IMG/VR virus record: IMGVR_UViG_3300028284_000001
Origin: a virus
Length of the DNA: 64,000 bases
Direction: 5' to 3' (one strand)
In this document: positions 1 through 64,000 of the stretch, in pieces
How the letters are laid out: the number at the start of each line of letters is the position of its first letter
How positions within the stretch are numbered: position 1 is the stretch's first letter
The notes under the pieces: generated by a model
The model's input: the letters and a program-made list of their open reading frames with translations, nothing else
The model's database searches: none
What the model was told of the DNA's origin: nothing
Made by a program: the position numbers and the translations under genes

Positions 1-713
1 TAGTCTAAAATACCCATGTGTAAAGGTCTAGAATCTTTTTTATCTAATGCTCCTGTGATAGCAACATCAGTTAAATCAATTTGCAGACGTTTACAACGGT
101 TGACGATATACTGCCAGTCATAGTTGATAAAATTCCAACCTGTCATCATTGGGAACTTAGGTAAAAACTTATGCAAAAACGTGTACAGCATATTGTACTC
201 ATCTTTAAATTTGTAATAACTAAATTCCCAGTCCTGATCATAGTCACCATTAGAGAAATGCTTATTAGTGTCTTCTTCGATCTTCTTTATTTGTTCAGAA
301 GAAAGATCTTCAAGACCAAGTACAATAGCTTTTCGCTCTGGTGTAATAATTGAAAAAGTCAATATGCGAGATTTAGCTTCTTCAGGTTTTGGAAAACCAT
401 CTACAATCTCTGTCTCAATATCGACGAAGTAAGTTCTAGGCATATTAAATTCATAAATCTCATCACGATCTTCTTGTGAAAGAGAATCCATAAAATAAAG
501 TAATGAAAACTTATTAAAGTTTCTAGATCTAGATTTTTTTAAAGTCCTGCCATCCCAGTTCTTAATGTTAGGATCCCTCCATTTATCATCATCTTTTGTG
601 ACCACCCAGTTTTGGAACTGACTAACCGGGTATCTTTTAAAAGAAACAGTACCTTCTTTGTTAAAATAAGATACTATTAATTCTTTGTCTGTTTGTTCGA
701 TGTCTAATAACAT
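1..713 (-). CDS. Family B DNA polymerase (T4 gp43-like), N-terminal and 3'-5' exonuclease region; runs off the left edge
   Basis: Not in the ORF track. Manual translation from ATG at 711-713 (TAATG overlap with the upstream stop) gives MLLDIEQTDKELIVSYFNKEG...YFVDIETEIVDGFPKPEEAKSRILTFS...MMTGWNFINYDWQYIVNRC, which contains the PolB ExoI (DIET) and ExoII (GWN-x3-YD) motifs. Confidence 0.92.
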   Translation of the reverse strand, partial: MLLDIEQTDKELIVSYFNKEGTVSFKRYPVSQFQNWVVTKDDDKWRDPNIKNWDGRTLKKSRSRNFNKFSLLYFMDSLSQEDRDEIYEFNMPRTYFVDIETEIVDGFPKPEEAKSRILTFSIITPERKAIVLGLEDLSSEQIKKIEEDTNKHFSNGDYDQDWEFSYYKFKDEYNMLYTFLHKFLPKFPMMTGWNFINYDWQYIVNRCKRLQIDLTDVAITGALDKKDSRPLHMGILD

Positions 714-1180
714 TAATATCCACGTTTTTGGCGTTGGACATTTTCTTCTGCTTTAGCGAAGTAGTAGTTATAGGCGGTCTTAGCATCTAATCCGATAGAA
801 GCTGCATAATTAATAAAGAAGTGTAGAATATCTACCCATTCCATATATAGTTCTTTTTTATCATCTTCAGATAAATCGGAAACTTTCTTGTTATCAAATG
901 TTGAGAAGTCTTTCTTCCAGTATTTCCATACTGCATTTCCACTACCGTCTTTGATTCCACCAAGAGCATCAGTCATTTCATGAATTTCATCAATTACAGC
1001 ATGTGTATTACAATGCCAGAAATTCATTACATCTCGCAATGACATTTCTTCGAAGTTAAAACCATAGGTTTTTTCTTGCATGTTTTTTTGATGAGACATA
1101 ATGTCTTCTAAGTGTGTTGTTGATTCTGCGTAGAAGTCTTTTACTTCTAAGTCTTTACATTCGTTATCTATGTTTGCCAT
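713..1180 (-). CDS. Dimeric all-alpha dNTP pyrophosphatase (dUTPase/dCTPase, T4 gp56-like)
   Basis: ExxE...ExxD motifs (DEIHEMTDAL, MEWVDILHF), WKYWK segment, C-terminal K-x2-EN-x2-RQ-x2-GY; translationally coupled to the polymerase. Confidence 0.85.
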   Translation of the reverse strand: MANIDNECKDLEVKDFYAESTTHLEDIMSHQKNMQEKTYGFNFEEMSLRDVMNFWHCNTHAVIDEIHEMTDALGGIKDGSGNAVWKYWKKDFSTFDNKKVSDLSEDDKKELYMEWVDILHFFINYAASIGLDAKTAYNYYFAKAEENVQRQKRGY

Positions 1181-1201
1181 CGCTACTTTGTTATTTGTTT
1201 A

Positions 1202-1229
1202 TTATAGTTGAATTTACTTATCTGTTTCA
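1202..1229 (-). promoter_or_regulatory. Putative middle promoter TGAAAC-N16-CTATAA
   Basis: The same bipartite motif occurs upstream of several replication/modification genes; this copy precedes the dNTPase-polymerase pair. Confidence 0.6.
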
Positions 1230-2110
1230 AGTATTTCACCCCAAGCTCTTTCAGATTTTGTCAATATTTTTGTATTGATATCTGTTGGTTTAGGGTCTCC
1301 ACCTACATTCCAGAACCAGGCACCAGGAGTACCATTCTTTTTCATGAACTCCCAAGCCTTTGCATCGTAATTCATTGCCGATGGAAATGGTGGATTATAT
1401 TGTGGATCTACATTTTGTGTAAATGCTTTTGGGTGAGACCATACTTCTGCGATACCTCTTTCACCCTTCTTAATATTTCTTGCTACTGCAACTCCATGGA
1501 ATTTAGCATCAGGCCAGGCTATTTGCAGAGACCGTTGTAGAACACCAGTGGATATTGCTGACCATACTTCATCAGGGTACCCATGTGTTTCTGCAATAGT
1601 ATGCGCGACCTTCACAGCAGCCGCTGTAACTAGCTCATGTTTAAGTCCTAAGGGAATAAAGAATGCATTGTTTGCTTCTGCCCATTTCTTTGCGTGAGCA
1701 TTTAAGACTGGCATTGCTGCAATTCTTTTAAATTTCATTTCAGCTCCCATTTCTACACAGATCGCTTGATGATCTGAAATCTCTTTTTGTGATGGACTGA
1801 ATAGAACAAGTTTCTTATTATACTTCTTTGCTAAATATGCTAAGGAAATACCTGCAAATCCATATCTAGGTTGAACATATACTAATGTATCTTTTGGACA
1901 TGTTTGAACTAGAATATCTCCGAATCTACATTTAGATCCAAAGCCCATCATGTCTTCTCTTACTACTTTAAATCCTTCATGGTCTACTAACTGTGGAGCC
2001 TCGAAAGGATCTACCCAGTCACCTGCTAAATCTAACCATGCCTGTTTATTTGGCATCATCAGATTCAGATCTTGATTGTAAAGTGATGTTGTATGTTTAT
2101 TGTGTGCCAT
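1214..2110 (-). CDS. PLP-dependent enzyme (fold type II, PALP/TrpB-like), probable DNA-modification tailoring enzyme
   Basis: VVRED-x5-GSKCR (Schiff-base Lys), GFAGISLA, AISTG phosphate loop, YDAKAW and FWNVGG; located next to the transferase-like gene and the polymerase. Confidence 0.8.
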   Translation of the reverse strand: MAHNKHTTSLYNQDLNLMMPNKQAWLDLAGDWVDPFEAPQLVDHEGFKVVREDMMGFGSKCRFGDILVQTCPKDTLVYVQPRYGFAGISLAYLAKKYNKKLVLFSPSQKEISDHQAICVEMGAEMKFKRIAAMPVLNAHAKKWAEANNAFFIPLGLKHELVTAAAVKVAHTIAETHGYPDEVWSAISTGVLQRSLQIAWPDAKFHGVAVARNIKKGERGIAEVWSHPKAFTQNVDPQYNPPFPSAMNYDAKAWEFMKKNGTPGAWFWNVGGDPKPTDINTKILTKSERAWGEILETDK

Positions 2111-3329
2111 ATAATTTTGCTACTTTTTGTTTGTATTCTTCTACGTTTGTACTAGCTGCTTTTAGAACTTTATCATCTGATGGAAATGAAGTCATACCAT
2201 TAAATGTTTCTAATAATCCTAAGTCTAACATAGCCTTTTGTCTTCCAAATGGATGATCTTTAATAGTTGAGGAATTCCATAGAGTGTCCATATTAATATG
2301 CGAATAATCTGCACCCGGTCTTAGATAGTTTTCAATCCATCTAATAAAATCACAAGCTACATCCTCAGCGTTATATGGAAGACTACCAGTATCTTCATAA
2401 ATCTTAGTCATAACTGCATCCAAGAACTCTTCAGACTTCTTCCCTTTCTTTTCTACAGGATCTGCAAGATAACCAATACATTCTACTGCATTAGTACCAT
2501 AATAGAACATTGATTCTCTATTCATAAATTCTGGGTACCAATCACATACATCTGCAATAACTGCAGCATACTGGAATCTATAAGCTCTTAATCCGTTATC
2601 GGCATTCCACTTAAACATCCATTCTCCTAACTCTCTTAAATCCTTCTTACCACCTTCTCTTAAGTAGTCTGCCATGTCTCTTGCAAGTCTTGGTGCAAAT
2701 TCACATAGGAAATAATCACCACCTTTTTTGTAAACATATTCTGGTTCTTTAAAACTAGCCATGCCAACAAATGAGTCTTCACCTAAATCCGGTTTGGGTG
2801 GCTTAGGGAATGCTGGGAACTGATAACCAACTGAAGTGTAAAATGAAGTTGGATGGTGTTTTACCTTTTCACACATATCTTCAATAGACTCACAATCATG
2901 TAGGTCAAAGATAATAGTGTTATGATAACCAGATGGTTTAGTTGCGTAATTAATTGCAGAACCACAAACTCTATGTAGAATAAAGATGTATAGGTATTCT
3001 TCTAGTCCAAAAGTATCTCTCTTACCAGTCCAGTTTTTTGCAACCTCTTCTCTTTGGGGGTAAATTTTACCAGCCTCCATGTGTTTCCAATAGGGATGCT
3101 CTGGAGTCCAACCATAAAATACATCGTTTATGATCTGGCTAAAACCTGCATACTTACGTTCAACAACATCATATAGCTGAATCTGTTCCATTAGCGGATC
3201 GTTCATTCCACTATCGGCATGATCTACCATACCTAGATTTGAAAGCTCTTGTTGCTTTAATGCCAGGTCATAATACCTGATAAACTCATCATAATATTTA
3301 GTTGTCTTAATTTGAACTTTGTTACTCAT
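2097..3329 (-). CDS. Putative amino-acid:DNA transferase (aGPT-Pplase/ADDT-like, HhH-glycosylase fold)
   Basis: The spaced pattern DPLM...YDVVER, FQYAAVIAD, YGTNAVECI, AEDVACDFIRW resembles the aGPT-Pplase pattern as I recall it (DPIL...NV.R; F..Y....D; GPGA..G; E...CE..KY). Its position beside a PLP enzyme supports this. Confidence 0.5.
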   Translation of the reverse strand: MSNKVQIKTTKYYDEFIRYYDLALKQQELSNLGMVDHADSGMNDPLMEQIQLYDVVERKYAGFSQIINDVFYGWTPEHPYWKHMEAGKIYPQREEVAKNWTGKRDTFGLEEYLYIFILHRVCGSAINYATKPSGYHNTIIFDLHDCESIEDMCEKVKHHPTSFYTSVGYQFPAFPKPPKPDLGEDSFVGMASFKEPEYVYKKGGDYFLCEFAPRLARDMADYLREGGKKDLRELGEWMFKWNADNGLRAYRFQYAAVIADVCDWYPEFMNRESMFYYGTNAVECIGYLADPVEKKGKKSEEFLDAVMTKIYEDTGSLPYNAEDVACDFIRWIENYLRPGADYSHINMDTLWNSSTIKDHPFGRQKAMLDLGLLETFNGMTSFPSDDKVLKAASTNVEEYKQKVAKLYGTQ

Positions 3330-3474
3330 TCACTTCTTTGATTTTCCAATCGAAAGCATCTCGGTTTCTTTGGTATTGTTCCATCGACCACTCTATTTTA
3401 TCAGATTCAATTACTAATATGTAGCTAGCGTCGTTGGCATTTAATGGTGTTATTATTATTTGGTATTCTTTCAT
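3322..3474 (-). CDS. Small hypothetical protein (50 aa), below the ORF-track cutoff
   Basis: MKEYQIIITPLNANDASYILVIESDKIEWSMEQYQRNRDAFDWKIKEVNE; fills the gap between its neighbours and overlaps the next start codon. Confidence 0.7.
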   Translation of the reverse strand: MKEYQIIITPLNANDASYILVIESDKIEWSMEQYQRNRDAFDWKIKEVNE

Positions 3475-3477
3475 ATA

Positions 3478-4569
3478 TTAAAATAATGCAAGCGTTGCTT
3501 TGGTTAGTTTTGAGTTAGGTTCGTTCTTAACTAGATCCCAACGATAATACTCTCGTGCAATATGAACTGACTTAGGCTTTTCCATTACATCGAATGTTAA
3601 CTCTCCAAAAGAGTTTAGGTAAACATCCGGGTGTTTCCAAGTCTTCCAGTCATTTCTTTCACACATATCGGTTACCATTTGATTAAACTGTTTTACCAGT
3701 TCAGTTCTTTCAGCCCAACTACCTGCAAATGGAGTATCTTTATAGTACCCTGTTTTTGGTAGAGGTCTGGATTCATTTTCAATTGGTAGAGCTTGAACAA
3801 CTTCAATGTTATCAATTTCTAAATCGATTAATTGTTGTTCATAAATAGCCATCATATCTTTTAGAGCTTTGCTAGGATTAGCTTGTCTCATAAGATGATG
3901 TCTAATATCTATATTCCCTAGATAGATCCTAAGCTCTTGGATTTCTTCTGGTACATAAGAACGAAGACCTCGTCTTAACGTACCGAATAGAGTTAATCCA
4001 TCATTTCGATCGGTCATATACCCTGGGGTATATTGGCTAAAAGAATGTGAGTCTCCAAAGCAAAGTTTATTTGTCTTTTGGATTCGGTCTACTCTGGGAA
4101 TAATAGCGCAGAGTTCCTTTGCCTCTTCTATTCGAACCTCTAGGGTTTTAAAAAGATCGGAACCTGTCTTTAAACGTTTCTCAATTAGAGTACCTACACA
4201 AGGCATATCATGGTGTAATGAATACATCCTAATGCCTTTTGAAAATAATCTAATTACTTGATTGTATAAGTCATCATTAGCACCTCCAAATATATTGAAG
4301 TTGCCTTTAAATTCCATACCGTGTTCTAATAACATTACATGGAAATTCTCTTCCCAATGAGTTACAACATCTGTAACTACTGTAACATCTGTATATCCTG
4401 CGGCGGTTAGTTGATTTGCAAGTTTGAAAGCCCAACCTGATTTATGTGATTGTGGCTTCGGACTTAATTTACCTACTAGAGCTGCAATACCTATCTTGGC
4501 ATTTTTGTCTTTCTCTAAATCAGTAAAATATATTTGACTATTGGTTGTCATCGATTCCAGCATCTGCAT
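3478..4569 (-). CDS. Hypothetical protein with C-terminal SGNH/GDSL-like domain
   Basis: CFGDSHS (block I), G (block II), YLGNIDIRHH (block III-like) and KSVH (block V His). Confidence 0.55.
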   Translation of the reverse strand: MQMLESMTTNSQIYFTDLEKDKNAKIGIAALVGKLSPKPQSHKSGWAFKLANQLTAAGYTDVTVVTDVVTHWEENFHVMLLEHGMEFKGNFNIFGGANDDLYNQVIRLFSKGIRMYSLHHDMPCVGTLIEKRLKTGSDLFKTLEVRIEEAKELCAIIPRVDRIQKTNKLCFGDSHSFSQYTPGYMTDRNDGLTLFGTLRRGLRSYVPEEIQELRIYLGNIDIRHHLMRQANPSKALKDMMAIYEQQLIDLEIDNIEVVQALPIENESRPLPKTGYYKDTPFAGSWAERTELVKQFNQMVTDMCERNDWKTWKHPDVYLNSFGELTFDVMEKPKSVHIAREYYRWDLVKNEPNSKLTKATLALF

Positions 4570-4867
4570 CAGTTAAATTAATAGGCTTTTCAGTATCGCC
4601 ATAGCCATACTTCTTAATATAATTATCTAGTCCGCCAATATATGCGACTGCATCTAAAAGATTATCTTCTTTATAGTTGTAAGAGTGTCTGCTTAATTTA
4701 AGTGCAACAAGTGCTGCATACATGTCGGCTCCAGTAAATTCTTTACCTGTCATGCCTGAACAAACCATGGCAGCTCTTCGCATGCCTTCTTCGAAAGGAC
4801 CATATTGGCGTTCTTTCTCTTCTGATCTGTGGTTGATGATTTTGTCTGCTTCGTTTAATATGTTCAT
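4538..4867 (-). CDS. DUF6378-like small all-alpha protein (nucleotide-modification associated)
   Basis: IL-x-EA-x2-I...R...YG...LKLSR...DN-x2-D-x2-AY pattern typical of this phage family. Confidence 0.65.
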   Translation of the reverse strand: MNILNEADKIINHRSEEKERQYGPFEEGMRRAAMVCSGMTGKEFTGADMYAALVALKLSRHSYNYKEDNLLDAVAYIGGLDNYIKKYGYGDTEKPINLTDADAGIDDNQ

Positions 4868-4888
4868 AGAACTAGATTTAATTAATAT

Positions 4889-4916
4889 TTATAGAGGAAT
4901 AGCCTCGTTTGTTTCA
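4889..4916 (-). promoter_or_regulatory. Putative middle promoter TGAAAC-N16-CTATAA
   Basis: Same motif and spacing as 1202-1229; sits at the head of the modification operon. Confidence 0.6.
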
Positions 4917-5594
4917 CTAAAGTTCGTAGATAACTGGTACTCCATTTTCAATACAAAGATACTCATACGGGAGTGCGTCAACAAAATAGTGGTTATCATC
5001 ATAATCGATTACTCTCATATTAGTATGCCCAACAACTTGTATAATAGTATCGTTAAGGGGATTACGTCTTAGGGCTTGAGGTCTAATCCACATTGGACCT
5101 TCACCATCATAATTACCATACATTTCCATACCACTATGATTAAACGATCTCTTATCATAAGACCAAAGATCATTAATTTGTTCTGGGATATTACCGCCTT
5201 CTGGGAAATTAGTGTCATACCATTCTTTCGAAACACCAGCGTGTGTAAATAAAAACTTATCTACCTGATATGCTACTTGTAAATGTTCTTTAGTTTCTCG
5301 TAAGAGTTCACCGATTTCTGGTGCGTGCCATGTATTATATCCGCCATATCGACCGCCACATTCTGACATATAATGAAAGTCATGGTTACCGATCAACATA
5401 GTTACTTTAACATCAGCAGATTCTTTCCATGCAATAATCTCTTTATAGTTGTAAATTTGTTCCGCATGTGAAATAGAGAATGAGTCAAAGTAATCTCCGA
5501 TGAATACAAACTCAGTAGCATCAGGGTTTAACTCGATAAGTTTCTTCCAACTATCATGCCCATGTACATCTCCTATTACTACTATTTTACTCAT
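4917..5594 (-). CDS. Calcineurin-like metallophosphoesterase
   Basis: GDVHG, GDYFD, GNHD, THAG and VGHT motifs. Confidence 0.92.
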   Translation of the reverse strand: MSKIVVIGDVHGHDSWKKLIELNPDATEFVFIGDYFDSFSISHAEQIYNYKEIIAWKESADVKVTMLIGNHDFHYMSECGGRYGGYNTWHAPEIGELLRETKEHLQVAYQVDKFLFTHAGVSKEWYDTNFPEGGNIPEQINDLWSYDKRSFNHSGMEMYGNYDGEGPMWIRPQALRRNPLNDTIIQVVGHTNMRVIDYDDNHYFVDALPYEYLCIENGVPVIYEL

Positions 5595-5773
5595 TTTAAT
5601 TTCTTTTTAAAAATAATTAATTTTAATTGGATATAGAACTTAATATCGTAATACCACTTAAACTGCTTTCTTCTCTTTGCTTTCTTAATCCAACCAGAAT
5701 CTTTAAATGAGATTCGTTTTACCCAATCGGAAATTGATTCGCCTTCGTATCTAGCATCGCGGTGTTTATTCAT
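5591..5773 (-). CDS. Small basic hypothetical protein (probable start MNKHRD at 5773)
   Basis: The ORF track starts it at 5833, but that extension overlaps the 45-aa ORF. The ATG at 5771-5773 is coupled to that ORF's end (GATGAATAA). Confidence 0.55.
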   Translation of the reverse strand: MNKHRDARYEGESISDWVKRISFKDSGWIKKAKRRKQFKWYYDIKFYIQLKLIIFKKKLK

Positions 5774-5903
5774 CTTTCTTTTTATGTTTCTTTGTTCGTG
5801 TATATTGTTTTTTACTCTTATGAACATTACCACGCATAGCCTGCCATATCTCTTGTATGGTAAACTGTGTCTTTTGTAGTTTTTTATTTTCTTTCTTGTC
5901 CAT
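5766..5903 (-). CDS. Unannotated 45-aa basic protein, ArfA/BrfA-like ribosome rescue factor candidate
   Basis: MDKKENKKLQKTQFTIQEIWQAMRGNVHKSKKQYTRTKKHKKKDE, directly behind a conserved early promoter. The KSKK-x-Y-x-R-x2-KH tail resembles the ArfA/BrfA C-terminal KH motif. The ORF is well supported; the function is inferred. Confidence 0.6.
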   Translation of the reverse strand: MDKKENKKLQKTQFTIQEIWQAMRGNVHKSKKQYTRTKKHKKKDE

Positions 5904-5909
5904 TGTGTA

Positions 5910-5952
5910 TAATTACAGTACTAATATACGAATAATTTCTGACATAAAAAAA
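5910..5952 (-). promoter_or_regulatory. Early (host sigma) promoter cassette TTTTTTATGTCA-N5-TATTCGTATATTAGTACTGTAATTA
   Basis: Near-identical to the copies at about 20214-20256 and 51565-51607. TATATTAG is one mismatch from the Bacteroidota -7 consensus TAnnTTTG. Confidence 0.75.
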
Positions 5953-5963
5953 TCTAGAGGCAC

Positions 5964-7118
5964 TTATTTGTAAAGTTTTGCAAACTTTTCTGCTTCGATC
6001 TCTTTTATCTTATCTGCGATTGCAGGTCCTTTTACATCAAACTGCTTCATAACATCGCCGCCATTAGTAGATGGCTTGTATTTAATGAATGCCTTTATCA
6101 TTTTAATGTCTAACCTATTTAGCTTTGCAAACTCTAAAATAATCTTTTTATCTAGCTTTACAATATCTCTCTTTTTACTTACATCAAATACAGTCTCTGG
6201 TTTTAGAGTCATTAATGATTTAAGAAATAAAATAGAATCTATTTCTTTACTTGAAAATGTTAGCCTATTTAATTGAGATTTTATTTGATCGTTTTCATTA
6301 ACACCAAATAGAGTTGCAATTTGAATTATCCAATCCCTAGTATCGATAAATCTTTTATCTACATAAACAGTAGGAAACATTACTGGCCACATCTTAAAGT
6401 ACTCTACCATCTCCAAGTATTTCTTTGGGGACTTAGCAGTAGTTACAGATTTCTTAAATTCATCTCTAATTCTTTCTGGACTAATATCTTCTAATGAGTT
6501 ATCACTAATAATAGCTTCTGCTGTATTCTTTTCTAGTTTACTACCAGTTCTACCAGCAAATCTTAGGGCTCTTAATTTTCTTAGAGGATCTTCTTCAAAT
6601 CTCTCCTGAGCTCTACCGACAGTTCTAATAGTATTACTTTGAATATCTGCAATACCACCAACTAGATCGACAACTTCTTGAGTTTCAATATTGTAAAATA
6701 GTGCATTAATTGTTAAGTCTCTCCTTAGAACATCTTGATCTATTGTAGAAAACTTCACGGCATCAGGTCTACGACCCTTTCCAATGTCTTCTCTAAATGT
6801 TGCAATTTCCATGCCCTCAGCAAAGCTAGGAGTTTTAGCAATTACAACTCCAAACTGTTGTCCTACTTCTCCGATGGTTGGAACACCACCTGATTTTAAG
6901 ATCTTAATTACTTCTTCTGGTTTTGCATCAGTAGCTAAATCAAAGTCTTTTGGTTTTTGCCCAAGCATTGCATCTCGCACTGCACCACCAACTACATAAA
7001 GTTCTCTTTTATTTTTCTTAAAGAGTTTATGTAAATCGATGACGTCTTTAGGTACATTCATCTTAAGCCTCTGTTGAGCCTCTAGTAATAACGTGTATTG
7101 TGAGTATGATTCTAACAT
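5964..7118 (-). CDS. cca: Class II tRNA nucleotidyltransferase (CCA-adding enzyme / poly(A) polymerase family)
   Basis: VGGAVRD, DFDLATD, EIATFR, RRDLTINAL, RFEEDPLRKLRALRF (EDxxR nucleotide-selection motif) and ISPERI. Confidence 0.9.
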   Translation of the reverse strand: MLESYSQYTLLLEAQQRLKMNVPKDVIDLHKLFKKNKRELYVVGGAVRDAMLGQKPKDFDLATDAKPEEVIKILKSGGVPTIGEVGQQFGVVIAKTPSFAEGMEIATFREDIGKGRRPDAVKFSTIDQDVLRRDLTINALFYNIETQEVVDLVGGIADIQSNTIRTVGRAQERFEEDPLRKLRALRFAGRTGSKLEKNTAEAIISDNSLEDISPERIRDEFKKSVTTAKSPKKYLEMVEYFKMWPVMFPTVYVDKRFIDTRDWIIQIATLFGVNENDQIKSQLNRLTFSSKEIDSILFLKSLMTLKPETVFDVSKKRDIVKLDKKIILEFAKLNRLDIKMIKAFIKYKPSTNGGDVMKQFDVKGPAIADKIKEIEAEKFAKLYK

Positions 7119-7138
7119 GGTTTATATATTTAACTTAT

Positions 7139-7206
7139 CTAATATACGAAAAAAGACCCAAACAAAAAAATGTTTAGGCCTTTATTTTGTTAAAGTTATT
7201 AACAAT
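7139..7206 (-). promoter_or_regulatory. Early promoter variant upstream of cca
   Basis: TTCGTATATTAG core with upstream TTTG; also carries the TGTTAATAACTTT...CAAAATA element seen at 20178-20201. Confidence 0.6.
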
Positions 7207-7208
7207 AT

Positions 7209-7943
7209 TTATTCTGCAAATGCTTCAATATCCCATTGGATTCTCTGCATAGGATCGTCATCTCTAAATTCTTTCTTAACCCAATCAATAAGTCCCGGTT
7301 CGAATTGAGCGTTTTGCGCCATATCACTGGCGTTCTTCCAACCGTCATTTGATGCAACATCTTCTAACCATTGGTCATATTTCTTTTGAGTCCATCTTAC
7401 TTTCTTAACAGCTTTCTTATGTGGACCTGCTCCTAAAGTTGACTTTACAGTATTATAGTGTTCTGGACCGGCAAATATACCTTCTGCCCATTCTTGATCT
7501 CTTTTATTACCGTCCCAATATTTAATCTCTTTTCTAAATCTTCTTAGTGAATAATTACCGCCTTCTATTTGCCTACTCTTTGTAACTTCTCCTTGTCTTT
7601 TACCTAATTCGATTTTCTTTTCTTCAGCAGTCTTAGGATCCATTTCGAAATGTAAAGATTTTACTAAATCTCCAATACCATCAAATTTACTTTCATTAAT
7701 AAAAGTTGAAAATTGAGTATATAAATTAAATGATTCCATTTCTAATTTCTTTTTAGTTTTATCCTTCTTAACTTCTTCTTCGTCGTCGTCAATATCTGCA
7801 ACATCTGGTACATCACCTGAGCCTATGTTTCCATTTGCTGAATTAGGTAAAGATACTTCTCCCATACCTCCTATGTTTCCAGGGCTTATTCTAGCGTTAG
7901 CTGTTTCAAAGTTTTCTTCTAATGGTCCAATAAATTCTGACAT
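7209..7943 (-). CDS. Putative internal head protein
   Basis: Internal CTS-like motif YTQFSTFINE|S after an acidic N-terminal region; last gene of the CTS operon. Confidence 0.55.
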   Translation of the reverse strand: MSEFIGPLEENFETANARISPGNIGGMGEVSLPNSANGNIGSGDVPDVADIDDDEEEVKKDKTKKKLEMESFNLYTQFSTFINESKFDGIGDLVKSLHFEMDPKTAEEKKIELGKRQGEVTKSRQIEGGNYSLRRFRKEIKYWDGNKRDQEWAEGIFAGPEHYNTVKSTLGAGPHKKAVKKVRWTQKKYDQWLEDVASNDGWKNASDMAQNAQFEPGLIDWVKKEFRDDDPMQRIQWDIEAFAE

Positions 7944-7944
7944 A

Positions 7945-8514
7945 TTATTTTGCGTCTATTTGAATGTATTCAGCGTCTCTAAGTTCAAGATTGTTATTAC
8001 CAACCTGTCTATCGTATTCACCATAGATAACATCTTTTTTACTTGCTACTGGAGAGTTCATCATTCCAGTCTTATCTATTTTTCTACCTAATTTATTACC
8101 GTTAGCATCATCCATAAAACCAACATTAATTACCATTTCATTCCATGTTGCGTATGATATGTATAAATCCCCAGAACCGTCTGATGAGTTTAAGCCATTA
8201 ACTTCGTCAGCTTTCCATTCTTCACTTAAATTAGCAGTTACAAATAATACCGTCTCCATATCTTTTGTTCCTTTTTCAACTTGATCCAAGATGATTTTTT
8301 CAGCATCTTTCTTAAAACTCTTCCATTCTTTATTAACTTCTTTTAGAGTTCCATCTACATCACCTTCATATTGAATCTTTTCGATTTCTTTTTTAAAGGC
8401 TTGCATTACTTTTCCTATTAACCCCTTAGAAGTATAAAGTCCAGTCATTCTATATGCTTTTTCGTTTAATTTTTGTGAAGCTACAAATGCTTCAAATAAT
8501 TTTACGTGTTTCAT
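7945..8514 (-). CDS. Putative internal head protein
   Basis: N-terminus MKHVKLFEAFVASQKLNE|K is CTS-like. Confidence 0.6.
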   Translation of the reverse strand: MKHVKLFEAFVASQKLNEKAYRMTGLYTSKGLIGKVMQAFKKEIEKIQYEGDVDGTLKEVNKEWKSFKKDAEKIILDQVEKGTKDMETVLFVTANLSEEWKADEVNGLNSSDGSGDLYISYATWNEMVINVGFMDDANGNKLGRKIDKTGMMNSPVASKKDVIYGEYDRQVGNNNLELRDAEYIQIDAK

Positions 8515-8535
8515 AGTTGTTTTTATTTAATTGTA

Positions 8536-10692
8536 TTACCAAGCGTAATCGAATCCTTCGATTTTAGCTATTTTTTCTTTAAGTGATAAAGCGTAATTCT
8601 TAATCTCTTTTTTATACCAAGATTCAGATGAACCAAATCTTTTTTCAGATTCTTCTTCTTGTCTAACATAATCACAATATCTAGAATAATCATCTAATAT
8701 ATTTGACATGTGATTAGAAGCATCTCTTAATTTAACCTCTTTTCCTTTTGCACTTTGACCAATTTTGATTTCTTCATATCTAGTCTTTTCACCACTAGCT
8801 AAACCTGCTTTAATTTGATCGGTTAACATATCGATTGCATCTGCTACCATTTTATCTAATGGCATTGTTGCAGCCTTAGTAGCTAAAATTTGGTGGTATC
8901 TGTCGTTGTTAGCTTTCTTAAAATCTTTATCATTAGTAAATGCAATTGCACCTGATTTAGCTTCAGCTCTAGCTGCTCTTAATTGGTCAGTAGAATACTT
9001 TTGTCTAATTAGGTCTAGGTTAATAACAAGAACTCTATCAGAAACTTCTGCGATTCTTTTACCATTATTAAGTCCAGTTCCTGACCAGCCTCTGTATTTA
9101 TGTGATACACCAACTTGGTCATCAGAACCTTTTTTACCGTCTTTTTTAAATGATTTAGTTCTTGAATATCTAGACCAGTCATTAGTATAGAATTCTCTAT
9201 CACCAGACATTGCTGCTATTAGAAGACCTCCACCTGGTACAGTTTTTAAAGAACCATAACCAGCGTCATAAGGACAGTATGGGTTATCTTTTTCGTTATC
9301 AGATATAAAGAATAATATATGCTTTGATCCACCATGTTCTTTAAACACCTTAGTTGGATCATTACTTATTACCATATCCTCATCACCTACTTTATCTAAT
9401 GCAACTTTAGCTAATCCGTAAAAACCACCAGCTAGTGACTTTAAATTTTCTTTACCGTATTTACCTTCTTTGTTACTCATCAAAATGCTAGCTAGCAATT
9501 GGCTACCTATTTTTTCATTTAAGAATCCAGATGCTCCAACAAAGTCAGAGAATGATTCATGTAAAAATATATTTTCCATATTTGTTGTTTGTGTTTTAAT
9601 ATTTTCTAGAAGACCTATTGCAATATCATTGACTTCTCTATCTCCTTTGTCAACATATCTTTTATTAACAATCATAAAAGTAAATCCATCTGCTGTTACT
9701 TGGTAATGTGGCATCATGCCTGTACCAAAGTCGTATTTATATTTAGCTGCTTTTAATTCTTTACCAACGTCCATAAATGATTTAGCTTTACCTACTAATT
9801 CAGCAAGCTTATCTAAGTGTGTTCCAGCGTCATCCTTTTCGTTAACTGCTGATTCGGCTAATCCTTGCTTTTTCATTAGAGCTAGTTCATCTTTACATGC
9901 CTTGTTAAATTTCTTAAAGTGCGGTATTGCAGATTTAGAATATCCATCTTGAAATAATTCAATTGCCATATTCAGATGGCTTGCTATTTCGTCAGCTTGT
10001 TCATCACCTATTTCTTCAAAATCATCAGAAAGTCTTAGTAACTTTTTCTCACCCGTTCCCTTTGAAGCGAATAAACCAAGTTTTAGTAATGCAACAATTG
10101 GCTCTTCTTTAGCTTCAGTAACTGATTCGTCCACTCTTGTTAAAGTATCGTAATAAATATCATCTATATTACCTGAGTTATCAAAGTTATATCCTACTGA
10201 TGCGTCGATAGTCCATTCTTTTCCATCTTGGTCTGTACCCATAAAGTATACATCCTTTCCTTCGTTTCCGTGGTCATCGATAACATCATAATCATCAAAT
10301 TCTACTTCATACTTTTTACTACCGTCTTTAAATTTAATAATAGGCCAATCATCTTTAGTGATTTTAATAGCTTCAGATATAGGGAATGCTTTTAATGTAG
10401 GCGTGTCTAATTCGCTTAAAATTCTAAGACCCCATTTTGAAAGCTTAACACCATCCTCAGAAACAAAGAAATATTTTGAATTTGAAGATCTCCACCTGTT
10501 AGGACTTTTAGATACCTTTGAAAGTATTTTAGTAAATTCCTCTTCTGTTAATATTCCGTCTTTTACTGCTTTTAAAATTTCGTTTCTAACATTAGCTGTT
10601 TTGCCAACAGTAGATGCAGGGTGGTTTTCAGTATACTTTCTTTTAATCTGTATCTTTTTACCTTCTTCTAAAAAATCTTTGAATTTATTCAT
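8536..10692 (-). CDS. Putative internal head polyprotein (718 aa)
   Basis: N-terminal MNKFKDFLEE|G, a second CTS-like motif (ESFSDFVGASGFLNE|K), and several [ILV]-x-E sites between apparent domains. Confidence 0.6.
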   Translation of the reverse strand: MNKFKDFLEEGKKIQIKRKYTENHPASTVGKTANVRNEILKAVKDGILTEEEFTKILSKVSKSPNRWRSSNSKYFFVSEDGVKLSKWGLRILSELDTPTLKAFPISEAIKITKDDWPIIKFKDGSKKYEVEFDDYDVIDDHGNEGKDVYFMGTDQDGKEWTIDASVGYNFDNSGNIDDIYYDTLTRVDESVTEAKEEPIVALLKLGLFASKGTGEKKLLRLSDDFEEIGDEQADEIASHLNMAIELFQDGYSKSAIPHFKKFNKACKDELALMKKQGLAESAVNEKDDAGTHLDKLAELVGKAKSFMDVGKELKAAKYKYDFGTGMMPHYQVTADGFTFMIVNKRYVDKGDREVNDIAIGLLENIKTQTTNMENIFLHESFSDFVGASGFLNEKIGSQLLASILMSNKEGKYGKENLKSLAGGFYGLAKVALDKVGDEDMVISNDPTKVFKEHGGSKHILFFISDNEKDNPYCPYDAGYGSLKTVPGGGLLIAAMSGDREFYTNDWSRYSRTKSFKKDGKKGSDDQVGVSHKYRGWSGTGLNNGKRIAEVSDRVLVINLDLIRQKYSTDQLRAARAEAKSGAIAFTNDKDFKKANNDRYHQILATKAATMPLDKMVADAIDMLTDQIKAGLASGEKTRYEEIKIGQSAKGKEVKLRDASNHMSNILDDYSRYCDYVRQEEESEKRFGSSESWYKKEIKNYALSLKEKIAKIEGFDYAW

Positions 10693-10694
10693 AG

Positions 10695-11090
10695 TTATTT
10701 AAGCTTTTTTGTTATACCATCAATTTCTGTATAGGCACAGTTTTGTCCCTTAACAATAAATGATCCATAAGAGATTGAAAGGTTTGCACCTTCACCTCCT
10801 GTTTTAACATGGGTTTTATATGCTTCTTCTATAGAGGCCTGATCTGCAGCAACAGCTACAACTTTAGGTCTAAAGCCGGCACCGACATTATGATCATTTT
10901 TAGATCTCAGATACATTGATTCTCCATTTATTTCTACTGTATTATGTAGTACTAAAGCGAAACTAGTTTCTCCTTTAGCTGGTAAATCAAAACCATCAAA
11001 TGAATATTTACTAAAGTAGTAAGATCCAAGCGCTATTTTCTCATTAACTACGTTATGAGTAAATGCTTCAAATGTGTTTATTGATTTCAT
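10695..11090 (-). CDS. Putative internal head protein
   Basis: N-terminus MKSINTFEAFTHNVVNE|K is CTS-like. Confidence 0.6.
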   Translation of the reverse strand: MKSINTFEAFTHNVVNEKIALGSYYFSKYSFDGFDLPAKGETSFALVLHNTVEINGESMYLRSKNDHNVGAGFRPKVVAVAADQASIEEAYKTHVKTGGEGANLSISYGSFIVKGQNCAYTEIDGITKKLK

Positions 11091-11110
11091 GTTTTAGTTA
11101 GTTTATTTGT

Positions 11111-12970
11111 TTATATATTCTTTAGAAAAGTATTAAAGGTTTGAAAATCTACTTCTGTAGATTCAGCTACTACTCCAACAGAGTTCTCTAATTTAGTTTT
11201 TAATTCTGCATACATACTATGTAATGCTTTAGGAGTTAGCTTCTTAAATAACTTCTCATCGCCGTCTAGCATTGCATTTCTTACTTGTGTTGCTGAAATA
11301 TTCTTACCTGTTCTAGGAATTTCAAATAATCCGAAATCATCTCTAACACCTAAGTCATCTCTATATTCTTGTTTATCTACTTGATATCCATAAGTCTTCA
11401 TTCTATCACTTCCTGTTCCCCATAATACTGGTTCGTATCTAGGTCTCATTGCATTAAACATGGTGTCAATACCTCCTGTTGGAATTACAAAAACTTGTTC
11501 GATTGGATATTTAGATTTTAAAGAGTTAATCATTGCCACTTGAGTGTCCTCATCATAAGGTCTTTTAAATGCATCTTCCTTTTTCTTATTCTTAGCCTTA
11601 ACTAATAATATTACTACTGGATATCCATTTTGTTTATGAATAGTTTCAACTACTTTAGCATGGCCTAGTGTGAATGGTTGGAATCTACCAACAAACATAT
11701 TAACTAGTTTTTTACCTTGTCCTGGATAATCTACCTTTAACGCTTCGGTAATTGGACTTATTTGAGTACTAATTTTCTTATTTGATAAATATTGGTTAAA
11801 GTTCATAACATCACCTTCGTTAGCTTTTGCCATTATTTTATCATCAATTTTTTCAACAATGCCATTTAACGCATCTAGCATATCACCTTGTAGAAGATCT
11901 GTACCCTTGCTTCTTTTCTTTCTAAAACTACCTAATGTAATTTTAAATAATTCTGCTAGAGTTTTATCTTGTATTAATGTTAGAGTTTTTTCATTAGTTA
12001 TGAACTTATGATTTAATTCAAACATTGGAGACTCTGCAAAATCAGCAGAATCAAATTTAGCACCAATATATTTAGTAGCATTCTTTTCAACATATTTGTT
12101 AAATACACTTGACATTAATTCTAAATATCTATAATCAGCAGATTCAGATGTTAATTCTACTAAACTAATATCCTCTTGTATAAAAAATTCTACAATATCT
12201 AAAATAGAAATCTGATACATGTCAGAAGGTTTTCTATTCTCTTTAGTTTCTTTATTAAATCTTTCTAATACAAATGTTTGTAATGTTTTTCCATCATGTA
12301 TATTAATAATAAATCCTGCAACTTCTTTAGAAAGATCGTTCATTAAAGTAGATTGCTTTAAGTTCTCATTAAAGATTCCATAAACACTTCTTGTAAAATT
12401 AGGTCTATCTTTATTTTCATACTTATCCGTATATTCATTAATACTAGTAGATAACATTTCTTTAAGACCGTCCTTTTGACCTGAATGTAAAAAGCCTTCA
12501 AAAATAACTGGAGGTCTTTGTACTTCTAAAAGATCTGCCCATTTATTTAATATTTTAGTATCTCTAATTACTTTTCTAACTTTATTAGGATTAGATGGTT
12601 GTAATACTTGGATATGTGTTAACACTAAATTAGATTTAGGTAGTACATCATATTCAATATCAATAGTTTTGTTATCTCCTAAATATTCAAAACCAAACTT
12701 CCAATCAAATGGCATTTCTTCTACAGAATCAGAAGCAACTGTTTTAAAGTGTCTAATTGCATTTTCGTAGTATCTTACAATAGTACGATCTACTACATTC
12801 ATCTTATCTTTAGAACCTGATTTATAGAATGCAAATTCAGAACCTTCTCTTTTAGCGTGAAAAGATGAACCATCAATTTTTTCTGTTACAACACATTTGT
12901 TTGATAACAGTTTATCAATGTCATTAATATTAGATCCTTCAAAATATGTTTTTAAATTCTGTAGTGCCAT
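11111..12970 (-). CDS. Fusion of an RNA-ligase-like adenylation domain and an HxGH (cytidylyltransferase/NMNAT-like) nucleotidyltransferase
   Basis: N-terminal VTEKIDGSS (ligase motif I) and GFEYL; C-terminal GRFQPFTLGH, GSDR and ISATQVR; a CTS-like linker lies between them. Confidence 0.8.
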   Translation of the reverse strand: MALQNLKTYFEGSNINDIDKLLSNKCVVTEKIDGSSFHAKREGSEFAFYKSGSKDKMNVVDRTIVRYYENAIRHFKTVASDSVEEMPFDWKFGFEYLGDNKTIDIEYDVLPKSNLVLTHIQVLQPSNPNKVRKVIRDTKILNKWADLLEVQRPPVIFEGFLHSGQKDGLKEMLSTSINEYTDKYENKDRPNFTRSVYGIFNENLKQSTLMNDLSKEVAGFIINIHDGKTLQTFVLERFNKETKENRKPSDMYQISILDIVEFFIQEDISLVELTSESADYRYLELMSSVFNKYVEKNATKYIGAKFDSADFAESPMFELNHKFITNEKTLTLIQDKTLAELFKITLGSFRKKRSKGTDLLQGDMLDALNGIVEKIDDKIMAKANEGDVMNFNQYLSNKKISTQISPITEALKVDYPGQGKKLVNMFVGRFQPFTLGHAKVVETIHKQNGYPVVILLVKAKNKKKEDAFKRPYDEDTQVAMINSLKSKYPIEQVFVIPTGGIDTMFNAMRPRYEPVLWGTGSDRMKTYGYQVDKQEYRDDLGVRDDFGLFEIPRTGKNISATQVRNAMLDGDEKLFKKLTPKALHSMYAELKTKLENSVGVVAESTEVDFQTFNTFLKNI

Positions 12971-14241
12971 TATCTTCCGTATTTTATGATACCCATTAGC
13001 TGGTTAATCGCAGCAAAAGTACCGGTTAGTTTAAAGGTTTTTCCTTTAAATTTAAAGACCACTCCTTCTGTTGGGATGATCGACTCAATACCACCAATTC
13101 CCTCTAGTCTTTTTAGTTCTTTTTCAACCTTTGCAATTTGAGTAAGGTCGCCATTCTTTTTAATCTTGCCAGCTTCAGTTCTAATCTGATTATGTAATCT
13201 TGCTTTTTCAGCATCTGGATTAGCAGCTACAAAATTAGAAGCGTTCTTTAAAACATCTGCACCTAACTCTAAAAATAGATTCTCAAAAGGTAAAATGTTT
13301 TCTTTATACTTCTTATTTCTTTGACCATCAAAATCTTTAACAGCCTTATTTTGTTCCGGTGTTAATTCCTTCTTTAATGCAGTTAACTTAAGCGTCTGCT
13401 TATCTAAGTAAGCCCATCTTAAAAGTAAACCCTCTTTGTGTGCAGGTTCTAAGTCTGCAAAGTTCTCTTCGATTTGGCCTCTCCACCACATCTCGTGATA
13501 CATTTTAACCTCATCAGTATCTGATAGACTATAAGTATCTCTTAGTTTATTTATCGCCTTTTCGTAATAGCCTACTCTATCATCAAAGTTAATGTCTTTT
13601 CCTAACTTTAAAATTTGAGGGGGAATTATTGTAAACGTCTTTTGAACATCTGACTTTAATTCTTTAAGAGCTTTAACTAGTTCTGTAGCAATATTTTGTT
13701 TTCCAGTTTGATTACCTTCACCATCAGTCTCTACAATACCATGAAATTGTATAACATCTCTGTCATAATAGATAACATTAGGGTTTTTAGAGTAAATTAG
13801 TTCCATGTTAACGAAATTTAATCCGTTCGCGAACATTGATTGGTCCTTAAGCGCTGGGAGCGCCGCTGCTAGATCTTTAGCAGCAAAGATATATGTTTCT
13901 TCAACCAGCTGTGAGGCATGACCAGTGAACATCGTAATGATGCCTGCTAGATCAAGTGGGTTTATCATTTGCCCCTTATTTCTGGCAAACATTGCTTGAC
14001 CATCTTTTACAGTTGCAAATAGGTTTTGACCATCAGTCTTTTCAGTTGCAGCCTCTTCGAAATCTAGTCCACCCTGTAATGAAGATTTAACAATAGTCTT
14101 GAAATCTGCAAAAGTTAATGAGTGGTCATCGAAGGGGTGCATCATGTGTCCTGCTGCTCCACCTTCAAATACGAAAGAGTCCAAGTTGTTCACTTGGATT
14201 TTCTCGTTTAAAAATTCTGTAAAATTAGTGTATATCTTCAT
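12970..14241 (-). CDS. ATP-dependent ligase-fold protein (DUF6267-like) with CTS leader
   Basis: GGAAGHMMHPFDD; motifs I (TEKTDGQN), Ia (ARNK), III (NMELIY), IIIa (IQFHG), IV (EGVVF) and V (FKLTG); leader MKIYTNFTEFLNE. Confidence 0.75.
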   Translation of the reverse strand: MKIYTNFTEFLNEKIQVNNLDSFVFEGGAAGHMMHPFDDHSLTFADFKTIVKSSLQGGLDFEEAATEKTDGQNLFATVKDGQAMFARNKGQMINPLDLAGIITMFTGHASQLVEETYIFAAKDLAAALPALKDQSMFANGLNFVNMELIYSKNPNVIYYDRDVIQFHGIVETDGEGNQTGKQNIATELVKALKELKSDVQKTFTIIPPQILKLGKDINFDDRVGYYEKAINKLRDTYSLSDTDEVKMYHEMWWRGQIEENFADLEPAHKEGLLLRWAYLDKQTLKLTALKKELTPEQNKAVKDFDGQRNKKYKENILPFENLFLELGADVLKNASNFVAANPDAEKARLHNQIRTEAGKIKKNGDLTQIAKVEKELKRLEGIGGIESIIPTEGVVFKFKGKTFKLTGTFAAINQLMGIIKYGR

Positions 14242-14261
14242 AAGAAGTTTTTAGATTTATT

Positions 14262-15695
14262 TTATCCTAATGATGCTGTTAATGCACCGACAGCAGCTCC
14301 GTAATCGTCACCGTGCTTAGACAATAATCCGTCTACAACTTCTTGTGCTTTTTCTTCGTCAAATTTATCACCGAAAGCTTTTCCTAAAACTGAGAAGGCA
14401 TACTCTTTAAAATCTTCATCAGACTTTACTTCTGCTTCGTTAGTAGCTTCAGTTTCAGTTTCTTCAGTTGTAGCTTCAGTTTCAGTTTCTTCAGTTGTAG
14501 CTTCAGTTTCAGTTTCTTCAGCACCTTCTTCTACAACTTCTTCTTCTTTAATAACTGGAAAGTTCTTACCATTAAATTCAAATTCTGCAGCATCTTCTTC
14601 AATTGCTTTAGCTCTTGCTGCTAAAAATGCATTGCCTTCGTTCATTACTGACTCGTTAGCCCATATTAATTCAAATGCATCTACTATTTTTTGTGCTTGT
14701 TGAGAATAACCAAATCCATCTAAGAATAAAGCCATACCTTCAACAATACCGATACCAGACCATCCTGCAGCGTTAGCTAATCCAGAATAATGATTATCTA
14801 ATAAACTCATGATTGATTTTTTACCAACTGGAACTTCTAAACCACCTAGGTTATCGATCTTTACTGAAACAGTAGTAATCTTACCACCAAGTGCTTTACT
14901 TACTGGATCTTTATATGAATGGAAGTTAGCGTCTGTTAAAGATTCTGATAATAAATATCTACAAACTCCTAATAAGAGCTGACCGTCCATTAATGCAGTG
15001 TGATTCGTAAAGAATGATTCTAACCATTTAGATACTTTCTTAGCATCTCTTAAATTACCCTTAGAAGGTTTAAATGATTCATTGATTATCATAGATTCAA
15101 ATGCTGGGACTAAATCGTAACTATCATAAACATCAACCATATACCATTTCTTATCTGTTTCAGAATATAGGTAGATAAATTCAGCTCCACCGTTATTAGC
15201 GGCATCTTTTACGAACTTCTCAGTATCTTTCATATCTCCGTCAGTAGTGGTCTTGTCGCCGTAGAATTTAATATCGTCTACATTTGCTTCTAGACCTGAA
15301 CCACCCCCTTTCTTCAGTAGAGTGTCTACTGCCTTTCCATCTTTGTAACCCTTTTTAATTGTAGGTAACATGTGGTCTGGGTAACCATCATAGTGCATAT
15401 ACACTGTTGAGATTTTTCCGTTCTTTTTGATTTTACCGATTTGTGATCTTGTACCCTCTTCAATGATCGCTATTGATTCTGATATTTCAGAACTACCTAA
15501 CTTTTGATAGAATGTATGTCTGTCTTCTTCTTTAAGTTCTTTAATAGAAGTTACTCCGAACTCTCCAAGTAGATTTTTAAACTGATCTGCAGCTACATTT
15601 CTTGCAGCTGATTGTTCTTCTTCTAATTTAGCGTTAGCTAGCTTTTTAGCACCATGTGCAAAATCTTCAAAAGATTGTAATTTTAATGATCCCAT
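14262..15695 (-). CDS. Putative internal head/core polyprotein with a YxHxDGYP domain
   Basis: Leader LQSFEDF; candidate cleavage sites IIEE|G, IINE|S, VMNE|G and ATNE|A; YMHYDGYPD motif; acidic tandem-repeat linker. Confidence 0.55.
   Translation of the reverse strand: MGSLKLQSFEDFAHGAKKLANAKLEEEQSAARNVAADQFKNLLGEFGVTSIKELKEEDRHTFYQKLGSSEISESIAIIEEGTRSQIGKIKKNGKISTVYMHYDGYPDHMLPTIKKGYKDGKAVDTLLKKGGGSGLEANVDDIKFYGDKTTTDGDMKDTEKFVKDAANNGGAEFIYLYSETDKKWYMVDVYDSYDLVPAFESMIINESFKPSKGNLRDAKKVSKWLESFFTNHTALMDGQLLLGVCRYLLSESLTDANFHSYKDPVSKALGGKITTVSVKIDNLGGLEVPVGKKSIMSLLDNHYSGLANAAGWSGIGIVEGMALFLDGFGYSQQAQKIVDAFELIWANESVMNEGNAFLAARAKAIEEDAAEFEFNGKNFPVIKEEEVVEEGAEETETEATTEETETEATTEETETEATNEAEVKSDEDFKEYAFSVLGKAFGDKFDEEKAQEVVDGLLSKHGDDYGAAVGALTASLG
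14443..14521. repeat. 27-bp in-frame tandem repeat (about 2.9 copies) encoding EETETEATT
   Basis: Unit gtagcttcagtttcagtttcttcagtt repeated head to tail. Confidence 0.95.
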
Positions 15696-15729
15696 GTGAA
15701 TAATTTTATTTTATTATTTTAGTATTGTA

Positions 15730-17238
15730 TTATATATCCCCTTCAAATGTCACATTTTTTACTTCAAAAGGAAACTTCTGTTCTCTGTAGATCTTCTGCC
15801 TAGCTTTTGAATGTCTAATTAGATAATTATCCCAATCTGGAGATGACAAATCATCGACAAAATCTATAATGTTTACGTCTGTTTTTGATTTATGTTTTCT
15901 TAATCCTCTACCTATAGATTGTCTAATAATCACTTCTGATTTAAACGATTCAGTAAAGAATATGTTATGTATTTTATTAATTGATATACCAGTAGAAAAT
16001 GTACCATAGGATGCTACGATTACAACTTCAGCCCCTGTTTCCATTTTCTTTTTATACTCTTCTCGAATATCTTTATCTGTATTACCATCTACATAGTAAA
16101 CGTTTTTATCAGAATCTTGGCGAAGCTTTTCATATATTCTTTTACCGTGTTCAATACGATGGAATAATACAAGACTATTACCGCGTACTCTGGAAATAAT
16201 GTTTGTAATGAAAGCGAGCCTACCTGTTGACTGTATAACATAATTGCTTTCAAATTTATAGACGTCTTTGCTTTCATACCTGTTTTGTGACATCTCCCTA
16301 AATGCGTTTTTTGTTGAGTCGGGAGCGTAATCCATTTTTATTACTTTTACTTTACAGCCGGCAATATGCCCCTCACCCTGTAAAAAGCTTGCACTAACTT
16401 CTGTAATTACAGGACCTGTATATGCCATTAAAGTCAATCTATCTAAAGTACCTTCTTTTGGAATTGTACCTGACATACCGAATCTATAATTAGCAGCTGT
16501 ACATTTTTGTAAAATAGTTTTGATCGATTGTGATTTAGCTTTATGTGTCTCGTCAATAAGTACTGCATCAAATTGATTAAAGTATTCTTTATCTTTTTTA
16601 ACCAGCGATTGGTATGTACCAATTACCACGTTTCTTCCTGGTCTAATTTTTTGACCAGAATAAATTTGCTGTACTTTAATACTAGCTTGGTTTCTCCAGT
16701 TATAGTCTTGGAAATCTTCAGATCCTTGTACGACAAGTGAGACATTAGGTACAATCATTAGAACTCTACCTGCTTTTTGCTTTTCTAGTAGATATGAAAT
16801 TACCATAAACGAAATAAGTGTTTTACCGGCAGAGGTAGCTAACTCACTTAAGCAATTTCTAAATTTAAGTATATTGTAAGCTGCTTCGATTTGATAATCC
16901 CTAGGTTGCATCTCTGATCCATCAAAGAAGTCCATTGCCCATTCCTCAAAGTCTGCTGCTTTTATATTAGTATCAAAAAGTCTTGTGATGCCATTTAGTT
17001 TAAGCTCGTATTTATACTGCTTACACATGTTCATCACCTCTCTCCATAGTCCAGATGGAATCCATTTATCATCTTTGATATATGAAATATAACCATCCCA
17101 TAAACCTTTTTTTACTAAAGGGTGAAATCGCCAAGAATCAATACGCCTGTTTAATGTAATATTGAGTTGTTCAATTTCCATTTCAGTCGCAGAGTCTACT
17201 CGCAGGAACTGCTTATTATCTGTTAACGTTAAGTCCAT
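15730..17238 (-). CDS. uvsW: UvsW-like SF2 DNA helicase
   Basis: PRDYQ, ATSAGKT, DETH, SGT and QSIGRGLR motifs; T4-like synteny with uvsY. Confidence 0.92.
   Translation of the reverse strand: MDLTLTDNKQFLRVDSATEMEIEQLNITLNRRIDSWRFHPLVKKGLWDGYISYIKDDKWIPSGLWREVMNMCKQYKYELKLNGITRLFDTNIKAADFEEWAMDFFDGSEMQPRDYQIEAAYNILKFRNCLSELATSAGKTLISFMVISYLLEKQKAGRVLMIVPNVSLVVQGSEDFQDYNWRNQASIKVQQIYSGQKIRPGRNVVIGTYQSLVKKDKEYFNQFDAVLIDETHKAKSQSIKTILQKCTAANYRFGMSGTIPKEGTLDRLTLMAYTGPVITEVSASFLQGEGHIAGCKVKVIKMDYAPDSTKNAFREMSQNRYESKDVYKFESNYVIQSTGRLAFITNIISRVRGNSLVLFHRIEHGKRIYEKLRQDSDKNVYYVDGNTDKDIREEYKKKMETGAEVVIVASYGTFSTGISINKIHNIFFTESFKSEVIIRQSIGRGLRKHKSKTDVNIIDFVDDLSSPDWDNYLIRHSKARQKIYREQKFPFEVKNVTFEGDI
15731..15738 (-). 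promoter_or_regulatory. Putative late promoter GATATATA heading the CTS operon
   Basis: The same octamer (or GATAAATA/GATACATA) recurs just upstream of many structural genes. Confidence 0.6.
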
Positions 17239-17244
17239 TAATTA

Positions 17245-17667
17245 TTATAGATCTTTTAGAGCCAATCTATTTCTAATAGCAAAGCCCATATTATCTAGTG
17301 TTTTTACAGAATCTCTTAGCCAATCCATTTGATTTTCTAAATGTGATAAAATCATATTATCATCTGCCAAGTCATTCTCTAAGAATTTCTCTTTCTGCTT
17401 TTCACCTAGTTTATAGTCATAATTATAGTATCTAATATATGCCTCTCTATATCTTGCAGCAATAGTTTTCTTTTGTTGTTTAATTTTGACATTTATATAT
17501 GCCATTTGATCTACGAGGGTTTGTCTAGAAGATAACACATCAGCAATAGTAATCTCCATTGTATTAATGTTACGAAGACTTTGTGCAAGGTTTCTAATCG
17601 TGACTGACCATTCGTTTCTCTGTGCACTTAATTTTTGATCTAGTGCTAATATCTTTTCGTTACTCAT
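17245..17667 (-). CDS. uvsY: UvsY-like recombination mediator (probable start MSNEK at 17667)
   Basis: About 140 aa and helical, with YIRYY...KEKFLEND...LDNMGFAIRN; adjacent to uvsW. Confidence 0.65.
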   Translation of the reverse strand: MSNEKILALDQKLSAQRNEWSVTIRNLAQSLRNINTMEITIADVLSSRQTLVDQMAYINVKIKQQKKTIAARYREAYIRYYNYDYKLGEKQKEKFLENDLADDNMILSHLENQMDWLRDSVKTLDNMGFAIRNRLALKDL

Positions 17668-17677
17668 ATATGTTATA

Positions 17678-17887
17678 TTAAAATAGTGACGGTTTGTTCC
17701 TATCTGGTTTAATAAACTTTGCAGCCTTTTGGCGCTTCTTAAGTTTAGGTTTGCTAAATTCCATGTTTGGATTTTCAGCTTTAAACTCAGGCATCTCAAA
17801 GTCAATAAGCATCCTCATTTTCTTAAACCGATCGCTATCGTTAAAAAAGTCCTCTATCGTTTCTTCCATTTCTTCTATACGTACCAT
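17678..17887 (-). CDS. Hypothetical protein (69 aa)
   Basis: Coupled to the end of the primase gene; same strand as its neighbours. Confidence 0.6.
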   Translation of the reverse strand: MVRIEEMEETIEDFFNDSDRFKKMRMLIDFEMPEFKAENPNMEFSKPKLKKRQKAAKFIKPDRNKPSLF

Positions 17888-18954
17888 AAGTCTAAATCGC
17901 TTGATGTGAAATATTCATCTATTTGTTTCCATGCATTAGATTTATTATCAAAACACACTTTAACCAAATCGTTTAGATCTTTGATATTATATGTATCTAG
18001 CTTAAAATCTGTTAGAAATTTAGACCACATAAATACTGGTCTTCCTTTCTTTAATTTCTCTGCCATCTTCTTTTTACCTGTTGCATCATTATCAAACATA
18101 TATCTGACTGTTGCCATTTCGTCAAATTCTTCTGTAGATCTACCTGCAGTTGCAAGGGCAATAGAGTTATGCATAAACTTCGCATCAATTGGTCCTTCAA
18201 ACAGAGTTACTGGCTGTTGGAAATTAACCTGCATAATTCCAAAAAGTGTTGAAGCCTTTGCAATCTTAGTTAATGCAATTGGTTCTATTTCTAAAGGTTT
18301 CTTCCACTCTTCATATATTTTTGGTAGGTCATAAGTAAGATACCTAGACCCATAGCCTTTCATTCTTCTGGATTGCGCGCCGATAATTTTACCTTCTAGT
18401 CCCTTGTTTAAAATCCAAAGGCGATTACCTTTTGGGGAAAAAAGAAACTCATTAGCTTTGTTATGTAATAGCCTCTCTTTTAATTGAAACCAAATCCAGT
18501 CTCCAGGCTCTATTTCTTTAGCGCCAAATACTTGTTTAAACTCATCTACTGTCAATGCCAATTCTTGGACGCTTGCAAGTGACGCATTTTGTAATACCTG
18601 TTCTTGACTTACCTGCTGCTTATTCTCTTTAATATAGTCTATAATAGTAAAGGAGTCTCCAGTGTTAGGCATTCTTACCTCATGGTCTTTTAATATACCA
18701 TAAAGATTAGTGTGGTGTGAGCAGTTATAGCAATGATACTGTAAAGTGTCCCAATACATATTGCCACGCTTCTTAGTGTCGTCATCGCTTGAATCACCAC
18801 AATAAGGACATGCCAGGGTTATTCGCCCTGGCATGTCTTTAAGCAATTGCTTGTTAGGAGTAGAATGATGTTCTACACAAACTTGTTTGAGTGCTTTTTT
18901 TATTCTACCTTTAAGCTCTTCAGTAAGTTTTATATTAGATGTTGAGTTCATCAA
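17875..18954 (-). CDS. DNA primase (T4 gp61-like)
   Basis: Zn ribbon CPYCGDS...CYNC; TOPRIM motifs FEGPIDA, FDND and KDLND. Confidence 0.9.
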   Translation of the reverse strand: MMNSTSNIKLTEELKGRIKKALKQVCVEHHSTPNKQLLKDMPGRITLACPYCGDSSDDDTKKRGNMYWDTLQYHCYNCSHHTNLYGILKDHEVRMPNTGDSFTIIDYIKENKQQVSQEQVLQNASLASVQELALTVDEFKQVFGAKEIEPGDWIWFQLKERLLHNKANEFLFSPKGNRLWILNKGLEGKIIGAQSRRMKGYGSRYLTYDLPKIYEEWKKPLEIEPIALTKIAKASTLFGIMQVNFQQPVTLFEGPIDAKFMHNSIALATAGRSTEEFDEMATVRYMFDNDATGKKKMAEKLKKGRPVFMWSKFLTDFKLDTYNIKDLNDLVKVCFDNKSNAWKQIDEYFTSSDLDLWYV

Positions 18955-19855
18955 GGAAAGAATCTAAATCATCATCTGTAGTTACCTTATTCTCTGTTGT
19001 TGAAGCTTCAGCTTTCGTTGGAGCTGCACTACCTGCTGTTGCAGTTACTGCTGCCTTTGGTGCTGGAGCTGCTTTTGGTGTGCCAGTTACTGCTGCAATG
19101 TCGTCACCTGGATTAAGATACATTCTTAACACATTGTTTACGAAAGCTCTTGTGTCTTCGTCCCACGCTTTGTAGTCATATTGTGCTAATGATGGTGCAT
19201 TTTCTAATTCCTCTTTGATAGAAGCCATAGTCTCTTTGTTTCTTTCTGCTGGAGCTTCGCCCATTAAGATAGCAGATTTATTAGAAGAGAATTTAGATTT
19301 ATCGTAGTTGTTATATTCACCTTGTCTTGTAATTACAAGCTCGAAGTTCTTACCTTCGAATAGGTCGAATACTTGTGTTGGCTCGCCAAAGTCTGGCTTC
19401 AACTCAGAATCAATCTTTTCTTTAATCTTATATCCAAACTTAAATACTTTGTAAGTACCTTCCATTTCTGGATTTTGTGGATCTTTAATAATCTTGATTA
19501 AAGAATAATACTGTTGACGTCTCTTCAATTTCTCAGAAGATTTTCTGTCTACAGCAGAATCTGATTTTCTCAACTTCCAGAATACATCTGCAATAGGGCA
19601 GTGTTCTCCAATAGTTTGAGGTGAGTCTACTAGTTTACCATCTCCAGAAGAGTTAGTTAACCAGTGTACGTATTTTTGAACCAAAGATTTTCTTGGGTTC
19701 TCTGGATTAGGTACAAAACGAATTAATGCTTTGTAAGTTCCGTCCTTGCCGTCGTCGGCAGTTGGTTTGTAAACTTCGTTTGTTGAAGTTCTTTCAGGCT
19801 GGTGTGTTTCCACATCTTCCACGCCTAAATTAAAAATGTCGAATGAGTCGCTCAT
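18935..19855 (-). CDS. Single-stranded DNA-binding protein (T4 gp32-like)
   Basis: ALIRFVP, CPI, IKDPQNPEMEG...FGYKI, FDLFEGKNF, NYDKSKF; Ala-rich linker and acidic tail DDDLDSFLDEL. Confidence 0.92.
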   Translation of the reverse strand: MSDSFDIFNLGVEDVETHQPERTSTNEVYKPTADDGKDGTYKALIRFVPNPENPRKSLVQKYVHWLTNSSGDGKLVDSPQTIGEHCPIADVFWKLRKSDSAVDRKSSEKLKRRQQYYSLIKIIKDPQNPEMEGTYKVFKFGYKIKEKIDSELKPDFGEPTQVFDLFEGKNFELVITRQGEYNNYDKSKFSSNKSAILMGEAPAERNKETMASIKEELENAPSLAQYDYKAWDEDTRAFVNNVLRMYLNPGDDIAAVTGTPKAAPAPKAAVTATAGSAAPTKAEASTTENKVTTDDDLDSFLDELNI

Positions 19856-19915
19856 AATTTTCTTTTAGTTGTTTAATTGTTTAATAATGAAATACTTTAA
19901 TTGTCTTTCAGTTCC

Positions 19916-19944
19916 TTATAGTTGTACAATATACAATAGTTTCA
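19916..19944 (-). promoter_or_regulatory. Putative middle promoter TGAAAC-N17-CTATAA upstream of ssb
   Basis: Third copy of the bipartite motif. Confidence 0.6.
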
Positions 19945-20160
19945 ATTAAATGTTAAGATTGCTCCAGATGGCTCCTTCCATTCCCCGTCCTTTAGCTTAA
20001 TCAGCCCTGATTTGTGTAGTAACTCTGATGCTTCCTTTTCAGTAAGCTGGTTCGCTGCCACCATTTTTTGTAGGATCGTATTGAGGCGAAGGTAATCTAT
20101 AGTAATCAACATATCAATTAATACTTTGTTTATTATACTTATTATATATCTGAATTTCAT
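19942..20160 (-). CDS. Small hypothetical protein (true start may be the internal MLITIDY)
   Basis: ORF track; promoter-like motifs at 20142-20169 lie inside the annotated 5' end. Confidence 0.5.
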   Translation of the reverse strand: MKFRYIISIINKVLIDMLITIDYLRLNTILQKMVAANQLTEKEASELLHKSGLIKLKDGEWKEPSGAILTFN

Positions 20161-20194
20161 TTTGTTTCTAGATTATATGTTAATAACTTTGTTT

Positions 20195-20260
20195 CAAAAT
20201 AGTTGCCGAAATATTTTTTTATGTCAATTATTATTCGTATATTAGTACTGTAATTAAAAA
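20195..20260 (+). promoter_or_regulatory. Early promoter cassette (repeat copy)
   Basis: CAAAATA...TTTTTTATGTCAATTATTATTCGTATATTAGTACTGTAATTAAAAA, nearly identical to 51546-51611. Confidence 0.8.
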
Positions 20261-20269
20261 CTAATAAAC

Positions 20270-20602
20270 ATGAGTAATCCACACTACGAACACCAATTAA
20301 AATTAGACGCTATGAAGAAACATACTAAATTATCGTCGAGAAACAAAACCCTTCTTTTGATGGGGGCTAAGGCTACTGGAAGCTTTCTAGAAGGTTATTA
20401 TTATATAGAGGAAAGTTTATACATCGATGAGGCTAACTCGCTCCATTCGTTCTGTACATGGATTGATGACATCATCGGTGGCGCAGGTCCAGTTAATATT
20501 GATATGTTATGGCTAGGGTTTAAATACCCTGAAGTAGACAGATACTCTAGAGCATGTGTAGATATTAAGAAACAAATGGATGAAATTAAAGCTTACTGTT
20601 AA
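20270..20602 (+). CDS. Hypothetical early protein (110 aa), counter-oriented insert
   Basis: Occupies a gap between minus-strand genes and starts right after the conserved promoter. Confidence 0.75.
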   Translation: MSNPHYEHQLKLDAMKKHTKLSSRNKTLLLMGAKATGSFLEGYYYIEESLYIDEANSLHSFCTWIDDIIGGAGPVNIDMLWLGFKYPEVDRYSRACVDIKKQMDEIKAYC

Positions 20603-20788
20603 CCAGAATATGGCTTTTCTTAGTTAATTAAAAAAAGATTGTAGATTTGTTGAACCTTTTTGAAACCTTTTCTGGGAACTAGCATATAAGTAATGTCTTT
20701 AAGCCAAAGCCAGATAAGGTTCTGGAAGTAAGCTTTAAGTCTGTAAGCAGAGACAAGTATCAGTTAAGGGCTTGAAGCAGAGACTTGG

Positions 20789-21463
20789 TTAGTTTGGCAA
20801 ATTTTCCCCAAGTTGTGTGTACAGATAATGATTAAGAAACCAAGCGTCGACTAGATCATCAAAAGGCTTCGGCACTTTTTTAACCTCATCACCTATATCA
20901 TTTACACAATACTTAAATAAAGAAGTCTTAGCTAACTCTGGACTCTCTACTATATTATTTAAGAAAGCAACCCAAAGAGCTAACTTATTCATATTCCCTT
21001 TACCAGCATGTTTCTTAATTGTAGTAGGTGCAACGGTCAGTAAATTTTTGACCTCGAGTCTATTAATCATTTGTTCTTTAAGGATTGCAGCTCCTGCTGC
21101 CATGTCAATCATATTATTAGTTCCCATCTTAGAACCGTATGACGTACCTTCGAATGCTATATGATAATCTTCTTCTGTGTTTGTTATGCCTAATATTAGA
21201 TTAATTATATCGTCCGCAGTTTGGATATATCTTTTAATCTTTGCAAATTCGTTTTTAGAGTAATCACCTACTGAAGATTTCCAGTCAGGTTGGTGTACAA
21301 GAGTTACATCCGAGAACGTACTTATTTCTTCTTGTCTTTTTTGTTCAGCTTTTGTTCCTGAACCAGCTTTAATATAGGAGATAAAGTGATATTCATTCGT
21401 ATCAGACTGCCAGACACAGATACCAGGGGAATTAAGCGAGAAGTCAACTGTAACTAAATTCAA
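20789..21463 (-). CDS. RuvC/RNase H-fold nuclease (Holliday junction resolvase-like); probable TTG start at 21463
   Basis: VDFSLNSPG, IAFEG, PTTIKKHAGKGN and DDLVDA acidic catalytic pattern. Confidence 0.75.
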   Translation of the reverse strand: MNLVTVDFSLNSPGICVWQSDTNEYHFISYIKAGSGTKAEQKRQEEISTFSDVTLVHQPDWKSSVGDYSKNEFAKIKRYIQTADDIINLILGITNTEEDYHIAFEGTSYGSKMGTNNMIDMAAGAAILKEQMINRLEVKNLLTVAPTTIKKHAGKGNMNKLALWVAFLNNIVESPELAKTSLFKYCVNDIGDEVKKVPKPFDDLVDAWFLNHYLYTQLGENLPN

Positions 21464-21464
21464 A

Positions 21465-21842
21465 TTAGATTCTTTTACCCATCGCAGCACCTAAAGCAGC
21501 ACCGACTAATCTGGAGGTTAATAAATCGTAAAAGATACCTTTTTGAATACCTAGTACTTTACAAATAACTTTACCAACTGATTTACCTAAAGCAAATCCA
21601 GCTAAACCACCAAAGATAGAACCTAAAAGACCTTCATTCATAAAAGCTTCTTCTAATTTGTCTAATTCAAATGTACCATCTTCTTTTTGGTATTGTTGTA
21701 CAAATTGCTCTAATGCAAAATCTACTTTATCTTCTAAGTCTTGCGACCATTCTTGTTGAAGCCCTTCTTGTAAAAGTTTCATATCAGTGTCAGTTAGCTT
21801 TTGCTCAACTAAGTACTGGTTAAATGTTTTAGTATCTTTCAT
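21465..21842 (-). CDS. CTS-bearing virion protein with an acidic pro-region and a Gly-zipper cationic C-terminal peptide
   Basis: MKDTKTFNQYLVE leader; FMNE|GLLGSIFGGLAGFALGKSVG...LVGAALGAAMGKRI; GATATATA at 21847-21854. Confidence 0.65.
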   Translation of the reverse strand: MKDTKTFNQYLVEQKLTDTDMKLLQEGLQQEWSQDLEDKVDFALEQFVQQYQKEDGTFELDKLEEAFMNEGLLGSIFGGLAGFALGKSVGKVICKVLGIQKGIFYDLLTSRLVGAALGAAMGKRI

Positions 21843-21857
21843 AGTTTATATATCTTG

Positions 21858-22409
21858 TTAATCTATTTCTAATCTCAGGTCTAATTTATTATAGACAAAT
21901 GTACATTCAAATGTAGCAAAGTCTGCTACGTTCTCAGCCATATTAAGATTTAATTCATTTATTGAATTCATAATGATTCCAGTAAATTCCATATATGCTA
22001 CTGAAGCTCCTTCGGCATCTAATATTCTTAGAGTCATAGGATCTATATAAGCCTTTTTAGTAGACTTAGCATAATAATATAAAAGAGTGTCCATCATTAT
22101 CCAATAGTTAATAAAACCATCTAATAATTGAAAGGTCACTGTAAATTCTCTTGTAATAGTATTTTGAATTGGCACTGAACCTCTATGATTTCTTATTGTA
22201 CCATCATTATCTGATTGGGTAATTGGATCAAATGCTACACCCGGAATATTAAGACCTTGTATAGAATAATTTACAAAATCAATAGGTTCTGCTAAAAGTC
22301 CACCTGGAACTCTGTTTAAATACTTCTTGTATTTTTCAGAAACTTCCTTTGGTATAAACAATCTAGGGAACCTAAAGTCGTATGCGTTATTTCTGCTATT
22401 TAATATCAT
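21858..22409 (-). CDS. Tail tube-fold protein (T4 gp3 tail completion / gp19-like)
   Basis: IQGLNIPG, FTVTFQLLDGFINY, LRILD and FECTFVY pattern; 183 aa. Confidence 0.65.
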   Translation of the reverse strand: MILNSRNNAYDFRFPRLFIPKEVSEKYKKYLNRVPGGLLAEPIDFVNYSIQGLNIPGVAFDPITQSDNDGTIRNHRGSVPIQNTITREFTVTFQLLDGFINYWIMMDTLLYYYAKSTKKAYIDPMTLRILDAEGASVAYMEFTGIIMNSINELNLNMAENVADFATFECTFVYNKLDLRLEID

Positions 22410-24481
22410 TATCCAATAGTAAATTTACCTTTAGTAATCATAGTTTCATCTGTGCCATTATCTATACTAATATAGAACGAGGTTGTTTTCATACCCCTAA
22501 TGCTCCCGGCATTAGCTTTATTAATTTGGAATAAAACTTCACCTTTACCCATATCAATATCTTTATTATAGATGTGGTTAAATTTTAAGTCAGTAGTACC
22601 ATCCTCAAATGTAAGAACAACTCTTTCGGCATTTTCAAATGAAATCATTTCAAAATCATCCCCTCTTTTCTTAGCTATTACAAATTTATAGTAAGATGCA
22701 AAAGGAGGTATACTAATAGATAAATCACCTTCATTTACAAAATCAGATGTATCAAACTCTTCAACATCTTTTCTAATTGGATTATCACCAGCTCCAACTA
22801 GATTTACTGTAGCTGAACTAGCAATTACATTATGTCTTTCGATAAATGCTGGAACTGTTTTAACAGACCTAGGTAAATTATCTGTAATAAATCCTGCAAT
22901 AATTTTGTTAGTCGCTAGGTTAGGTAATACATTGTATACTTCTGTTAATACATTTGGGCTATCAATTTTAATTGATGATAATCTTTTACCGTATTTAGCA
23001 GCTTGATCTATTGTCAAACTAGCTCTTTTTACAATTTGAGTATTATCTGTTTGGTTGTATATTCTCATAGTTACTTCTATAGAAAAATTAACAGCAATAT
23101 TAGCCTGATTAATTACAGGTCTAAACTTAATTGGAGTGTTAAAATCTTCATATTGAGTAAACTGAGAAGTGTATGATTTAATGTTAGCTGTACCTATTTG
23201 TTCAAATACATCAACATCGTATAGAACTACAATATCGTCAGACGAAGTTCGAATTCTATTTAAGATATGTCCTTCAAAATTATTAATTGAATTATCTTTC
23301 TCTCCGTAAATATTAAAGTAATCACCATCGGCTGCATCTTCTACAACTACGGTAAAGTCAGCAAATTCGTCTTCTCGAGAAACTGTAAATAAGTTTTCTT
23401 CTCCTGTATAAACATAATCAAATCCTTCGATCGTTCTAATAGAATCTAATAAAGCAAATCTAATTCCATAGTTTGCAGTTGGGTTTAAATCACTTGAACC
23501 TGGTGTTCCATCTCCATAAAACCTATCATCAAACTCAGAATTCTGATTTACTAATGTAGGTATTTTAAGATTAATATATTTTGACCACAAAGTCTCACCT
23601 AAAATAAAAGGCTTAGGGTTTGAAAATTCATAATTACTTGTATTAAGATATACAAGCTGTGTTAAATAGTTCTTAAGACCTGATGTTCTTTCTGCTGTAA
23701 TTTCAAATAAGAAACCAGCCTTATTTCTTGCGGCAAAGCTAAATCCAGATTTTAAATGTAATCTAACTGAATCATAAACAATAAAATTAATATTAGCAGT
23801 AGCTTCTGTTTGATAATTTAAAAGATCGGCCTCATTACCACCTGCCCAACCTGGTGCATTATTAATATAATTATGCATTTCATAAGCTCCTGTAGAATCA
23901 TAACCTAATAAAGCATATTTAGTAGAGTCGCTAGCATCTTGTACATCAACTGCATGATATCTACCTATTGTTTGATTAATATCATTTCCTGTTGCTTCAT
24001 CCGGAGATGCAAAAAGAGGATTAGCTCTTGTGTCAACTATAATTTTACCACCTATTAAACCAGGATAACTATAAGATATTTTACCATTTATAGTAGGAGT
24101 AAATTCTCCAAGATTGGTAACTGATGAAAACGTGTAAATACCTAAAGCACCTGAGATTGCAAAATCAGCAGGATTAGCTAAGGCACTTAAATCAAATTTA
24201 TATGTTTTACCACTTTGTAAAAGCAATGTTCTAGCTGCAAAGTTCTCAACCGCAATATAGCCTGAAATTTCAGTTACATCAAAGTTAACTACCGCACTAC
24301 CTAATTCATTTATTAAATGTCTAGATTTATATGGATCTTGATCCACCGTATCTAAAAACATTACCTCACTACCGTTATCATCAACTTCGATTTTAAACTT
24401 CTCTAAATCGCCTTGATCGTGATAAATAAACTCTAAAAGTATATCTTCGTCTATTCTGAAATATCTACTTGACTGTGCCAT
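22409..24481 (-). CDS. Putative virion structural protein (690 aa)
   Basis: Beta-rich composition; lies in the structural operon. Confidence 0.5.
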   Translation of the reverse strand: MAQSSRYFRIDEDILLEFIYHDQGDLEKFKIEVDDNGSEVMFLDTVDQDPYKSRHLINELGSAVVNFDVTEISGYIAVENFAARTLLLQSGKTYKFDLSALANPADFAISGALGIYTFSSVTNLGEFTPTINGKISYSYPGLIGGKIIVDTRANPLFASPDEATGNDINQTIGRYHAVDVQDASDSTKYALLGYDSTGAYEMHNYINNAPGWAGGNEADLLNYQTEATANINFIVYDSVRLHLKSGFSFAARNKAGFLFEITAERTSGLKNYLTQLVYLNTSNYEFSNPKPFILGETLWSKYINLKIPTLVNQNSEFDDRFYGDGTPGSSDLNPTANYGIRFALLDSIRTIEGFDYVYTGEENLFTVSREDEFADFTVVVEDAADGDYFNIYGEKDNSINNFEGHILNRIRTSSDDIVVLYDVDVFEQIGTANIKSYTSQFTQYEDFNTPIKFRPVINQANIAVNFSIEVTMRIYNQTDNTQIVKRASLTIDQAAKYGKRLSSIKIDSPNVLTEVYNVLPNLATNKIIAGFITDNLPRSVKTVPAFIERHNVIASSATVNLVGAGDNPIRKDVEEFDTSDFVNEGDLSISIPPFASYYKFVIAKKRGDDFEMISFENAERVVLTFEDGTTDLKFNHIYNKDIDMGKGEVLFQINKANAGSIRGMKTTSFYISIDNGTDETMITKGKFTIG

Positions 24482-24484
24482 GTT

Positions 24485-25291
24485 TTAAAATTGTAAAAAT
24501 TTAGGTGACCAATAAAGACCTACTCCAATTGAAGGGCCTGTACTAATTACTTGGTTATTATTTAGATTAACACCATATCCAACTCCAAATCCAACTAGCC
24601 ATCTAGATTTCTTTTGGTCTTTTCTGTTTAATCTGCTATTAACTAAATTGATATTTTCAATATCTTTAATCTCTAATCCAGGATATCCAGTTGATAGCTT
24701 TAATCTATCAGCACCATCTACATTTTCAATTGCTGCCATCAGGCTTAGAGTTTGTTTTAATTCAAACTTAGTTTCTAATACTTTAAATTGTTCAAATTCA
24801 TATTTAAAAGTAGAGAATCCAGTTAGTTCTCTAGAGTTACCATCACCAAAATCTTCTGACGATGCAAATGTAACTTTAGTAGTTGTCGTGTCAATAGCCT
24901 CGGTTGTAGTAGTTACATCTAAACTATCTGTAATTTCTAAGTTAGCAGATATTAATGAATTAACTTCTTTTAAGTCATCATTAAGTGCTAACGCTTTCTT
25001 ATACTTGTTGGTCAACTTAGCTTGGCTAGATTCTAGGTTTGATAAATCAAACTCATAAGATCTAATCTGAGCAAGTTGATCTCCGTTATCATTTCTTAGT
25101 ATTGTAACAGAGTCTTGAGCAGCCTTAAAGTTATTAAGTTGTCTACCAGCATCTTCTTGTGCTAATTTTACATCTTGTTTTAAGTTCTCAATACTATTAC
25201 ATTGTTTAAGAAAAAATAAACACAAAAGAGCTCCAGCAACGAATGTTACTAGAGTTCTATTTGAAAGTATGTCTTTAATTTTTGTTATCAT
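24485..25291 (-). CDS. Membrane-anchored coiled-coil protein, spanin-like candidate
   Basis: N-terminal hydrophobic helix ending LKQC, then a coiled coil, then a C-terminal Gly/aromatic beta-hairpin ending in Phe. Confidence 0.45.
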   Translation of the reverse strand: MITKIKDILSNRTLVTFVAGALLCLFFLKQCNSIENLKQDVKLAQEDAGRQLNNFKAAQDSVTILRNDNGDQLAQIRSYEFDLSNLESSQAKLTNKYKKALALNDDLKEVNSLISANLEITDSLDVTTTTEAIDTTTTKVTFASSEDFGDGNSRELTGFSTFKYEFEQFKVLETKFELKQTLSLMAAIENVDGADRLKLSTGYPGLEIKDIENINLVNSRLNRKDQKKSRWLVGFGVGYGVNLNNNQVISTGPSIGVGLYWSPKFLQF

Positions 25292-25297
25292 AATTTA

Positions 25298-28111
25298 TTA
25301 TTTTGGTGCGCCAGGAATATTGTGCCATACAATACCATCTGCTATATAAATATCTTGATCTTCAACTCCTACCGAATATGTAGCAAAATCTACTTCCGGA
25401 GTTACAATTTCAATATTAGTAACCTCAGTCCAAGCACCGTTAATATAGAACGAATCACCGTTAACTACACTTCCAGCTTTCTTGAAAGAAATACTACCAT
25501 CAGCCGTTTTTGTTAAAACTGGATGTTCGTGTGTAACCTTAGATAAATCATTATTAAAGTTAATATATTTATTATATGTACCCTCGTTTACAAAAGTTAC
25601 AGTTGTTGTGCTTTCAACAGCAGTCCATCCTTCTGCATTTGCAGTATAAGAGCTTGGCGGTTGTTCGTTTTCATTAGTTCCAAGACCTGTAATGCTATAT
25701 GATTTCAATACATCACCAACTTCTAGATCTTCAATTAATTTAGTTGTACCATCAGCTAAATGCATTACGGTACCTGCAAGGTGACACCACGCTGCTAGTA
25801 CTACCCACATACCTGTAACCGAACCTGATGCTAAAGTACCACCCCATGCGGATCCGTCAAATATAACCTCTGTTCCGTTATTATTACCGCCTTGTTGTCC
25901 TGCGCTTTCCGTCCCATCATTTTCGAACCAGAATTTTGCAAAACCTGAACCACCTGTATGTGGATCTGAGCCGTTAGTTCCGGAACTCGCACTTTGTGCC
26001 CCTATAAGAGAATCAGAGACATATACGTATGAATTAGCTGAATCTAATTGGGTCCAATTGTACCAGTTAAAGTCACTGGTAGACGCAGATCCACCTGTAA
26101 GTGGAGGACCTTGTACGCCGGAATTAACATCTTGCCAAGTAAATTCTTGGATGTTATATCCAGAGGTAAAATCATCCTGGTCTTCCCATCCAAAATAATT
26201 TTGTGAGCTTCCTGTTCCAGGCGTTAGCCATGAAAATGTAAACTCTTCAACAGGTAGTGAACCTGCAACAGTCACTGGTATAGTTTCGTTCTGGCCTTGG
26301 TTAACATATTGTAGTGCAAACCTGACCCAATCACCATTAGGCCCCATTGTTGGGTTAGGAGCTACTGTACCTCCAAAAACAGTAACGGTTACCTCATTAG
26401 TATTTGTAAATGCTACATGCCCTTGCTCTTTTACTACATATAAGTATGCAGATTGAGTAGTACCAGATATACCCGGTATTGAGACTAGGGAACTAACCGG
26501 AGACGCTCCGTTCATATTGTCATCTAATACTGCACCTGTAAAGTTATCAGTTAAATTCCAAGTTGTTGTATATTCAGGCGCGCTTGATCCAACTGCAGGG
26601 TCTACACATGTAAATGCATTCCCTGAATTACTAAATCCACTAGGAACATTAAAGGCAAGAGTATAATTACTAGCTCCAGCAGCATAATACCCTGGAGTTA
26701 CAGAAGCTGGTTGTATAGGAACGCCGTTCCATGTTAGAGTAAAGGTTACTGCTTCACCAATAATACCATTATCAACTTCAGCTACTAAACCTGCAGTGTT
26801 ACAATCAAATGTTGCTGTTCCATTTACGTTTTCAACCTGACATGTAACAGTACTACCTTCGTTATCCCAAACACCACCGGTTGGAACTTGAACTACTACA
26901 TCATAAGTGTTTACGCCTGCTACATAATTTGCAGGTGAAACTGAAATTACAGTTCCCGCATCAGCAGTTGCTGTTATCGGATCGTTAACTACACCATCAG
27001 CTATTTCTACTTCTGCATCATCACATTCAAAATCTGGTAAAGCAGTATATGAAGAAGATTGTGTTACACTTATAGTTTCAGTAATTGTATTACCTGCATT
27101 TGTATATCCTGTAGGAACTAAAATTGAAAGAACTAAACTAAGTGTATTAGAACCCGCTGTAGTATTTGGCGGGAACGAAGCCGGAGCTGAAGTCACATTA
27201 CTAGAGTTTCCTTGATCAATATTTACTGTTCCAGCTGGATTAACACTTGCAGAGCCTGTCCAATTTGAATAAGCAAAGTTAGAGATAACACTTCCATCAG
27301 GTCCTAAGACTAAATCAGAATCATCATCCATTGATATTGTATTACTAGAACCGCCACTACCACATGATCCGTTTAATGGTGCCATACAAAATTCTAACCA
27401 TGATCCATCAATGAATCCTTCGAATTTATTACCACCTGGGTTATATCTTACCATACCGTCAGTACCAACTACACTTGTATCGAAATTATCTAACGTTAAT
27501 GTTGTTGCTACTACTGTAGGAACATTAATTTGAAATCTAACATCTGGTGCATTACCGGATATCGGTGCAACAGAAGTAAGATTATATCTAACGTAATTAG
27601 GATCTGATACTACATCTTCAGAACTAATTAATATTTTATTATTTGCATCATGCCATAAAGTAATATAGCCATCAACAATTGTATCAGTAAAAAAGTCATA
27701 GTGTCTACCAACATTCAAAGTAGATCTTAAACTTAAATCACCGTCATTTGCATTTGAACCAATATCTTCAAAAGAACTATCACCTAACCAAATTACTGGA
27801 GTTTCCTTATCATCGCCTCTCTTAGGCTTTAATACAGTAACGTTGTTTACCCCGTCATTTGAGTTTAAATCGATCTGTATCTTTTTCCACGGGCTAGTAG
27901 TCTCACCAGAGTCTCCTTTAGCACCTTTATTACCCTGGTCACCCTGTGGTCCAGTTTGACCAACAACGCCTTGTGTACCTTTACCACCTTTAGGGCCTTC
28001 TGGTCCACCGCCATTAGCAACAATCTGATCAAAATTATAGTTAATCTTATCAAACTTGATAATATCAGAGTCGCTTGGGTGTAATATTTCTTGAATGTTA
28101 ATTACCGGCAT
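25298..28111 (-). CDS. Tail fibre/adhesin with collagen repeat, repeated beta domains and a C-terminal Hint domain
   Basis: (Gxy)n near the N-terminus; three VP-x-G-x2-3-N-x-G repeats; C-terminal CHLAGT...IEDLEVGD...VTHEHP...YIADGIVWHN. Confidence 0.8.
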   Translation of the reverse strand: MPVINIQEILHPSDSDIIKFDKINYNFDQIVANGGGPEGPKGGKGTQGVVGQTGPQGDQGNKGAKGDSGETTSPWKKIQIDLNSNDGVNNVTVLKPKRGDDKETPVIWLGDSSFEDIGSNANDGDLSLRSTLNVGRHYDFFTDTIVDGYITLWHDANNKILISSEDVVSDPNYVRYNLTSVAPISGNAPDVRFQINVPTVVATTLTLDNFDTSVVGTDGMVRYNPGGNKFEGFIDGSWLEFCMAPLNGSCGSGGSSNTISMDDDSDLVLGPDGSVISNFAYSNWTGSASVNPAGTVNIDQGNSSNVTSAPASFPPNTTAGSNTLSLVLSILVPTGYTNAGNTITETISVTQSSSYTALPDFECDDAEVEIADGVVNDPITATADAGTVISVSPANYVAGVNTYDVVVQVPTGGVWDNEGSTVTCQVENVNGTATFDCNTAGLVAEVDNGIIGEAVTFTLTWNGVPIQPASVTPGYYAAGASNYTLAFNVPSGFSNSGNAFTCVDPAVGSSAPEYTTTWNLTDNFTGAVLDDNMNGASPVSSLVSIPGISGTTQSAYLYVVKEQGHVAFTNTNEVTVTVFGGTVAPNPTMGPNGDWVRFALQYVNQGQNETIPVTVAGSLPVEEFTFSWLTPGTGSSQNYFGWEDQDDFTSGYNIQEFTWQDVNSGVQGPPLTGGSASTSDFNWYNWTQLDSANSYVYVSDSLIGAQSASSGTNGSDPHTGGSGFAKFWFENDGTESAGQQGGNNNGTEVIFDGSAWGGTLASGSVTGMWVVLAAWCHLAGTVMHLADGTTKLIEDLEVGDVLKSYSITGLGTNENEQPPSSYTANAEGWTAVESTTTVTFVNEGTYNKYINFNNDLSKVTHEHPVLTKTADGSISFKKAGSVVNGDSFYINGAWTEVTNIEIVTPEVDFATYSVGVEDQDIYIADGIVWHNIPGAPK
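25319..25786 (-). other. Hint (Hedgehog/intein, BIL-like) autoprocessing domain
   Basis: Block A Cys1, block B TxxH (THEH) and terminal His-Asn followed by IPGAPK-stop. Confidence 0.85.
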
Positions 28112-28117
28112 TTCTTA

Positions 28118-31100
28118 TTATGACTTTATTTTTACCATAGGTCTAACTTCGTAAGAGTAGCCTAATCTTTTATTATATATCAACCTAAAATTAAGAGGCT
28201 GTTGTTCGTGTGATTTAAACGTAAAGTTTATATCATTAGAGAATGCTCCATCGTCTAAATTATCAATGCTGTCTGTTGATAAAATTTCAGAGAATTGACC
28301 CTTTCTTCTACTTGTGTATAATTTTATTTGATCTAAATTAAATGTATTAAGTAGGTTGTTTTCAACGTATAATAACGCATCATCTTTAGTTGTTGTTTTG
28401 TCACCTGCAGAATTAACAGCAGTTACAAATTTATTTATTGAATTTAGTACACCATCTGAAGATAATAACTTCTTAAGCGTCGATGTAATATAAAAATCCA
28501 TATAAATGTAATCCTTATTTTCAAATGATACTACATCATACTTTTCATCACCGTTAGCTAAAATTCGATCTTGCTGTTCTTGTGTTTTAGTAGCATACGA
28601 AGTAAAGTTAGTAATATTATATGAATCTTTTATCTTCATAATAGTAGAGCCTAAATAAGATCTTTCTTCTTTAGTTTCAAAAGTACCAGGTACTTGTTCA
28701 AATAAACCACCGGACAAACTTCTAGTATAATAGTTTTTATCCCAAGAAGACTTAAATACATTTATATCTTTTTTGTCTATTGTAACCTCACCGATTAAAG
28801 GATAAAGAGGTAATTTATCAGTAGACTCAGATAGTTTAGTTACTGCCGCAGCATTAGTTTCATTTACTTTTCTGTAAAAATGATTTTTAATAATACCCCA
28901 TCCATTATCATGTATGTTACGATCTTGTATGTAACCTAAGTTAAATGAAGTTCCACATCTATTATATTTCTTATAGTAATCTCTAGCCAATTCAACTTCT
29001 TTAGCATTTGTTAATGAATGCTTATACATTGATTCTTCAAATAAGATTTCAGTTGGGTTAGCAGTAGACTGTAAAGTGTTTGTTTTAAAATGAGTATATG
29101 TGTCAGTAAAAGTTACAATCGGATTTGTTGATATTGTATAATCACCATTATGTCTAACTAAGAATGGATAATATGTATCACTTACAGATAATTCGTAACC
29201 TATTGTACCTTGTTTTAATTTAAACGTTTTAGGCTTTTCTTCGTCTGACACTGTAACTAACATAGATTGTTTAATTACTTCTACTCCACTTTCGAATTGA
29301 ATTTCAAATCTATTAGAATTAATAGCACCATCAATCTCAACTGTTGTATATTTAATTGAACCATCATTATTCTTTAATAAATCAGACACCGCTGATACTG
29401 ACAGACTGCCTAAGATCGAAGTGAAGGCATTTTTACCCCCGCCTTTATATACATAAGTAGCAGACGTTTGAAGATAACCAGCAATATTAGAAACATTAAC
29501 CGGGTTGCCGTTTAAATCAACAGGGGCTGATGTTAAAGTAAGTTGAGCTTGGTCATCAATAGATGCAATCTTTAATTTAAAAGTAACAGGACCACTCGAG
29601 TCTTGCACCGTTACATATATGTTTCCAAATACTTCATTTTCATCTGGATTAATTTGATCTAAGAATTGAGGTAATCCCCCATCAACATGATCTATTCCAC
29701 TCGCTATTAAATAATCAGCAGCAGTTGGATCTGTAAAATTAATGTCATTCAGATTTAAAGCTCCGCTTATAGCAACGTCAGAATAACTAAAGTTTTCTGT
29801 CTCATGGTTCCATACAAAGCTGTGATTCATTTCATATAATAGTTTCCTATTTAAAGCACCATCAATCCATAAATCATCCATAGATATTGTAATTAAAAAT
29901 ACAACAAATTCAAACTCCTTATTTTGAATAACTTCATATTCAATGTCGTTCGTAGCTTGTCCACCTCTAACCATAACTAAAGTACTAAACTTATAGCCAT
30001 TAAATTCAGAAGATTTCACAAAATCATTAGTTGTAATATTTTCAAATTCTTTTCTATTCTTAAAAGAAACTTTAATACCTTTAAATAAAGTACTACCAAA
30101 CGATGCGTCGTTACCGCCTGAAACATTTGTATATTTCTTTTGTAAATTTGTTTTAATAAAAGATTTAATACCGTTACTATCAGTTTTCTCAAAACCTTCA
30201 GTTACCATAAATCTATCAAAGTAATTATATGAAGTGCTCTTAAAGTGAGATGCATTTAATTCAAAACCTTCTAAGAAGTTTACATAACTAAACGTATCAT
30301 TAAGCTGATCGTATTTTAAATATTTTGGTACATTATCTAAATAAAACCACTCATGTGTCATACCTAGTCTATCTCTACCTTCAGCATCAAAATCTGGTGA
30401 GAAGTTAGTTCTTCCAAATGCTTCGTTTGAGTTTAAATGATAACCCTCTTCTCTTACAGTCGTACCATCTTTTAATACCCACTTGTTAATATTAGGAGTT
30501 ACTCTAGATCTTACTGCAAATTGCTTAAGATTATTTTCTTGTAATCTATCATATTCACTCCATAGTTTAGATTCGTTATATGAATCCAATCCTTCTTCTG
30601 GTAAAATACCTCCAATACCAGTAAAGTAATTAACAGGCTCATCTTCAAATTCACTATCGAAAACGGTTAATGTGTTAGTAGTACTTTGTTGAGGTTCATA
30701 ATTAATATTAGCCGGAGTTTCAAATTCTAATTCTTTTAGATCTGAATTTGATATATCATAAAAATCAAAATCCATATCATGAATATCGTACGCTGAAAAT
30801 AAACCAATCCTAGCAACATTATCTGCATATACATTTTGCTCTCCAGAAGCTAAAGTGTTTATGTCTTCTAAAATAATTTTATTGTATATAGTATCAGCTC
30901 TTTCTATATCTTCCACTATATCAATAACTTTGTTGTACACATTGTCTGAATTTGTAGCAATTAAATCACCAACATTAATGTCAGCAACAGAATCTTTAGT
31001 TACTAATATAGATTTCCCAGCAGAATTACCGCCGTTCATATAGTACACTTGATTTACATTAAATATAACATCGCTTAAATTAAGCAATCCATTTGTATTA

Positions 31101-34100
31101 GCATTTGTTATAGAATCTCTATTGTTTACATCTAAGAAAACAGCAGAGTTTGCATTAGGAATTAAAATACCTGATTGTAATCTTCTATAACCTTTAATAT
31201 TTGATTTGACATAAAAGTAATCAGCACCATCTTCAATAATAGCCGTAAAATCAATAGGACTATTATTAACACATTCCGTAATTGCTTTAGCAATATCAGC
31301 AAAGTTACCTTGAGATGAGAACGAAGTGCTCTCGTATGTACCTGATGGTAAAACTGGCGAAGCAAAGAATGTTGAATTATCTAATTTAACGCTTGTTTGA
31401 ATTTCAGACACTTTAGCGATTGTACTTGAAGTTAAAGGAACCGTAGCTTCAAAAGATATTTCTAAATCTGAAAGAGTTGCATACTTATCTGTAATATAAA
31501 TAGTTTTATCTATATCAGATCTTTCTATTTTAATACCAGCACTATTACCGTCTGGGTATAAGTTTTGAATAGTATCAAATGTATCTGAAAGAGTTGTTCC
31601 CGTAGCTATTACGTGTTCAATTGGAGTACCTCCTTGTATATTTAGCTTTAACTTCCAGCCTTCACCTGCAATATGTCTTAAGAATTTAATAGAATATGCA
31701 GATTCTTTAGAATCAAAAATTACAAATCTATCATTAGATTGTGGAATTCCAGTTACCTGTACTTTATTAAAATCAAAACCTGCTGAATCTTCTTTAATAA
31801 CATCTATAGAGTTACCATTAGCAGCTAGTTTTATTTCAGAAGAAATACTATTATCACTATCTTCTACAATTACATTTAAACTGCTAGTCTCATAAGCAGC
31901 CCTAGATGATATTTTATAGAATGTATCACTTACCGCAACATAACCTAAAGTTGGAGTTCCGGAAATATGTTTGAATGAAGGTATTGCAGATTCTGGAGAG
32001 TCATTAATATCAGAGCTTAAAGTCTTAAATATAATGTTTCCATTTTCTGCTGTAGATATACTACCACTTCCTGAATCAATATCGTTTACATAAAGTCCAA
32101 AATATCTATTAATAGAATAATCAGAAGCGCTGTTATCATCAAATAAGAATTCTAAATTAATAAGATTTGCACATGCTAAGTTGTTTCTTTGAAAGCCATC
32201 ACTAATAATTTGATTACTAGCAATTAATGGACTATCATTTCTTACAAAATCTTGATATAAAAATTCAGGCTTTGATGCAAATCCGCCTTTAACTAAATCA
32301 ATACCTCTGAAATTTGATTTCTCACCTTTAGCAAAATTAAATTGTATTGGCGATTTAGGGAATGCTTCTGCATTAACGTGATTTCTAATATATTTACCTA
32401 AAGAAGATTCTGAAGTTAAATCAAATGTCTTAACAATCTCAGAGTGTTTAAGTATATCTTGTATGTTTTCTAAATTAGATCTATCGTCAAAATCTAATTC
32501 TCCAACTGGATCGTTAACTCTAAATACTACAAATTTCTTAGGAACTTCTTTATCCAACCAGATTGGAGCTAACATTCTAAAATCTTCATCATGAATTTTA
32601 GAGTAATTATATGTAGTACCATAATGATACACTTCTTCTATTTGCTTATTGAAACTATCTTGAACTGAATAGTCAGAATAATCTGATCTCGTAGCAAACA
32701 TTATATCTCCTGGCGTGTAGTTAGACTTATAGAATCTCTGTAAATCATAAGACCATTTACCTGTAGCATTAAGTTCCCATTTTTTATATTCAATAGATGC
32801 TAATTCTTTTGTAGCATCAATTGATTCAATAAAGATCTTATTAGAACTATTAGCAACTAATTTTGCATTAGTAGATAATTTAGGGTTTGTTCTTAACAAT
32901 GGTTTAGAAACGTTATCCAACGTGTAGTTTGTTTCTAAATCAAAATTAGGTAAATTTCTATTTGTAATTATTGCATTATCAAGCGTTGGAAATGTATAAG
33001 ATAGCCATGTTCCAGTTTCTGAATCACACAAATAACAAATGCTTCCATTTGCACTACTTTCTACAATATCTTGTTGATATAATACCGTTGAGTTACTACC
33101 AAATCCTAAATCAACCGGGTTGATAGATATTGGTTTTAAGTCAACATCTAAATTTTGTTGATATGTTCCTATTTCAACTTCTAACTTGTCAATTGCATCT
33201 TCAATGTTAGTTGCTATAATTCTATTAATATAGGTATAACAATTACCATCTACTTTAATTTGCGCACGTTCTCCTAAGTTTAAAACATCTGAAGTTCTAA
33301 GAGTTTTAATGAAATCTAAAATATAAGAAACATCATCTCCGGATTCTGATGCAAAATGTAAACCATCTATTACATATAATGGGAAATAAGGCTGGGTTCC
33401 AGTAGTTAATCCCGGATCTAATTGAGCTTCACATCCATAAAAAACATAATACATCGATTTAGAAGAATCGCTTTCTAGCCCAATCGTAGTATCATTTGGT
33501 GGTCCTATAATAGGCAAATCTAAAAGAGGCCTTACGTAATCGGCGTTTGGCAAACCAATGCCGTCACCACAACCTCCTAATATAGAGCCTACGTTTGCAA
33601 TTTCCAATACATTGTCTGAATCAAAACCGTACCACCTGGTCGATCCTGCATATCCAGTTGCATTATCATTATCCCATACTACGAAACCTCCTGTGGTAGC
33701 GTCTAATATCACTGAACTAGGCTGTAATAGTGTATAATCTAGAACAGTAGCTCCTCCTTGTGTAGCAAAGACTCTAACTTGTTTTTGGGCTAATTGTAAT
33801 AATGTATAATCAGGTGATGTTCCATTAGGATCTGGTATACCATTACCATCTAATCTTGGAGATCTATACCATATAATTATGTCATCAAATAATGTATTAA
33901 CATCTGCCCATGTTTGGTAAGTTCCGAATACATTACATACCGACCCAATATCTGTTGGATCTGGCGTAAACCATTTTACAGAAAGCCATTTAGTATCATA
34001 TACTGTTGCAGGAACACATTCAAATAAATTTGGATCAGGTGCACCAGACACTCCATTTGCTAGCCAAATGCCGGCGTCGACAATATAGTATTGTAATGGA

Positions 34101-36325
34101 CTTTGTTGTAACGCAGTATCTGTATATGAACCGCTCGGTGCTAATTGTTCTGATGGCGCAGTAGATCCTGAATAAGAATTTGCTACAGCTTCACTTGAAA
34201 ACAATTGACCATTTGCCGCAACAACGTCTGATAGTGTAGTGTTAAAACCACCACTATTAAGTTCTCCAATATTTTGCCAAACCTCAACTTCAACCACAGA
34301 CGACTCATTATCACATAATGGACCATAGTTTTCTTCATAAGATACTAGTATTGGCCATGCGCTACCAGTCGTAACATTACAGTTTACAATTTCTTCAAGA
34401 GTTGCCCCAGAAGATATCTTTATAGCTCTTACTGTGTTGTTTGCAGTTTCTTCAGCAGAAAGCCATGGCGATCCTGCACTAAAAAAATTAACAGGTACTG
34501 TTAGAGCTTGATCTTGGTATAGTTGATAACCCGGTCCTATTGGTAAATCCGATAAGAACGTTGAAAAAGCAGCTAAATTTGTATTAGCACTAGTATCATA
34601 CCAGTATTCTAATGGACCTCTAGTTAAATTACAAACAGTAGTGCTTGAGTTTCCAAAATTAGAAACCAATACTTTTCTAGAAGCAGCTGCAGATGATTCA
34701 AAAGTAAATGTTATATTTTCACTAGCATCATATCCTCCGTAAAAATCTACTACTTTAAGAGTTACACTAATACTATTAGAGACTGCCGTTGCTGTCACCG
34801 AAAGTATTCCGGTAAATGTGTTATATGCTGCATTAATTGGACCCGATTGACTCTCGATTGAGACTGTTACATCATGATTTTCAGCATCATTTGTTGTAAT
34901 TGCAGCACTCTCCCATTCCATACCAACTGCCATTGATATTGTACTAGGAGGTGATATTGTAAACGTAGGAGCAGCATTACTAGGAGTTAGTACCTGTATT
35001 TGTATTTGACCTATATCAGTTAAACCATACTCATCCGTTGCTCTAAAATAAAATACTTCAGTTTGTGATGAATCATTTGGGGTAAGATCTACACTTGTTG
35101 TATACGTAAAACCCTCTGTAATATTTGGAGTTGGAGCAATAGCTCCCGCTTGTAAGTTTTGGTTTATCTGAGCAAGTGTTATTACATTACTTCCGTTCTG
35201 GTCATCAACCCAATCGTATGTTACAGTTGGAGTATTCTCATCAGTTGCCGTTCTTTGAAATGATGTTGTATTACCATTTTGCCCCTGTAATGAAACACTA
35301 ACAGGATTTGCACTTGGTGCTACGTTAGCAGGATCATTAACTGTAATTTCTACTTCCGCAGCGAACAGTTGTTCTTGCCCGTTTGAATCTTCCGCTTTAT
35401 AGAAAAAAGCATCTGTGTTTCCACCTGCAAATGAATTATTTGGGTAATATCTAATTTTTAAGGGATCTGCGCCCGTAATTGTAGTAGGGGTTGTTGTAAT
35501 ATCAACTCCCTGTAATGTTTTAAGCGTTCCATTCGCAGGAAGCGCTGTTATGTTTATTGTATAACTTTCTGATTCAGGCTCTGTAACATGCTGTGAAAAA
35601 TCTATTTCCTTAAATGAACTGCCATCTCCGGCATTCACCATATTAGTAATTACATTATTACTGACCGGTGGTAGATTAACACTACTATCAGTAATAGTAA
35701 CTGTTACAGTACTGTTTCCAGTGTTTGTCACACCGTTAACATCAGCAGCATCTAATACTAATTCAAGAATTTCATCACCTTCATTAAAAGAAATGTCTTC
35801 TGCAATACTAAAACTTTGAGACCAATTACCCGAAGAAAAAGTTCCGGAAGCTACCCAATTGGCTGGGACCACTAAATCGTTGGCATCTATTGTAGTATTA
35901 GCACCAAGAGTCCAGCCTATACTATCAAGTGTTCCTCCTGATGGGTCTGCATTTACTACAAAATTTACTGTAGTTCCCTCATTTGTTGATGAAATATTAC
36001 CGGCAGTTTCTAAAACATAAATAGGATCTGGGGGAAGTGTCGTAGTCGTAGTTACAGGCGATTGGACGACACCTACATCACTAATCTGTACTACATAGCC
36101 AACAGTATTTATAGAGTACCACCAGTAATCATCACCTCCAACTACTTCGTTACCCGTAGTTAAGCCTGCATCTGTAAATAATACGTCGCCAGCTTCTAGA
36201 TCTGTGCTACTTCCTTGTGCCGCCTCGTCAAAGTGATATGTTATAGTATTTACACTTCCAGGTCCGTTTGTCCAAGCACCCGCTTCTGTTGTGTACCCAC
36301 TATTATGAAATATAATTTGTGCCAT
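28118..36325 (-). CDS. Giant virion protein (2735 aa) with N-terminal Ig/cadherin-like repeats
   Basis: N-x-[AP]-P repeat starts (NLPPVS, NVAPSA, NAAPTF), Calx-beta-like EGDE segment, Thr/Ser/Asn-rich; GATATATA at 36364-36371. Confidence 0.65.
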   Translation of the reverse strand: MAQIIFHNSGYTTEAGAWTNGPGSVNTITYHFDEAAQGSSTDLEAGDVLFTDAGLTTGNEVVGGDDYWWYSINTVGYVVQISDVGVVQSPVTTTTTLPPDPIYVLETAGNISSTNEGTTVNFVVNADPSGGTLDSIGWTLGANTTIDANDLVVPANWVASGTFSSGNWSQSFSIAEDISFNEGDEILELVLDAADVNGVTNTGNSTVTVTITDSSVNLPPVSNNVITNMVNAGDGSSFKEIDFSQHVTEPESESYTINITALPANGTLKTLQGVDITTTPTTITGADPLKIRYYPNNSFAGGNTDAFFYKAEDSNGQEQLFAAEVEITVNDPANVAPSANPVSVSLQGQNGNTTSFQRTATDENTPTVTYDWVDDQNGSNVITLAQINQNLQAGAIAPTPNITEGFTYTTSVDLTPNDSSQTEVFYFRATDEYGLTDIGQIQIQVLTPSNAAPTFTISPPSTISMAVGMEWESAAITTNDAENHDVTVSIESQSGPINAAYNTFTGILSVTATAVSNSISVTLKVVDFYGGYDASENITFTFESSAAASRKVLVSNFGNSSTTVCNLTRGPLEYWYDTSANTNLAAFSTFLSDLPIGPGYQLYQDQALTVPVNFFSAGSPWLSAEETANNTVRAIKISSGATLEEIVNCNVTTGSAWPILVSYEENYGPLCDNESSVVEVEVWQNIGELNSGGFNTTLSDVVAANGQLFSSEAVANSYSGSTAPSEQLAPSGSYTDTALQQSPLQYYIVDAGIWLANGVSGAPDPNLFECVPATVYDTKWLSVKWFTPDPTDIGSVCNVFGTYQTWADVNTLFDDIIIWYRSPRLDGNGIPDPNGTSPDYTLLQLAQKQVRVFATQGGATVLDYTLLQPSSVILDATTGGFVVWDNDNATGYAGSTRWYGFDSDNVLEIANVGSILGGCGDGIGLPNADYVRPLLDLPIIGPPNDTTIGLESDSSKSMYYVFYGCEAQLDPGLTTGTQPYFPLYVIDGLHFASESGDDVSYILDFIKTLRTSDVLNLGERAQIKVDGNCYTYINRIIATNIEDAIDKLEVEIGTYQQNLDVDLKPISINPVDLGFGSNSTVLYQQDIVESSANGSICYLCDSETGTWLSYTFPTLDNAIITNRNLPNFDLETNYTLDNVSKPLLRTNPKLSTNAKLVANSSNKIFIESIDATKELASIEYKKWELNATGKWSYDLQRFYKSNYTPGDIMFATRSDYSDYSVQDSFNKQIEEVYHYGTTYNYSKIHDEDFRMLAPIWLDKEVPKKFVVFRVNDPVGELDFDDRSNLENIQDILKHSEIVKTFDLTSESSLGKYIRNHVNAEAFPKSPIQFNFAKGEKSNFRGIDLVKGGFASKPEFLYQDFVRNDSPLIASNQIISDGFQRNNLACANLINLEFLFDDNSASDYSINRYFGLYVNDIDSGSGSISTAENGNIIFKTLSSDINDSPESAIPSFKHISGTPTLGYVAVSDTFYKISSRAAYETSSLNVIVEDSDNSISSEIKLAANGNSIDVIKEDSAGFDFNKVQVTGIPQSNDRFVIFDSKESAYSIKFLRHIAGEGWKLKLNIQGGTPIEHVIATGTTLSDTFDTIQNLYPDGNSAGIKIERSDIDKTIYITDKYATLSDLEISFEATVPLTSSTIAKVSEIQTSVKLDNSTFFASPVLPSGTYESTSFSSQGNFADIAKAITECVNNSPIDFTAIIEDGADYFYVKSNIKGYRRLQSGILIPNANSAVFLDVNNRDSITNANTNGLLNLSDVIFNVNQVYYMNGGNSAGKSILVTKDSVADINVGDLIATNSDNVYNKVIDIVEDIERADTIYNKIILEDINTLASGEQNVYADNVARIGLFSAYDIHDMDFDFYDISNSDLKELEFETPANINYEPQQSTTNTLTVFDSEFEDEPVNYFTGIGGILPEEGLDSYNESKLWSEYDRLQENNLKQFAVRSRVTPNINKWVLKDGTTVREEGYHLNSNEAFGRTNFSPDFDAEGRDRLGMTHEWFYLDNVPKYLKYDQLNDTFSYVNFLEGFELNASHFKSTSYNYFDRFMVTEGFEKTDSNGIKSFIKTNLQKKYTNVSGGNDASFGSTLFKGIKVSFKNRKEFENITTNDFVKSSEFNGYKFSTLVMVRGGQATNDIEYEVIQNKEFEFVVFLITISMDDLWIDGALNRKLLYEMNHSFVWNHETENFSYSDVAISGALNLNDINFTDPTAADYLIASGIDHVDGGLPQFLDQINPDENEVFGNIYVTVQDSSGPVTFKLKIASIDDQAQLTLTSAPVDLNGNPVNVSNIAGYLQTSATYVYKGGGKNAFTSILGSLSVSAVSDLLKNNDGSIKYTTVEIDGAINSNRFEIQFESGVEVIKQSMLVTVSDEEKPKTFKLKQGTIGYELSVSDTYYPFLVRHNGDYTISTNPIVTFTDTYTHFKTNTLQSTANPTEILFEESMYKHSLTNAKEVELARDYYKKYNRCGTSFNLGYIQDRNIHDNGWGIIKNHFYRKVNETNAAAVTKLSESTDKLPLYPLIGEVTIDKKDINVFKSSWDKNYYTRSLSGGLFEQVPGTFETKEERSYLGSTIMKIKDSYNITNFTSYATKTQEQQDRILANGDEKYDVVSFENKDYIYMDFYITSTLKKLLSSDGVLNSINKFVTAVNSAGDKTTTKDDALLYVENNLLNTFNLDQIKLYTSRRKGQFSEILSTDSIDNLDDGAFSNDINFTFKSHEQQPLNFRLIYNKRLGYSYEVRPMVKIKS

Positions 36326-36401
36326 TCAGTTTTATCTTATTTATAGAGATCTTTCGTCTCTATTATATATCAAGATTATTATCTAACTAAATGAAGGATA
36401 G

Positions 36402-39400
36402 CTATTGTACTATGTTTCTACCGTTGGACTGAGTATACCATACTTGTCCAGTTACCGGTAGCGATCTAGTCAATCTAGCAGCTTTAATAGAATTTAAGTT
36501 TTTACCTTTAGGGCTGTATTTAGCAAACACTTCTAAGTCAAATGAAAACTGTTCATCATACTTGTCGAAAATATCTAAGCCAATCTTTTTAGTATATGTT
36601 AAGTTACTATAAGCTAATCTAGCAAATCCTCCAATTCTACCAGTATCTAAATCTTCATTATTTCCAAAGTAATCTGTCATTCTATATTGGAAAACAATGT
36701 CTATTGAAACTGCGTTAGATTCATTATCTTTTTTAGGGTTAATTGATTTTTTACTTCTTCTAGTATCACCACCAACTTTTAAAGTATTAACATTAATTGG
36801 AGACATGAATAGAAATGCACCACAAGATCTACCACCTAATAAATATTGGTCACTTTCTTCAAATGACATTTTAATAGGTCTTCCTAGCGGATCGTTTGGC
36901 GTAATAGCACTTAAACCTCTACCATTATGGTATGCTGTTTGTTGTTTTGATTTCTTAACATCTAATAAAGAATTGTAACCAAAGAAACTAAATAAAGTTG
37001 CTCCTGTAGCAATACTTGCAGTTTTTGGCATAGAAACAACCATGGCCTTACGTGCATTATCTACATTAAAAGAACCTGCATCATTAGCATCTTCCCATAA
37101 ATTCTCTATAACAGGATGATCTTTATGCATATACAAACCTCTATTGTATTGGTATAAACCTATATCTCCTATGCTTGTTCTACTAGCTTTTGTTTCGTCC
37201 CATATTTCAGATGAGCCATAAACAGTTGATCCAGCACCGGCTTCAAAATCACCAGCCCAAATAAAATCGTTTACACCATTAGTAACTGTTAATGTAGTAC
37301 CTGAATTGTAACTCATTTCATGTTCGTAATCTGTAATATCGTCACCGCTAGCAGTTTCAACTGGTTCAATAACATAATGTGGATTTTGATTAGCAACATC
37401 CATAAATCTACTATAAACAAATTGACCTCTTCTCTGTGCTGATTGATATGGAGCATCTCCAGATTCTTCAACATTCGATGTATCTACATTTTGATATAAA
37501 ATAGGTGATAAATCATATTTACCTTCTGTTAAGTAATACGTATCATTTTCTACTTTTCTATCTTTAGCATCTGCATTATTATCATTCGTTTCAATACCGA
37601 AGCCGTTTGTAGACTCGGTTGAATTAGAATCAGAAGATCTATATGCAGCTTTTTCTCTATCTCCAACAAGTCTAGTAATTAATTCTAATTTAGTTGCTTT
37701 ACTATTTTCTAGTTGTAACTTAAATGTTTTGTTTACAATAGCTCCTTTTCTAATAGTTAAATCAGCAACCTCATCTCTATAATATCCTCCAAACAATTGG
37801 ACTGTTTGATTATTACTTACGTTTGTAACTGTACCATCTTCTGAAACAAGCTTAACAATAAGTTCTCCAACTTCAGCTTCAACACTACCTTTAAGAGCTG
37901 CAATCTGAGCTTCGAGTTCCGCAATCTTGTCATATACAGAAATTGGCTTTTGTTCTGGGGATAAGAATCCAGATGCAATATTAGTTGCAATGTGAGCATA
38001 ATAACTTTCGTTAGCTGTAAAAGAATCTCCAACGTGAGTGTAAATACCTTGAGCATTTAATTCTTCCGTCATTCTTACTCTAGCTAATTCAGCTAGGTTA
38101 GCTTCAACTGTTGCAGCAATATCTGTTGTGTCTATTTCTGCTTCTGGGAATCCAACCGTCATAGGCTCTGACCAATCAGACATAATAGGGTTTTGAGGAT
38201 AACCTGCTTCTGAAATAGATTTAACTCTAATTTCTACAGTTTCACCCTGACTAATTGGAATATCTAATTGATTAAAGTTAATCTCTTGACCATCTTCAAC
38301 TTTAGGGTTTTGCCATGTAAATTTAGTAGCAACGCTTCCGTCGGCTGCAACTGTTTTTAATCTAGGTCTTACTTTAGTTTTATATTCGTTCCAATTTGAA
38401 AATACCGCTGTCTTTTCTCTAGCGCCATCTTTAAATTTAAGTTGAGAAGCTTCACCTGATTTACCAGATGTAGATAAGTATCTATATGATACGATAAATT
38501 GTACAACTTCTTGATCGGCAGTATCTGCAACTTGTTTAGCTGTAGGAGTAGCCCAAAAACCTCTAATTCTATATTTAGCTTTTATGTTCTTAACATTAGA
38601 ACTAGAAGAAATACTTTGAATCTGATTTACTACTGAATTAAAAAGTTTTGCTTCAGAAGTTCTTTCTTGAATTAATGAAGATAATTCAGATCTATCTTTA
38701 TCTCTCTGCACTTTAGATTCGTACTTCTTAGTAGAAATCTCTTCACGCTTTTTAGAAATTGTAGAATCTAATTTCTTAACCGCCTCATCAACTGTAATTT
38801 TATCAGCTGATAATTTAGAAATTTTATCTTTAGAATCATTAGCAGTTAAATGCTTATTAATAGCTACTACTTTAAAGTTCTCACCATCTAATACTGGAGC
38901 ATCAGGTGTAACACCGCTTGCTGCAGGAGGAATTGAATCCACTTTAAGAGCTTCAATCATTCTACTGAAATCTGCTACGTTATCTTTATAGTACTCAGCT
39001 AGGGTGATTTGAACACCATCATCTTGAGTAATTAATAATTCGTTTGTGTAATAACCAACACCAGGTGACCAGTTCTCAGCTAATAGCTTTGATTCTGGAT
39101 CTATTGCTTTCATAAACATTAAGACTCTCTCGTTGAATCCACATGGTACCTCAATCTTTAAGTTATTATCTTCGCTCTTATAGATACCAACTATGCCTAC
39201 TCCGTTTACTCCAATTTTAATTGGCTCATAGCCCTCAATCAATCTAAGCTCAACCTGTCTAGCTGAAGAATCCAGCTTGTCAATTACATATCTTGTATTT
39301 CTAGATCCACCATTAACCATTAATTCATCTCCAACGGTTAGTAATTCAGTCTGATCTAAATCTTTAGTTTTATCAGAATATGTTAATTTATCTAATGTAT

Positions 39401-40112
39401 ATAATTTAATAGCTTGTTTTGTAGTAACTCCATCAACTAAAACTTCTCTTTGAGAATTTGAAATTGATATAACATCAAACTTACCAGTGTATTGACCAGT
39501 TCTATATGGCATATCTCTTAACTCTTCGTCAACGATATATGCAATATTATTATTAACAACATCATTAAGTACTGTTAAGTAATTTAAGTTCTCTTGGTTT
39601 CTATAATTGTCATTAAAGAAGTTAACCGCAACATCATTCGTTGAATCAAATATAATTCTTTTAACTAAAACTCTTTCAGTATCATTTGGAACTTGTCCAC
39701 TAACATCAAACGCAGTTTTAAGCATTGGATTTAAGAAATCTTCTGCAAAATAGTTTGGAGATGTTGTAAATAGTACAGGTTTAGAAACTGCTGTAAGGTC
39801 GTTTGCTGGAGTTTTAAGAGAAGATGTAATAATATTTTGATAAGTTCCATCTGGTAACTTAATCTTAGTTGTACCTTTACCTAATCCTGTCAGAGCTTTA
39901 AGATTAGTATCTAATCTTTGCAACTCTTTTTGCATAAATCCAAATCCGGGAATAGACACTATTTTAGTGCCCTCGTCAGTAAGTATTTCTAATGGAATAC
40001 TTTTTTGCTCGGTTGTAACTGCTTCGTTAATTCTTTCAAAAGTTTTTAACGAGTTAGTATTAAGCTCTAAGAGCTTTTTTAAAGAGTTAGAAATAGAGTT
40101 GTTTGTGTTCAT
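36402..40112 (-). CDS. Large virion structural protein (1236 aa) with coiled-coil segments
   Basis: Long ORF in the structural block; FN3-like end EIRVKSISEAG...SDWSEP. Confidence 0.55.
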   Translation of the reverse strand: MNTNNSISNSLKKLLELNTNSLKTFERINEAVTTEQKSIPLEILTDEGTKIVSIPGFGFMQKELQRLDTNLKALTGLGKGTTKIKLPDGTYQNIITSSLKTPANDLTAVSKPVLFTTSPNYFAEDFLNPMLKTAFDVSGQVPNDTERVLVKRIIFDSTNDVAVNFFNDNYRNQENLNYLTVLNDVVNNNIAYIVDEELRDMPYRTGQYTGKFDVISISNSQREVLVDGVTTKQAIKLYTLDKLTYSDKTKDLDQTELLTVGDELMVNGGSRNTRYVIDKLDSSARQVELRLIEGYEPIKIGVNGVGIVGIYKSEDNNLKIEVPCGFNERVLMFMKAIDPESKLLAENWSPGVGYYTNELLITQDDGVQITLAEYYKDNVADFSRMIEALKVDSIPPAASGVTPDAPVLDGENFKVVAINKHLTANDSKDKISKLSADKITVDEAVKKLDSTISKKREEISTKKYESKVQRDKDRSELSSLIQERTSEAKLFNSVVNQIQSISSSSNVKNIKAKYRIRGFWATPTAKQVADTADQEVVQFIVSYRYLSTSGKSGEASQLKFKDGAREKTAVFSNWNEYKTKVRPRLKTVAADGSVATKFTWQNPKVEDGQEINFNQLDIPISQGETVEIRVKSISEAGYPQNPIMSDWSEPMTVGFPEAEIDTTDIAATVEANLAELARVRMTEELNAQGIYTHVGDSFTANESYYAHIATNIASGFLSPEQKPISVYDKIAELEAQIAALKGSVEAEVGELIVKLVSEDGTVTNVSNNQTVQLFGGYYRDEVADLTIRKGAIVNKTFKLQLENSKATKLELITRLVGDREKAAYRSSDSNSTESTNGFGIETNDNNADAKDRKVENDTYYLTEGKYDLSPILYQNVDTSNVEESGDAPYQSAQRRGQFVYSRFMDVANQNPHYVIEPVETASGDDITDYEHEMSYNSGTTLTVTNGVNDFIWAGDFEAGAGSTVYGSSEIWDETKASRTSIGDIGLYQYNRGLYMHKDHPVIENLWEDANDAGSFNVDNARKAMVVSMPKTASIATGATLFSFFGYNSLLDVKKSKQQTAYHNGRGLSAITPNDPLGRPIKMSFEESDQYLLGGRSCGAFLFMSPINVNTLKVGGDTRRSKKSINPKKDNESNAVSIDIVFQYRMTDYFGNNEDLDTGRIGGFARLAYSNLTYTKKIGLDIFDKYDEQFSFDLEVFAKYSPKGKNLNSIKAARLTRSLPVTGQVWYTQSNGRNIVQ

Positions 40113-40113
40113 A

Positions 40114-42054
40114 TTATCTTAAAATATCTGCTTCAAATACATAATTAGATGGATCCATACATACAATTTCAATATAAGGAGTTGTCGTTATCAACTGCGA
40201 TGGGTCGATATTAACAACTGCTTGATTAAAACCTGTAGAAGTACTTGTCCAAATTTTTATATTATTTCCGTTAATGTCAATGTTATCCAGTGCGACTCTA
40301 AATATTTGTCCTTTAGTCCAACCTATCGTAGAATCATCAATGTATATATTAAGATTTCCATTGAAGGGTTGGGCGTCGATTAAGTTTTTTAAACTTAATC
40401 TATTTGAGAACGAAACTAGTTTAGACCAAACACCATAAGTGTTTGCAAACGTTGGGTTAAATATGTTCCCTGATGTCAATTGACCAGATATTGTTTTAGC
40501 AGCAATATCCCATCTAAACACGTCAGAGATAGCATAACCATCGACGGTGTTATTTACTTTTATCTTTCCTGCAATAGATTTATCAACAGTTGTACCTTTA
40601 CCTGCAAAAATTACATCTGTATTATACTGTAATTCTACTGGTATCGTACCATCTATTAACGAATTGATTTTTCCATGTGCATTATTTACAAGCGCTAACA
40701 AAGAGTTTGAATCTTGTAATTGTAGAGAAGAAGCTGTAAAATTATCTTCTAGCTCTATTATTCTTTTTTCTAAAGCAGCTGCTTTCGCAGTAGCTAATAT
40801 TACATTCTCTAAACTATCTAATCTATCTACGACTTTACCATATCTATTATTTGCTTGCAATAATAAATCTGTTGCATTTTCTAATGCAGTAGTAGTGTCC
40901 ATAAAAAGGTCCATTGAGAATGTAGTAAAATCATTTACACTTGTCTCAACACCTACATTATCTAGAGATGAATTAAATTTAAGATTTAACTTTAATGAAT
41001 AAGCATTACCGTTTAAACCTGTAACTTCATTAGGCTTAAATTTAATTTGTTCATGTATTTTTGTACCAGGTCCAGAAGTATCTTGAATATCATCTAAGAT
41101 TAAGATACCATATAGGTTGGTAGATCTATTTGCTGGAATTGACTGACTATATAAATCATAGTAAACTAGAACGGCATTAAATCTAAATTGTTGTCCAGTC
41201 TTAGCAAAGTCTAATAGCGACTTTACATCAGGGTTATTCTGAATTCCTGCATAAGAAGCAGTGTCCCAATCAATAACAACTGAATCCGTAGCGTTTGTTG
41301 CGATATCATAATAAGCACCTGAATTAACTGACCATTCGTCTACGACTGGTGCAAGATTAACATTAGGATCTGGGTGTGTTTGTCCCTCTCTTCCTTCAAT
41401 GTTAGCAGCTTCGCTATCTGTTGGGTATAATTTTGTAGCAGTTGTGTTATACTCCTGTGGCTTAAATAAAACTAATGGAGAGTAACCTACTGATGTTGGT
41501 ACATTAATGTAAACTTCATGATATGTATTACCTTGATAAGCCACATCATTTTCTGCATCAATGCTACCTAAATACTTTACTACTCTATCATAATTAGCAC
41601 CACCTAAAATAGCATTATTATTTTCAGCGTAGGCTCCTGTTGTAGATTCGTTAGAATCTGTAGGTCTAAGCTTTATTGCTCCTAATGCAGACATCCATTT
41701 AAAGAATATCTTCTCAGCATCTGAAGCTAAAATAATTGGATCGTAATCATCATCATGTAGTAGAATCTCTTCCATGTTTAACGCATAGTTCTGAAAAGTC
41801 TGTGCGAAATCAACGTTAGGTGGACCTGCTACATAATCTTGTCCAGAAGCTTGCTTTAAGTTCAGACCAAAGTCTATGGTATTAGAGCCGCTATTAGAAT
41901 CTGTAAAATCTGGTAAGTCTAGTAAAGCGTATTTACTAAATTCAAATTTTAAATCAGAACTATTAAACGCCCTAGTCATGTCCCTTGCCGATGAAGCAAA
42001 AGCATACATTGTGCCACCCTGAGGCTGCGGTATTCTAACTAAAGGAGTTGCCAT
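40114..42054 (-). CDS. Virion structural protein (646 aa)
   Basis: Context between baseplate genes; central coiled coil. Confidence 0.5.
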   Translation of the reverse strand: MATPLVRIPQPQGGTMYAFASSARDMTRAFNSSDLKFEFSKYALLDLPDFTDSNSGSNTIDFGLNLKQASGQDYVAGPPNVDFAQTFQNYALNMEEILLHDDDYDPIILASDAEKIFFKWMSALGAIKLRPTDSNESTTGAYAENNNAILGGANYDRVVKYLGSIDAENDVAYQGNTYHEVYINVPTSVGYSPLVLFKPQEYNTTATKLYPTDSEAANIEGREGQTHPDPNVNLAPVVDEWSVNSGAYYDIATNATDSVVIDWDTASYAGIQNNPDVKSLLDFAKTGQQFRFNAVLVYYDLYSQSIPANRSTNLYGILILDDIQDTSGPGTKIHEQIKFKPNEVTGLNGNAYSLKLNLKFNSSLDNVGVETSVNDFTTFSMDLFMDTTTALENATDLLLQANNRYGKVVDRLDSLENVILATAKAAALEKRIIELEDNFTASSLQLQDSNSLLALVNNAHGKINSLIDGTIPVELQYNTDVIFAGKGTTVDKSIAGKIKVNNTVDGYAISDVFRWDIAAKTISGQLTSGNIFNPTFANTYGVWSKLVSFSNRLSLKNLIDAQPFNGNLNIYIDDSTIGWTKGQIFRVALDNIDINGNNIKIWTSTSTGFNQAVVNIDPSQLITTTPYIEIVCMDPSNYVFEADILR

Positions 42055-42078
42055 CTATTAGGTTTTAATTTAATTCTT

Positions 42079-42642
42079 TTAAGATATAGTACAAGCGAAT
42101 GCGCTGATAATATACCATTTGTTTTCAAAACATCTTAACGTTATCGTTGAGTTTAATCCAGTTAATTCAATGCTAGTTGCACCAAGTGTTACACCTGACG
42201 CAGGGTTCACAGCATAAGCTGCGGCACCGACATTAATTAGAGTTGCCTCTGTTCCATCAACTGCTTGGGGAATTGTAAATATCCCATTAATAAAGTATGA
42301 TCCTTTTGTAATTGCGGATGGTGCTAAATCTGATGCTGGAACTGCTGCGGTTCCTGCTACACCTGTTTTAGCTATCCTAGCACCAAGTGATACGTTGTTA
42401 GAGAATGCTGCTGCAGTACTAACGGCCATACCTGATGTGTTTACTACTAAAAGATTCGTACCATCATTAACTGTTAATGAAGCTGTAGTTGCACTAGCTA
42501 ATCCACTTATTACCGAAGTAGTAGGATTTAATAATGCAATCACAGAAGCTAACTCATCGTTTAATAACTCAAAGTTACTGTTAATAGTTGGTCTTGAAGA
42601 CGATACCGAGTCGGTACCTAAAATTTCTGTAATGTTTGCCAT
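42079..42642 (-). CDS. Short fibre-like virion protein (187 aa)
   Basis: N-terminal ITEILGTDS...INSNF motif shared with the Hint fibre; Ala/Thr/Ser-rich. Confidence 0.55.
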   Translation of the reverse strand: MANITEILGTDSVSSSRPTINSNFELLNDELASVIALLNPTTSVISGLASATTASLTVNDGTNLLVVNTSGMAVSTAAAFSNNVSLGARIAKTGVAGTAAVPASDLAPSAITKGSYFINGIFTIPQAVDGTEATLINVGAAAYAVNPASGVTLGATSIELTGLNSTITLRCFENKWYIISAFACTIS

Positions 42643-42648
42643 TTTAGT

Positions 42649-45402
42649 TTATTTTACTTTTATCATGTTACGTCTTATGACGTTTTTGTTATTATATGTA
42701 TCTTCCGCTTCAAGTTGAATAGAGTAATCTCCAGGCTCCTTGAAAATGTAGGTCAACCACATATTATTATAGTATATATCATTGATTTCTGGGTTACTTA
42801 GATTAGTTATAGTCCATTTAGGATTTTTAGCTCCGGGAAACTTAGAAATGTCAGTCGATATAGTTAAATGTGTAGATCTCTCTACGGTTGCATGGTTTTT
42901 AAATACTTTCGTATCGTCCCATGTTGGATTATATTGTTTTGAGTGAGTAAGGCCACTAACTTGCGCCTGAGACGTAATGTCTGCCTTTACTATTTGTACA
43001 GAATCGAGGTCATAATTCCTAGATAATTCTCTTCCACTACATAATACATAGTGAAACTTATCTAAAATTTGACCGCCGTTATCAAAGTCCTCAAATATAG
43101 GATTAAAATTAAATTTAGTTATTATTGGATCAACACTTGTATTAATGTCAGCAATTATTGCTTGCCATGCACCAAAATCAGCAGCATTAACCGGAGTTGA
43201 AGCCGTGATTGTATGTGATCCTACTGATGTTAAATTTGTAACAGGATTTGTATGAGTTATTCTTAACTCATCGCCTTGTTCAATCCAATCTATTTTAAAA
43301 GAAGCTGCTAAATCGGTACCAACTCTCATTGCGTCCCACCATAAATGTTCTGTATCTTTATATCTAAAAGTAGACTCTTCCCATTGATATGGTCCAGTTG
43401 TTTCAGAATATCCTGTTTCAGAATAAATATCTTTATATCTTCTAACTGTAGAAAACCTAACTCCTTGGTCTGCTTCTAAGTGTATATAGTTTGCCCTATC
43501 TAACGTTAAGTGATAAGGTGCAATATTATCATCCACTTGCATTAAGTTGTCCTGTGCGAAGTCCCAGTAACCACCAGACGCTCCCCAGTCTAAAGTTTTA
43601 GAGTTCCATGTATTACCTACGTTATTAATATCAGTATCTAACCATTTGTACATACCGTATAATTCTAACTCTTTTAATTTAACTTCAAATAAATCTTTTG
43701 TTTTATAGAAAGACATGTGTCCGAATAAATCGTATGTTCTCATTTCTACAGTATAAGATCCAGGGTATGGCAGTCTTAAAGGTAATCTTTTGTAATCATC
43801 GATTGCACCTCTATATTCTTGATGAAAATCATTTGGTCCGTCAATCAGCCATTCAATTTCATATACCCATTTCTTCCACCAATTATCCCACGTTACTTTT
43901 AAATTCGCGTTTGCATCTACAGCATCATCCCAAACAAAAACAGCTTCATCCCATATATCGTCAAATGAAAGAATTCCATCTAATATAACTGGACATCCAA
44001 TTGGGATATTTTCATTATATGAATTTAATTCTCTATCATGGTATGTTGAGTAAAAGGCTGTAATCATGTCTTTAAGCTCAGTTCTCTCTGCGCTAGTTAA
44101 CGTAGACTCTTCACCTGGAAGCATGTTTAAAAATTTATCGTAATTATTTAAAGGATCATTTTGGTTTAATGTAGTTTTTAAAACATTAGAAGTATCTTCA
44201 ATAAATAATTCTCTATCATTTGGAAACACCTCGTACTTGATTCTATTACCTTCAGTAAATAAACCGATTGGGTTTTGAATTTTCCAAACGTTTAAATTCC
44301 TATTTGTAAAATAATCACCTTCACCTGTAATATCAATAATCTTAGCCTCAAGTGGTAGATAGTCTTTTTGTAATCTATTCTTTAAGCCATATAGTTTAAT
44401 AATAACTTCTTCAGGAGTATAATCAAAAGTTTCAGTTACATTAGGAATATCCCATTGGTCAAACGATCCGTTAGGTTCATTTAATCTATAAACTAAACTA
44501 AATCTACTGGTTTTCTTTTTAGTAGAAGAGGGTACTTTAAACTTTAACCTCTTTCTAATCATCTCACCTCTAACCGAAGCATTAGGAACTGGAATTGCAT
44601 GTAGCTTTCCAAAATTGTTTTCGGATTTATCTACATTAATCCAATATTCTTTTAATGTAATTTTATCATAACCGAAAAAGTCTATCGCATTTAAGATAGC
44701 TTTATATGTACCAACAAATGGTTTAATGTTATGTAATTCTAAAAGTAATTCCTTTCTCTTTTGGTTTAATAAAACTTGATCAGGCGCTTGTTCTGAAATA
44801 TCATGTGATTTAAACAACATAAAATCAGAGTCCTGTAATTGATTTCCTAAATTACCTAAAAGAACTTTAAGTCTTTCATCTTCTCCTTCAACTTCACCGT
44901 ATACTTGAATTCTTGCAATTACCTCATCGCCAGCTTTAACAGCCAATATTCTTTTGTGTATACCTTCTACAGTAGAGCTAAGTGCAATATTAACTTGTAT
45001 TGCAACTGGTGTATTTTCGTTTAATACTTTTAAGTAATTAGCATCTTGAGAATTAATAATACTATTATCTGATAATTCTTTAGTTTGAGTTTTATATTCT
45101 TTTATGCTAGACGCAGTTTCGCCTAATGCATAGCCATACATAATAATATCTTCAGATTGATCTAACTTTGTAGCCTCCCACTCAAAAGAAAAATTATTAA
45201 TTGTCCCATCAGGAGATACCGGAGTATTAACGATTGGACCACCACTTAAATCTACACACTCTTCTAGAATAAACAGGTTGACCGTTTCAAAAAGATCTGT
45301 AGATACAATAGGTAAATAGATAGTACCTTCCCAGATGCCATCTACCTTTTCGAATTGTAGCTCGCTTGTTATTCCCTTAAAAAATCTTAAGTTATTCCAC
45401 AT
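42649..45402 (-). CDS. Baseplate wedge protein candidate (gp7-like) with PKD-like domains
   Basis: VGTYKAILNAIDFFGY wedge-type motif; PGSYTVEM and FKEPGDYSIQLEAED PKD-like motifs; follows the gp6-like gene. Confidence 0.5.
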   Translation of the reverse strand: MWNNLRFFKGITSELQFEKVDGIWEGTIYLPIVSTDLFETVNLFILEECVDLSGGPIVNTPVSPDGTINNFSFEWEATKLDQSEDIIMYGYALGETASSIKEYKTQTKELSDNSIINSQDANYLKVLNENTPVAIQVNIALSSTVEGIHKRILAVKAGDEVIARIQVYGEVEGEDERLKVLLGNLGNQLQDSDFMLFKSHDISEQAPDQVLLNQKRKELLLELHNIKPFVGTYKAILNAIDFFGYDKITLKEYWINVDKSENNFGKLHAIPVPNASVRGEMIRKRLKFKVPSSTKKKTSRFSLVYRLNEPNGSFDQWDIPNVTETFDYTPEEVIIKLYGLKNRLQKDYLPLEAKIIDITGEGDYFTNRNLNVWKIQNPIGLFTEGNRIKYEVFPNDRELFIEDTSNVLKTTLNQNDPLNNYDKFLNMLPGEESTLTSAERTELKDMITAFYSTYHDRELNSYNENIPIGCPVILDGILSFDDIWDEAVFVWDDAVDANANLKVTWDNWWKKWVYEIEWLIDGPNDFHQEYRGAIDDYKRLPLRLPYPGSYTVEMRTYDLFGHMSFYKTKDLFEVKLKELELYGMYKWLDTDINNVGNTWNSKTLDWGASGGYWDFAQDNLMQVDDNIAPYHLTLDRANYIHLEADQGVRFSTVRRYKDIYSETGYSETTGPYQWEESTFRYKDTEHLWWDAMRVGTDLAASFKIDWIEQGDELRITHTNPVTNLTSVGSHTITASTPVNAADFGAWQAIIADINTSVDPIITKFNFNPIFEDFDNGGQILDKFHYVLCSGRELSRNYDLDSVQIVKADITSQAQVSGLTHSKQYNPTWDDTKVFKNHATVERSTHLTISTDISKFPGAKNPKWTITNLSNPEINDIYYNNMWLTYIFKEPGDYSIQLEAEDTYNNKNVIRRNMIKVK

Positions 45403-45674
45403 TATCTAGTGAGTTTATTATCTTTTTTAACTGTATAGTTTTTGTAACTTCTTAAAAATCTATTAGCATTAAGTATATTAAGTAAATAGTCATCTAAGAA
45501 TTGAATAAATTCAGATACTACTTTATTTCTTTGTATATGTTTAGATAACATGTTTGCTAGTAAACCTTTAGTCTGATAATTACCAGGACCGTTTAATCTA
45601 ACATCTTGCTTTTCTTTAGCAACATCATATAGCCTCTTTCTTTTATATGTAAATAAGTTTTTATATAATGACAT
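45402..45674 (-). CDS. Small hypothetical baseplate-operon protein
   Basis: Translationally coupled on both sides. Confidence 0.6.
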   Translation of the reverse strand: MSLYKNLFTYKRKRLYDVAKEKQDVRLNGPGNYQTKGLLANMLSKHIQRNKVVSEFIQFLDDYLLNILNANRFLRSYKNYTVKKDNKLTR

Positions 45675-47503
45675 TATTTCAGGGCTTTTCTATTTCCAGC
45701 TTGTACTCTAGTGTAAATAGTTCTAGGCACTGGGTTAGGGTCAAAATTAACTGACATTGCTGCTTCCGCATTTATCAAAGCTGTATCTACGATTTCGTCA
45801 CCGTCACGATCTTGCCATCCACCTCTAAATACTGCAACCTCTTCCTTCTCCATTATTATATCACCCCACTGGTCTAGCCCTGCAACAGTATATGGTATCA
45901 CTGTAGAAGCTTCAACATCAACAGTCTTCACTTCTTCTATTTTCTTAAAGAAGATATATTTTTGTTTACCATTACCTATGTCTTCTAAAACTACAGGCTC
46001 TTGCGGTTGTACTGTTACTGTAACAGATTCATAGTAACCAAGTCTTCTTGCAGTCTCTTCTGTTTCAGAAATAAATCTAATATTAACAGCATCAATTCCC
46101 TCTATCTTTTCTAAGATGTAAATAATATCTGACTTAGGTAGTTTATCTCTTCTTGTTACATTTAACAAATAATCACTTACCTTGGTTCTAACATCGTTAA
46201 AGATTTCTTCTTTACTAAATCCTTCAAAATATCTAATATCAATATCCATGCTATATTTTCTAACTTTAGGTTTAACAAATACAACTTCTGTTGTTACCAT
46301 TTGCTGACCACTAGTTTGAATCACTTGTCCCATTTTGTCATATTCGTTTTGGTCGAAGAACATTTCGTTTTCTGGGATTGAAAAATAATCTTGCCCAGTC
46401 GCTAATTTCTTTTTAACATCTGGCACTGCAAAAATATAGATTACATTATCATCATCTAAATACTCATCTGACGTAGTATTGTAAGCGTCGATGTACGAGA
46501 ATAAACCGTATCTTGATAAGAAGTATTCATAATTATCTGGCGTTGCTAAAACAAAAGATTTTGAAGCAAGAGGCGTCATAATTTTAGTAAATTCTATAGA
46601 CTCTCTGTCAGATCCCATTTTAGGAGACGACGTTACAGTAATATCTAAAAACTCATTTAAGTCATGTGTTACTCCTAATGAATCAGTACCTTCAGCTTCC
46701 CACTTAAATGTAATATCTTGGCCATCGTCTATATTACCAGAATAGCCATCATGTTGTACATATTCTACTTCAATAGTAGATCCTAGTTGTGGAATTGCAC
46801 CAAAAGCTCCATTACCAAAATAAATATCAATACCACCTGAGATACCTGTTTTTACTAAGTAGCCTTTTTCTTTATTTAATAAGTCATATAAAGACTCATG
46901 TTTAGTCCACTTTTCTCCATTGACTGAAACAGCCACTTTTGAATGATCCGATAGTTTTACAGTTTGTAAATTAAATGATTGTAGTTTCTCACCAGTTCCA
47001 GTTACAGTTTGTGTTTCTAAAACACCCTGCATAAGTGGAGCTTTAATCTTAAACATGTTAGTCTTTTCTAATCTAAATCTATCATTTGAAGAAATGGCAG
47101 AATATTTTAAATTGTTTAATTCACATTTAAGTTCTGCGTTTGTTTCTATATTTAAACCAGTTCCTGCAATCTTACCTAGATCAGCACCTGGCTTCCATCT
47201 AAATTCAATTTCACCGGTTGCTGCAAAACCTCTAGTTGCATCATGGCCTGTTAATCTTGACATACCATAAATAGATTCAGGCTGTTGTGCTGTATAAATA
47301 TTTTGCTCAACAACTGAGTCTTCAATATAGAACATAATAAGTTCATACAATTCACCGAATACGTTAATGATCTGAGCAAATGGAGACGCCTCCGTGAATA
47401 AAGTATTGGCACGTTTGTAAACTCTTGTAATATAAGTTCTCGTGTCCTGTTGGATTTGGGTTGCTCTTGCCCTAGTCGTTTCTAAAAAATTTAATTGTGC
47501 CAT
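45674..47503 (-). CDS. Baseplate wedge subunit (T4 gp6 / Baseplate-J-like)
   Basis: EQNIYTAQQPESIYGMSRLTGH, IYFGNGAFGAIP, GSDRESIE and LATPDNYE; follows the gp25-like gene. Confidence 0.8.
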   Translation of the reverse strand: MAQLNFLETTRARATQIQQDTRTYITRVYKRANTLFTEASPFAQIINVFGELYELIMFYIEDSVVEQNIYTAQQPESIYGMSRLTGHDATRGFAATGEIEFRWKPGADLGKIAGTGLNIETNAELKCELNNLKYSAISSNDRFRLEKTNMFKIKAPLMQGVLETQTVTGTGEKLQSFNLQTVKLSDHSKVAVSVNGEKWTKHESLYDLLNKEKGYLVKTGISGGIDIYFGNGAFGAIPQLGSTIEVEYVQHDGYSGNIDDGQDITFKWEAEGTDSLGVTHDLNEFLDITVTSSPKMGSDRESIEFTKIMTPLASKSFVLATPDNYEYFLSRYGLFSYIDAYNTTSDEYLDDDNVIYIFAVPDVKKKLATGQDYFSIPENEMFFDQNEYDKMGQVIQTSGQQMVTTEVVFVKPKVRKYSMDIDIRYFEGFSKEEIFNDVRTKVSDYLLNVTRRDKLPKSDIIYILEKIEGIDAVNIRFISETEETARRLGYYESVTVTVQPQEPVVLEDIGNGKQKYIFFKKIEEVKTVDVEASTVIPYTVAGLDQWGDIIMEKEEVAVFRGGWQDRDGDEIVDTALINAEAAMSVNFDPNPVPRTIYTRVQAGNRKALK

Positions 47504-47519
47504 TTATTATTTATCTCTT

Positions 47520-47876
47520 TTATCTTAGGTTTATTTGTACTAGGTATTTACTATCAACTGTAATATCAATATAAGCAATATCTCTCACTTCACCTCTAAA
47601 GAACTTGACATCTGTTTCTACATTATACTTTACAGCCAATGGACAATATCTAGATATCTGGTCATCAATCGTACTTCTAATTTGATATTCGTTCTGGCCT
47701 AAAGAATAAACCATATCTTCTAGGTTGCATCCAAAGGTTGGAGAACCTAAAACTTCTTGTCTTCTAGTGAACAATATCGTTTCGATCTGAGTCAGTAATT
47801 GCTCAATCTCACCGTTGTTTTGTATTTGTGTCGAATTGTAGTTCGGGTCACCTATGTACTTTATATATAAATCCAT
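47520..47876 (-). CDS. Baseplate wedge subunit gp25-like
   Basis: ILFTRRQEVLGSPTFGCNL pattern; 118 aa. Confidence 0.8.
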   Translation of the reverse strand: MDLYIKYIGDPNYNSTQIQNNGEIEQLLTQIETILFTRRQEVLGSPTFGCNLEDMVYSLGQNEYQIRSTIDDQISRYCPLAVKYNVETDVKFFRGEVRDIAYIDITVDSKYLVQINLR

Positions 47877-47906
47877 TTATATATGTATCTGGCTTTTTAT
47901 GAGTGC

Positions 47907-48749
47907 TTATGAGTGGAACATCCAGTCCACGCCTTCATCGCCTTTGATTTCTTCAACAATTGACTCTAATTCGGTGTCTCCCATGTCTTTTATTGCTCCA
48001 TAATCAAATTCAACATTACCAGGTAATGCAAATTTAAAAATACCTAACTTAGCGCCAAGTGATTGTTTAATCTTAGCACTTACATATCTAAAAAATATCT
48101 CGTCACTGTACAATGCACAATCTGAAATAGTTTCATATATGTTTAATATCACATCTCCCTTTGGAGTATCACCTAATATCTTTAACTTACCATCTAATCT
48201 AGTGTAGTTAAAGCTAATAGGATTTTCCATAATTTGTCTAGACATATCAGCTAAAGAAGCATTCAATACATAATATTGTAATTCTTCTGCTGCTTCTGCA
48301 GGGCCTGAGCCATCGTACATTCCTCTAAACAACATTTTTTCTAAAGCAAAGTCTCCGCCACCTTGGAATCTCACATCCATGCCTCCACCTGTACTGTTAA
48401 ATCCGGATTTTAAATCAAATACACCAAACACAGAATATACTCCGCCACCACCGTCAGCGCCAGCTTTTGGTAGATTTAAACATCTAGTGTTTTTAAAGTA
48501 TGCTGATTGAAAAACTGCAGCAGGGATATGATAATAGTTTTCTGCAACAGAATCTTCATATTGTTTATAGAACCATTTCTTAGCTCTATTAATAATATTA
48601 ACAATTTCTTTTTGTGGTAAATTAACAGGCACCATACAAGCACCGGTCATATCATCACCGATCTCCTGTAAGAATTCGTTTAAACAGTTATTACCAAAAT
48701 CTCTTTCGGTACCTAATCCATTTTCACTGCCGCTTCTAATTTCGCTCAT
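47907..48749 (-). CDS. Neck / head-tail adaptor protein (T4 gp13-like)
   Basis: IINRAKKWFY...; FFRYVSAKIKQSLGAKLGIFKFALPGNVEFD...GDTELE. Confidence 0.7.
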   Translation of the reverse strand: MSEIRSGSENGLGTERDFGNNCLNEFLQEIGDDMTGACMVPVNLPQKEIVNIINRAKKWFYKQYEDSVAENYYHIPAAVFQSAYFKNTRCLNLPKAGADGGGGVYSVFGVFDLKSGFNSTGGGMDVRFQGGGDFALEKMLFRGMYDGSGPAEAAEELQYYVLNASLADMSRQIMENPISFNYTRLDGKLKILGDTPKGDVILNIYETISDCALYSDEIFFRYVSAKIKQSLGAKLGIFKFALPGNVEFDYGAIKDMGDTELESIVEEIKGDEGVDWMFHS

Positions 48750-48750
48750 T

Positions 48751-50064
48751 TTAGTTTTTAATTTTTTTACTTACTATAACTTCAGTCTCATCTGAGAATC
48801 TAGCATGAGGTCCAACCCCACCTTCTCTGAAAATACCTCCAGTCATTCTACCTTTAAAAATACCATCTCTTCCAAAAACATAACAGTTTTTTAAATGACA
48901 GCTACCATGTACAAACGAAGATTCAACTTTAGAATCTGCCACTTCAGCACCTTGGTATAGATTTGATCTTAATATTTGTGCTCCTTCGATTTTACCACCG
49001 TAAATTTCACAATTCTCAAGATTACCAGATAACTTGCAATTAACAAATTCAAAACCGTCTAATAAATATGCTGTTTTAAAAACACCATCTTTAACTTGGA
49101 TCGCCCCATAATCAGAATCATAGTTAATTACGCCCTCTTCCATACTACCGTTCGATAGAAGATCTAAGACTTTTTTCTTAAATCGATTCCATTGGACTCT
49201 AATAACCTGAGGATCATCTTGTAAATCTACTAGTATATGTATCTTAGGCCAATGTTTATTTACGGCGCTATAGTCTTTTAACATAGCCATTAGCGGCTCA
49301 TTTTTCTGTAAAATCCTTTTCATCTCTATTTTATTCTCAGGTGTAAACCTAGGATTAAAACAAGAATTAAAAATTGACAGGATAAACATGTCAGCTAAAT
49401 TTAAAATATCTTCAGTTCTTTTTTCGTAATCAGCACCACCAACATATCTAAATTCTAGATAATTGCTTTGAGCCTTTTCAAAGTTAATACCGTAATATTT
49501 AGTATTAGCAAATGTAAAGTTATCTGAACTTATTAAATTTTCATTGTAATAAAAGGCTTCATGTTTAGGCATAACCCATTTAATAGATTTTGCATAAGTA
49601 GAATTTTCTCTATTAGGGAAGTATTTGTAAACTCTCTTCTCGTCGAATTCTAAAATAAACTTTAAAATATTCATTTTAGAAATCATTAGAGTATCTTCTA
49701 AACAGTCTGGGTTAAAAGACATGTTTAGGTGGATAGAGGCTCGATCATTTGTATAACCGTTCTCTCTAATCCATCCCAACATTTTAATGATAACTAATCT
49801 TGCATCACGATATAGCATCGCTCCAGTTACAAGTTCCATAAGGCCTTTACCACCAGACATATCTGGTTCAAGTTTAAAAACCTCTTTACTAGGTTGAAAG
49901 TCTGAATGTGCCTTAGTCTCTAATCTAATTTTACGATTAAGTAACTTAGATATAGAATCTACAGTAGCTTGTTCTTCTAGATTTGAGTAGAATTCAAATT
50001 CAATCCCAATCTGACTTGAGTTGAGTATTGAAATCCTACTAGATTCTTTGTTTAGTTTTTGCAT
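48751..50064 (-). CDS. Putative amidoligase (COOH-NH2 ligase, Amidoligase_2-like) with C-terminal beta-helix repeats
   Basis: IGIEFEFY, MELVT, ASIHLNMS, KYYGINF and YLEFRYVGG; pentapeptide-like C-terminus; GATATATA at 50090-50097. Confidence 0.75.
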   Translation of the reverse strand: MQKLNKESSRISILNSSQIGIEFEFYSNLEEQATVDSISKLLNRKIRLETKAHSDFQPSKEVFKLEPDMSGGKGLMELVTGAMLYRDARLVIIKMLGWIRENGYTNDRASIHLNMSFNPDCLEDTLMISKMNILKFILEFDEKRVYKYFPNRENSTYAKSIKWVMPKHEAFYYNENLISSDNFTFANTKYYGINFEKAQSNYLEFRYVGGADYEKRTEDILNLADMFILSIFNSCFNPRFTPENKIEMKRILQKNEPLMAMLKDYSAVNKHWPKIHILVDLQDDPQVIRVQWNRFKKKVLDLLSNGSMEEGVINYDSDYGAIQVKDGVFKTAYLLDGFEFVNCKLSGNLENCEIYGGKIEGAQILRSNLYQGAEVADSKVESSFVHGSCHLKNCYVFGRDGIFKGRMTGGIFREGGVGPHARFSDETEVIVSKKIKN

Positions 50065-50114
50065 ATTGAGAGTATGATATTACTTTCAATATATATCAAC
50101 CATATCTAAGATAG

Positions 50115-51398
50115 TTATTGGGGCATCTTCAAAAACACCTTCATTGTACCTTCATCAATCCTAGTAATTTGAACAGTGATCTTGTCACCAGGGTTAAATA
50201 CAGTCATTGTTTCTTCTCCAATCTCACTAACGTGTAGTAATCCAGTTACACCATCTTCAATATTAATAAACAAACCATAGTCTTTTTTAGACTTAACAGT
50301 TGCTTCTACCACTGATGGTATTGAGTATCTAGTAGATATGTTAATCCAAGGATTAACTTCTACGACATCCTTCTGAGTTAACGTAATTTTATTATTACTA
50401 ATAATATCTTTTACTTTAAACGCAATAGCATCTCCTGGTTTAATCTCTCTAGCTTTGAATTTAGTTAAAGTATCTTCGTCTAAGTCGTTGTTGTGAATCA
50501 TACCTGTTAAGCATTTATCAAATTCAACAAATACACCATACTTAGCAGTTCCAGTTACTAGACCCTGCTTATCTTCAGAAATACTTTCTTTTAAATTATC
50601 TATAGCTTGTGGTATAAGTGCTTGTAAGTATTTTCTATGTGATACTACAATCGTGCCTCTGTCTGCTGAGAAGCTTACTGGTACAACATAAATTTCTTCA
50701 CCTATAATAGAACTAAAGTCTGATAGTTTATTAATACCTGCAAGTGAACCTGGCATAAAGCAATTAATACCCTGTACTTCTACAACGTATCCGCCATTTT
50801 CAATCATGTTCTTTACAGTACCGATCCATGCAGTTCTACCTTCCTCAATTCCATTTCTTAAATCTGTGAATGTTTTATGCTTAATACCACCAGTAATAGT
50901 TCCTGCTAGTAATCCTTTTGTTTCTGTAATTAAGACTGCAGTCTCATCACCAACCGAACTAGCTTTTACAATATCAGATTCTTTACCGAAGTTAACGTAA
51001 ACTAATTCTCTATAACCAACATCAACTGTGATATATTGTTGATCTATTCCGTAAATAATACCTTCATGGATTTCACCCTCATTAACATTAGGTTTTATAT
51101 CTTGTCCAAACTCTTCCATTGTATCGTAGAGTTGCTGCGCATACGGCTCTCTAGAAAATACCTTATCACCATCTTTAGTTTTAATATGTGGGTTTGGTTT
51201 TCTATACCTAGTTGGGCATGTGCTTTCGTAAGCATCCCATAGGAACTCTCCATTTTCATCGTAAAATTCGTCGTGTTGTCCAACAACTTCTTCTGGCTTT
51301 GTGGTTGCCGTTGTTGTTTCTTGGTTTGTAGTTTCTTCTTTAACTACGGTGATTGTTGCATCGGAAGTATCTCCGATTCGTTTTCTCTTCTGAGTCAT
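50115..51398 (-). CDS. rpsA: Phage-encoded ribosomal protein bS1-like protein (about 4 S1 domains)
   Basis: S1 repeats GGYVVEVQGINCFMPGS, KYGVFVEFDKCLTGMIH and DYGLFINIEDGVTGLLHVSEI; N-terminal EFLWDAYE resembles the Bacteroidota bS1 N-terminus. Confidence 0.85.
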   Translation of the reverse strand: MTQKRKRIGDTSDATITVVKEETTNQETTTATTKPEEVVGQHDEFYDENGEFLWDAYESTCPTRYRKPNPHIKTKDGDKVFSREPYAQQLYDTMEEFGQDIKPNVNEGEIHEGIIYGIDQQYITVDVGYRELVYVNFGKESDIVKASSVGDETAVLITETKGLLAGTITGGIKHKTFTDLRNGIEEGRTAWIGTVKNMIENGGYVVEVQGINCFMPGSLAGINKLSDFSSIIGEEIYVVPVSFSADRGTIVVSHRKYLQALIPQAIDNLKESISEDKQGLVTGTAKYGVFVEFDKCLTGMIHNNDLDEDTLTKFKAREIKPGDAIAFKVKDIISNNKITLTQKDVVEVNPWINISTRYSIPSVVEATVKSKKDYGLFINIEDGVTGLLHVSEIGEETMTVFNPGDKITVQITRIDEGTMKVFLKMPQ

Positions 51399-51443
51399 GT
51401 ATTTTTATTTAAAAGGTTATCTTATACTATCTTAGTAACATAT

Positions 51444-51451
51444 TATATATC
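51444..51451 (-). promoter_or_regulatory. Putative late promoter GATATATA upstream of the S1 gene (second copy at 51512-51519)
   Basis: Matches the octamer that precedes structural genes. Confidence 0.55.
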
Positions 51452-51545
51452 TGCTAAAATATTTGTATTATCCAGCTTTGCTCTTTCCTAAATTTTAGGT
51501 GTTTAACAGTTTATATATCGATATAAAAAGAGTTGGCTTTTTCTA

Positions 51546-51611
51546 CAAAATAATTACCAAATAATTTTTTTATGTCAATTATTTTTCGTATATTAGTACT
51601 GTAATTAAAAA
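51546..51611 (+). promoter_or_regulatory. Early promoter cassette (repeat copy)
   Basis: Near-identical to 20195-20260; TATATTAG at 51589-51596. Confidence 0.8.
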
Positions 51612-51626
51612 CAAACAATAACTATT

Positions 51627-52025
51627 ATGAGTAAATTTAATGTAAATGAAGTAAAGTGTAATGGAGTCGGTGGCTCCGGTTACCAGGCAGTTCTTAAACA
51701 CAAGGATGCAATCCAAGGAATTTGTCAAGAAGTTAGAGATCTTATCGGTATTGAAAAACTATGGGAACTAGCAACTACAGATCCTAATGTGGATTATCAC
51801 CAAGGTACTAGATTTAATTCTGTAGAAGATAATGCATACCGACTTATTACTGGAATAGCAGGACATGTGGCTGAGTATCTCCCGACAAGTGAGTTAATCG
51901 AGATGCACGTAGGAGCCATTCTACCGATGTTAACAATGAAAGATAAGGTAACACTTGTTGCCGATGCTTGTAGGGACTGTGCGTCTGCAGACCATTGGTA
52001 TACCTTCGAAAAAGACTGGGGTTAA
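51627..52025 (+). CDS. Hypothetical early protein (132 aa), counter-oriented insert
   Basis: Starts right after the promoter cassette and converges on the next gene with overlapping stops. Confidence 0.75.
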   Translation: MSKFNVNEVKCNGVGGSGYQAVLKHKDAIQGICQEVRDLIGIEKLWELATTDPNVDYHQGTRFNSVEDNAYRLITGIAGHVAEYLPTSELIEMHVGAILPMLTMKDKVTLVADACRDCASADHWYTFEKDWG

Positions 52026-53929
52026 AATACAATAGGTACAAAACCAACCATAGGCACTGGACCTACAGGAGTTGGAATACCACCAAGATATAATAGTTTA
52101 AATTCAAGTAGATGCAGGGCATAAGTTCCTGCAACTGCAGTTGCGGTTGCATTTGATGCTGGAGCCTGAGTTCCAGGTGTTGCAAAAGATTTACCTGTAT
52201 TCCAGGCTCTTCTTAAATTATTTGCTAAACGATTTGCACTTCCATAATAAATTGGAATATAAATTCCTGTTAGTGGTGCTGGTATTAAAGCAGGGGGAGC
52301 AGATGGCATATTTTTAAATGGTTTAACAATACAAGCATACCAATATGCTATTGTAACTCTTGCCATCATCATATAAGGATCTCCGCTAAATGATTTACCA
52401 CCAGGAGTAGTTCCACTTGGATCCCATGGATGTGCAACTTCAGTCATTGGTTCTTCACAGTTAGCAGCAGCCTTAATAGCACAAAGAGCTTTATGGAATT
52501 CAAATTTATATTGAGTACCTGCCTCATCACCATTCCATGAACTACCATCCCAGCCTAAAGCTAAGAATGCATCACCTGGTTTTGATTTGCCCATAAAAGA
52601 ACTATCATCACTTGCTCTTGCAGCTGCATTTAATTTACCTTGAGGTGGAGTCTTTCTCCATTTATTTTTCCACTCTCCATTTTCGTATTTTGATTTTACC
52701 CAATTACTAGTCTTCTCATACTTAACATTATTTGAACCTTTGCTAAATTGAACTTTAAGATTATTAGTAATATAAGGTTCTCCTCCAGTTCTTTTGTTTG
52801 GATAAAATGAAAAAGCAGCAACTACGTTAGATGTTAAAACCTTAGGCCTTTTACTTGGATTTTCCGGTGGAGTATGTTCAAAATCATAAGCCACTTGTAT
52901 TTTATATGGATTTATAGGACAATAGTCAGGTGTAATATCTTTTCCATCTGGGTCTAATAACGTAGGATATTCAATTTGTTCTGTTGCAACCCTTTTAATT
53001 CGCTTTTTAATAACAGAGTTACTACCAGTTCCAATGCCATCATTATCTAATTCTGGATGTGCAGCTAATATTGCATCACGTACATATTTAGAAACATTAT
53101 CTGCTAATTTTTCATAATTATATCCCGCAGCAGCAATTTCAGTTCTAGCCTTACTGTTTATATTAGGATATGGTAGACTATTATCAAGTACTCCTGTATT
53201 GCTTGTTGAATAATTTGATTTGCCTAAATGACATGCCCATACAAAATAATCCCATCTTCCATTTCCGTTACTCATATACTTATATCCCATTAAAATTCTA
53301 GTTGCAAAAATAACTTCTAATTCTTCTTGAGACTCTGTACCTATTAAGCACGGGAATTGATAAAACTTAAATCTATATAAATCATAGTTACTAGCATTTT
53401 CAGCTGATGTAAACTGATTAAAGGCTTTAGTATTTTCTGCTTCAATCTTAGCTAAAGCTTCAGCGTCTGGTTGTTTAATTTCAGGACAAAAATCAGCATA
53501 GGCAGGATGAGACTCTTTTCCCATCTCAATTAAATTACCATCTTCATCATATTGATCTTGTAGAGGTATATCACCTTCTCGTAAAAGTCTTTCGAATGCA
53601 ATACCATACCCTTCTTTTAAAAGTGCCTCAGCACCTCCGTTATTAGTATGAAGTTCTCCAACATGCGTTTGTGCCATACTCTTTACAGCATCTAAATAAT
53701 GTTGAGCAACTTGTTTACCGAAATCATATCTACCTGAAAGTGGCGCAACGTTAAATGAATTAACATAATCAGCTTGATTAGATTTTAAAATAGCATTTTT
53801 AGGATTACCTACAACAGACTCTTGTACTGGAAGATCATAAGAAATTCCGGCACCTCCTGGTTTAGTAAATTGCTGGCTCTGTAGCGTATTCGCTAATGCT
53901 GGAATAAATGTAGCCCAATTTGCTGGCAT
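52022..53929 (-). CDS. Putative baseplate/spike-associated virion protein (635 aa)
   Basis: Directly downstream of the spike gene; Pro/Gly-rich C-terminus. Confidence 0.45.
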   Translation of the reverse strand: MPANWATFIPALANTLQSQQFTKPGGAGISYDLPVQESVVGNPKNAILKSNQADYVNSFNVAPLSGRYDFGKQVAQHYLDAVKSMAQTHVGELHTNNGGAEALLKEGYGIAFERLLREGDIPLQDQYDEDGNLIEMGKESHPAYADFCPEIKQPDAEALAKIEAENTKAFNQFTSAENASNYDLYRFKFYQFPCLIGTESQEELEVIFATRILMGYKYMSNGNGRWDYFVWACHLGKSNYSTSNTGVLDNSLPYPNINSKARTEIAAAGYNYEKLADNVSKYVRDAILAAHPELDNDGIGTGSNSVIKKRIKRVATEQIEYPTLLDPDGKDITPDYCPINPYKIQVAYDFEHTPPENPSKRPKVLTSNVVAAFSFYPNKRTGGEPYITNNLKVQFSKGSNNVKYEKTSNWVKSKYENGEWKNKWRKTPPQGKLNAAARASDDSSFMGKSKPGDAFLALGWDGSSWNGDEAGTQYKFEFHKALCAIKAAANCEEPMTEVAHPWDPSGTTPGGKSFSGDPYMMMARVTIAYWYACIVKPFKNMPSAPPALIPAPLTGIYIPIYYGSANRLANNLRRAWNTGKSFATPGTQAPASNATATAVAGTYALHLLEFKLLYLGGIPTPVGPVPMVGFVPIVF

Positions 53930-53931
53930 AA

Positions 53932-54651
53932 TTACTTATTCTTTTGTTGATAGTTAATATGAGTACTAGATAGTTTTGCTACCGTTACTGGAGTAGGCGG
54001 CATCGGTGGACCTGATGGCCCAACTCCTGTTGGATGTATATGTGCATTGTAATCATCTAATAAAGCCTGTAACCAATCTTGTAAAGATTGACCCCTCACT
54101 GCTGGCTCAGTTTCATCTGCTCCACCTTCTCCAGTATTAGATACAAATATATCACCGCAATCCATAAAGATCTTTGCATCCGTAGATATCTTAATAAAAC
54201 CCTCTTCATCTATTTGAATCATAGGTCTTTCTTTTGCGCCCTCGCCTCTTGTAATAACTAAACCATCTTCTGGTGAGTGGTATATTCTTAAATTACGTTC
54301 CGCGTCATATACTAATGAGATAACATCATGGGGTGCTCCAGACTTTTCAAGGATATCTCCTTTAAGTTCTACGTTCTGATCTATTTGAAACCAGTATTCA
54401 GGATGGTAGATGTTTCCATTGTCAAATCTAACTGCGACAATATCACCTACTCTTGGTACGATATGCATACCAGGTGCTTCTCTATTCTGTGGAGTTGCCC
54501 ATGGAATAGCATCATCAGGTAACTTATCAAATTTACCATATACCTTTACTCGTGCTCTACCTTGAAGTAGTGGATCTTCTATATCGACGACCTCTCCTAA
54601 CCAATGTGCATCTCGTAAATTATCTCTAAATAGTTCATCGTTATTATTCAT
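53932..54651 (-). CDS. Baseplate central spike (gp5/gpV-like OB-fold plus beta-helix)
   Basis: GEVVDIEDPLLQGRARVKVYG, PWATP and PRVGDIVAVRFDNGNIYHP; apex HIH metal-binding motif. Confidence 0.88.
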   Translation of the reverse strand: MNNNDELFRDNLRDAHWLGEVVDIEDPLLQGRARVKVYGKFDKLPDDAIPWATPQNREAPGMHIVPRVGDIVAVRFDNGNIYHPEYWFQIDQNVELKGDILEKSGAPHDVISLVYDAERNLRIYHSPEDGLVITRGEGAKERPMIQIDEEGFIKISTDAKIFMDCGDIFVSNTGEGGADETEPAVRGQSLQDWLQALLDDYNAHIHPTGVGPSGPPMPPTPVTVAKLSSTHINYQQKNK

Positions 54652-56017
54652 ATACGTTGTCGTTTAAATTACCATCAGGTGTTGAATCAACACCCCTCTC
54701 ATGTATTCTATAGTTCAACTGTCCATCCGGTGAAGAATCAACTCCAGCAGGGTGTATATTCTCTTGGATGCCAGTACCACCTCCTGTATTACCAAATAGG
54801 CTTCCTAATTGATTTGCAATTCCATTAATAGATCCTGCCGCGATGGCGTCTAATAAACTACCTCCACTAATACCATGTACATTACCTAAAAGTAATTTAC
54901 TTAATATCGCATCTTCAGCTTTATCTAAGATACCTGCTGCTATTCCACCCGGCTTACCGTATACATTACCTATATCAGAATTATTCTGCAGAGTTAATGA
55001 ATCTTTAGCGTTATTAAGTCTATTTGTAACTCCAGCAGCTGCATCTTTAATTGTATCGGTAACTTTACCTAATGTTCTGTCTTTAAGTACAGATTTAAAA
55101 GTAGGATCTCCAGGTAATGAGAAGTCACCTCGACCAGCACCGTCACCTGAAGAAATAGTTCTTCTAGCATTACTAGGATCAAACGGATTTCTATCTTGGT
55201 CCGAAGTATCGATTTCTTTAAATGGTGAATTGTCCTCTTCAATCACTAGGTTATTACCTAATTTTTGACTAAGCTGATGAACTGATCCCCATTTAATAGC
55301 GATCTTAGGTTTTTTCATTTCTGGATTCTTAGTTAAATCTGCAAACATTGGAGCAATAGAATCTATATCAAATTCACAATGTGAGAATTCTAATTGTATA
55401 AATGGTTTTGCAGCTAAAGAAAAATCTTGATTGATTTGTTTTATAGCACCTCCATTACCAGAATTACCAGCATTATCTGGATTATCATAAAATCCTAAAT
55501 TAGCTGCATCTGTATCTTGTTGGAATTTTCTTACTTCAGAAACAAAAACGTACATTTTAAAATGTCTTAAGTTATGTGGAATAACTTCTACCCATCTTTG
55601 GAAATCATAACAAGCTCTCTTGTATAAGTCCATTAAGCCGATTGCTGTTAATTCAACATTCTCCTCTAAACATTCGATTTCAAGCTTAGGTTTTTCAGCA
55701 CCCCACCAAGGCTCTTGCATTTCATTAAAAGTCATGGCTGTATCAATTCCAGCTAAAGATTGCCAAAACCAAGGCATTTCCCTATTAATCTTCATTAATA
55801 CTTTTTGAAAGTTTTCTAGATGCTTGGCATACTTATTACCTTCATCTGCTCGTAGCACTTTAGTTAAGTAATCTTTTGCAGCACCAGACAATAGGGGTGA
55901 CCCTTCTCTATCCGATGTCTCGAACGCTAGAAAAAAGCTTAAGTATGTTGGATCTTCATGTAACTTACGAAGTATCGAACCTTTTCTAAAATCTTGTTGT
56001 TTACCAAAATCTGCCAT
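54644..56017 (-). CDS. Baseplate/tail-tube initiator-like protein (gp54/gp48-like candidate)
   Basis: Tube-fold-like N-terminal half with a Gly-rich tail; baseplate hub context; GATAAATA at 56022-56029. Confidence 0.45.
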   Translation of the reverse strand: MADFGKQQDFRKGSILRKLHEDPTYLSFFLAFETSDREGSPLLSGAAKDYLTKVLRADEGNKYAKHLENFQKVLMKINREMPWFWQSLAGIDTAMTFNEMQEPWWGAEKPKLEIECLEENVELTAIGLMDLYKRACYDFQRWVEVIPHNLRHFKMYVFVSEVRKFQQDTDAANLGFYDNPDNAGNSGNGGAIKQINQDFSLAAKPFIQLEFSHCEFDIDSIAPMFADLTKNPEMKKPKIAIKWGSVHQLSQKLGNNLVIEEDNSPFKEIDTSDQDRNPFDPSNARRTISSGDGAGRGDFSLPGDPTFKSVLKDRTLGKVTDTIKDAAAGVTNRLNNAKDSLTLQNNSDIGNVYGKPGGIAAGILDKAEDAILSKLLLGNVHGISGGSLLDAIAAGSINGIANQLGSLFGNTGGGTGIQENIHPAGVDSSPDGQLNYRIHERGVDSTPDGNLNDNVYE

Positions 56018-56040
56018 GTATTATTTATCTTCCTTTTTTA

Positions 56041-57549
56041 TTACGCTTCTAAATTCTTAATTCTAGTAGGCCATTCTCTTCTAATCAGAGTTACTTTTTG
56101 TCTTAAACCGCCATCTGGTTCTGTAATTACATAATTAATATTTTCAATAATATAATGACCACTTAAAAATTTATCCATTACTTGAGTTGCATCCGCAGCA
56201 TCTTCACCCTTTCCAGCCTTAAATGGTTTATCCTTAAACCCAGCTTCATCTCTTTTAAAATCACCTATTTTAGATGCTTCTGCTCTTGCACCATCATAAT
56301 GATACATTACTACTGGAATCTTCTGGTACTTGTAAATAGCAGGATTAAAAGACGATAGAGTCAATACAACTTTCATCTTATTAATTTCCATTTTATTTTG
56401 TACATTATGTAGTTTTGAAAAAGCAGCATTAGGATGTGTATTACCTAAGCCATCTTCACCTGCATTTTGCCTACCCATATACTTATGTTTTATTTGAGTC
56501 TCGTGGCGGTTATCTTTTTCATTACCCTTTAACGGAGCTTCAATATCCGGTAAATTTTCAGTTACTAATGGTTCAACTTTAAACTCTTGTAATCTATCTC
56601 CAGGTTCTGAATTATTGTCATAGATCTGGATGTTTCTAGCATAGCCAGCCTCAAGACTTATAGTAGATGAGTTGTTTATCAATTCATGTTCATCGATGTA
56701 ACAGGATAGCCCATTCGTATCCTTATGGTTAGTCAGCATTAAAGGTACTTCAATATTATCTGCTTTATTATCTCCACCTTCTTCAGCATCATGGTTTTCT
56801 GAAACAGAAGCTGCAAAAGATGCTAGCACCGCCATAACCTCATCTAGGTTTTGATTTGGCGCATTAAATATTTTATTAATATCTACAAAAGTTAAGTAGT
56901 AATATTGATCTATATAATATGTAGTAAATGCATCATCTGAAATATAAGAATCTTCTACGATACTCTTTATGAAATCATCATAAGTAACATAGGCTTGCAT
57001 TCTTGATTGCTTATCATCTGTTGTGTCAACGTTTGTAACTAATCCTAGTTCTAAATCTCTTGCCACTAATTCTAAATGGTTTAATGAACTATCAGCATCT
57101 AGTAATTGACAATCTTCAGCAAACATTCTTGGTATTTTCGCAACACCTTCCATCATAATAACTGGAGGAGCTCCCATAATTTCAGGAGTAGTCTCTATTG
57201 TAACAATATCAAAATCGATATGTATAGACTTAAATGTTTCTTGATGTTTAGAGTTAAGTAATATTGTAAAGAAGTCACCGTCTCTAGGATATGAATCAAC
57301 AGCAAATGTATTCTTATTATCTAGAAGAGTAATTGTACAATTAGGTATAATTCCACTACAATCTAATTCAAAGCTCTGTATATCTGCAGGGCCAAATTGA
57401 TATGAGTTAACTAGAACAAAAGGTTTTAGCGAACCAATTACTTTGGTCTGCTTATTACCACCACCATCTTCACCTAAGTTATCAATCTTAATTTCTGTAG
57501 GTAATATTGCCGGTTCAACAACCGCTAATAAATGATTATCTAACTTCAT
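56041..57549 (-). CDS. Baseplate hub protein candidate (gp27-like)
   Basis: C-terminal DKFLSGHYIIENINY...QKVTLIRR typical of hub proteins; lies between the LysM and spike genes. Confidence 0.6.
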   Translation of the reverse strand: MKLDNHLLAVVEPAILPTEIKIDNLGEDGGGNKQTKVIGSLKPFVLVNSYQFGPADIQSFELDCSGIIPNCTITLLDNKNTFAVDSYPRDGDFFTILLNSKHQETFKSIHIDFDIVTIETTPEIMGAPPVIMMEGVAKIPRMFAEDCQLLDADSSLNHLELVARDLELGLVTNVDTTDDKQSRMQAYVTYDDFIKSIVEDSYISDDAFTTYYIDQYYYLTFVDINKIFNAPNQNLDEVMAVLASFAASVSENHDAEEGGDNKADNIEVPLMLTNHKDTNGLSCYIDEHELINNSSTISLEAGYARNIQIYDNNSEPGDRLQEFKVEPLVTENLPDIEAPLKGNEKDNRHETQIKHKYMGRQNAGEDGLGNTHPNAAFSKLHNVQNKMEINKMKVVLTLSSFNPAIYKYQKIPVVMYHYDGARAEASKIGDFKRDEAGFKDKPFKAGKGEDAADATQVMDKFLSGHYIIENINYVITEPDGGLRQKVTLIRREWPTRIKNLEA

Positions 57550-57559
57550 GTTTTAAGTA

Positions 57560-58363
57560 TTAATTACAGGGTGCTCCGTCGTTAGCAATATCGTTACTAT
57601 TACCAGTACCTCCGGGTGACGTTCCATCTCCAGCTGCACCACCAGTTGGATCTGCACTTCCAGCACCTTTGCCTGCGTTTGATGTTTGACCACCACCCTT
57701 ACCGGCTTTATCTGCTAAATTTTTATCTAATTGACTCTCGGTCAAACTGTCACCTGTATCGGCGGATGTATTCGTATCTTCAAATAATTCTAAAGCATCT
57801 TCTAACTGATCAATTCTATTTTCTATCACTTCTCTAGTAAGATCTGATAATATAGATTCAGTAACCGCATCATTCTGAGCTTGAGCTCCTAATATTACAG
57901 TACCATCAGGTTTAAATGCATAATTCTTTTTACCAACTGCAATTACGTTAGGTGGCAATAGAGTTTCTTTGTTATATTTCTTTTTAAGAGCTTCTAATCT
58001 ATTCTTATCCTTTTGACTCAGTCTTTTACCTTGTACAAATTGATTCTTAATAGAATTCTCTTCGGATATGCTAGGTCGATCTAATCTATAAAATGGCACA
58101 CCATCATCTGGAATTTCTAAAGTCTCTCCAGGTCTTAATGAGAACGGATCTGAAATACCATTCCATTTTAGAATAACATCAGTCATACTATCGCTATTAT
58201 AGTATTCTAAAGAAATTAAGTCAGGTCTCCCTACCTCATCATCTCGTACAACGTGGTATGCGATAATGTTAACGTTTTGTTTTCGTTTAAACATCATCGT
58301 TGGTTGGGCTAAGACATACTTAATCCCATCAATTGCTTTATATAGTAAACTTTTAAATTCCAT
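57560..58363 (-). CDS. LysM-type baseplate wedge protein (T4 gp53-like)
   Basis: HVVRDDEVGRPDLISLEYY...ILKWNGISDPFSLRPGETLEIP. Confidence 0.8.
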   Translation of the reverse strand: MEFKSLLYKAIDGIKYVLAQPTMMFKRKQNVNIIAYHVVRDDEVGRPDLISLEYYNSDSMTDVILKWNGISDPFSLRPGETLEIPDDGVPFYRLDRPSISEENSIKNQFVQGKRLSQKDKNRLEALKKKYNKETLLPPNVIAVGKKNYAFKPDGTVILGAQAQNDAVTESILSDLTREVIENRIDQLEDALELFEDTNTSADTGDSLTESQLDKNLADKAGKGGGQTSNAGKGAGSADPTGGAAGDGTSPGGTGNSNDIANDGAPCN

Positions 58364-60114
58364 TATCCGTGTCCAAAATTTGATAGTTTAGTTGCAAGTC
58401 CTGCAGTAATATTCTTTCTATCTTTATTACCATAAGCACTTACATCAACAATTTTATCTAAATCAACTGCTCCTTCAACTTCTGGTTGTAAATACATTCT
58501 ACCTCTACCAGCGTTAAACATGCTTTCAATTTCACCCTTATCTCTAGGTCTTGCAGGTTTTAAACTACATACTAGTTTCATTTTACTTGGAAAGCCTTCA
58601 TAACCTAAAGGGCCTTCAAATTCTACAGAAGAATTTTGTAAAGCTAAATTACCACAAACCATCATCGGGTTCATAGGATTACCTACAGTCATGTGCCATT
58701 GTCCAGTTGGATCTCCAGTTAAGAATGCTGCAATTACTTGACCACCTTGAGGACCATTCATTAATTTCATTAGTCCACCACCGATAATGTTATCCATAAT
58801 CTTAGAGTCACCTAATGCATTAATACCTTTACCACTTAAAAGACCACTTGCCGCTTTTCCTATATCATCGAACGCAGCACCCATTGAAGATTTCAATTGA
58901 GTAGTTAAACTAGTCATAAACCCAGCGTAATCTCCATTCTTTAATTTTTCAGCATCACCGAAAGGCGCTCCAACTGAGCCACTTCCAGTATATCTAGTAG
59001 CACCACCCCAAAACGGAGCATTGTTATATGTTAATGCTAATATGTTTGATAACGTATCCATAAATGCAATCTTAGGCGATGTACCTAAGTAACCTCTTAA
59101 GTCATAATGGAATGTTAAGTTAAACTCACTATCGAATTGTAAACCTTGTTCTCTTGATAAAACTTCTTTAATTACGTTTAAAGGTCCAAACACTTTATTT
59201 GGATATGTTTCTTTCATAGGATCAAAACCGCCACCTTTATCTCTAATTGTTGCAGCTTCACTTGCACTCTTACCACTAAGACCTGCTTCAACAGCACGAC
59301 CTAATGAAGATGAATCCATCATCTCTCCAAGTTTACCCCTAGATTTAGCATTACCTTGTACTGTTTGAATTTCTGATTCCACCTTTTTCCATGGGAATGC
59401 AGTACCAAACTTTAAAATCTCTTTCATGTCATTACCTAAAGCAGGTGACATCCATGTCATTACTCTAGCCAAATCAGGTTGTGAAGAATCAAACTCCTTA
59501 CCATTCTTATCTAAACCAGTAACATTCATAATATCATCATTTACAGGATATGCAAATCTTCTTAATGTAATTAAGTACTCGTTAGAAATTTGACCATAAT
59601 GTTCACATTGTATAAAGTCAGAAAATGAATAAGAATAACCTGATCCACCATTCGCAGAAGCATACTCTACAATTCTTCTAGCAGTTGGGTTTAATATATT
59701 AGAATCATTTCCTTCTAATGTAGTTTTATTATATTTCTTATATGCATTCTTTCCCCTTACAGTTCCAGTTCCAGTATTCTTGTAATTATGTAGAGCCCAC
59801 TTATTGTATAATGATTTTACACCTTTACCTTCACTTACTTTATCAGGATTACCATCTTTAATCTTGTAAGTTCTAGAATCAACAGCATTAGTACCGTATT
59901 TAGAAGTAATTACACCGCCCTTACCGTCTGGTTGAAAGAATGTAGTACTACCCGGAGCTACTGCATCGTCCTCTCCCTCTTCTATTACAGAATTAATAAC
60001 TGGTTCATCTACAATCTCCTGGTTCTTAACTACCTCCTCACCAGCTTCATTATCGTAATAAGTAAACTTAGTTGGAGGTCCAGGGGAAATGTTTAATAGT
60101 GTATACTTCGCCAT
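58363..60114 (-). CDS. Putative baseplate/tail-tube associated protein (583 aa)
   Basis: C-terminal WHMTVGNPMNPMMVCGNL...GFPSKMK tube-initiator-like pattern; GATATATA at 60134-60141. Confidence 0.45.
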   Translation of the reverse strand: MAKYTLLNISPGPPTKFTYYDNEAGEEVVKNQEIVDEPVINSVIEEGEDDAVAPGSTTFFQPDGKGGVITSKYGTNAVDSRTYKIKDGNPDKVSEGKGVKSLYNKWALHNYKNTGTGTVRGKNAYKKYNKTTLEGNDSNILNPTARRIVEYASANGGSGYSYSFSDFIQCEHYGQISNEYLITLRRFAYPVNDDIMNVTGLDKNGKEFDSSQPDLARVMTWMSPALGNDMKEILKFGTAFPWKKVESEIQTVQGNAKSRGKLGEMMDSSSLGRAVEAGLSGKSASEAATIRDKGGGFDPMKETYPNKVFGPLNVIKEVLSREQGLQFDSEFNLTFHYDLRGYLGTSPKIAFMDTLSNILALTYNNAPFWGGATRYTGSGSVGAPFGDAEKLKNGDYAGFMTSLTTQLKSSMGAAFDDIGKAASGLLSGKGINALGDSKIMDNIIGGGLMKLMNGPQGGQVIAAFLTGDPTGQWHMTVGNPMNPMMVCGNLALQNSSVEFEGPLGYEGFPSKMKLVCSLKPARPRDKGEIESMFNAGRGRMYLQPEVEGAVDLDKIVDVSAYGNKDRKNITAGLATKLSNFGHG

Positions 60115-60165
60115 GTAAAGCTTTTATTTTTAATATATATCTGTGCAATATATTACACTGATATA

Positions 60166-60762
60166 TTAGACCCACTCACCGCGGTCCATTTCATCATGGT
60201 TTGGTCTATATAAGATCGTGTCGACCCAACCATCTTCCTTAGGATATCTATCTCCTAAAAACTTTTCAAGTGCTTTAACGAACTCTCCTTTTGTATGAAA
60301 TTCATAATCGCCCTTATATGCGGATCTATTTGTTAGATTAAATAGATCTCTAATACAAGTTTCAACTTGGAATGCTTGTATCTTATTAAATAGAGAATCT
60401 TGTTCAGCTTTGGTCTTGACGCAGAATACAGAATCTACGCAAATCAAATACTGTTCCCATTTATCACCATTAAAAACCTTATCTTCAAGTTCTTTAACAG
60501 TATTATACTCTTGTCTCTTCAGGTTAATCTTAGTATCTTTACCTTCAAACCCTCTAATAAATCTACCACCAAATAGGTTTCTCTTTAGAAAACTAATCTG
60601 GTCATAGAACTTCTTAATCTTAATTTGATATTGTGGATTGACATCGTCGAATTTAACGTCGTATATCATAGCCCTTACGGGAATCAATACATTAGGAGCT
60701 TGAGTTGTAGAGATTAAAGCTTGAATCAATTCACCTTTAGTAAATATCTTGTGTTTAATCAT
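60166..60762 (-). CDS. Hypothetical protein
   Basis: 198-aa ORF in a coupled gene run. Confidence 0.7.
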   Translation of the reverse strand: MIKHKIFTKGELIQALISTTQAPNVLIPVRAMIYDVKFDDVNPQYQIKIKKFYDQISFLKRNLFGGRFIRGFEGKDTKINLKRQEYNTVKELEDKVFNGDKWEQYLICVDSVFCVKTKAEQDSLFNKIQAFQVETCIRDLFNLTNRSAYKGDYEFHTKGEFVKALEKFLGDRYPKEDGWVDTILYRPNHDEMDRGEWV

Positions 60763-61162
60763 GGTCTATGAATCTTACATTATCAAATTTACTTAGGACA
60801 CCCCTTTTAGGGTAATCACATCGGTTAATGATAATCAGATCCAAATCGACTGGTTCTTCTAATAAGTCATTTACAAATTCTTTTAAGCCTAAGACTGAAC
60901 CATTATCTAAGGTTTTGAACATGTATAAAATTTTGGCTTGATTTTTTTCGTTTTCTGATGAATCATTAATCAAACGCTGCATAAGCTTTCTAATGTAGAG
61001 TGACACAATAATATCTGATGGTTCTTTACCATAAGGATCAGATTTAATCAGCCTATTGAATATATCAAAATAGGACACGATCAAATCGTAATCTCCTGAC
61101 TTAGCTAATCTTTCAAACTCAGTCCTGGTTTTGCACCATACTCCCTCTACGTGTAGTTTCAT
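60755..61162 (-). CDS. Hypothetical protein
   Basis: 135-aa coupled ORF. Confidence 0.7.
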   Translation of the reverse strand: MKLHVEGVWCKTRTEFERLAKSGDYDLIVSYFDIFNRLIKSDPYGKEPSDIIVSLYIRKLMQRLINDSSENEKNQAKILYMFKTLDNGSVLGLKEFVNDLLEEPVDLDLIIINRCDYPKRGVLSKFDNVRFIDHD

Positions 61163-61482
61163 TTATCTAATAAACAAGTTAGCCCTTTTAATTCTTTTTG
61201 GAGTTGACTAACTCTTGCTTTAATTTCAGTTTCTGTAGGAGTATATCCTTTACCCCATTGAATACCAACCTCCAATTTATCACGGTCCATGTCAGTTCCC
61301 GTACTTAAACCTAGATCTAATATTAGATCATTTAAAAATTTAACCTGTTGTTGCCTACCTAAATAACCATCGAAGTCATAAACGTATCTAGATGTGAATT
61401 CTTCACCTCCACCGTTTACATTATCATCGATTAAAAATTTAACTAGCCCGTTATCAGCAGGTTCTATTTGAATACTAACCAT
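61159..61482 (-). CDS. Hypothetical protein
   Basis: 107-aa coupled ORF. Confidence 0.7.
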   Translation of the reverse strand: MVSIQIEPADNGLVKFLIDDNVNGGGEEFTSRYVYDFDGYLGRQQQVKFLNDLILDLGLSTGTDMDRDKLEVGIQWGKGYTPTETEIKARVSQLQKELKGLTCLLDK

Positions 61483-61492
61483 GTTTCGTTTC

Positions 61493-61951
61493 TTATTTTC
61501 TAGAGCGAAGTGATTGAGCCACTTCTCTTTGTAATTTCTTAATAGTTTGCTTGTCCTCTTTACGAGTCTCTTTATCTTTAATAACTGACATAGACCAAGC
61601 TTCTTCTAATTTATCTATCTCACTCTTATTGTAGCCAATAGATGTCCATGTAGTTTTCATAGATTCTAATTTAGATTCAAGTATTGCTGCATTGGTTTTT
61701 TCTAATGCATCTAAATTTTGTTGATGTATCTTTTTACCATTTTCAATATTTTGAGCACGGAAGCCACTTCTAACTTCACCTAAGAAATTCAAGCCACTTA
61801 AGTATTTTAATACACCTTGTTGTTTTAACATGTAACGTCTTTGACGTCTGTTCATTTTAGTAGGTGATGTCTGGGGCAGCGTTACCGCTTGTTCGATCGC
61901 TTTTTGTTGTTCCTCTGTTAGTTGAACTTCCTTTTCTGTTTGAGTTGCCAT
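61493..61951 (-). CDS. Hypothetical basic coiled-coil protein
   Basis: 152 aa with an MNRRQRR motif. Confidence 0.7.
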   Translation of the reverse strand: MATQTEKEVQLTEEQQKAIEQAVTLPQTSPTKMNRRQRRYMLKQQGVLKYLSGLNFLGEVRSGFRAQNIENGKKIHQQNLDALEKTNAAILESKLESMKTTWTSIGYNKSEIDKLEEAWSMSVIKDKETRKEDKQTIKKLQREVAQSLRSRK

Positions 61952-62470
61952 TGTAATAGTTTTTAATGAATTCTTCAGCCTGTGGCTTTAATTGTTCTTG
62001 TAGGTTATTTATCTGACTTAATACAAGCTCTAAAATTTGCTCATTTAAGTCTGCTTTTGTAATGTCCATTTGATCTTTAAATAAATCATAGACTTCTTTT
62101 GACGGAACGTTAAGGTCCATCGGCATTGTAATACTATTTTTAGCGCTAAGCTTTTTTAGCATTTCTAGCATTACATTAATTTCAGCGGGTTGGTTTTCTA
62201 CTACTGTGTTTTCAGCCACCTTAACTTTAGTATTGGATTTAGGTGATGATACATCTGGTGTAAGAAACGGTTGTGCTAAATTAAAAGCGCTAGCTTCGTC
62301 TTTAGCTTCCATCAAAACCTCGCTAATCATCTTAGTAAAAACCTTGGTACCGTCTGTAAAGTATGTAAACTCTCCTTTGGTTTTATCAGTAGTTACAGTC
62401 TCTCCAGCACGTTCTGATTTAGTCCAAACATATACCTTAGGTTTAGCTTCTTCTTTTACTTCTGTTGACA
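61857..62470 (-). CDS. Hypothetical protein (probable start MSTEVK at 62470)
   Basis: The ORF track gives 62543, but that extension overlaps the upstream gene; an A-rich leader precedes the ATG at 62468-62470. Confidence 0.6.
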
Positions 62471-62478
62471 TATTTTTA

Positions 62479-62709
62479 TTATTTGTTATTGATTTGATCA
62501 AAATCCATACTGATCTGACCAGTCTCTCTATAGTTATACTCACGATTTAGAAATTGTTTAATAAAGTCATGTGAATCAGGAGGTCCCATGATGGCGTCTG
62601 CCTTCCAAAACCTTCTTTTCCAGAAGTCAAAGAACTCCTCATTACCTTTTTCTTTTAATGATTCTTTTAAATAGTCTACATCCGGTAGCATTAGTTTGTT
62701 AAATCCCAT
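62479..62709 (-). CDS. Hypothetical protein (76 aa)
   Basis: Same-strand ORF filling the gap between neighbours. Confidence 0.65.
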   Translation of the reverse strand: MGFNKLMLPDVDYLKESLKEKGNEEFFDFWKRRFWKADAIMGPPDSHDFIKQFLNREYNYRETGQISMDFDQINNK

Positions 62710-62712
62710 TGT

Positions 62713-63285
62713 TTATTTTTTTGAGTTAAAAAAGAATGTTTGAAATAGCCTGCCGTCTTCCTTAGTTTTACCGAAGTAATCTAATGACGCATGAAACATG
62801 TCGCCTTTATAGAATACGCATCTATTATATTTGTTACCTATAACATCAACAAGTTCCCATTTGGTATAATCTTGTGCTTCGCTTTCTACGATAGCCATAA
62901 GAGATTCGTTAACTTCTCCATTAGGTAATCTAGGTGCTGATGTTAATCCAGTTGCTTTATGTTTAAATAAACCAGTTCCACCGGTTACTGGTGCGTCAGG
63001 TGTTAAGTAACAAACGCCTGCCCATTCATTCCAGCTATCAGCATGAATCCAAGTTCTATCACTGGCAAATGTAACTTGAAAAGCTCCGGTATACCCAGGA
63101 TCTTCTAGTGGTTCCATTTCAAATCCAGTAATTTCTTCTATGTATTTTACAATAGGTTCATTTAAAAACGATTTCGTTCTATGTCCCGGATAATTACCAT
63201 CTATATTAAAATCTTGCTCTAATGCAAAACTTCTAACTTCGTCCGGATTTGTGTAGAAATTATCTACGATAATTACATCTCTCAT
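62713..63285 (-). CDS. 2OG-Fe(II) oxygenase superfamily protein (DUF6445-like)
   Basis: IVDNFY, YPG, WIHAD (HxD), GVCYLTP, FHAS (distal His) and RLFQTFF (2OG-binding Arg). Confidence 0.8.
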   Translation of the reverse strand: MRDVIIVDNFYTNPDEVRSFALEQDFNIDGNYPGHRTKSFLNEPIVKYIEEITGFEMEPLEDPGYTGAFQVTFASDRTWIHADSWNEWAGVCYLTPDAPVTGGTGLFKHKATGLTSAPRLPNGEVNESLMAIVESEAQDYTKWELVDVIGNKYNRCVFYKGDMFHASLDYFGKTKEDGRLFQTFFFNSKK

Positions 63286-64000
63286 TAATATATTGTTTTA
63301 AGTCTTTCTTCAAAAGATGGAGGAAAGAATCCTGGTTTATTTATCAGGCTTCTAAAGCACGCATCTAAAATATATGTTATAGCCCAATCATCTTTAGATC
63401 TTATTGATCGACCGGCGCCTTGTTGTATTGCAATCCCTGTTTTCCAATCATACCATCCCGGGAATGCGGTCATCTTAGCTTTCACAAGTGGATCGCCAAG
63501 AGATGGATATGGTACTTTAAAGAAGATCTGAAATCTAGACTTGTCATCTTTTAAATCTAATCCCTCTAGCAAAGAAGGTCCAACTAAGACCTTACCTTCT
63601 GATTTGTTAAACAGGTCGATTGCGCCACTCCTCTCTTTTGCCATGTCATAGCTTATTAGGTTAAAGCTGTGTTTTGATCTGGCATTAATTTCATTCATGA
63701 ACTGATAGGAGCCGGCGTGAATAATTCCACTTTGTCCTTTGTGTTTCTCTAAGATCTTGTCAAGTGTTTTAATGACATGAGGGAGATTTTGTTCGCGTTC
63801 TCTAAAAGACAGTTTGTGCCTGTTAATGAAAATGATGGGGGATTTTTTGTAATCAAAATTATTACCCATTCTAATAACCCTAGCATTTCCCATTTTAGTA
63901 TGTTTAGCAAATGATTTAATATCACCTAATGTTGCTGACATAAAAACTTTAAAGCCACTTTTCTTTTGTAAGAATTTATCAATCATCATTGCCTCTTCCA
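63285..64000 (-). CDS. DinG/XPD-family helicase, C-terminal part; starts beyond the right edge
   Basis: MSATL, SLLEGLDL, KVPYP, QGAGRSIRSKDD and ILD motifs. Confidence 0.88.
   Translation of the reverse strand, partial: EEAMMIDKFLQKKSGFKVFMSATLGDIKSFAKHTKMGNARVIRMGNNFDYKKSPIIFINRHKLSFREREQNLPHVIKTLDKILEKHKGQSGIIHAGSYQFMNEINARSKHSFNLISYDMAKERSGAIDLFNKSEGKVLVGPSLLEGLDLKDDKSRFQIFFKVPYPSLGDPLVKAKMTAFPGWYDWKTGIAIQQGAGRSIRSKDDWAITYILDACFRSLINKPGFFPPSFEERLKTIY

What the first reader, a model, noticed from the sequence alone, without database searches (positions are those of the whole stretch)
5766..5903. Hidden 45-aa ORF looks like a phage ArfA/BrfA-type ribosome rescue factor
Seen: an ORF missed by the track, starting within a few nt of one of the conserved early promoters and ending in RGNVHKSKKQYTRTKKHKKKDE. 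Known: ArfA (…KKGKGSYxRKxKH) and BrfA are tiny basic proteins whose C-terminal KH-containing tail enters the empty mRNA channel and recruits RF2; they are normally made only in truncated form from non-stop mRNA. Inference: the phage encodes a constitutive, already-truncated rescue factor that recycles ribosomes stalled on cleaved mRNA, for example after host shut-off or toxin activation.
Basis: partly seen in the sequence, partly recalled or inferred. Interest (0 to 1): 0.8.

Follow-up and report, generated by a model that had tools for sequence, protein, structure and literature searches.

The report
Phage mini-protein resembling rescue factor ArfA
A real, conserved 45-codon early gene of a large marine phage encodes a tiny basic protein whose tail closely matches the ribosome-docking tail of the bacterial rescue factor ArfA, so the phage probably carries its own always-on tool for freeing stalled ribosomes, though no function has been tested.

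Summary
The ORF exists as described (minus strand, 5766-5903, 45 aa) and starts 6 nt after a 23-nt promoter core repeated five times in the genome. It is a real gene. It has 44 near homologues, a family of at least 155 sequence clusters, and mostly third-position substitutions.

Pfam ArfA does not match the protein. It matches Pfam DUF7230 below threshold, and 75 of 105 aligned family members match DUF7230 at E<=1.

Three results tie the family to ArfA:
- The family profile's best hit among all PDB sequences is ArfA, over ArfA residues 26-48: the RF2-contacting strand and the mRNA-tunnel tail, including the Lys-His pair. The profile-profile score beats every composition-preserving shuffle.
- A Pseudoalteromonas phage protein passes the curated thresholds of both ArfA and DUF7230.
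- Four distant family members have a terminator inside the reading frame, the non-stop design of arfA and brfA.

The window's gene has a normal stop and no internal hairpin, so it looks like a constitutive form. The N-terminal half differs from ArfA, no similarity to BrfA was found, and release-factor recruitment is untested. The host is probably a Bacteroidota, a phylum without known ArfA.

This scan has found the same family before on other DNA. Verdict: a new variant of a known kind, moderately interesting.

The parts
5766..5903 (-). 45-aa ORF (stop included): ArfA-like mini-protein, sub-threshold match to Pfam DUF7230
5835..5858 (-). Residues 16-23 (IQEIWQAM): the only predicted helix and the most conserved block (Q17 E18 I19 W20 A22 M23 invariant among near homologues). 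Candidate counterpart of ArfA's hydrophobic patch.
   Evidence: The mapping to ArfA L19/L24/F25 (PMC5378476) is inference.
5775..5834 (-). Residues 24-43 (RGNVHKSKKQYTRTKKHKKK). They align with ArfA residues 26-48, the strand that pairs with RF2 plus the mRNA-tunnel tail. 9 of 20 aligned residues are identical, with one 3-residue deletion (ArfA G35-G37).
   Evidence: Roles of the ArfA residues are from PMC5378476.
5784..5789 (-). Lys39-His40, aligned with ArfA K44-H45. This is the K-H pair shared by ArfA and BrfA that contacts 16S rRNA U534.
   Evidence: PMC6881298, PMC8012679. Both residues are at least 90% conserved in A1.
5910..5952 (-). Conserved early-type promoter element: T-run, ATGTCA, spacer, then the 23-nt core. 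The TATATTAG box is at 5928-5921.
   Evidence: The box recurs in relatives directly after a terminator. Its function as a promoter is inferred.
5904..5909 (-). 6-nt spacer between promoter core and ATG. No Shine-Dalgarno motif; the leader is predicted to be about 11 nt or shorter.
   Evidence: The transcription start site was not measured.
5591..5773 (-). Conserved 60-aa basic ORF of unknown function. Its ATG overlaps the end of the 45-aa ORF by 8 nt (ATGAATAA), and its stop overlaps the next ATG.
4917..5594 (-). Calcineurin-like metallophosphoesterase, downstream neighbour
5964..7118 (-). tRNA nucleotidyltransferase (CCA-adding enzyme family), upstream neighbour, with its own terminator plus TTCGTATATTAG box (7183-7139)

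Best explanation

Proposed mechanism (inferred):
- The basic tail (residues 29-43, with Tyr34, Arg36 and Lys39-His40) enters the mRNA tunnel of the 30S subunit only when the tunnel is empty, that is, on ribosomes stalled at the 3' end of broken or stop-less mRNA.
- Residues 24-28 (R-G-N-V-H) lie in the A site as an extended strand.
- Together with the conserved helix I-Q-E-I-W-Q-A-M, this strand recruits and activates a host class-I release factor, which releases the peptide.

Unlike arfA, the gene has an ordinary stop codon and no internal hairpin. It also sits directly behind an early-type promoter with a very short leader and no Shine-Dalgarno motif. It should therefore be made constitutively from the start of infection, independently of the state of host trans-translation.

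Shown here: the gene is real and under purifying selection, the tail resembles ArfA, and there is a family link to ArfA. Inferred: ribosome binding, release-factor recruitment, timing of expression and benefit to the phage.
For: (1) Coding and conservation.

(2) A profile of 105 family members searched against 177,635 distinct PDB sequences puts ArfA first (E=0.061). Six of the nine hits at E<=10 are ArfA constructs. The aligned stretch is RpnVhKnKK---kYtRKkKh against RQRVEKNKKgkgSYMRKGKH.

(3) hhalign of the family against my 32-sequence cellular ArfA alignment gives score 25-26, P 1e-4 to 4e-4 and probability 35-57%. 300 whole-alignment column shuffles give mean 8.6, sd 2.0, max 16.7. 250 shuffles confined to the 23 tail columns give mean 11.4, sd 2.8, max 24.7, and none reach the real score. 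So the residue order matters, not just lysine content.

(4) Bridge protein: the 51-aa protein of Pseudoalteromonas phage J2-1 is annotated ArfA. It passes Pfam ArfA (41.3 bits, cut-off 25.5) and DUF7230 (28.6 bits, cut-off 27), and its tail has the family's spacing without the G-K-G insert.

(5) Independent hallmark: in four distant family members (L161, L165, L166, L167) a G+C-rich hairpin followed by a T-rich stretch (a weak one in L166) lies inside the ORF before the stop. L161 also passes the terminator scan. arfA and brfA use this design to couple expression to trans-translation (PMC8012679).

(6) The AlphaFold2 model has one short helix (residues 16-23) and an extended tail, mean pLDDT 79. 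This matches the general ArfA architecture.

(7) The aligned ArfA segment is the functional core: residues 25-29 pair with the RF2 beta-sheet and residues 31-48 fill the mRNA tunnel (PMC5378476). The K-H pair is shared with BrfA (PMC6881298).

(8) Precedent: ArfA-domain genes are annotated in cultured phages, and pelagiphage HTVC027P gp30 is expressed during infection (PMC12753301).
Against: - Pfam ArfA does not match the protein, even at E<=10 on the whole phage record.
- My own cellular ArfA HMM does not pick this ORF out of 1,629 ORFs of the genome.
- The DUF7230 match is below threshold (14.7-17.3 bits against 27).
- The PDB and hhalign statistics are marginal in absolute terms (E=0.061; probability about 35-57%).
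- The similarity covers only about 20 residues of a lysine-rich tail, so convergence cannot be excluded.
- The N-terminal half (T-x-Q-E-I-W-x-A) is not alignable with confidence to ArfA's H-x-x-G-x-I-x-D-N-A...P-L-F minidomain, which is what activates RF2.
- ArfA is known only from beta- and gammaproteobacteria and is species-specific for its RF2 (PMC8012679). The probable host here is a Bacteroidota.
- The window's gene lacks the non-stop regulation.
Confidence: 0.55

Rival explanations
1. The peptide plugs the mRNA tunnel of vacant or stalled ribosomes but does not recruit a release factor. It could block tmRNA-SmpB, so that phage proteins made from broken mRNAs escape tagging, or it could silence or park host ribosomes.
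For: The strongest similarity is confined to the tunnel-binding tail. The N-terminal activation minidomain of ArfA is not recognisably present. ArfA, SmpB and ArfB tails compete for the same site (PMC8012679).
Against: The segment aligned to ArfA includes residues 26-30, the strand that pairs with RF2, not only the tunnel part (PMC5378476). The helix I-Q-E-I-W-x-A is the most conserved block of the family, which argues for a second specific partner. Relatives carry the non-stop design typical of factors that back up trans-translation. A general plug would also hinder phage translation.
Confidence: 0.2
2. It is a generic small basic nucleic-acid-binding protein, for example a DNA- or RNA-binding early regulator or chaperone. 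Its lysine-rich tail resembles ArfA by convergence.
For: It is very basic and short, it lies among early genes, and its neighbours vary (clamp loader, UvdE, ligase, methyltransferase). Absolute E-values to ArfA are weak.
Against: ArfA ranks first among all PDB sequences, ahead of every ribosomal protein, histone and other basic protein. Tail-restricted shuffles that keep the composition never reach the real score. One natural protein belongs to both Pfam families. In-frame terminators in relatives have no rationale for a DNA binder.
Confidence: 0.15
3. The ORF is not a functional protein. The conserved DNA would serve as a promoter-proximal or leader element, or the ORF is a regulatory upstream peptide for the 60-aa ORF and the phosphoesterase.
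For: It abuts a promoter and overlaps the next ORF by 8 nt.
Against: Amino-acid-level conservation extends down to about 40% identity in over 150 clusters, in unrelated genomic contexts and as stand-alone terminator-promoter-ORF-terminator units. Synonymous changes predominate. In sister locus L001 the 60-aa ORF is absent but the mini-protein gene is kept.
Confidence: 0.03

Closest known systems
ArfA (YhdL; Pfam PF03889) of E. coli and other beta-/gammaproteobacteria; structures 5U4I, 5MDV, 5H5U, 5MGP
   Same: It is a tiny basic protein with a short helix followed by an extended strand and a basic tail. Window residues R24, V27, K29, K31, K32, Y34, R36, K39 and H40 coincide with ArfA R26, V29, K31, K33, K34, Y39, R41, K44 and H45. 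The protein ends about where ordered density of ArfA ends, at residues 46-48 (PMC8012679). Distant relatives share the non-stop mRNA design.
   Different: It fails the ArfA HMM. It lacks the G-K-G insert. Its N-terminal half has another motif (T-x-Q-E-I-W-x-A instead of H-x-x-G-x-I-x-D-N-A...P-L-F). It has 45 aa with its own stop, against a 72-aa ORF truncated to about 55 aa. It has no internal hairpin and no hydrophobic C-terminal extension. It is phage-borne and the probable host phylum is different.
Phage-encoded ArfA-domain proteins: Pseudoalteromonas phage J2-1 ATN93434.1, Citromicrobium phage vB_CbaS-RXM gp10, Erythrobacter phage XM05 gp102, pelagiphage HTVC027P gp30
   Same: They are phage genes of 42-60 aa with an ordinary stop codon. 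The J2-1 tail has the same spacing as this family, and J2-1 passes both ArfA and DUF7230. HTVC027P gp30 is reported as expressed during infection (PMC12753301).
   Different: These pass the ArfA Pfam threshold and keep the ArfA-type N-terminal half. Their hosts are proteobacteria. None has been tested biochemically as far as the searched literature shows.
Pfam DUF7230 (PF23876), family of unknown function
   Same: 75 of 105 aligned family members match it at E<=1 (best E 4.2e-6). The window protein matches profile positions 16-36.
   Different: The window protein scores 14.7-17.3 bits, below the 27-bit cut-off. No paper in the searched library mentions DUF7230.
BrfA of Bacillus subtilis (and the C-terminal tails of SmpB and ArfB)
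   Same: All use a basic C-terminal extension that probes the empty mRNA tunnel. BrfA shares the K-H pair that contacts U534 and is expressed from a non-stop mRNA (PMC6881298).
   Different: No sequence similarity was detected: BrfA is absent from the profile's PDB hits at E<=10. BrfA has N-terminal helices that bind between the subunits. SmpB and ArfB tails are helical.

Membership tests
ArfA (Pfam PF03889) | Score above the curated Pfam gathering threshold (25.5 bits) | tested here: not met
   There is no ArfA hit at E<=1 for the protein. There are no candidates at E<=10 in the whole phage record. A cellular ArfA HMM built here does not retrieve the ORF among 1,629 genome ORFs.
ArfA (Pfam PF03889) | Basic C-terminal tail with the K-K...Y-x-R-K-x-K-H motif that fills the mRNA tunnel (ArfA residues 31-48) | tested here: met
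   The family profile aligns to ArfA residues 26-48, and ArfA is the top PDB hit. Global and local shuffles never reach the real hhalign score. The window protein has K31-K32, Y34, R36 and K39-H40.
ArfA (Pfam PF03889) | Extended strand (ArfA 25-29, F-R-Q-R-V) that augments the RF2 domain-2 beta-sheet | tested here: inconclusive
   Sequence counterpart M23-R24-G25-N26-V27 aligns (R and V identical) and is modelled as extended.
ArfA (Pfam PF03889) | N-terminal minidomain (H-x-x-G-x-I-x-D-N-A, Ala18, hydrophobic patch L19/L24/F25) that activates RF2 | tested here: not met
   The family has a different conserved block, T-x-Q-E-I-W-x-A. hhalign needs a 10-residue gap there and gives low confidence. 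A functional equivalent (I19, W20, A22, M23) is only conjecture.
ArfA (Pfam PF03889) | Expression from a non-stop mRNA made by an internal hairpin or terminator | tested here: not met
   In the window gene the stop comes directly after the tail and there is no significant structure (z = -1.2). The same holds for close relatives. The feature is present in four distant family members.
ArfA (Pfam PF03889) | RF2-dependent peptidyl-tRNA hydrolysis on non-stop ribosomes | not testable with these tools
   This needs biochemistry.
DUF7230 (Pfam PF23876) | Score above the curated threshold (27 bits) | tested here: not met
   The protein scores 14.7 bits and 17.3 bits on the DNA. 75 of 105 aligned relatives match at E<=1, best E 4.2e-6. 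It therefore belongs to the wider family that DUF7230 samples, not to the curated set.
BrfA | Detectable sequence similarity and N-terminal intersubunit helices | tested here: not met
   BrfA chains are not among the PDB hits of the family profile at E<=10. Only the K-H pair is shared (PMC6881298).

The most novel reading that the evidence does not exclude
A very large, unnamed family of phage mini-proteins, sampled by DUF7230 and including this gene, may be the release-factor-dependent ribosome-rescue system of phages that infect Bacteroidota and other marine bacteria. In this lineage it is made constitutively from a leaderless or near-leaderless early transcript. It would work with a release factor of a phylum in which no ArfA/BrfA-type factor is known. 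It would let the phage keep ribosomes turning over when mRNAs are cut, either by its own host shut-off or by host RNase-based defences.
Probability: 0.3. Interest if true: 0.75.

Novelty: new variant of a known kind. Interest (0 to 1): 0.55.

Why it matters
RF-dependent rescue factors (ArfA, BrfA, ArfT) are thought to be late, lineage-restricted inventions of bacteria.

If this reading is right:
- The tunnel-sensing ArfA design would extend to phages of Bacteroidota.
- It would give a natural 'minimal ArfA' of about 35 functional residues for structure-function work.
- It would suggest that keeping ribosomes free of broken mRNAs is a common need early in infection, relevant to host shut-off and to RNase-type anti-phage defences.

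It would also give a function to Pfam DUF7230. The claim is directly testable with a synthetic 45-residue peptide.

Tried and rejected
- blastn of the locus and tblastn of the 45-aa protein against 50,697 phage records found nothing. Low-complexity filtering probably removed the tail.
- PHROGs and NCBIfam gave no hit. NCBIfam did not even hit E. coli ArfA, so it is uninformative.
- Pairwise BLASTP to E. coli ArfA gave E=0.043 for a single comparison, too weak alone.
- The search for homologous proteins and the search for related loci with ArfA returned only Enterobacteriaceae. A diverse ArfA set came from the genome search instead.
- My first local-shuffle script was void because of a string mismatch. 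I repeated it correctly.
A1 was used instead.
- Complex prediction with a flavobacterial RF2 was not available. No verdict.
- An arfA-like hairpin inside the window's ORF was sought and not found.
- The idea of a conserved 'translation-protection module' (CCA enzyme, mini-protein, phosphoesterase) was rejected as a general feature. Only sister locus L001 keeps this neighbourhood. Elsewhere the neighbours are a clamp loader, UvdE, DNA ligase, glycosyltransferase or methyltransferase.
- No tRNA, tmRNA, release-factor or SmpB gene is in the held 100.9-kb record, which is only about 36% of the estimated genome.
- The protein-atlas neighbours (DUF7230 cluster 0.91, ArfA cluster 0.89) are leads only.
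- No fold search was run on the 45-residue model, because one helix plus an extended chain cannot give a meaningful match.

Full report
**1. Observation**

The start codon lies six bases after the 23-nt block TTCGTATATTAGTACTGTAATTA (5932-5910). This block occurs five times in the 100.9-kb record that holds the window, each time just upstream of a gene and embedded in a longer conserved element (T-run, ATGTCA, spacer, block). A 19-nt version gives three window matches against 0.04 expected. The shorter box TTCGTATATTAG also precedes the CCA-enzyme gene, directly after a terminator.

An ORF of this length is not unusual by chance in 34% G+C DNA. Its reality therefore rests on the conservation described next.

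**2. It is a gene**

- A word-indexed search found 44 proteins at 63-98% identity. Almost all are 41-47 aa, were called independently in marine metagenomes, and lie on contigs of up to 178 kb.
- In their alignment the block F-T-I-Q-E-I-W-Q-A-M-R-G-N and the tail K-K-x-Y-x-R-x-x-K-H-K are nearly invariant. The N-terminus varies by whole-codon indels.
- An exhaustive profile search of 1.8 billion cluster representatives found 155 clusters at E<=1e-3 (21 at E<=1e-10). Nearly all are 33-80 aa.
- Between the window and two relatives from unrelated contexts, differences fall mostly at third codon positions and are mostly synonymous.
- The downstream 60-aa ORF (5591-5773) overlaps it by 8 nt. It is also conserved, with 11 homologues of which nine have the same 60-aa length.

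**3. Context**

All genes here run on the minus strand. In order they are:
- CCA-adding enzyme (5964-7118)
- the mini-protein (5766-5903)
- the 60-aa ORF (5591-5773)
- a calcineurin-like phosphoesterase (4917-5594)
- a DUF6378 protein

Only 1 of 44 genes in the window has a Shine-Dalgarno-like tetramer at -20 to -4, against a background of 13%. Leaders are 54% A. This is the pattern of Bacteroidota and their phages. It agrees with unchecked earlier notes of a T9SS sorting domain elsewhere in this genome, and with the nearest CCA-enzyme relatives being huge uncultured phages and Prevotella Lak phages. The host is therefore probably a marine Bacteroidota; this is an inference.

The neighbourhood is not conserved:
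- Sister locus L001 has a 98% identical CCA enzyme. It keeps a mini-protein gene, but as a 46%-identical allele, and lacks the 60-aa ORF.
- In other phages the neighbours are a thioesterase, a T4-type clamp loader, UvdE, DNA ligase, a glycosyltransferase or a methyltransferase.
- In many relatives the gene is a self-contained unit: terminator, promoter box, ORF, sometimes another terminator, then the promoter of the next gene.

The box TATATTAG (or TATATTTAC) lies 7-17 nt before the ATG: 7-8 nt in L195, L202 and L203, 10 nt in L001, and 17 nt in the window. If transcription starts about 7 nt after the box, the mRNA is leaderless or nearly so in several lineages and has a leader of about 11 nt here. 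The start site was not measured.

**4. Relation to ArfA**

Direct tests of family membership fail:
- Pfam ArfA does not hit the protein or any frame of the phage record.
- An HMM I built from 32 diverse cellular ArfA sequences does not retrieve the ORF from the genome's 1,629 ORFs.
- The only Pfam hit is DUF7230, below threshold. 75 of 105 aligned relatives match DUF7230 at E<=1.

Four results nevertheless tie the family to ArfA:

(a) The 105-sequence profile, searched against all distinct PDB sequences, ranks ArfA first (E=0.061). Six of the nine hits at E<=10 are ArfA constructs. The aligned stretch is ArfA residues 26-48.

(b) hhalign of the family against the cellular ArfA alignment scores 25-26 (P 1e-4 to 4e-4). 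This is far above 300 column shuffles (mean 8.6, max 16.7). It is also above all 250 shuffles restricted to the 23 tail columns, which keep the local lysine richness (mean 11.4, max 24.7).

(c) The 51-aa protein of Pseudoalteromonas phage J2-1 is annotated as ArfA. It has an ArfA-type N-terminal half and a tail with this family's spacing. It passes the curated thresholds of both ArfA (41.3 bits) and DUF7230 (28.6 bits). The two Pfam families therefore describe overlapping sequence space.

(d) In four distant members (L161, L165, L166, L167) a G+C-rich hairpin followed by a T-rich stretch (weak in L166) lies inside the ORF, right after the basic tail and before the stop. L161 also passes the terminator scan. 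Transcripts ending there would lack a stop codon. arfA and brfA use this device to be expressed only when trans-translation fails (PMC8012679, PMC6881298).

According to the ArfA-RF2-ribosome structures, residues 25-29 pair with the domain-2 sheet of RF2 and residues 31-48 fill the mRNA tunnel (PMC5378476). The K-H pair contacts U534 and is the one motif shared with BrfA (PMC6881298). The window protein has identical residues at nine of the twenty aligned positions, including K39-H40, with a three-residue deletion.

AlphaFold2 on the family alignment gives one helix (residues 16-23) and an extended remainder, with mean pLDDT 79.

**5. What differs from ArfA**

- The N-terminal half carries its own conserved motif (T-x-Q-E-I-W-x-A). 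It cannot be aligned with confidence to the ArfA minidomain that activates RF2.
- No similarity to BrfA was detected.
- The window's gene, like its close relatives, has a normal stop immediately after the tail and no internal structure (z = -1.2).
It ends about where ordered ArfA density ends.
- No tmRNA, SmpB or release-factor gene is in the held part of the genome.

**6. Explanation and rivals**

- Most likely (about 0.55): a minimal ArfA-like rescue factor. It senses the empty mRNA tunnel with its tail and recruits a host release factor through the strand and helix region. It is made early and constitutively.
- Rival (about 0.2): a tunnel plug without release-factor recruitment, for example to keep tmRNA off.
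- Rival (about 0.15): a generic basic nucleic-acid binder whose tail converged on ArfA's.
- Rival (about 0.03): a non-protein or leader-peptide role.

None of these can be decided without biochemistry.

**7. Novelty**

Phage genes with a bona fide ArfA domain are already annotated in GenBank records, and one is mentioned as expressed in a pelagiphage transcriptome (PMC12753301). No paper in the searched library mentions DUF7230, and none was found that tests a phage ArfA.

Earlier follow-up reports of this same scan reached similar readings for relatives of this family on other DNA. I re-tested their two main claims here: the link between DUF7230 and ArfA, and the in-frame terminators.

I classify the finding as a new variant of a known kind. 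It is of moderate interest and testable with a synthetic peptide.

Noticed in passing
One cluster lies in the spacer of the promoter copy at about 20227-20233. None lies within 5766-5903. This is possibly two assemblies or variants of the same phage.
   Followed up: partly
window 5591-5773 (-): This 60-aa basic ORF has a hydrophobic, lysine-rich C-terminus and is translationally coupled on both sides (ATGAATAA upstream, ATGA downstream). It is conserved in 11 metagenomic clusters, nine of them also 60 aa. It has no family assignment and is absent from sister locus L001.
   Followed up: partly
L001 5100-5350 versus window 5766-5960: A sister phage has a 98% identical CCA enzyme and the same promoter. 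Its mini-protein allele is only 46% identical (it has L-Q-E-W-L-D-A-L-R-M-P-T-P-V instead of I-Q-E-I-W-Q-A-M-R-G-N-V), and its ATG abuts the promoter core. This looks like allele replacement with a breakpoint at the promoter.
   Followed up: partly
window 7139-7183 (-); L037-L041 about 3930-4000; L173-L178: Terminator hairpins are fused directly to the next promoter box: the terminator's T-run doubles as the T-run upstream of TATATTAG. This gives very compact terminator-promoter junctions between early genes in this phage group.
   Followed up: partly
window, 44 minus-strand genes: Shine-Dalgarno motifs are almost absent (1 of 44 genes against a 13% background) and leaders are A-rich (54% A). 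This fits a Bacteroidota host.
   Followed up: yes
proteins P0238 (763 aa, residues 458-502) and P0251 (723 aa, residues 421-459): Two long proteins with no Pfam domain carry the mini-protein motif internally (E about 1e-6). Possibly the peptide is released from a larger precursor in some phages.
   Followed up: no
protein cluster P0028 / P0325 (JGI annotation): A 44-aa family member is named 'Holliday junction resolvasome RuvABC endonuclease subunit' by one source. This is evidently a mis-annotation.
   Followed up: no
window 28118-36325 (-): This 2,735-aa ORF has only a weak match to an unknown-function PHROG (phrog_31887). It lies among baseplate and tail genes.
   Followed up: no
L160 (Pseudomonas phage pf16, 131796-131912) and L158 (Roseobacter phage CRP-212): ArfA-like reading frames were detected by tblastn but are not annotated as such. 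In pf16 the frame lies opposite or adjacent to an annotated hypothetical gene. In CRP-212 it falls under a long annotated CDS.
   Followed up: no

What the first reader, a model, noticed from the sequence alone, without database searches (positions are those of the whole stretch)
5964..21842. Nine proteins share a T4-like capsid-targeting/prohead-protease signature: a candidate injected payload
Seen: a [FY]-x-x-[FY]...[ILV]-x-E motif recurs in the products of 7945 (MKHVKLFEAF..LNE), 8536 (MNKFKDFLEE and ESFSDF..LNE), 10695 (INTFEAF..VNE), 12970 (TNFTEFLNE), 14262 (QSFEDF), 7209 (TQFSTFINE), 11111 (MNFNQYL..ITE and C-terminal QTFNTFL), 21465 (KTFNQYLVE), and more weakly in the CCA enzyme (ESYSQY..LLE). 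Seven of these form one operon (7209-15695) behind a late-type promoter. Known: T4 internal proteins IPII/IPIII begin with the capsid targeting sequence MKTYQEFIAE, and gp21 cuts after [IL]-x-E. Inference: this phage packages, proteolytically matures and injects enzymes (ligase-fold proteins, a nucleotidyltransferase, possibly CCA) that act before any phage gene expression.
Basis: partly seen in the sequence, partly recalled or inferred. Interest (0 to 1): 0.88.

Follow-up and report, generated by a model that had tools for sequence, protein, structure and literature searches.

The report
T4-like capsid-cargo leader peptides
An abundant marine T4-like phage puts a short leader, nearly the same as the tag T4 uses to load proteins into its capsid, on about a dozen unrelated proteins, including RNA-ligase-like and tRNA-repair-type enzymes. 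They are therefore probably packed into the virion, trimmed by the head protease and delivered with the DNA, but nobody has shown this experimentally.

Summary

**Statistics.** The strict motif [FY]xx[FYW][ILV]xE begins within the first 14 residues of 4 of the contig's 102 proteins, against 0.18 expected. The loose form hits 8 against 1.7. No shuffle out of 1000 reached either count.

**Control.** The same regex run on phage T4 recovers ipII, ipIII and ipI.

**Relatives.** Across 80 related marine viral loci, the leader is kept in 80-89% of distinct N-termini of the cargo families. It is absent (0%) from helicase, primase, SSB, RuvC and tail genes. The conserved positions show synonymous codon drift, so selection acts on the peptide.

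**Head machinery.** The phage has a gp21-family (S77) protease with the catalytic His and Ser aligned, plus gp20 and gp23 in T4 gene order. A head-core gene starts MKIYKTFEEFITE.

**Expression.** A late-type promoter motif, also found before the capsid and portal genes, precedes the cargo operon.

**Cargo.** Structure models show two RNA-ligase folds and an NMNAT-like domain. The CCA enzyme also carries a leader.

**Corrections.**
- The 11111 protein has no N-terminal leader. Its copies are internal and C-terminal, and its KxDG is not conserved.
- Modules are often fused into polyproteins joined by leader/cleavage linkers.

**Limits.** Packaging, cleavage and injection remain untested. Other windows of this genome were flagged for the same system earlier in the scan.

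The parts
15730..15738 (-). Late-type promoter motif GATATATAA. It overlaps the helicase stop codon and lies 35 nt upstream of the first cargo gene.
   Evidence: There are 7 copies in the window against 2.5 expected (0 of 100 shuffles), all on the - strand. The core ATATATAA also precedes the capsid, portal and head-core genes. The motif is conserved upstream of 30 of 33 distinct orthologous regions, against 0-2 for the replication genes.
14262..15695 (-). Cargo candidate, 477 aa, unknown function (phrog_1987 domain, acidic C-terminal part). The leader is residues 1-26 (nt 15618-15695).
   Evidence: The N-terminal KLQSFEDF core is conserved in orthologs and is followed about 12 residues later by [LV]xEE. 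PHROG match 7e-16. No Pfam or Atlas lead. This is a weaker leader type with a long spacer.
12970..14241 (-). RNA-ligase-fold protein, 423 aa, with an N-terminal leader (residues 1-13, nt 14203-14241), a variable linker and an invariant core.
   Evidence: The leader MKIYTNFTEFLNE is kept in 80-84% of 45 distinct ortholog N-termini, and E13 is at least 90% conserved. In the AF2 model (pLDDT 84) the leader is a separate short helix followed by a disordered stretch at 25-31. VIA Z is 8.3 to NgrRnl, 8.0 to Trl1, 7.5 to T4 Rnl2 and 6.8 to Rnl1. E67, K68, D70 and G71 (motif I) and E392, G393 and K404 are invariant.
11111..12970 (-). Two-domain protein, 619 aa. An RNA-ligase-fold N-domain (1-381) is followed by a disordered linker holding an internal leader and cleavage site (389-409, nt 11744-11806). 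Then come an NMNAT-like domain (419-600) and a C-terminal leader-like helix (609-619, nt 11114-11146).
   Evidence: AF2 pLDDT is 81. The linker 383-409 is below 50 with a lone helix at 391-397, and there is a terminal helix at 612-618. Foldseek gives T4 Rnl2 3.4e-7, Trl1 1.7e-6, NadM 3.7e-5 and NMNAT TM 0.69. The PDB profile hit is 1f9a at 9e-6 and Pfam PF01467 scores 3e-8. The internal motif DFxxY[LI]...[ILV]xE|AL and the C-terminal LTFxxF are conserved in all orthologs. In three 1114-1122 aa relatives the tail continues as a full leader plus a further domain.
10695..11090 (-). Cargo candidate, 131 aa, unknown function. The leader is residues 1-17 (nt 11040-11090).
   Evidence: The orthologs share M.xIxTFExF, a spacer and [VI]NE immediately before the conserved body. 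89% of 18 distinct N-termini fit the loose pattern. A late-type motif lies upstream in 14 of 15 orthologous regions.
8536..10692 (-). Multi-module protein, 718 aa. It has an N-terminal leader (1-10, nt 10663-10692), a small conserved module, a variable middle, an internal leader (372-393, nt 9514-9579) and a conserved C-terminal domain of about 325 aa.
   Evidence: The N-terminal form M.KFEDFLxE|GKK is conserved. The internal ESFSxF...LNE|[AK]xxS precedes the C-domain in essentially all orthologs, although the upstream part varies from about 110 to 760 aa. No Pfam, PHROG or Atlas match.
7945..8514 (-). Cargo candidate, 189 aa, unknown function. The leader is residues 1-18 (nt 8461-8514).
   Evidence: Orthologs begin MKHIQLFEQFINE|KAY. 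The window's copy has a 5-residue insertion but keeps LNE directly before the conserved KAY body.
7209..7943 (-). Two-module protein, 244 aa. A variable acidic N-part is followed by an internal leader (residues 69-84, nt 7692-7739) and a conserved C-domain.
   Evidence: The internal leader begins with Met and ends FINE|S. Orthologs keep TFxxF[VI][NA]E at this junction behind different N-terminal modules.
7152..7183 (-). Terminator-like hairpin that ends the seven-gene operon.
   Evidence: 13-bp stem followed by a T run, 26 nt after the 7209 stop codon.
5964..7118 (-). CCA-adding / tRNA nucleotidyltransferase, 384 aa, with a 13-residue N-terminal leader-like extension (nt 7080-7118) and its own late-type motif (7122-7129).
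   Evidence: PF01743 4.7e-34 and PF12627 1.2e-6. Near orthologs keep [FY]xx[FY]xLLLE|AQQ and the ATATATAA motif about 4 nt before the ATG. CCA enzymes of another T4-like lineage carry an aliphatic ...LxLNE| leader or sit behind extra leader-bearing modules. This leader is weaker than the others.
21465..21842 (-). Small internal-protein-like cargo, 125 aa. It has a leader (residues 1-13, nt 21804-21842), an acidic helical part and a C-terminal glycine-zipper segment. A late-type motif lies at 21846-21854.
   Evidence: Orthologs begin MKTFNEYLVE or MKTYNEFIVE, up to 8 of 10 identical to the T4 CTS. 86% of 42 distinct N-termini fit the strict pattern. Codons drift synonymously at the conserved positions, with GAA 19 against GAG 17. 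Promoter motif. Glycine-zipper hints only, E 0.03-0.5.

Best explanation
The finding is the cargo-addressing system of a distant, uncultured marine T4-like myophage.

Shown from sequence:
- A leader of about 10-20 residues has an aromatic pair at i and i+3, an aliphatic residue at i+4 (or after a short spacer) and Glu two residues later.
- This leader sits at the N-terminus of many otherwise unrelated proteins, and between the modules of fused proteins.

Inferred, by homology with the T4 capsid targeting sequence:
- The aromatic pair docks the protein onto the scaffolding core while the prohead assembles. The scaffold half of the protease-scaffold fusion is itself built of eight leader-like units.
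- The gp21-family serine protease then cuts after the Glu of [ILV]-x-E. This removes the leader and separates fused modules.
- The matured proteins are too large to leave the shell. They stay with the DNA and are ejected into the next host cell.

The cargo genes are transcribed from the same late-type promoter motif as the capsid genes.

The identifiable cargo comprises two RNA-ligase-fold proteins, an NMNAT-like nucleotidyltransferase and a CCA-adding enzyme. This suggests, speculatively, a pre-delivered RNA/tRNA-repair or nucleotide-restoring kit. Most of the other cargo has no recognisable function.
For: 1. Statistics and a T4 positive control support the motif.

2. The motif matches the T4 CTS MKTYQEFIAE (PMC8442874; T4 genome) at exactly the residues shown by mutagenesis to matter: 4 and 7 for targeting, 8 and 10 for processing. 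gp21 cuts after L/I-x-E (PMC9026906). The T4 gp23 cleavage context FGSFLTE fits the same pattern.

3. The machinery is present.
- Peptidase_S77 scores 1.6e-12, Gp23 1e-45 and Portal_T4 4e-72.
- Direct blastp against T4 gp21 gives 29% identity at E 1e-12, with T4 H85 and S140 aligned to GELDHP and ISSRAAG.
- The gene order portal, small core protein, protease/scaffold, capsid is the same as T4 genes 20-67/68-21-22-23.

4. The small protein in the gp67/68 position starts with the leader in all 44 distinct orthologs. Whatever the spacer length, [IV]xE always abuts the conserved body.

5. The same fixed-junction, variable-spacer behaviour is seen in the 12970, 7945, 10695, 8536 and 11111 families.

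6. Selection acts on the peptide: codons drift synonymously at the conserved positions.

7. Family-level presence or absence is bimodal, with 0% in replication and tail genes.

8. The late-type motif is shared with head genes and is conserved upstream of the cargo genes only.

9. AF2 places the leaders as short isolated helices in low-confidence linkers.

10. The leader, the ligase gene and the two-domain gene recur in a 462-kb huge phage. All five other records with tagged CCA or ligase homologs encode an S77 protease.

11. The scaffold carries eight leader-like units, five of them at 14-residue spacing.
Against: - There is no virion proteome, N-terminal sequencing or cultured relative. Packaging, cleavage and ejection are entirely inferred.
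- [ILV]xE is very common (546 copies in the proteome), so the cleavage positions are predictions.
- In T4 the CTS has been shown to work at the N-terminus. Function of internal or C-terminal copies is not documented in the papers read.
- The operon has no terminator between it and the upstream helicase gene, so it may also be read from earlier promoters.
- The last codons of the 11111 tail overlap an ATATATAA motif, so part of that conservation may be at the nucleotide level.
- Tenacibaculum phage PTm1, a distant relative, shows no clear leader in its head region.
- The co-occurrence with S77 has no negative control, because all the records examined are T4-like.
Confidence: 0.72

Rival explanations
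1. The leader does target proteins to the prohead core and they are cut by the protease. However, they act only during head assembly, as core fillers, size determinants or DNA-end or nick handlers. They are then degraded or stay in the capsid, and there is no delivered payload acting in the next cell.
For: In T4 the core proteins gp22, gp67 and gp68 are cut into fragments that leave the head (PMC9026906). The protein in the gp67/68 position carries the same leader. Several cargo proteins are acidic and low-complexity, like scaffold proteins.
Against: The folded 40-80 kDa enzyme domains have invariant catalytic motifs. Rapid turnover and shuffling of modules resembles the arms-race behaviour of the T4 internal proteins (PMC3012670). 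T4 Alt and CTS fusions are ejected.
Confidence: 0.13
2. The motif is a docking and cleavage tag for polyprotein processing or for protein-protein assembly in the cytoplasm. The enzyme responsible could be the S77 protease acting outside the prohead, or another protease. No encapsidation is involved.
For: Internal and C-terminal copies join modules. T4-type evidence exists only for N-terminal tags.
Against: The match to the T4 CTS extends to the targeting residues as well as the cleavage residues. The tag is present on the head-core protein and in the scaffold repeats. The tagged genes share late promoters with head genes.
Confidence: 0.1
3. The recurrence is a by-product with no peptide function. 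It could be chance in an AT-rich, Lys/Glu/Phe-rich proteome, or a nucleotide-level signal around start codons such as a promoter, leaderless-mRNA context or recombination hot spot.
For: Late-type motifs lie only about 4 nt from some ATGs. MK- starts are common in the proteome.
Against: Shuffles never reach the observed counts. The conserved residues are kept through synonymous codon changes while the intervening residues vary. Internal copies lie far from any start codon. The motif is absent from 0 of about 190 distinct N-termini of the control families.
Confidence: 0.02

Closest known systems
Phage T4 internal proteins IPI, IPII, IPIII (and Alt), with the capsid targeting sequence, processed by prohead protease gp21
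   Same: - A leader of about 10 residues is the only thing shared by otherwise unrelated proteins.
- The key residues match: aromatic at 4 and 7, I/L at 8, E at 10.
- Both a contiguous form (IPII/III) and a spacer form (IPI) occur.
- Both phages have a gp21-family protease and the same head gene order.
- In both, the cargo genes vary strongly between relatives.
   Different: - The phage is very distant. Its capsid protein is about 28% identical to T4-like cyanophage capsids and nearest to huge Bacteroidota-type phages.
- Protease and scaffold are fused.
- The cargo includes large enzyme-like proteins and multi-module polyproteins with internal and C-terminal leader copies, rather than the small basic proteins of T4.
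- Nothing has been shown experimentally here.
Ejection / inner-body proteins of giant phages phiKZ, 201phi2-1 and SPN3US, matured by gp21-like proteases (gp175, gp245)
   Same: Many different proteins, including enzymes, are packed in the head, cut C-terminal to Glu after a short motif and ejected (PMC9026906; abstracts of PMC7411985 and PMC10052503).
   Different: Those systems have no short, shared T4-type N-terminal address tag of this sequence in the papers read. The head machinery here is closer to T4.
T4 RNA repair enzymes (Rnl1, Rnl2, Pnk) and the RNA-repair sets of jumbo phages (RNA ligases, phosphoesterases, CCA-adding enzymes)
   Same: RNA-ligase folds and a CCA-adding enzyme are encoded together, with a calcineurin-type phosphoesterase next door at 4917-5594. 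PMC7824862 describes such sets as counter-measures to tRNA-cleaving defences.
   Different: - The known enzymes are made after infection and are not reported as virion cargo.
- The ligase-fold proteins here match no Pfam or PHROG ligase family.
- One has a large helical insertion, and the other has a degenerate motif I.
- No kinase was identified.
Archaeal-type NMN adenylyltransferase (NadM / MJ0541 family)
   Same: The GRFQPF..GH and ISAT..R motifs are present. The PDB profile hit is 1f9a at 9e-6, and the fold match has TM about 0.7.
   Different: The domain is fused behind an RNA-ligase-fold domain. In Microcystis phage Mel-JY01 it is fused in front of the 12970-type ligase. The substrate is unknown, and it may adenylylate something other than NMN.

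Membership tests
T4-type CTS-tagged, gp21-processed capsid internal proteins | The phage encodes a gp21-family (Peptidase S77) prohead protease with catalytic His and Ser. | tested here: met
   PF03420 scores 1.6e-12. Blastp against T4 gp21 gives E 1e-12, with T4 H85 and S140 aligned to His in GELDHP and Ser in ISSRAAG.
T4-type CTS-tagged, gp21-processed capsid internal proteins | A T4-type head module (gp20 portal, gp23 capsid) is present, with core genes between portal and protease. | tested here: met
   PF07230 scores 4e-72 and PF07068 1e-45. The gene order is the same as in T4.
T4-type CTS-tagged, gp21-processed capsid internal proteins | The N-terminal leader has aromatic residues at the positions of T4 residues 4 and 7, I/L/V at 8 and Glu at 10. 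| tested here: met
   The pattern is met contiguously in the 21465, 12970 and 8536 products and in the head-core protein. It is met with a spacer, like T4 IPI, in 7945, 10695, 14262 and CCA. It is not met at the N-terminus of 11111.
T4-type CTS-tagged, gp21-processed capsid internal proteins | The leader is the only similarity among the tagged proteins, and it is conserved within each family. | tested here: met
   The bodies are unrelated (hhalign A2 against A1 finds no match; clustering with masked N-termini). The leader is kept in 75-100% of members of the tagged families.
T4-type CTS-tagged, gp21-processed capsid internal proteins | The genes are expressed late, together with head genes. 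| tested here: inconclusive
   A shared, conserved ATATATAA-type motif lies before the capsid, portal, head-core and cargo genes. Metatranscriptome contigs cover the operon but cannot give timing or transcript starts.
T4-type CTS-tagged, gp21-processed capsid internal proteins | The protein is physically present inside the capsid, and the leader is removed by cleavage after Glu. | not testable with these tools
   This needs virion mass spectrometry or N-terminomics. Only indirect support exists: fixed [ILV]xE junctions and disordered linkers.
T4-type CTS-tagged, gp21-processed capsid internal proteins | The protein is ejected into the host with the DNA. | not testable with these tools
   Inference from T4 Alt, IPI* and CTS fusions.
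ATP-dependent RNA ligase (covalent nucleotidyltransferase superfamily) | The protein has the adenylyltransferase fold. | tested here: met
   For 12970, VIA Z is 8.3-6.8 to NgrRnl, Trl1, REL1, T4 Rnl2 and Rnl1, and the top 37 rows are all ligases. For the 11111 N-domain, Foldseek gives 3.4e-7 to T4 Rnl2.
ATP-dependent RNA ligase (covalent nucleotidyltransferase superfamily) | The motif I lysine nucleophile (KxDG) and motifs IV and V are conserved. | tested here: inconclusive
   In the 12970 family, E67, K68, D70, G71, E392, G393 and K404 are invariant in 24 sequences; the motif assignment is by inspection. In the 11111 family the Lys is about 90% conserved, D and G are variable, and four relatives have Gln. 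Activity was not tested.
CCA-adding enzyme / class II tRNA nucleotidyltransferase | The protein has the Pol-beta-type head domain plus the RNA-binding neck domain. | tested here: met
   PF01743 scores 4.7e-34 and PF12627 1.2e-6, with phrog_2244 at 3e-58. CCA activity was not distinguished from poly(A) or A-adding specificity.
NMN adenylyltransferase (NadM/archaeal type) | The (H/T)xGH and ISxTxxR nucleotide-binding motifs and a Rossmann-like fold are present. | tested here: met
   G428, R429, F430, Q431, P432, F433, G436, H437 and S559, A560, T561, R564 are invariant. 1f9a scores 9e-6 and the fold match has TM 0.69-0.74. The substrate was not tested.

The most novel reading that the evidence does not exclude
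A widespread group of marine T4-like phages loads its capsid with a modular, fast-evolving set of enzymes. The set includes two RNA-ligase-fold proteins, an NMNAT-like nucleotidyltransferase and a CCA-adding enzyme. They are partly strung together as polyproteins whose internal capsid-targeting and cleavage linkers are cut by the head protease. The phage injects this kit with the DNA so that tRNA/RNA repair or nucleotide restoration is in place before any phage gene is expressed. The kit would pre-empt tRNA-cleaving or NAD-depleting defences.
Probability: 0.3. Interest if true: 0.9.

Novelty: new variant of a known kind. Interest (0 to 1): 0.72.

Why it matters
The T4 capsid targeting sequence is a classic, but it has been treated as a feature of T-even phages that carry small internal proteins.

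**What is new here.**
- The same address code, residue for residue at the functional positions, operates in a very distant and environmentally abundant marine lineage. 442 portal-gene matches were found in IMG/VR.
- The code also appears in a 462-kb huge phage.
- It is attached to large enzyme-like proteins and to shuffled polyproteins.

**What would follow if confirmed.**
- The list of what a phage delivers at the moment of infection could be read from sequence alone for a whole clade of uncultured viruses.
- It would point to injected RNA-repair or nucleotide-restoring enzymes as a counter-defence strategy.
- It would offer a natural, portable tag-and-linker system for loading proteins into T4-type capsids.

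Tried and rejected
- Megablast of the region against GenBank phages found no match.
- An HMM built from the leader of one family (21465 orthologs) picked out only the head-core protein above the shuffle background (10 bits against at most 5.3). It was too short and too family-specific to serve as a census tool.
- A sequence-profile search of the 12970 family against the PDB gave nothing relevant. Only the fold comparison identified the ligase fold.
- Pfam at E up to 1, PHROGs and the ESM Atlas gave no usable lead for the 7209, 7945, 8536, 10695, 14262 and 21465 products.
- hhalign found no relation between the two ligase-fold families, so they are not recent paralogs.
- The head region of Tenacibaculum phage PTm1 has the same synteny and a protease-scaffold fusion, but no clear leader and no proteomics-based annotation to exploit.
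- Metatranscriptome contigs from four studies cover parts of the operon. Apparent contig ends near 15698 coincide with a stretch the tool skips as repeat (15699-15736), so they say nothing about a transcript start. Contig depth cannot rank genes.
- I considered that the leader reflects leaderless-mRNA or promoter constraints. I rejected this on the codon evidence and the internal copies.

Full report
**Setting.** The window is part of a 100,897-bp viral contig, which may be incomplete. About 96 of its 102 ORFs lie on the minus strand, and GC is about 33%. The contig encodes baseplate and tail genes and T4-type replication genes: helicase, primase, a gp32-like SSB and a RuvC-like resolvase. Just outside the window lies a T4-type head module: the Gp23 capsid protein (1e-45), a T4-like portal (4e-72), a gp2-like end protector and a Peptidase_S77 prohead protease fused to an acidic scaffold-like tail. 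The capsid protein is nearest to a 462-kb uncultured huge phage (48% identity). Next come the Lak phages (37%) and Tenacibaculum phage PTm1 (35%), and it is only about 28% identical to T4-like cyanophages. No cultured close relative was found. The lineage is nevertheless common in marine viromes: 80 related loci were retrieved with one cargo protein, and there were 442 matches with the portal.

- All nine strings are in the translations.
- In the contig's own proteome, the strict pattern [FY]xx[FYW][ILV]xE begins within the first 14 residues of 4 proteins, against 0.18 expected. A version with a spacer of up to 10 residues hits 8 proteins against 1.7. No shuffle of 1000 reached either value.
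- No tail, baseplate or replication protein has it.
- As a positive control, I ran the same regex on all 282 greedy ORFs of phage T4. The strict form returns ipII and ipIII (both start MKTYQEFIAE), gp61.1 and one false hit. The loose form adds ipI, whose leader has the spacer architecture. The pattern therefore finds the known internal proteins where the truth is known.

**Conservation in relatives.** Genes from the 80 related loci were clustered with their first 25 residues masked. The outcome is bimodal.
- Families with the leader: the 12970 family 80-84% of distinct N-termini, the 21465 family 86%, the 10695 family 89% (loose), the multidomain 8536/14262 cluster 42-53%, six further small families 75-100%, and CCA 3 of 3 (loose).
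- Families without it: helicase, primase, RuvC and the 21858 product 0%. SSB and the 22409 product each have a single loose hit (2-3%).
- Some 21465-type orthologs read MKTYNEFIVE, which is 8 of 10 identical to the T4 tag.
- At the conserved positions the codons vary synonymously (TTT/TTC, TAC/TAT, GAA 19 against GAG 17), while the intervening residues change. Selection therefore acts on the peptide.
- In every family the [ILV]-x-E directly abuts the conserved body, even where the spacer after the aromatic pair differs in length. A processing site would behave this way.

**Link to the head machinery.**
- T4 mutagenesis places targeting at CTS residues 4 and 7 and processing at residues 8 and 10. 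gp21 cuts after L/I-x-E (PMC9026906; PMC8442874). These are exactly the four conserved positions here.
- The protease N-domain aligns with T4 gp21 (29% identity, E 1e-12), with T4 H85 and S140 matched.
- The gene between portal and protease, in the place of T4 genes 67 and 68, encodes a 113-aa acidic protein that starts MKIYKTFEEFITE. All 44 distinct orthologs keep this leader.
- The scaffold half of the protease protein holds eight leader-like units, five at 14-residue spacing. The leader thus looks like a single scaffold repeat. This suggests co-assembly with the core and cutting by the same enzyme (inference).

**Expression.**
- GATATATAA occurs 7 times in the window against 2.5 expected (0 of 100 shuffles), always on the gene strand.
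- One copy lies 35 nt before the first gene of the operon (15730-15738). Another lies 4 nt before the 21465 ATG. The core ATATATAA lies 4 nt before the CCA ATG.
- The same core precedes the capsid, portal and head-core genes, and a further leader-bearing operon beyond the window.
- It is conserved upstream of the 14262 orthologs (30 of 33), the 21465 orthologs (34 of 48) and the 10695 orthologs (14 of 15). It is nearly absent before helicase, primase, SSB and RuvC (0-2 each).
- The seven genes from 15695 to 7209 are separated by at most 21 nt and end at a 13-bp hairpin with a T run.
- Calling the motif "late" rests on its similarity to T4 late promoters and its position before structural genes.

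**Internal copies and polyproteins.**
- Three motifs are internal, and each is preceded by a Met.
- In the 8536 family, a leader of the form ESFSxF...LNE precedes the conserved C-terminal domain in essentially all orthologs, while the upstream part ranges from about 110 to 760 residues. The 7209 family behaves likewise.
- In the 11111 family, a conserved DFxxY[LI]...[ILV]xE|AL segment separates the two domains, and a conserved LTFxxF tail ends the protein. In three longer relatives that tail continues as a complete leader followed by another domain.
- AF2 models place these segments as lone short helices in low-confidence linkers.
- The unit of evolution thus appears to be leader plus domain, either as a separate gene or strung into chains. 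An earlier follow-up in this scan reached the same view for a 683-residue protein beyond the window.

**What the cargo is.**
- The 12970 product models well (pLDDT 84) and matches RNA ligases. Z is 8.3 to Naegleria Rnl, 8.0 to Trl1, 7.5 to T4 Rnl2 and 6.8 to Rnl1. Its motif I Lys and candidate motifs IV and V are invariant.
- The 11111 N-domain also has an RNA-ligase fold (Foldseek 3.4e-7 to T4 Rnl2), but its motif I is degenerate across the family.
- The 11111 C-domain is NMNAT-like.
- In Microcystis phage Mel-JY01 an NMNAT-like domain and a 12970-type ligase are fused in one protein, which argues that the two act together.
- The CCA enzyme is a standard tRNA nucleotidyltransferase with an N-terminal extension that carries a weaker leader.
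- A calcineurin-type phosphoesterase sits next door without a leader.
- The other cargo proteins have no recognisable family.
- The 21465 product has a glycine-zipper-like tail.
- Phage RNA-repair sets of ligases, phosphoesterases and CCA enzymes are known from jumbo phages, but are not described as packaged (PMC7824862).

**Mechanism proposed.** Steps 2 to 5 are inferred from T4. RNA/tRNA repair as the purpose of the enzymes is a further speculation.
1. The cargo genes are transcribed late.
2. The leader docks on the scaffold core.
3. The cargo is enclosed by the shell.
4. The S77 protease cuts after the junction Glu, which removes leaders and separates modules.
5. The matured proteins are retained with the DNA and then ejected.

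**Rivals.**
- An assembly-only role, or cytoplasmic polyprotein processing, cannot be excluded without experiments.
- Chance, or a nucleotide-level signal, is excluded.

**Known or new.** The principle is known: in T4, the CTS is the only feature shared by diverse internal proteins (PMC3012670). Of 21 papers in the library that use the term, none deals with marine or Bacteroidota-type phages, enzyme cargo of this kind, or internal leader linkers. I therefore class this as a new variant of a known kind.

**Limits.**
- There is no proteomic or biochemical evidence.
- The cleavage positions are predictions.
- The contig may be incomplete.
- RNA-library contigs show presence only.

Noticed in passing
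window 11111-11118 (- strand): The last codons of the 11111 gene (K-N-I-stop) spell an ATATATAA late-type motif 20 nt upstream of the next cargo gene. Conservation of the final residues may therefore partly reflect an internal promoter rather than the peptide.
   Followed up: partly
window 4917-5594 (- strand): A calcineurin-type metallophosphoesterase (PF00149, 2e-13) sits next to the CCA and ligase genes. It has no leader. It could be the end-healing partner of an RNA-repair set. No polynucleotide kinase was seen.
   Followed up: no
window 21465-21842 (- strand), residues about 70-125: The small leader-bearing protein ends in a Gly-rich, glycine-zipper-like segment (Pfam hints only, E 0.03-0.5). 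This suggests membrane activity after delivery.
   Followed up: no
L196:2305-4224 (Microcystis phage Mel-JY01): A single 640-aa protein fuses an NMNAT-like domain to a 12970-type ligase, in the reverse order to the window. It starts with an aliphatic leader-like M.KLINxLLSE, close to the leaders on CCA enzymes of another T4-like lineage (L177, L190).
   Followed up: partly
L195:3001-6554 (LR756500, 462-kb uncultured phage): The same gene pair (12970-type, then 11111-type) is present. The first gene, a following 94-aa ORF and an upstream 199-aa ORF carry typical leaders. The protease frame is 635 aa, so it is also fused to a scaffold.
   Followed up: partly
T4 NC_000866 18966-19130 (gene 61.1): An uncharacterised 54-aa T4 ORF starts MKTFKEFIKE. 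This is a CTS-like leader very close to that of the head-core protein of the window's phage.
   Followed up: no
window 17245-17805 (- strand): Orthologs indicate that the true start of this gene is the Met at residue 47 of the longest ORF. The upstream part is not conserved as protein.
   Followed up: no
L001:14492-15070 (- strand): A 2OG-Fe(II) oxygenase-like protein fits the loose N-terminal pattern (FDNF...LAE). I did not resolve whether this is a real leader or chance.
   Followed up: no
L001:321-1697 (- strand), residues 1-60: The N-terminus of the capsid protein is highly conserved up to ...KLYE|DA and is followed by a variable Gly-rich stretch. This is a candidate propeptide cleavage site analogous to T4 gp23.
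   Followed up: partly

What the first reader, a model, noticed from the sequence alone, without database searches (positions are those of the whole stretch)
11111..14241. Packaged two-gene ligase-fold / HxGH nucleotidyltransferase module of unknown chemistry
Seen: the 423-aa protein has a complete set of ATP-dependent ligase motifs I-V, and predicted cleavage at FVFE would expose GGAAGHMMH. The coupled 619-aa protein has motif I (EKIDG) but a degenerate motif IV/V region (EVAGFII, no clear motif V Lys), then a CTS-like linker, then a GRFQPFTLGH nucleotidyltransferase. Inference: head maturation releases three units, namely an active adenylating enzyme, a possibly inactive paralogue partner and an NMNAT/CTase-like enzyme. 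Candidate roles are RNA repair after anticodon-nuclease attack, rebuilding NAD+ or handling signalling nucleotides against defence systems, or nucleotidylating host proteins.
Basis: partly seen in the sequence, partly recalled or inferred. Interest (0 to 1): 0.8.

Follow-up and report, generated by a model that had tools for sequence, protein, structure and literature searches.

The report
Capsid-tagged phage RNA-ligase and nucleotidyltransferase pair

Summary
Both ORFs and every quoted motif are real. The 423-aa protein folds confidently (pLDDT 90) as a ligase nucleotidyltransferase domain with a ~175-aa helical insert. Its catalytic residues (K68, D70, G71, R87, G393, K404) are invariant in 148 of 148 diverse relatives, yet no Pfam, PHROG or NCBIfam model matches it.

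Residues 1-240 of the 619-aa protein superpose on T4 RNA ligase 2 (Z 12.1), but its catalytic motifs decay in a patchwork. Its C-terminal domain is a HIGH-superfamily nucleotidyltransferase. That domain is nearest to NMNAT but scores far below the NMNAT cut-offs.

The two genes are adjacent in 80 of 80 related viral contigs. In distant relatives the 423-type domain is fused to cytidylyltransferase-like domains, P-loop kinases, HD domains and a CCA-adding domain. RNA (tRNA) repair is therefore the best-supported role.

The 423-aa protein carries a T4-like capsid-targeting leader. The same leader sits on a small ORF between the portal and prohead-protease genes. Packaging is therefore plausible but unproven. 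"Three released units" and the transferase chemistry remain inference.

The scan reached the same reading on other genomes (e1-5648246, e1-5362685, e1-5347061).

Verdict: a new variant of a known kind, of moderate to high interest.

The parts
12970..14241 (-). 423-aa gene: RNA-ligase-like covalent nucleotidyltransferase of an unmodelled phage family (called LIGx here)
   Evidence: ORF. No Pfam, PHROG or NCBIfam hit. AF2 pLDDT 89.9. Fold matches are RNA ligases at Z 8-9.2. 1769 relatives at E<=1e-3.
14203..14241 (-). Residues 1-13, MKIYTNFTEFLNE: T4-like capsid-targeting leader ending in L-x-E
   Evidence: F10 and E13 are each kept in at least 90% of 53 unique orthologues. T4 IPII and IPIII start MKTYQEFIAE, verified in NC_000866. 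Model pLDDT is below 50 here.
14176..14202 (-). Residues 14-22: spacer that varies in sequence and length
   Evidence: Orthologue alignment shows low conservation and indels. The model is disordered here.
14125..14175 (-). Residues 23-39, FVFE|GGAAGHMMHPFDD: hallmark N-terminal motif of the family and candidate second Glu cleavage site
   Evidence: G27, G28, G31, H32 and H35 are each kept in at least 142 of 148 relatives. The residue before GG is E in 116, C in 15 and M in 12. Minimal homologues end their leader at ...E|GG.
14029..14046 (-). Motif I, TEK68TDG: predicted AMP-accepting lysine
   Evidence: K68, D70 and G71 are invariant in 148 of 148.
13087..13614 (-). Residues ~210-385: all-helical insert between motif IIIa and motif IV; contains invariant R275
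   Evidence: Secondary structure of the model. The fold alignments cover about 184 residues spread over residues 29-416, so the insert is left unaligned.
13021..13074 (-). Motifs IV and V: P390-x-E392-G393...K404-L-T-G407
   Evidence: E392 146 of 148; G393 and K404 148 of 148.
11111..12970 (-). 619-aa gene: degenerate Rnl2-like ligase fold, helical domain, then HIGH-superfamily nucleotidyltransferase
12251..12970 (-). Residues 1-240: Rnl2-like nucleotidyltransferase domain with patchy loss of catalytic residues
   Evidence: VIA-align Z 12.1 against T4 Rnl2 residues 6-232. Within the clade K31 is K in 157 and R in 7, and it is D in 119 of 120 huge-phage homologues. The motif IV acid is D in 92, A in 37 and S in 33. 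The window protein has Q231 and V234 where most relatives have Lys.
11771..12223 (-). Residues ~250-400: helical C-terminal domain of the ligase-like module
   Evidence: Helices in the model; not matched separately.
11726..11824 (-). Residues 383-415: flexible linker with conserved F391-x-x-Y394-L395 and I-T-E409
   Evidence: pLDDT below 50 at 383-387 and 403-415. Invariant residues in A3. F391 is also conserved in stand-alone huge-phage homologues, so it may be part of the domain rather than a tag.
11171..11713 (-). Residues ~420-600: HIGH-superfamily (cytidylyltransferase-like, NMNAT-like) nucleotidyltransferase with GRFQPFTLGH and ISATQVR
   Evidence: PF01467 at E 3e-8. TIGR00125 is above its cut-off, while the NMNAT equivalogs score 34.7 bits against a 181-bit cut-off. 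PDB sequence hits to NadM and MJ0541 at E ~1e-3.
11114..11170 (-). C-terminal tail ...VVAE|STEVDFQTFNTFLKNI: leader-like aromatic motif at the extreme C-terminus
   Evidence: The TF-x-x-F-[IL]-KNI ending is kept in most of 58 unique orthologues. T611, F612 and F615 are invariant in A3.
7945..15695 (-). Surrounding run of six genes. Five have the N-terminal aromatic-x-x-aromatic leader (189, 718, 131, 423 and 477 aa); the 619-aa gene lies between them without such a leader
   Evidence: N-termini. A leader pattern is found in 8 of 100 ORFs against a 2.3% background, P 0.002, with a pattern chosen post hoc. That stricter pattern misses the 477-aa protein.
7152..7183 (-). Terminator-like hairpin (13-bp stem plus T run) that closes the gene block
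   Evidence: a consensus scan only.
5964..7118 (-). Neighbouring CCA-adding tRNA nucleotidyltransferase
   Evidence: PolyA_pol head domain at E 5e-34 plus the RNA-binding domain. NCBIfam CCA and PcnB models match at E 1e-51, below their curated cut-offs.
4917..5594 (-). Neighbouring calcineurin-like metallophosphoesterase, a candidate 3'-end healing enzyme
   Evidence: PF00149 at E 2e-13. The analogy to the CthPnkp and lambda phosphatase cyclic phosphodiesterases comes from PMC2190708.

Best explanation
The pair is an RNA (most likely tRNA) end-joining module of a T4-related marine giant phage.

The 423-aa protein is a working ATP-dependent RNA-ligase-type enzyme. K68 would take AMP from ATP, pass it to a 5'-phosphate RNA end, and the enzyme would then seal that end to a 3'-OH. 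It belongs to a large phage family with no database model. In this family the nucleotidyltransferase fold is split by a helical insert and preceded by a GGxxGHxxHPFD motif.

The translationally coupled 619-aa protein supplies two things. One is an Rnl2-shaped domain that has lost parts of its catalytic set and probably serves to bind RNA or a partner. The other is a HIGH-superfamily nucleotidyltransferase that is functionally tied to the ligase, because the two are fused in many relatives. Its substrate is unknown; it may be NMN or a 5'-phosphate end.

The 423-aa protein also carries a T4-type capsid-targeting leader. It is therefore probably loaded into the prohead, trimmed after Glu by the S77 prohead protease, and injected with the DNA so that it can act before phage genes are expressed.

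Shown: the folds, the motif conservation, the gene linkage, the fusions and the presence of the leader.

Inferred: RNA as the substrate, packaging and cleavage, and the role of the transferase.
For: Fold and active site of the 423-aa protein: the model has pLDDT 89.9. The 45 best VIA-align rows are all ligases or capping enzymes, with RNA ligases on top at Z 8-9.2. The catalytic residues are invariant in 148 diverse relatives. Three of 62 relatives weakly hit Pfam RNA_ligase. The model has no OB domain.

RNA repair: 36 long relatives carry the domain at their C-terminus together with CTP_transf_like (20 of 36), AAA_33/Zeta P-loop kinases (5), HD (2) and the PolyA_pol/CCA head domain (2). P0389 reads CTase, DUF5661, AAA_33 kinase, HD, CCA-adding, ligase. 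In the window, a CCA-adding enzyme and a metallophosphoesterase follow the block.

619-aa protein: Rnl2 fold at Z 12.1, patchwork motif loss, and PF01467.

Linkage: the genes are adjacent in 80 of 80 IMG/VR loci and in the 462-kb phage LR756500. Their stop and start codons overlap.

Packaging: the leader MKIYTNFTEFLNE resembles T4 MKTYQEFIAE (CTS biology from PMC9026906). The leader is conserved in orthologues while the spacer after it varies. The same leader sits on unrelated neighbouring proteins and on a 113-aa ORF between Portal_T4 and the S77 protease, which is followed by a Gp23-type capsid gene.
Against: There is no biochemical or proteomic evidence for any step.

Foldseek alone gives only E 7e-3 for the 423-aa model. 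Motif V has a single invariant lysine rather than K-x-K.

No polynucleotide kinase was found in the 100.9-kb fragment, but that fragment is only about 36% of the genome.

The 619-aa protein has no removable N-terminal leader. Its internal F-x-x-Y-L element also occurs in stand-alone homologues, so whether it is packaged is less clear.

The leader statistic used a pattern chosen after seeing the data.

The residue before GG is not always Glu.

Huge phages with the stand-alone pseudo-ligase gave no tblastn match to the 423-type ligase, so the two folds need not act together.
Confidence: 0.55

Rival explanations
1. This is an RNA-repair enzyme pair, but it is not packaged. The shared N-terminal aromatic helix is a common structural or translational feature, or a tag for some other site. 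The enzymes would then act in the cytoplasm during infection, like T4 Rnl1 and Pnkp.
For: T4's own RNA ligases are cytoplasmic enzymes (established knowledge). The block lies next to replication genes, namely a UvsW-like helicase and a primase, not inside the head module. The T4 late-promoter motif TATAAATA is not enriched. The 619-aa protein has no cleavable N-terminal leader.
Against: The leader closely resembles the verified T4 CTS. It is kept across 58-97% identical orthologues while the following spacer drifts. It occurs on a small ORF between the portal and prohead-protease genes. It recurs on unrelated neighbouring proteins.
Confidence: 0.25
2. This is an NAD+-centred counter-defence module. 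The HIGH nucleotidyltransferase would be an NMN adenylyltransferase that rebuilds NAD+ drained by host defences, and the ligase folds would have secondary or NAD-linked roles.
For: The nearest sequence relatives of the transferase are archaeal and NadM-type NMNATs. The GRFQPF-x-GH and IS-x-T-x-x-R motifs are NMNAT-like. Jumbo phages carry NMNAT-type NAD+ salvage enzymes (PMC7824862).
Against: NMNAT equivalog models score 34.7 bits against cut-offs of 127-181 bits. Only the generic family passes its cut-off. No NAPRTase/Nampt partner was found in the fragment (inconclusive). The domain's recurrent partners in relatives are a ligase, a kinase, an HD domain and a CCA-adding domain, not NAD+ salvage enzymes.
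Confidence: 0.12
3. The 423-aa enzyme acts on DNA (sealing nicks in the phage genome) or caps or nucleotidylates another target, rather than repairing RNA.
For: The covalent nucleotidyltransferase fold is shared by DNA ligases and capping enzymes, which appear lower in the list at Z 5-6.8. In LR756504 a stand-alone homologue of the 619-aa N-domain lies near a DNA ligase gene.
Against: There is no OB domain or motif VI. The top structural matches are all RNA ligases. The fusion partners are RNA end-healing and tRNA-end enzymes.
Confidence: 0.08

Closest known systems
ATP-dependent RNA ligases of the covalent nucleotidyltransferase superfamily (Naegleria NgrRnl/Rnl5, TbREL1, T4 Rnl1, T4 Rnl2, fungal Trl1 ligase domain)
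   Same: The 423-aa protein has the same nucleotidyltransferase fold (Z 8-9.2). It has motifs I, Ia, III, IIIa and IV and a motif V lysine, and no OB domain. As with Pnkp and Trl1, it is associated with kinase and phosphoesterase healing domains in relatives.
   Different: There is no significant sequence match to any Pfam, PHROG or NCBIfam model. A ~175-aa helical insert separates motif IIIa from motifs IV and V. Only one motif V lysine is invariant, and R275 in the insert is also invariant. The family has a hallmark GGxxGHxxHPFD N-terminal motif. It has a recurrent fusion or linkage to a HIGH nucleotidyltransferase.
T4 RNA ligase 2 (Rnl2) adenylyltransferase domain
   Same: Residues 1-240 of the 619-aa protein superpose on Rnl2 residues 6-232 (Z 12.1, rmsd 4.0, 189 residues aligned). 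The motif I context (V-T-E-K-I-x-G-S) resembles Rnl2's E-K-I-H-G-T. In T4, rnlB also lies close to uvsW.
   Different: The catalytic set is not conserved. The Lys is Arg in 7 clade members and Asp in 119 of 120 huge-phage homologues. The motif IV acid and the motif V lysines are lost in the window's subclade. The domain is fused to a HIGH nucleotidyltransferase. There is no Pfam RNA_ligase hit.
Archaeal and NadM-type NMN adenylyltransferases (MJ0541 1F9A; NadM 2QJO)
   Same: HIGH-superfamily Rossmann nucleotidyltransferase with GRFQPF-x-GH and IS-x-T-x-x-R motifs. These are the best sequence matches.
   Different: The scores are far below the NMNAT equivalog cut-offs. The first His of HxGH is Thr. 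In the HMMER alignment to 1F9A an invariant Arg (R509) stands where that enzyme has Trp. That this Trp contacts nicotinamide is my recollection and was not tested.
T4 internal proteins IPI-III and Alt with capsid-targeting sequences cleaved by the gp21 prohead protease
   Same: A short N-terminal leader with aromatic residues and a terminal hydrophobic-x-Glu. The genome has a T4-type portal, an S77 protease and a Gp23 capsid protein. The cargo genes vary between relatives.
   Different: The cargo here would be nucleic-acid repair enzymes rather than small basic proteins, anti-restriction factors or an ADP-ribosyltransferase. Packaging and cleavage have not been shown.
Bacterial Pnkp / Pnkp1-Rnl-Hen1 and fungal Trl1 heal-and-seal RNA repair enzymes
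   Same: Relatives combine a kinase, a phosphoesterase and a ligase in one polypeptide (P0389).
   Different: The ligase family differs. A CCA-adding domain and a HIGH nucleotidyltransferase are added. No Hen1 methyltransferase was seen. In the window the modules are separate genes, and no kinase was found in the fragment.

Membership tests
ATP-dependent RNA ligase (covalent nucleotidyltransferase superfamily): 423-aa protein | Ligase-type nucleotidyltransferase fold | tested here: met
   AF2 pLDDT 89.9. VIA-align Z 9.2 to NgrRnl, 8.5 to TbREL1 and 8.4 to T4 Rnl1, with ~184 residues aligned at rmsd ~4. Foldseek top hits are all RNA ligases but weak, at E 7e-3.
ATP-dependent RNA ligase (covalent nucleotidyltransferase superfamily): 423-aa protein | Motif I KxDG lysine nucleophile | tested here: met
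   K68, D70 and G71 are invariant in 148 of 148 relatives.
ATP-dependent RNA ligase (covalent nucleotidyltransferase superfamily): 423-aa protein | Motifs III, IIIa, IV and V | tested here: met
   E147 147 of 148; F166 138 of 148; E392 146 of 148; G393 148 of 148; K404 148 of 148. Caveat: motif V has one invariant lysine, not K-x-K.
ATP-dependent RNA ligase (covalent nucleotidyltransferase superfamily): 423-aa protein | Match to a curated sequence model (Pfam PF09414 RNA_ligase or similar) | tested here: not met
   No Pfam hit at E<=1 and none in PHROGs or NCBIfam. Only 3 of 62 relatives reach E ~1e-3 for PF09414.
ATP-dependent RNA ligase (covalent nucleotidyltransferase superfamily): 423-aa protein | Self-adenylylation and sealing of 5'-P/3'-OH RNA | not testable with these tools
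   Needs biochemistry.
T4 Rnl2-type RNA ligase: 619-aa N-domain | Rnl2-like adenylyltransferase fold | tested here: met
   Foldseek E 1e-7. VIA-align Z 12.1 for residues 1-240 against Rnl2 6-232.
T4 Rnl2-type RNA ligase: 619-aa N-domain | Conserved catalytic set (motif I Lys, motif IV acid, motif V lysines) | tested here: not met
   The window protein keeps K31-I-D-G but has A218 at the motif IV acid, and Q231 and V234 where most relatives have Lys. K31 is R in 7 of 164 clade members and D in 119 of 120 huge-phage homologues. LR756500 reads SENLDGS at motif I.
NMN adenylyltransferase (archaeal / NadM): 619-aa C-domain | Score above the curated NMNAT model cut-offs | tested here: not met
   TIGR01527 scores 34.7 bits against a 181.2 cut-off, and NF002243 scores 33.1 against 127.
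HIGH-superfamily cytidylyltransferase-like nucleotidyltransferases: 619-aa C-domain | Pfam PF01467 / TIGR00125 above cut-off, with (H/T)xGH and SxTxxR motifs | tested here: met
   PF01467 scores 34.4 bits against a cut-off of 21. TIGR00125 scores 36.8 against 27.7. GRFQPFTLGH and ISATQVR are in the sequence.
T4-type CTS-bearing packaged proteins | Short N-terminal leader with aromatic residues ending in hydrophobic-x-Glu | tested here: met
   423-aa leader MKIYTNFTEFLNE against T4 MKTYQEFIAE. It is conserved in orthologues. The 619-aa N-terminus is part of the fold and so is not a leader.
T4-type CTS-bearing packaged proteins | T4-type prohead protease and head module in the same genome | tested here: met
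   Peptidase_S77, Portal_T4 and Gp23 are present.
T4-type CTS-bearing packaged proteins | Presence in virions and cleavage after Glu | not testable with these tools
   Needs virion proteomics or N-terminal mapping.

The most novel reading that the evidence does not exclude
This would be an injected repair kit that is switched on by head maturation. Cutting at ...E|GG would expose the invariant GGxxGHxxHPFD N-terminus and so activate the ligase only after packaging.

The HIGH nucleotidyltransferase would use NMNAT-type chemistry, which forms an A5'pp5'N linkage, in one of two ways. It could adenylylate RNA 5'-phosphate ends directly, with the decayed ligase fold then sealing them without forming a Lys-AMP intermediate. 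Or it could regenerate NAD+ for an NAD+-using RNA ligase.

Either would be a new route of RNA ligation and the first case of RNA-repair enzymes delivered from a phage head.
Probability: 0.12. Interest if true: 0.85.

Novelty: new variant of a known kind. Interest (0 to 1): 0.6.

Why it matters
Phage RNA ligases and T4 head-packaged proteins are both textbook systems, but three things here are not described in the literature or databases I searched.

- **A large unmodelled ligase family.** It has 1769 cluster representatives at E<=1e-3, a split fold and its own N-terminal motif.
- **A recurrent tie to a HIGH nucleotidyltransferase.** I found no described role for such an enzyme in RNA repair.
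- **T4-type capsid tags on these enzymes.** If they are injected, the phage could mend tRNAs cut by host defence nucleases before it makes any protein of its own.

The family is abundant in marine viral metagenomes. It may also be of practical interest as a new RNA ligase scaffold.

Tried and rejected
- **Direct paralogy of the two ligase folds.** BLASTP and hhalign of A3 against A1 found no relation outside the transferase region. A narrow HMM of the 619-aa N-domain found no copy in 150 representatives of the 423-type family.
- **hhalign of either family against T4 Rnl2 as a single sequence.** Not significant.
- **PDB sequence search with the 423-aa protein.** Only chance hits.
- **DUF6267.** The ESM Atlas neighbours of the 423-aa protein carry PF19782 on about a quarter of their members. 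The window protein and 62 relatives do not hit it in Pfam, and no paper mentions it.
- **T4 late-promoter motif.** Not enriched. The sigma-70-type promoter scan stayed at chance level.
- **DNA-level repeats.** The start regions of the seven leader-bearing genes, compared by eye, share no long stretch; the likeness is at the peptide level.
- **Searches of the own fragment.** No AAA_33 kinase and no NAPRTase. This is inconclusive, because the fragment is about 36% of the genome.
- **tRNA genes.** None in the window.
- **Literature.** No paper on Mel-JY01 and none on a ligase-NMNAT module.

Full report
**Observation.** The two ORFs are as described. Coordinates 12970-14241 (-) give 423 aa and 11111-12970 (-) give 619 aa. 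The TAA stop of the first shares its last A with the ATG of the second.

**Genomic setting.** The window is part of a 100.9-kb IMG/VR viral contig that CheckV rates 36% complete. Contigs carrying near-identical genes reach about 250 kb.
- It is a T4-related myovirus. It has a UvsW-like helicase, a primase and a gp6-like baseplate wedge, and Portal_T4, an S77 prohead protease and a Gp23 capsid protein.
- The nearest deposited relatives are uncultured huge phages, for example LR756500 with 55% identity in UvsW.

**The 423-aa protein.** No Pfam, PHROG, NCBIfam or PDB sequence match was found.
- An exhaustive profile-free search found 1769 relatives among cluster representatives.
- Homology starts at about residue 21. 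In most hits the domain is the C-terminal ~400 aa of proteins 600-1900 aa long.
- With a 62-sequence alignment, AlphaFold2 gave pLDDT 89.9 and pTM 0.86. Residues 1-4 and 13-30 have pLDDT below 50.
- The Foldseek list is headed only by RNA ligases but is weak, at E 7e-3.
- VIA-align gives Z 9.2 to Naegleria NgrRnl, 8.5 to TbREL1, 8.4 to T4 Rnl1 and about 8 to Rnl2 and Trl1, with about 184 residues aligned. DNA ligases and capping enzymes rank lower.
- The aligned residues lie on both sides of a ~175-aa helical insert (residues ~210-385). Motifs IV and V therefore sit at the extreme C-terminus.
- In 148 diverse relatives K68, D70, G71, R87, R275, G393 and K404 are invariant. E147 and E392 are nearly so, as are G27, G28, G31, H32 and H35 of the N-terminal GGxxGHxxHPFD motif.
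- This is the conservation pattern of an active enzyme.

**The 619-aa protein.** To gain alignment depth I added a family of ~450-aa stand-alone homologues from huge phages. The model of residues 1-415 has pLDDT 84.
- It matches T4 Rnl2 with Foldseek E 1e-7.
- VIA-align gives Z 12.1 for residues 1-240 against Rnl2 6-232. The very N-terminus is therefore part of the fold.
- The catalytic set decays in a patchwork:
  - The motif I Lys is kept in 157 of 164 clade members and is Arg in 7. It is Asp in 119 of 120 huge-phage homologues and Asn in LR756500.
  - The D-G of motif I is Q-A in most of the clade.
  - The motif IV acid is Asp in 92 but Ala or Ser in the window's subclade.
  - The window protein has Q231 and V234 where most relatives have Lys.
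- Many non-catalytic positions are invariant. This is what a fold retained for binding rather than catalysis looks like.
- The two ligase folds are not detectable paralogues.
- Residues ~420-600 are a cytidylyltransferase-like HIGH nucleotidyltransferase (PF01467). The nearest relatives are NMNATs, but the scores are far below their curated cut-offs.

**Linkage.** All 80 IMG/VR loci recovered with the 619-aa family (57-82% identity) have the 423-type gene immediately upstream. The order helicase, 477-aa gene, 423, 619 is conserved. LR756500 has the same pair.

**Function.** The fusion partners are the strongest clue.
- Of 36 long relatives, 20 carry CTP_transf_like, 5 carry AAA_33/Zeta-type P-loop kinases, 2 carry HD and 2 carry the PolyA_pol (CCA-adding) head domain.
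- Microcystis phage Mel-JY01 has a transferase-ligase fusion.
- The 1930-aa P0389 reads transferase, DUF5661, kinase, HD, CCA-adding, ligase. That is a heal-and-seal plus tRNA-end array.
- In the window a CCA-adding enzyme and a calcineurin-like phosphoesterase follow the block. The phosphoesterase belongs to the superfamily of the CthPnkp end-healing phosphatase (PMC2190708).
- RNA repair, probably of tRNA, is therefore the best-supported role.
- The recurrent fusion shows that the HIGH nucleotidyltransferase belongs to the system. Its substrate is open.

**Packaging.** T4 IPII and IPIII begin MKTYQEFIAE (verified). Ten residues suffice for targeting, and gp21 cuts after the Glu (PMC9026906).
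- The 423-aa protein begins MKIYTNFTEFLNE.
- The pattern is kept across orthologues, while the following spacer varies in sequence and length. It is also kept in LR756500.
- Similar leaders head the unrelated neighbouring proteins.
- A 113-aa ORF between the portal and protease genes begins MKIYKTFEEFITE.
- A pattern chosen post hoc is found at 8 of 100 N-termini against a 2.3% background (P 0.002).
- In minimal homologues the leader ends exactly at ...E|GG, for example MRNIGPYLIE|GGAAGH.
- The residue before GG is, however, Cys or Met in 27 of 148 relatives.
- The 619-aa protein lacks an N-terminal leader. It ends in a conserved ...AE|S...TFxxF[IL]KNI tail, which might serve as a C-terminal tag.
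- None of this shows packaging or cleavage.

**Comparison and novelty.** The 423-aa protein works like an RNA ligase and meets the structural and motif criteria. It fails every curated sequence model and has a distinct topology. The pairing with a HIGH nucleotidyltransferase and the capsid tags is not described in the reviews I read (PMC7824862, PMC5512222) or found in my searches.

**Verdict.** This is a new variant of a known kind. Interest is 0.6.

Noticed in passing
window 7945-15695 and 21465-21842: A run of otherwise unrelated genes (189, 718, 131, 423 and 477 aa, plus a 125-aa ORF at 21465-21842) share an N-terminal M-K-x3-4-[FY]-x-x-[FY]-[LIV]-x-E type leader like the T4 capsid-targeting sequence. 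The content of the block varies between related contigs (the 131- and 189-aa genes are often absent or replaced).
   Followed up: partly
L089:4055-4396 (-) (own contig, outside the window): A 113-aa ORF starting MKIYKTFEEFITE lies between the Portal_T4 gene and the S77 prohead-protease gene. This is the position of T4 gp67/gp68 core proteins.
   Followed up: partly
L089:1813-3993 (-): The S77 prohead-protease domain occupies only residues ~27-160 of a 726-aa ORF. This suggests a protease-scaffold fusion.
   Followed up: no
L084:3938-5299 and L085:3887-5260 (LR756501, LR756504): A large family (1547 hits) of ~450-aa stand-alone ligase-fold proteins in huge phages has Asp in place of the motif I lysine (YEDIQGS). 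In LR756504 one lies near an ATP-dependent DNA ligase gene (L085:2130-3500).
   Followed up: partly
protein P0389 (1930 aa, metagenomic): A single polypeptide reads cytidylyltransferase-like, DUF5661, AAA_33 kinase, HD, CCA-adding head domain, then the 423-type ligase. It looks like a complete tRNA repair array.
   Followed up: partly
window 4917-7183: A metallophosphoesterase (4917-5594) and a CCA-adding enzyme (5964-7118) follow a strong terminator-like hairpin (7152-7183) that closes the leader-bearing block.
   Followed up: partly
window 14262-15695: The 477-aa protein combines a phrog_1987 domain (residues 81-193) with an acidic TEETETEAT repeat near its C-terminus. Its length varies from about 200 to 765 aa among orthologues.
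   Followed up: no
own contig 88990-95721 (outside the window): A second cluster of small ORFs begins MKHIK.../MKYI... with similar aromatic or Glu-rich N-termini.
   Followed up: no
window 28118-36325: A 2735-aa ORF lies in the tail and baseplate region. It was not examined.
   Followed up: no
window, 25 nt upstream of six leader-bearing genes: The upstream regions are A/T-rich with no Shine-Dalgarno-like purine run. The exception is GGAAGA before the coupled 619-aa gene.
   Followed up: no
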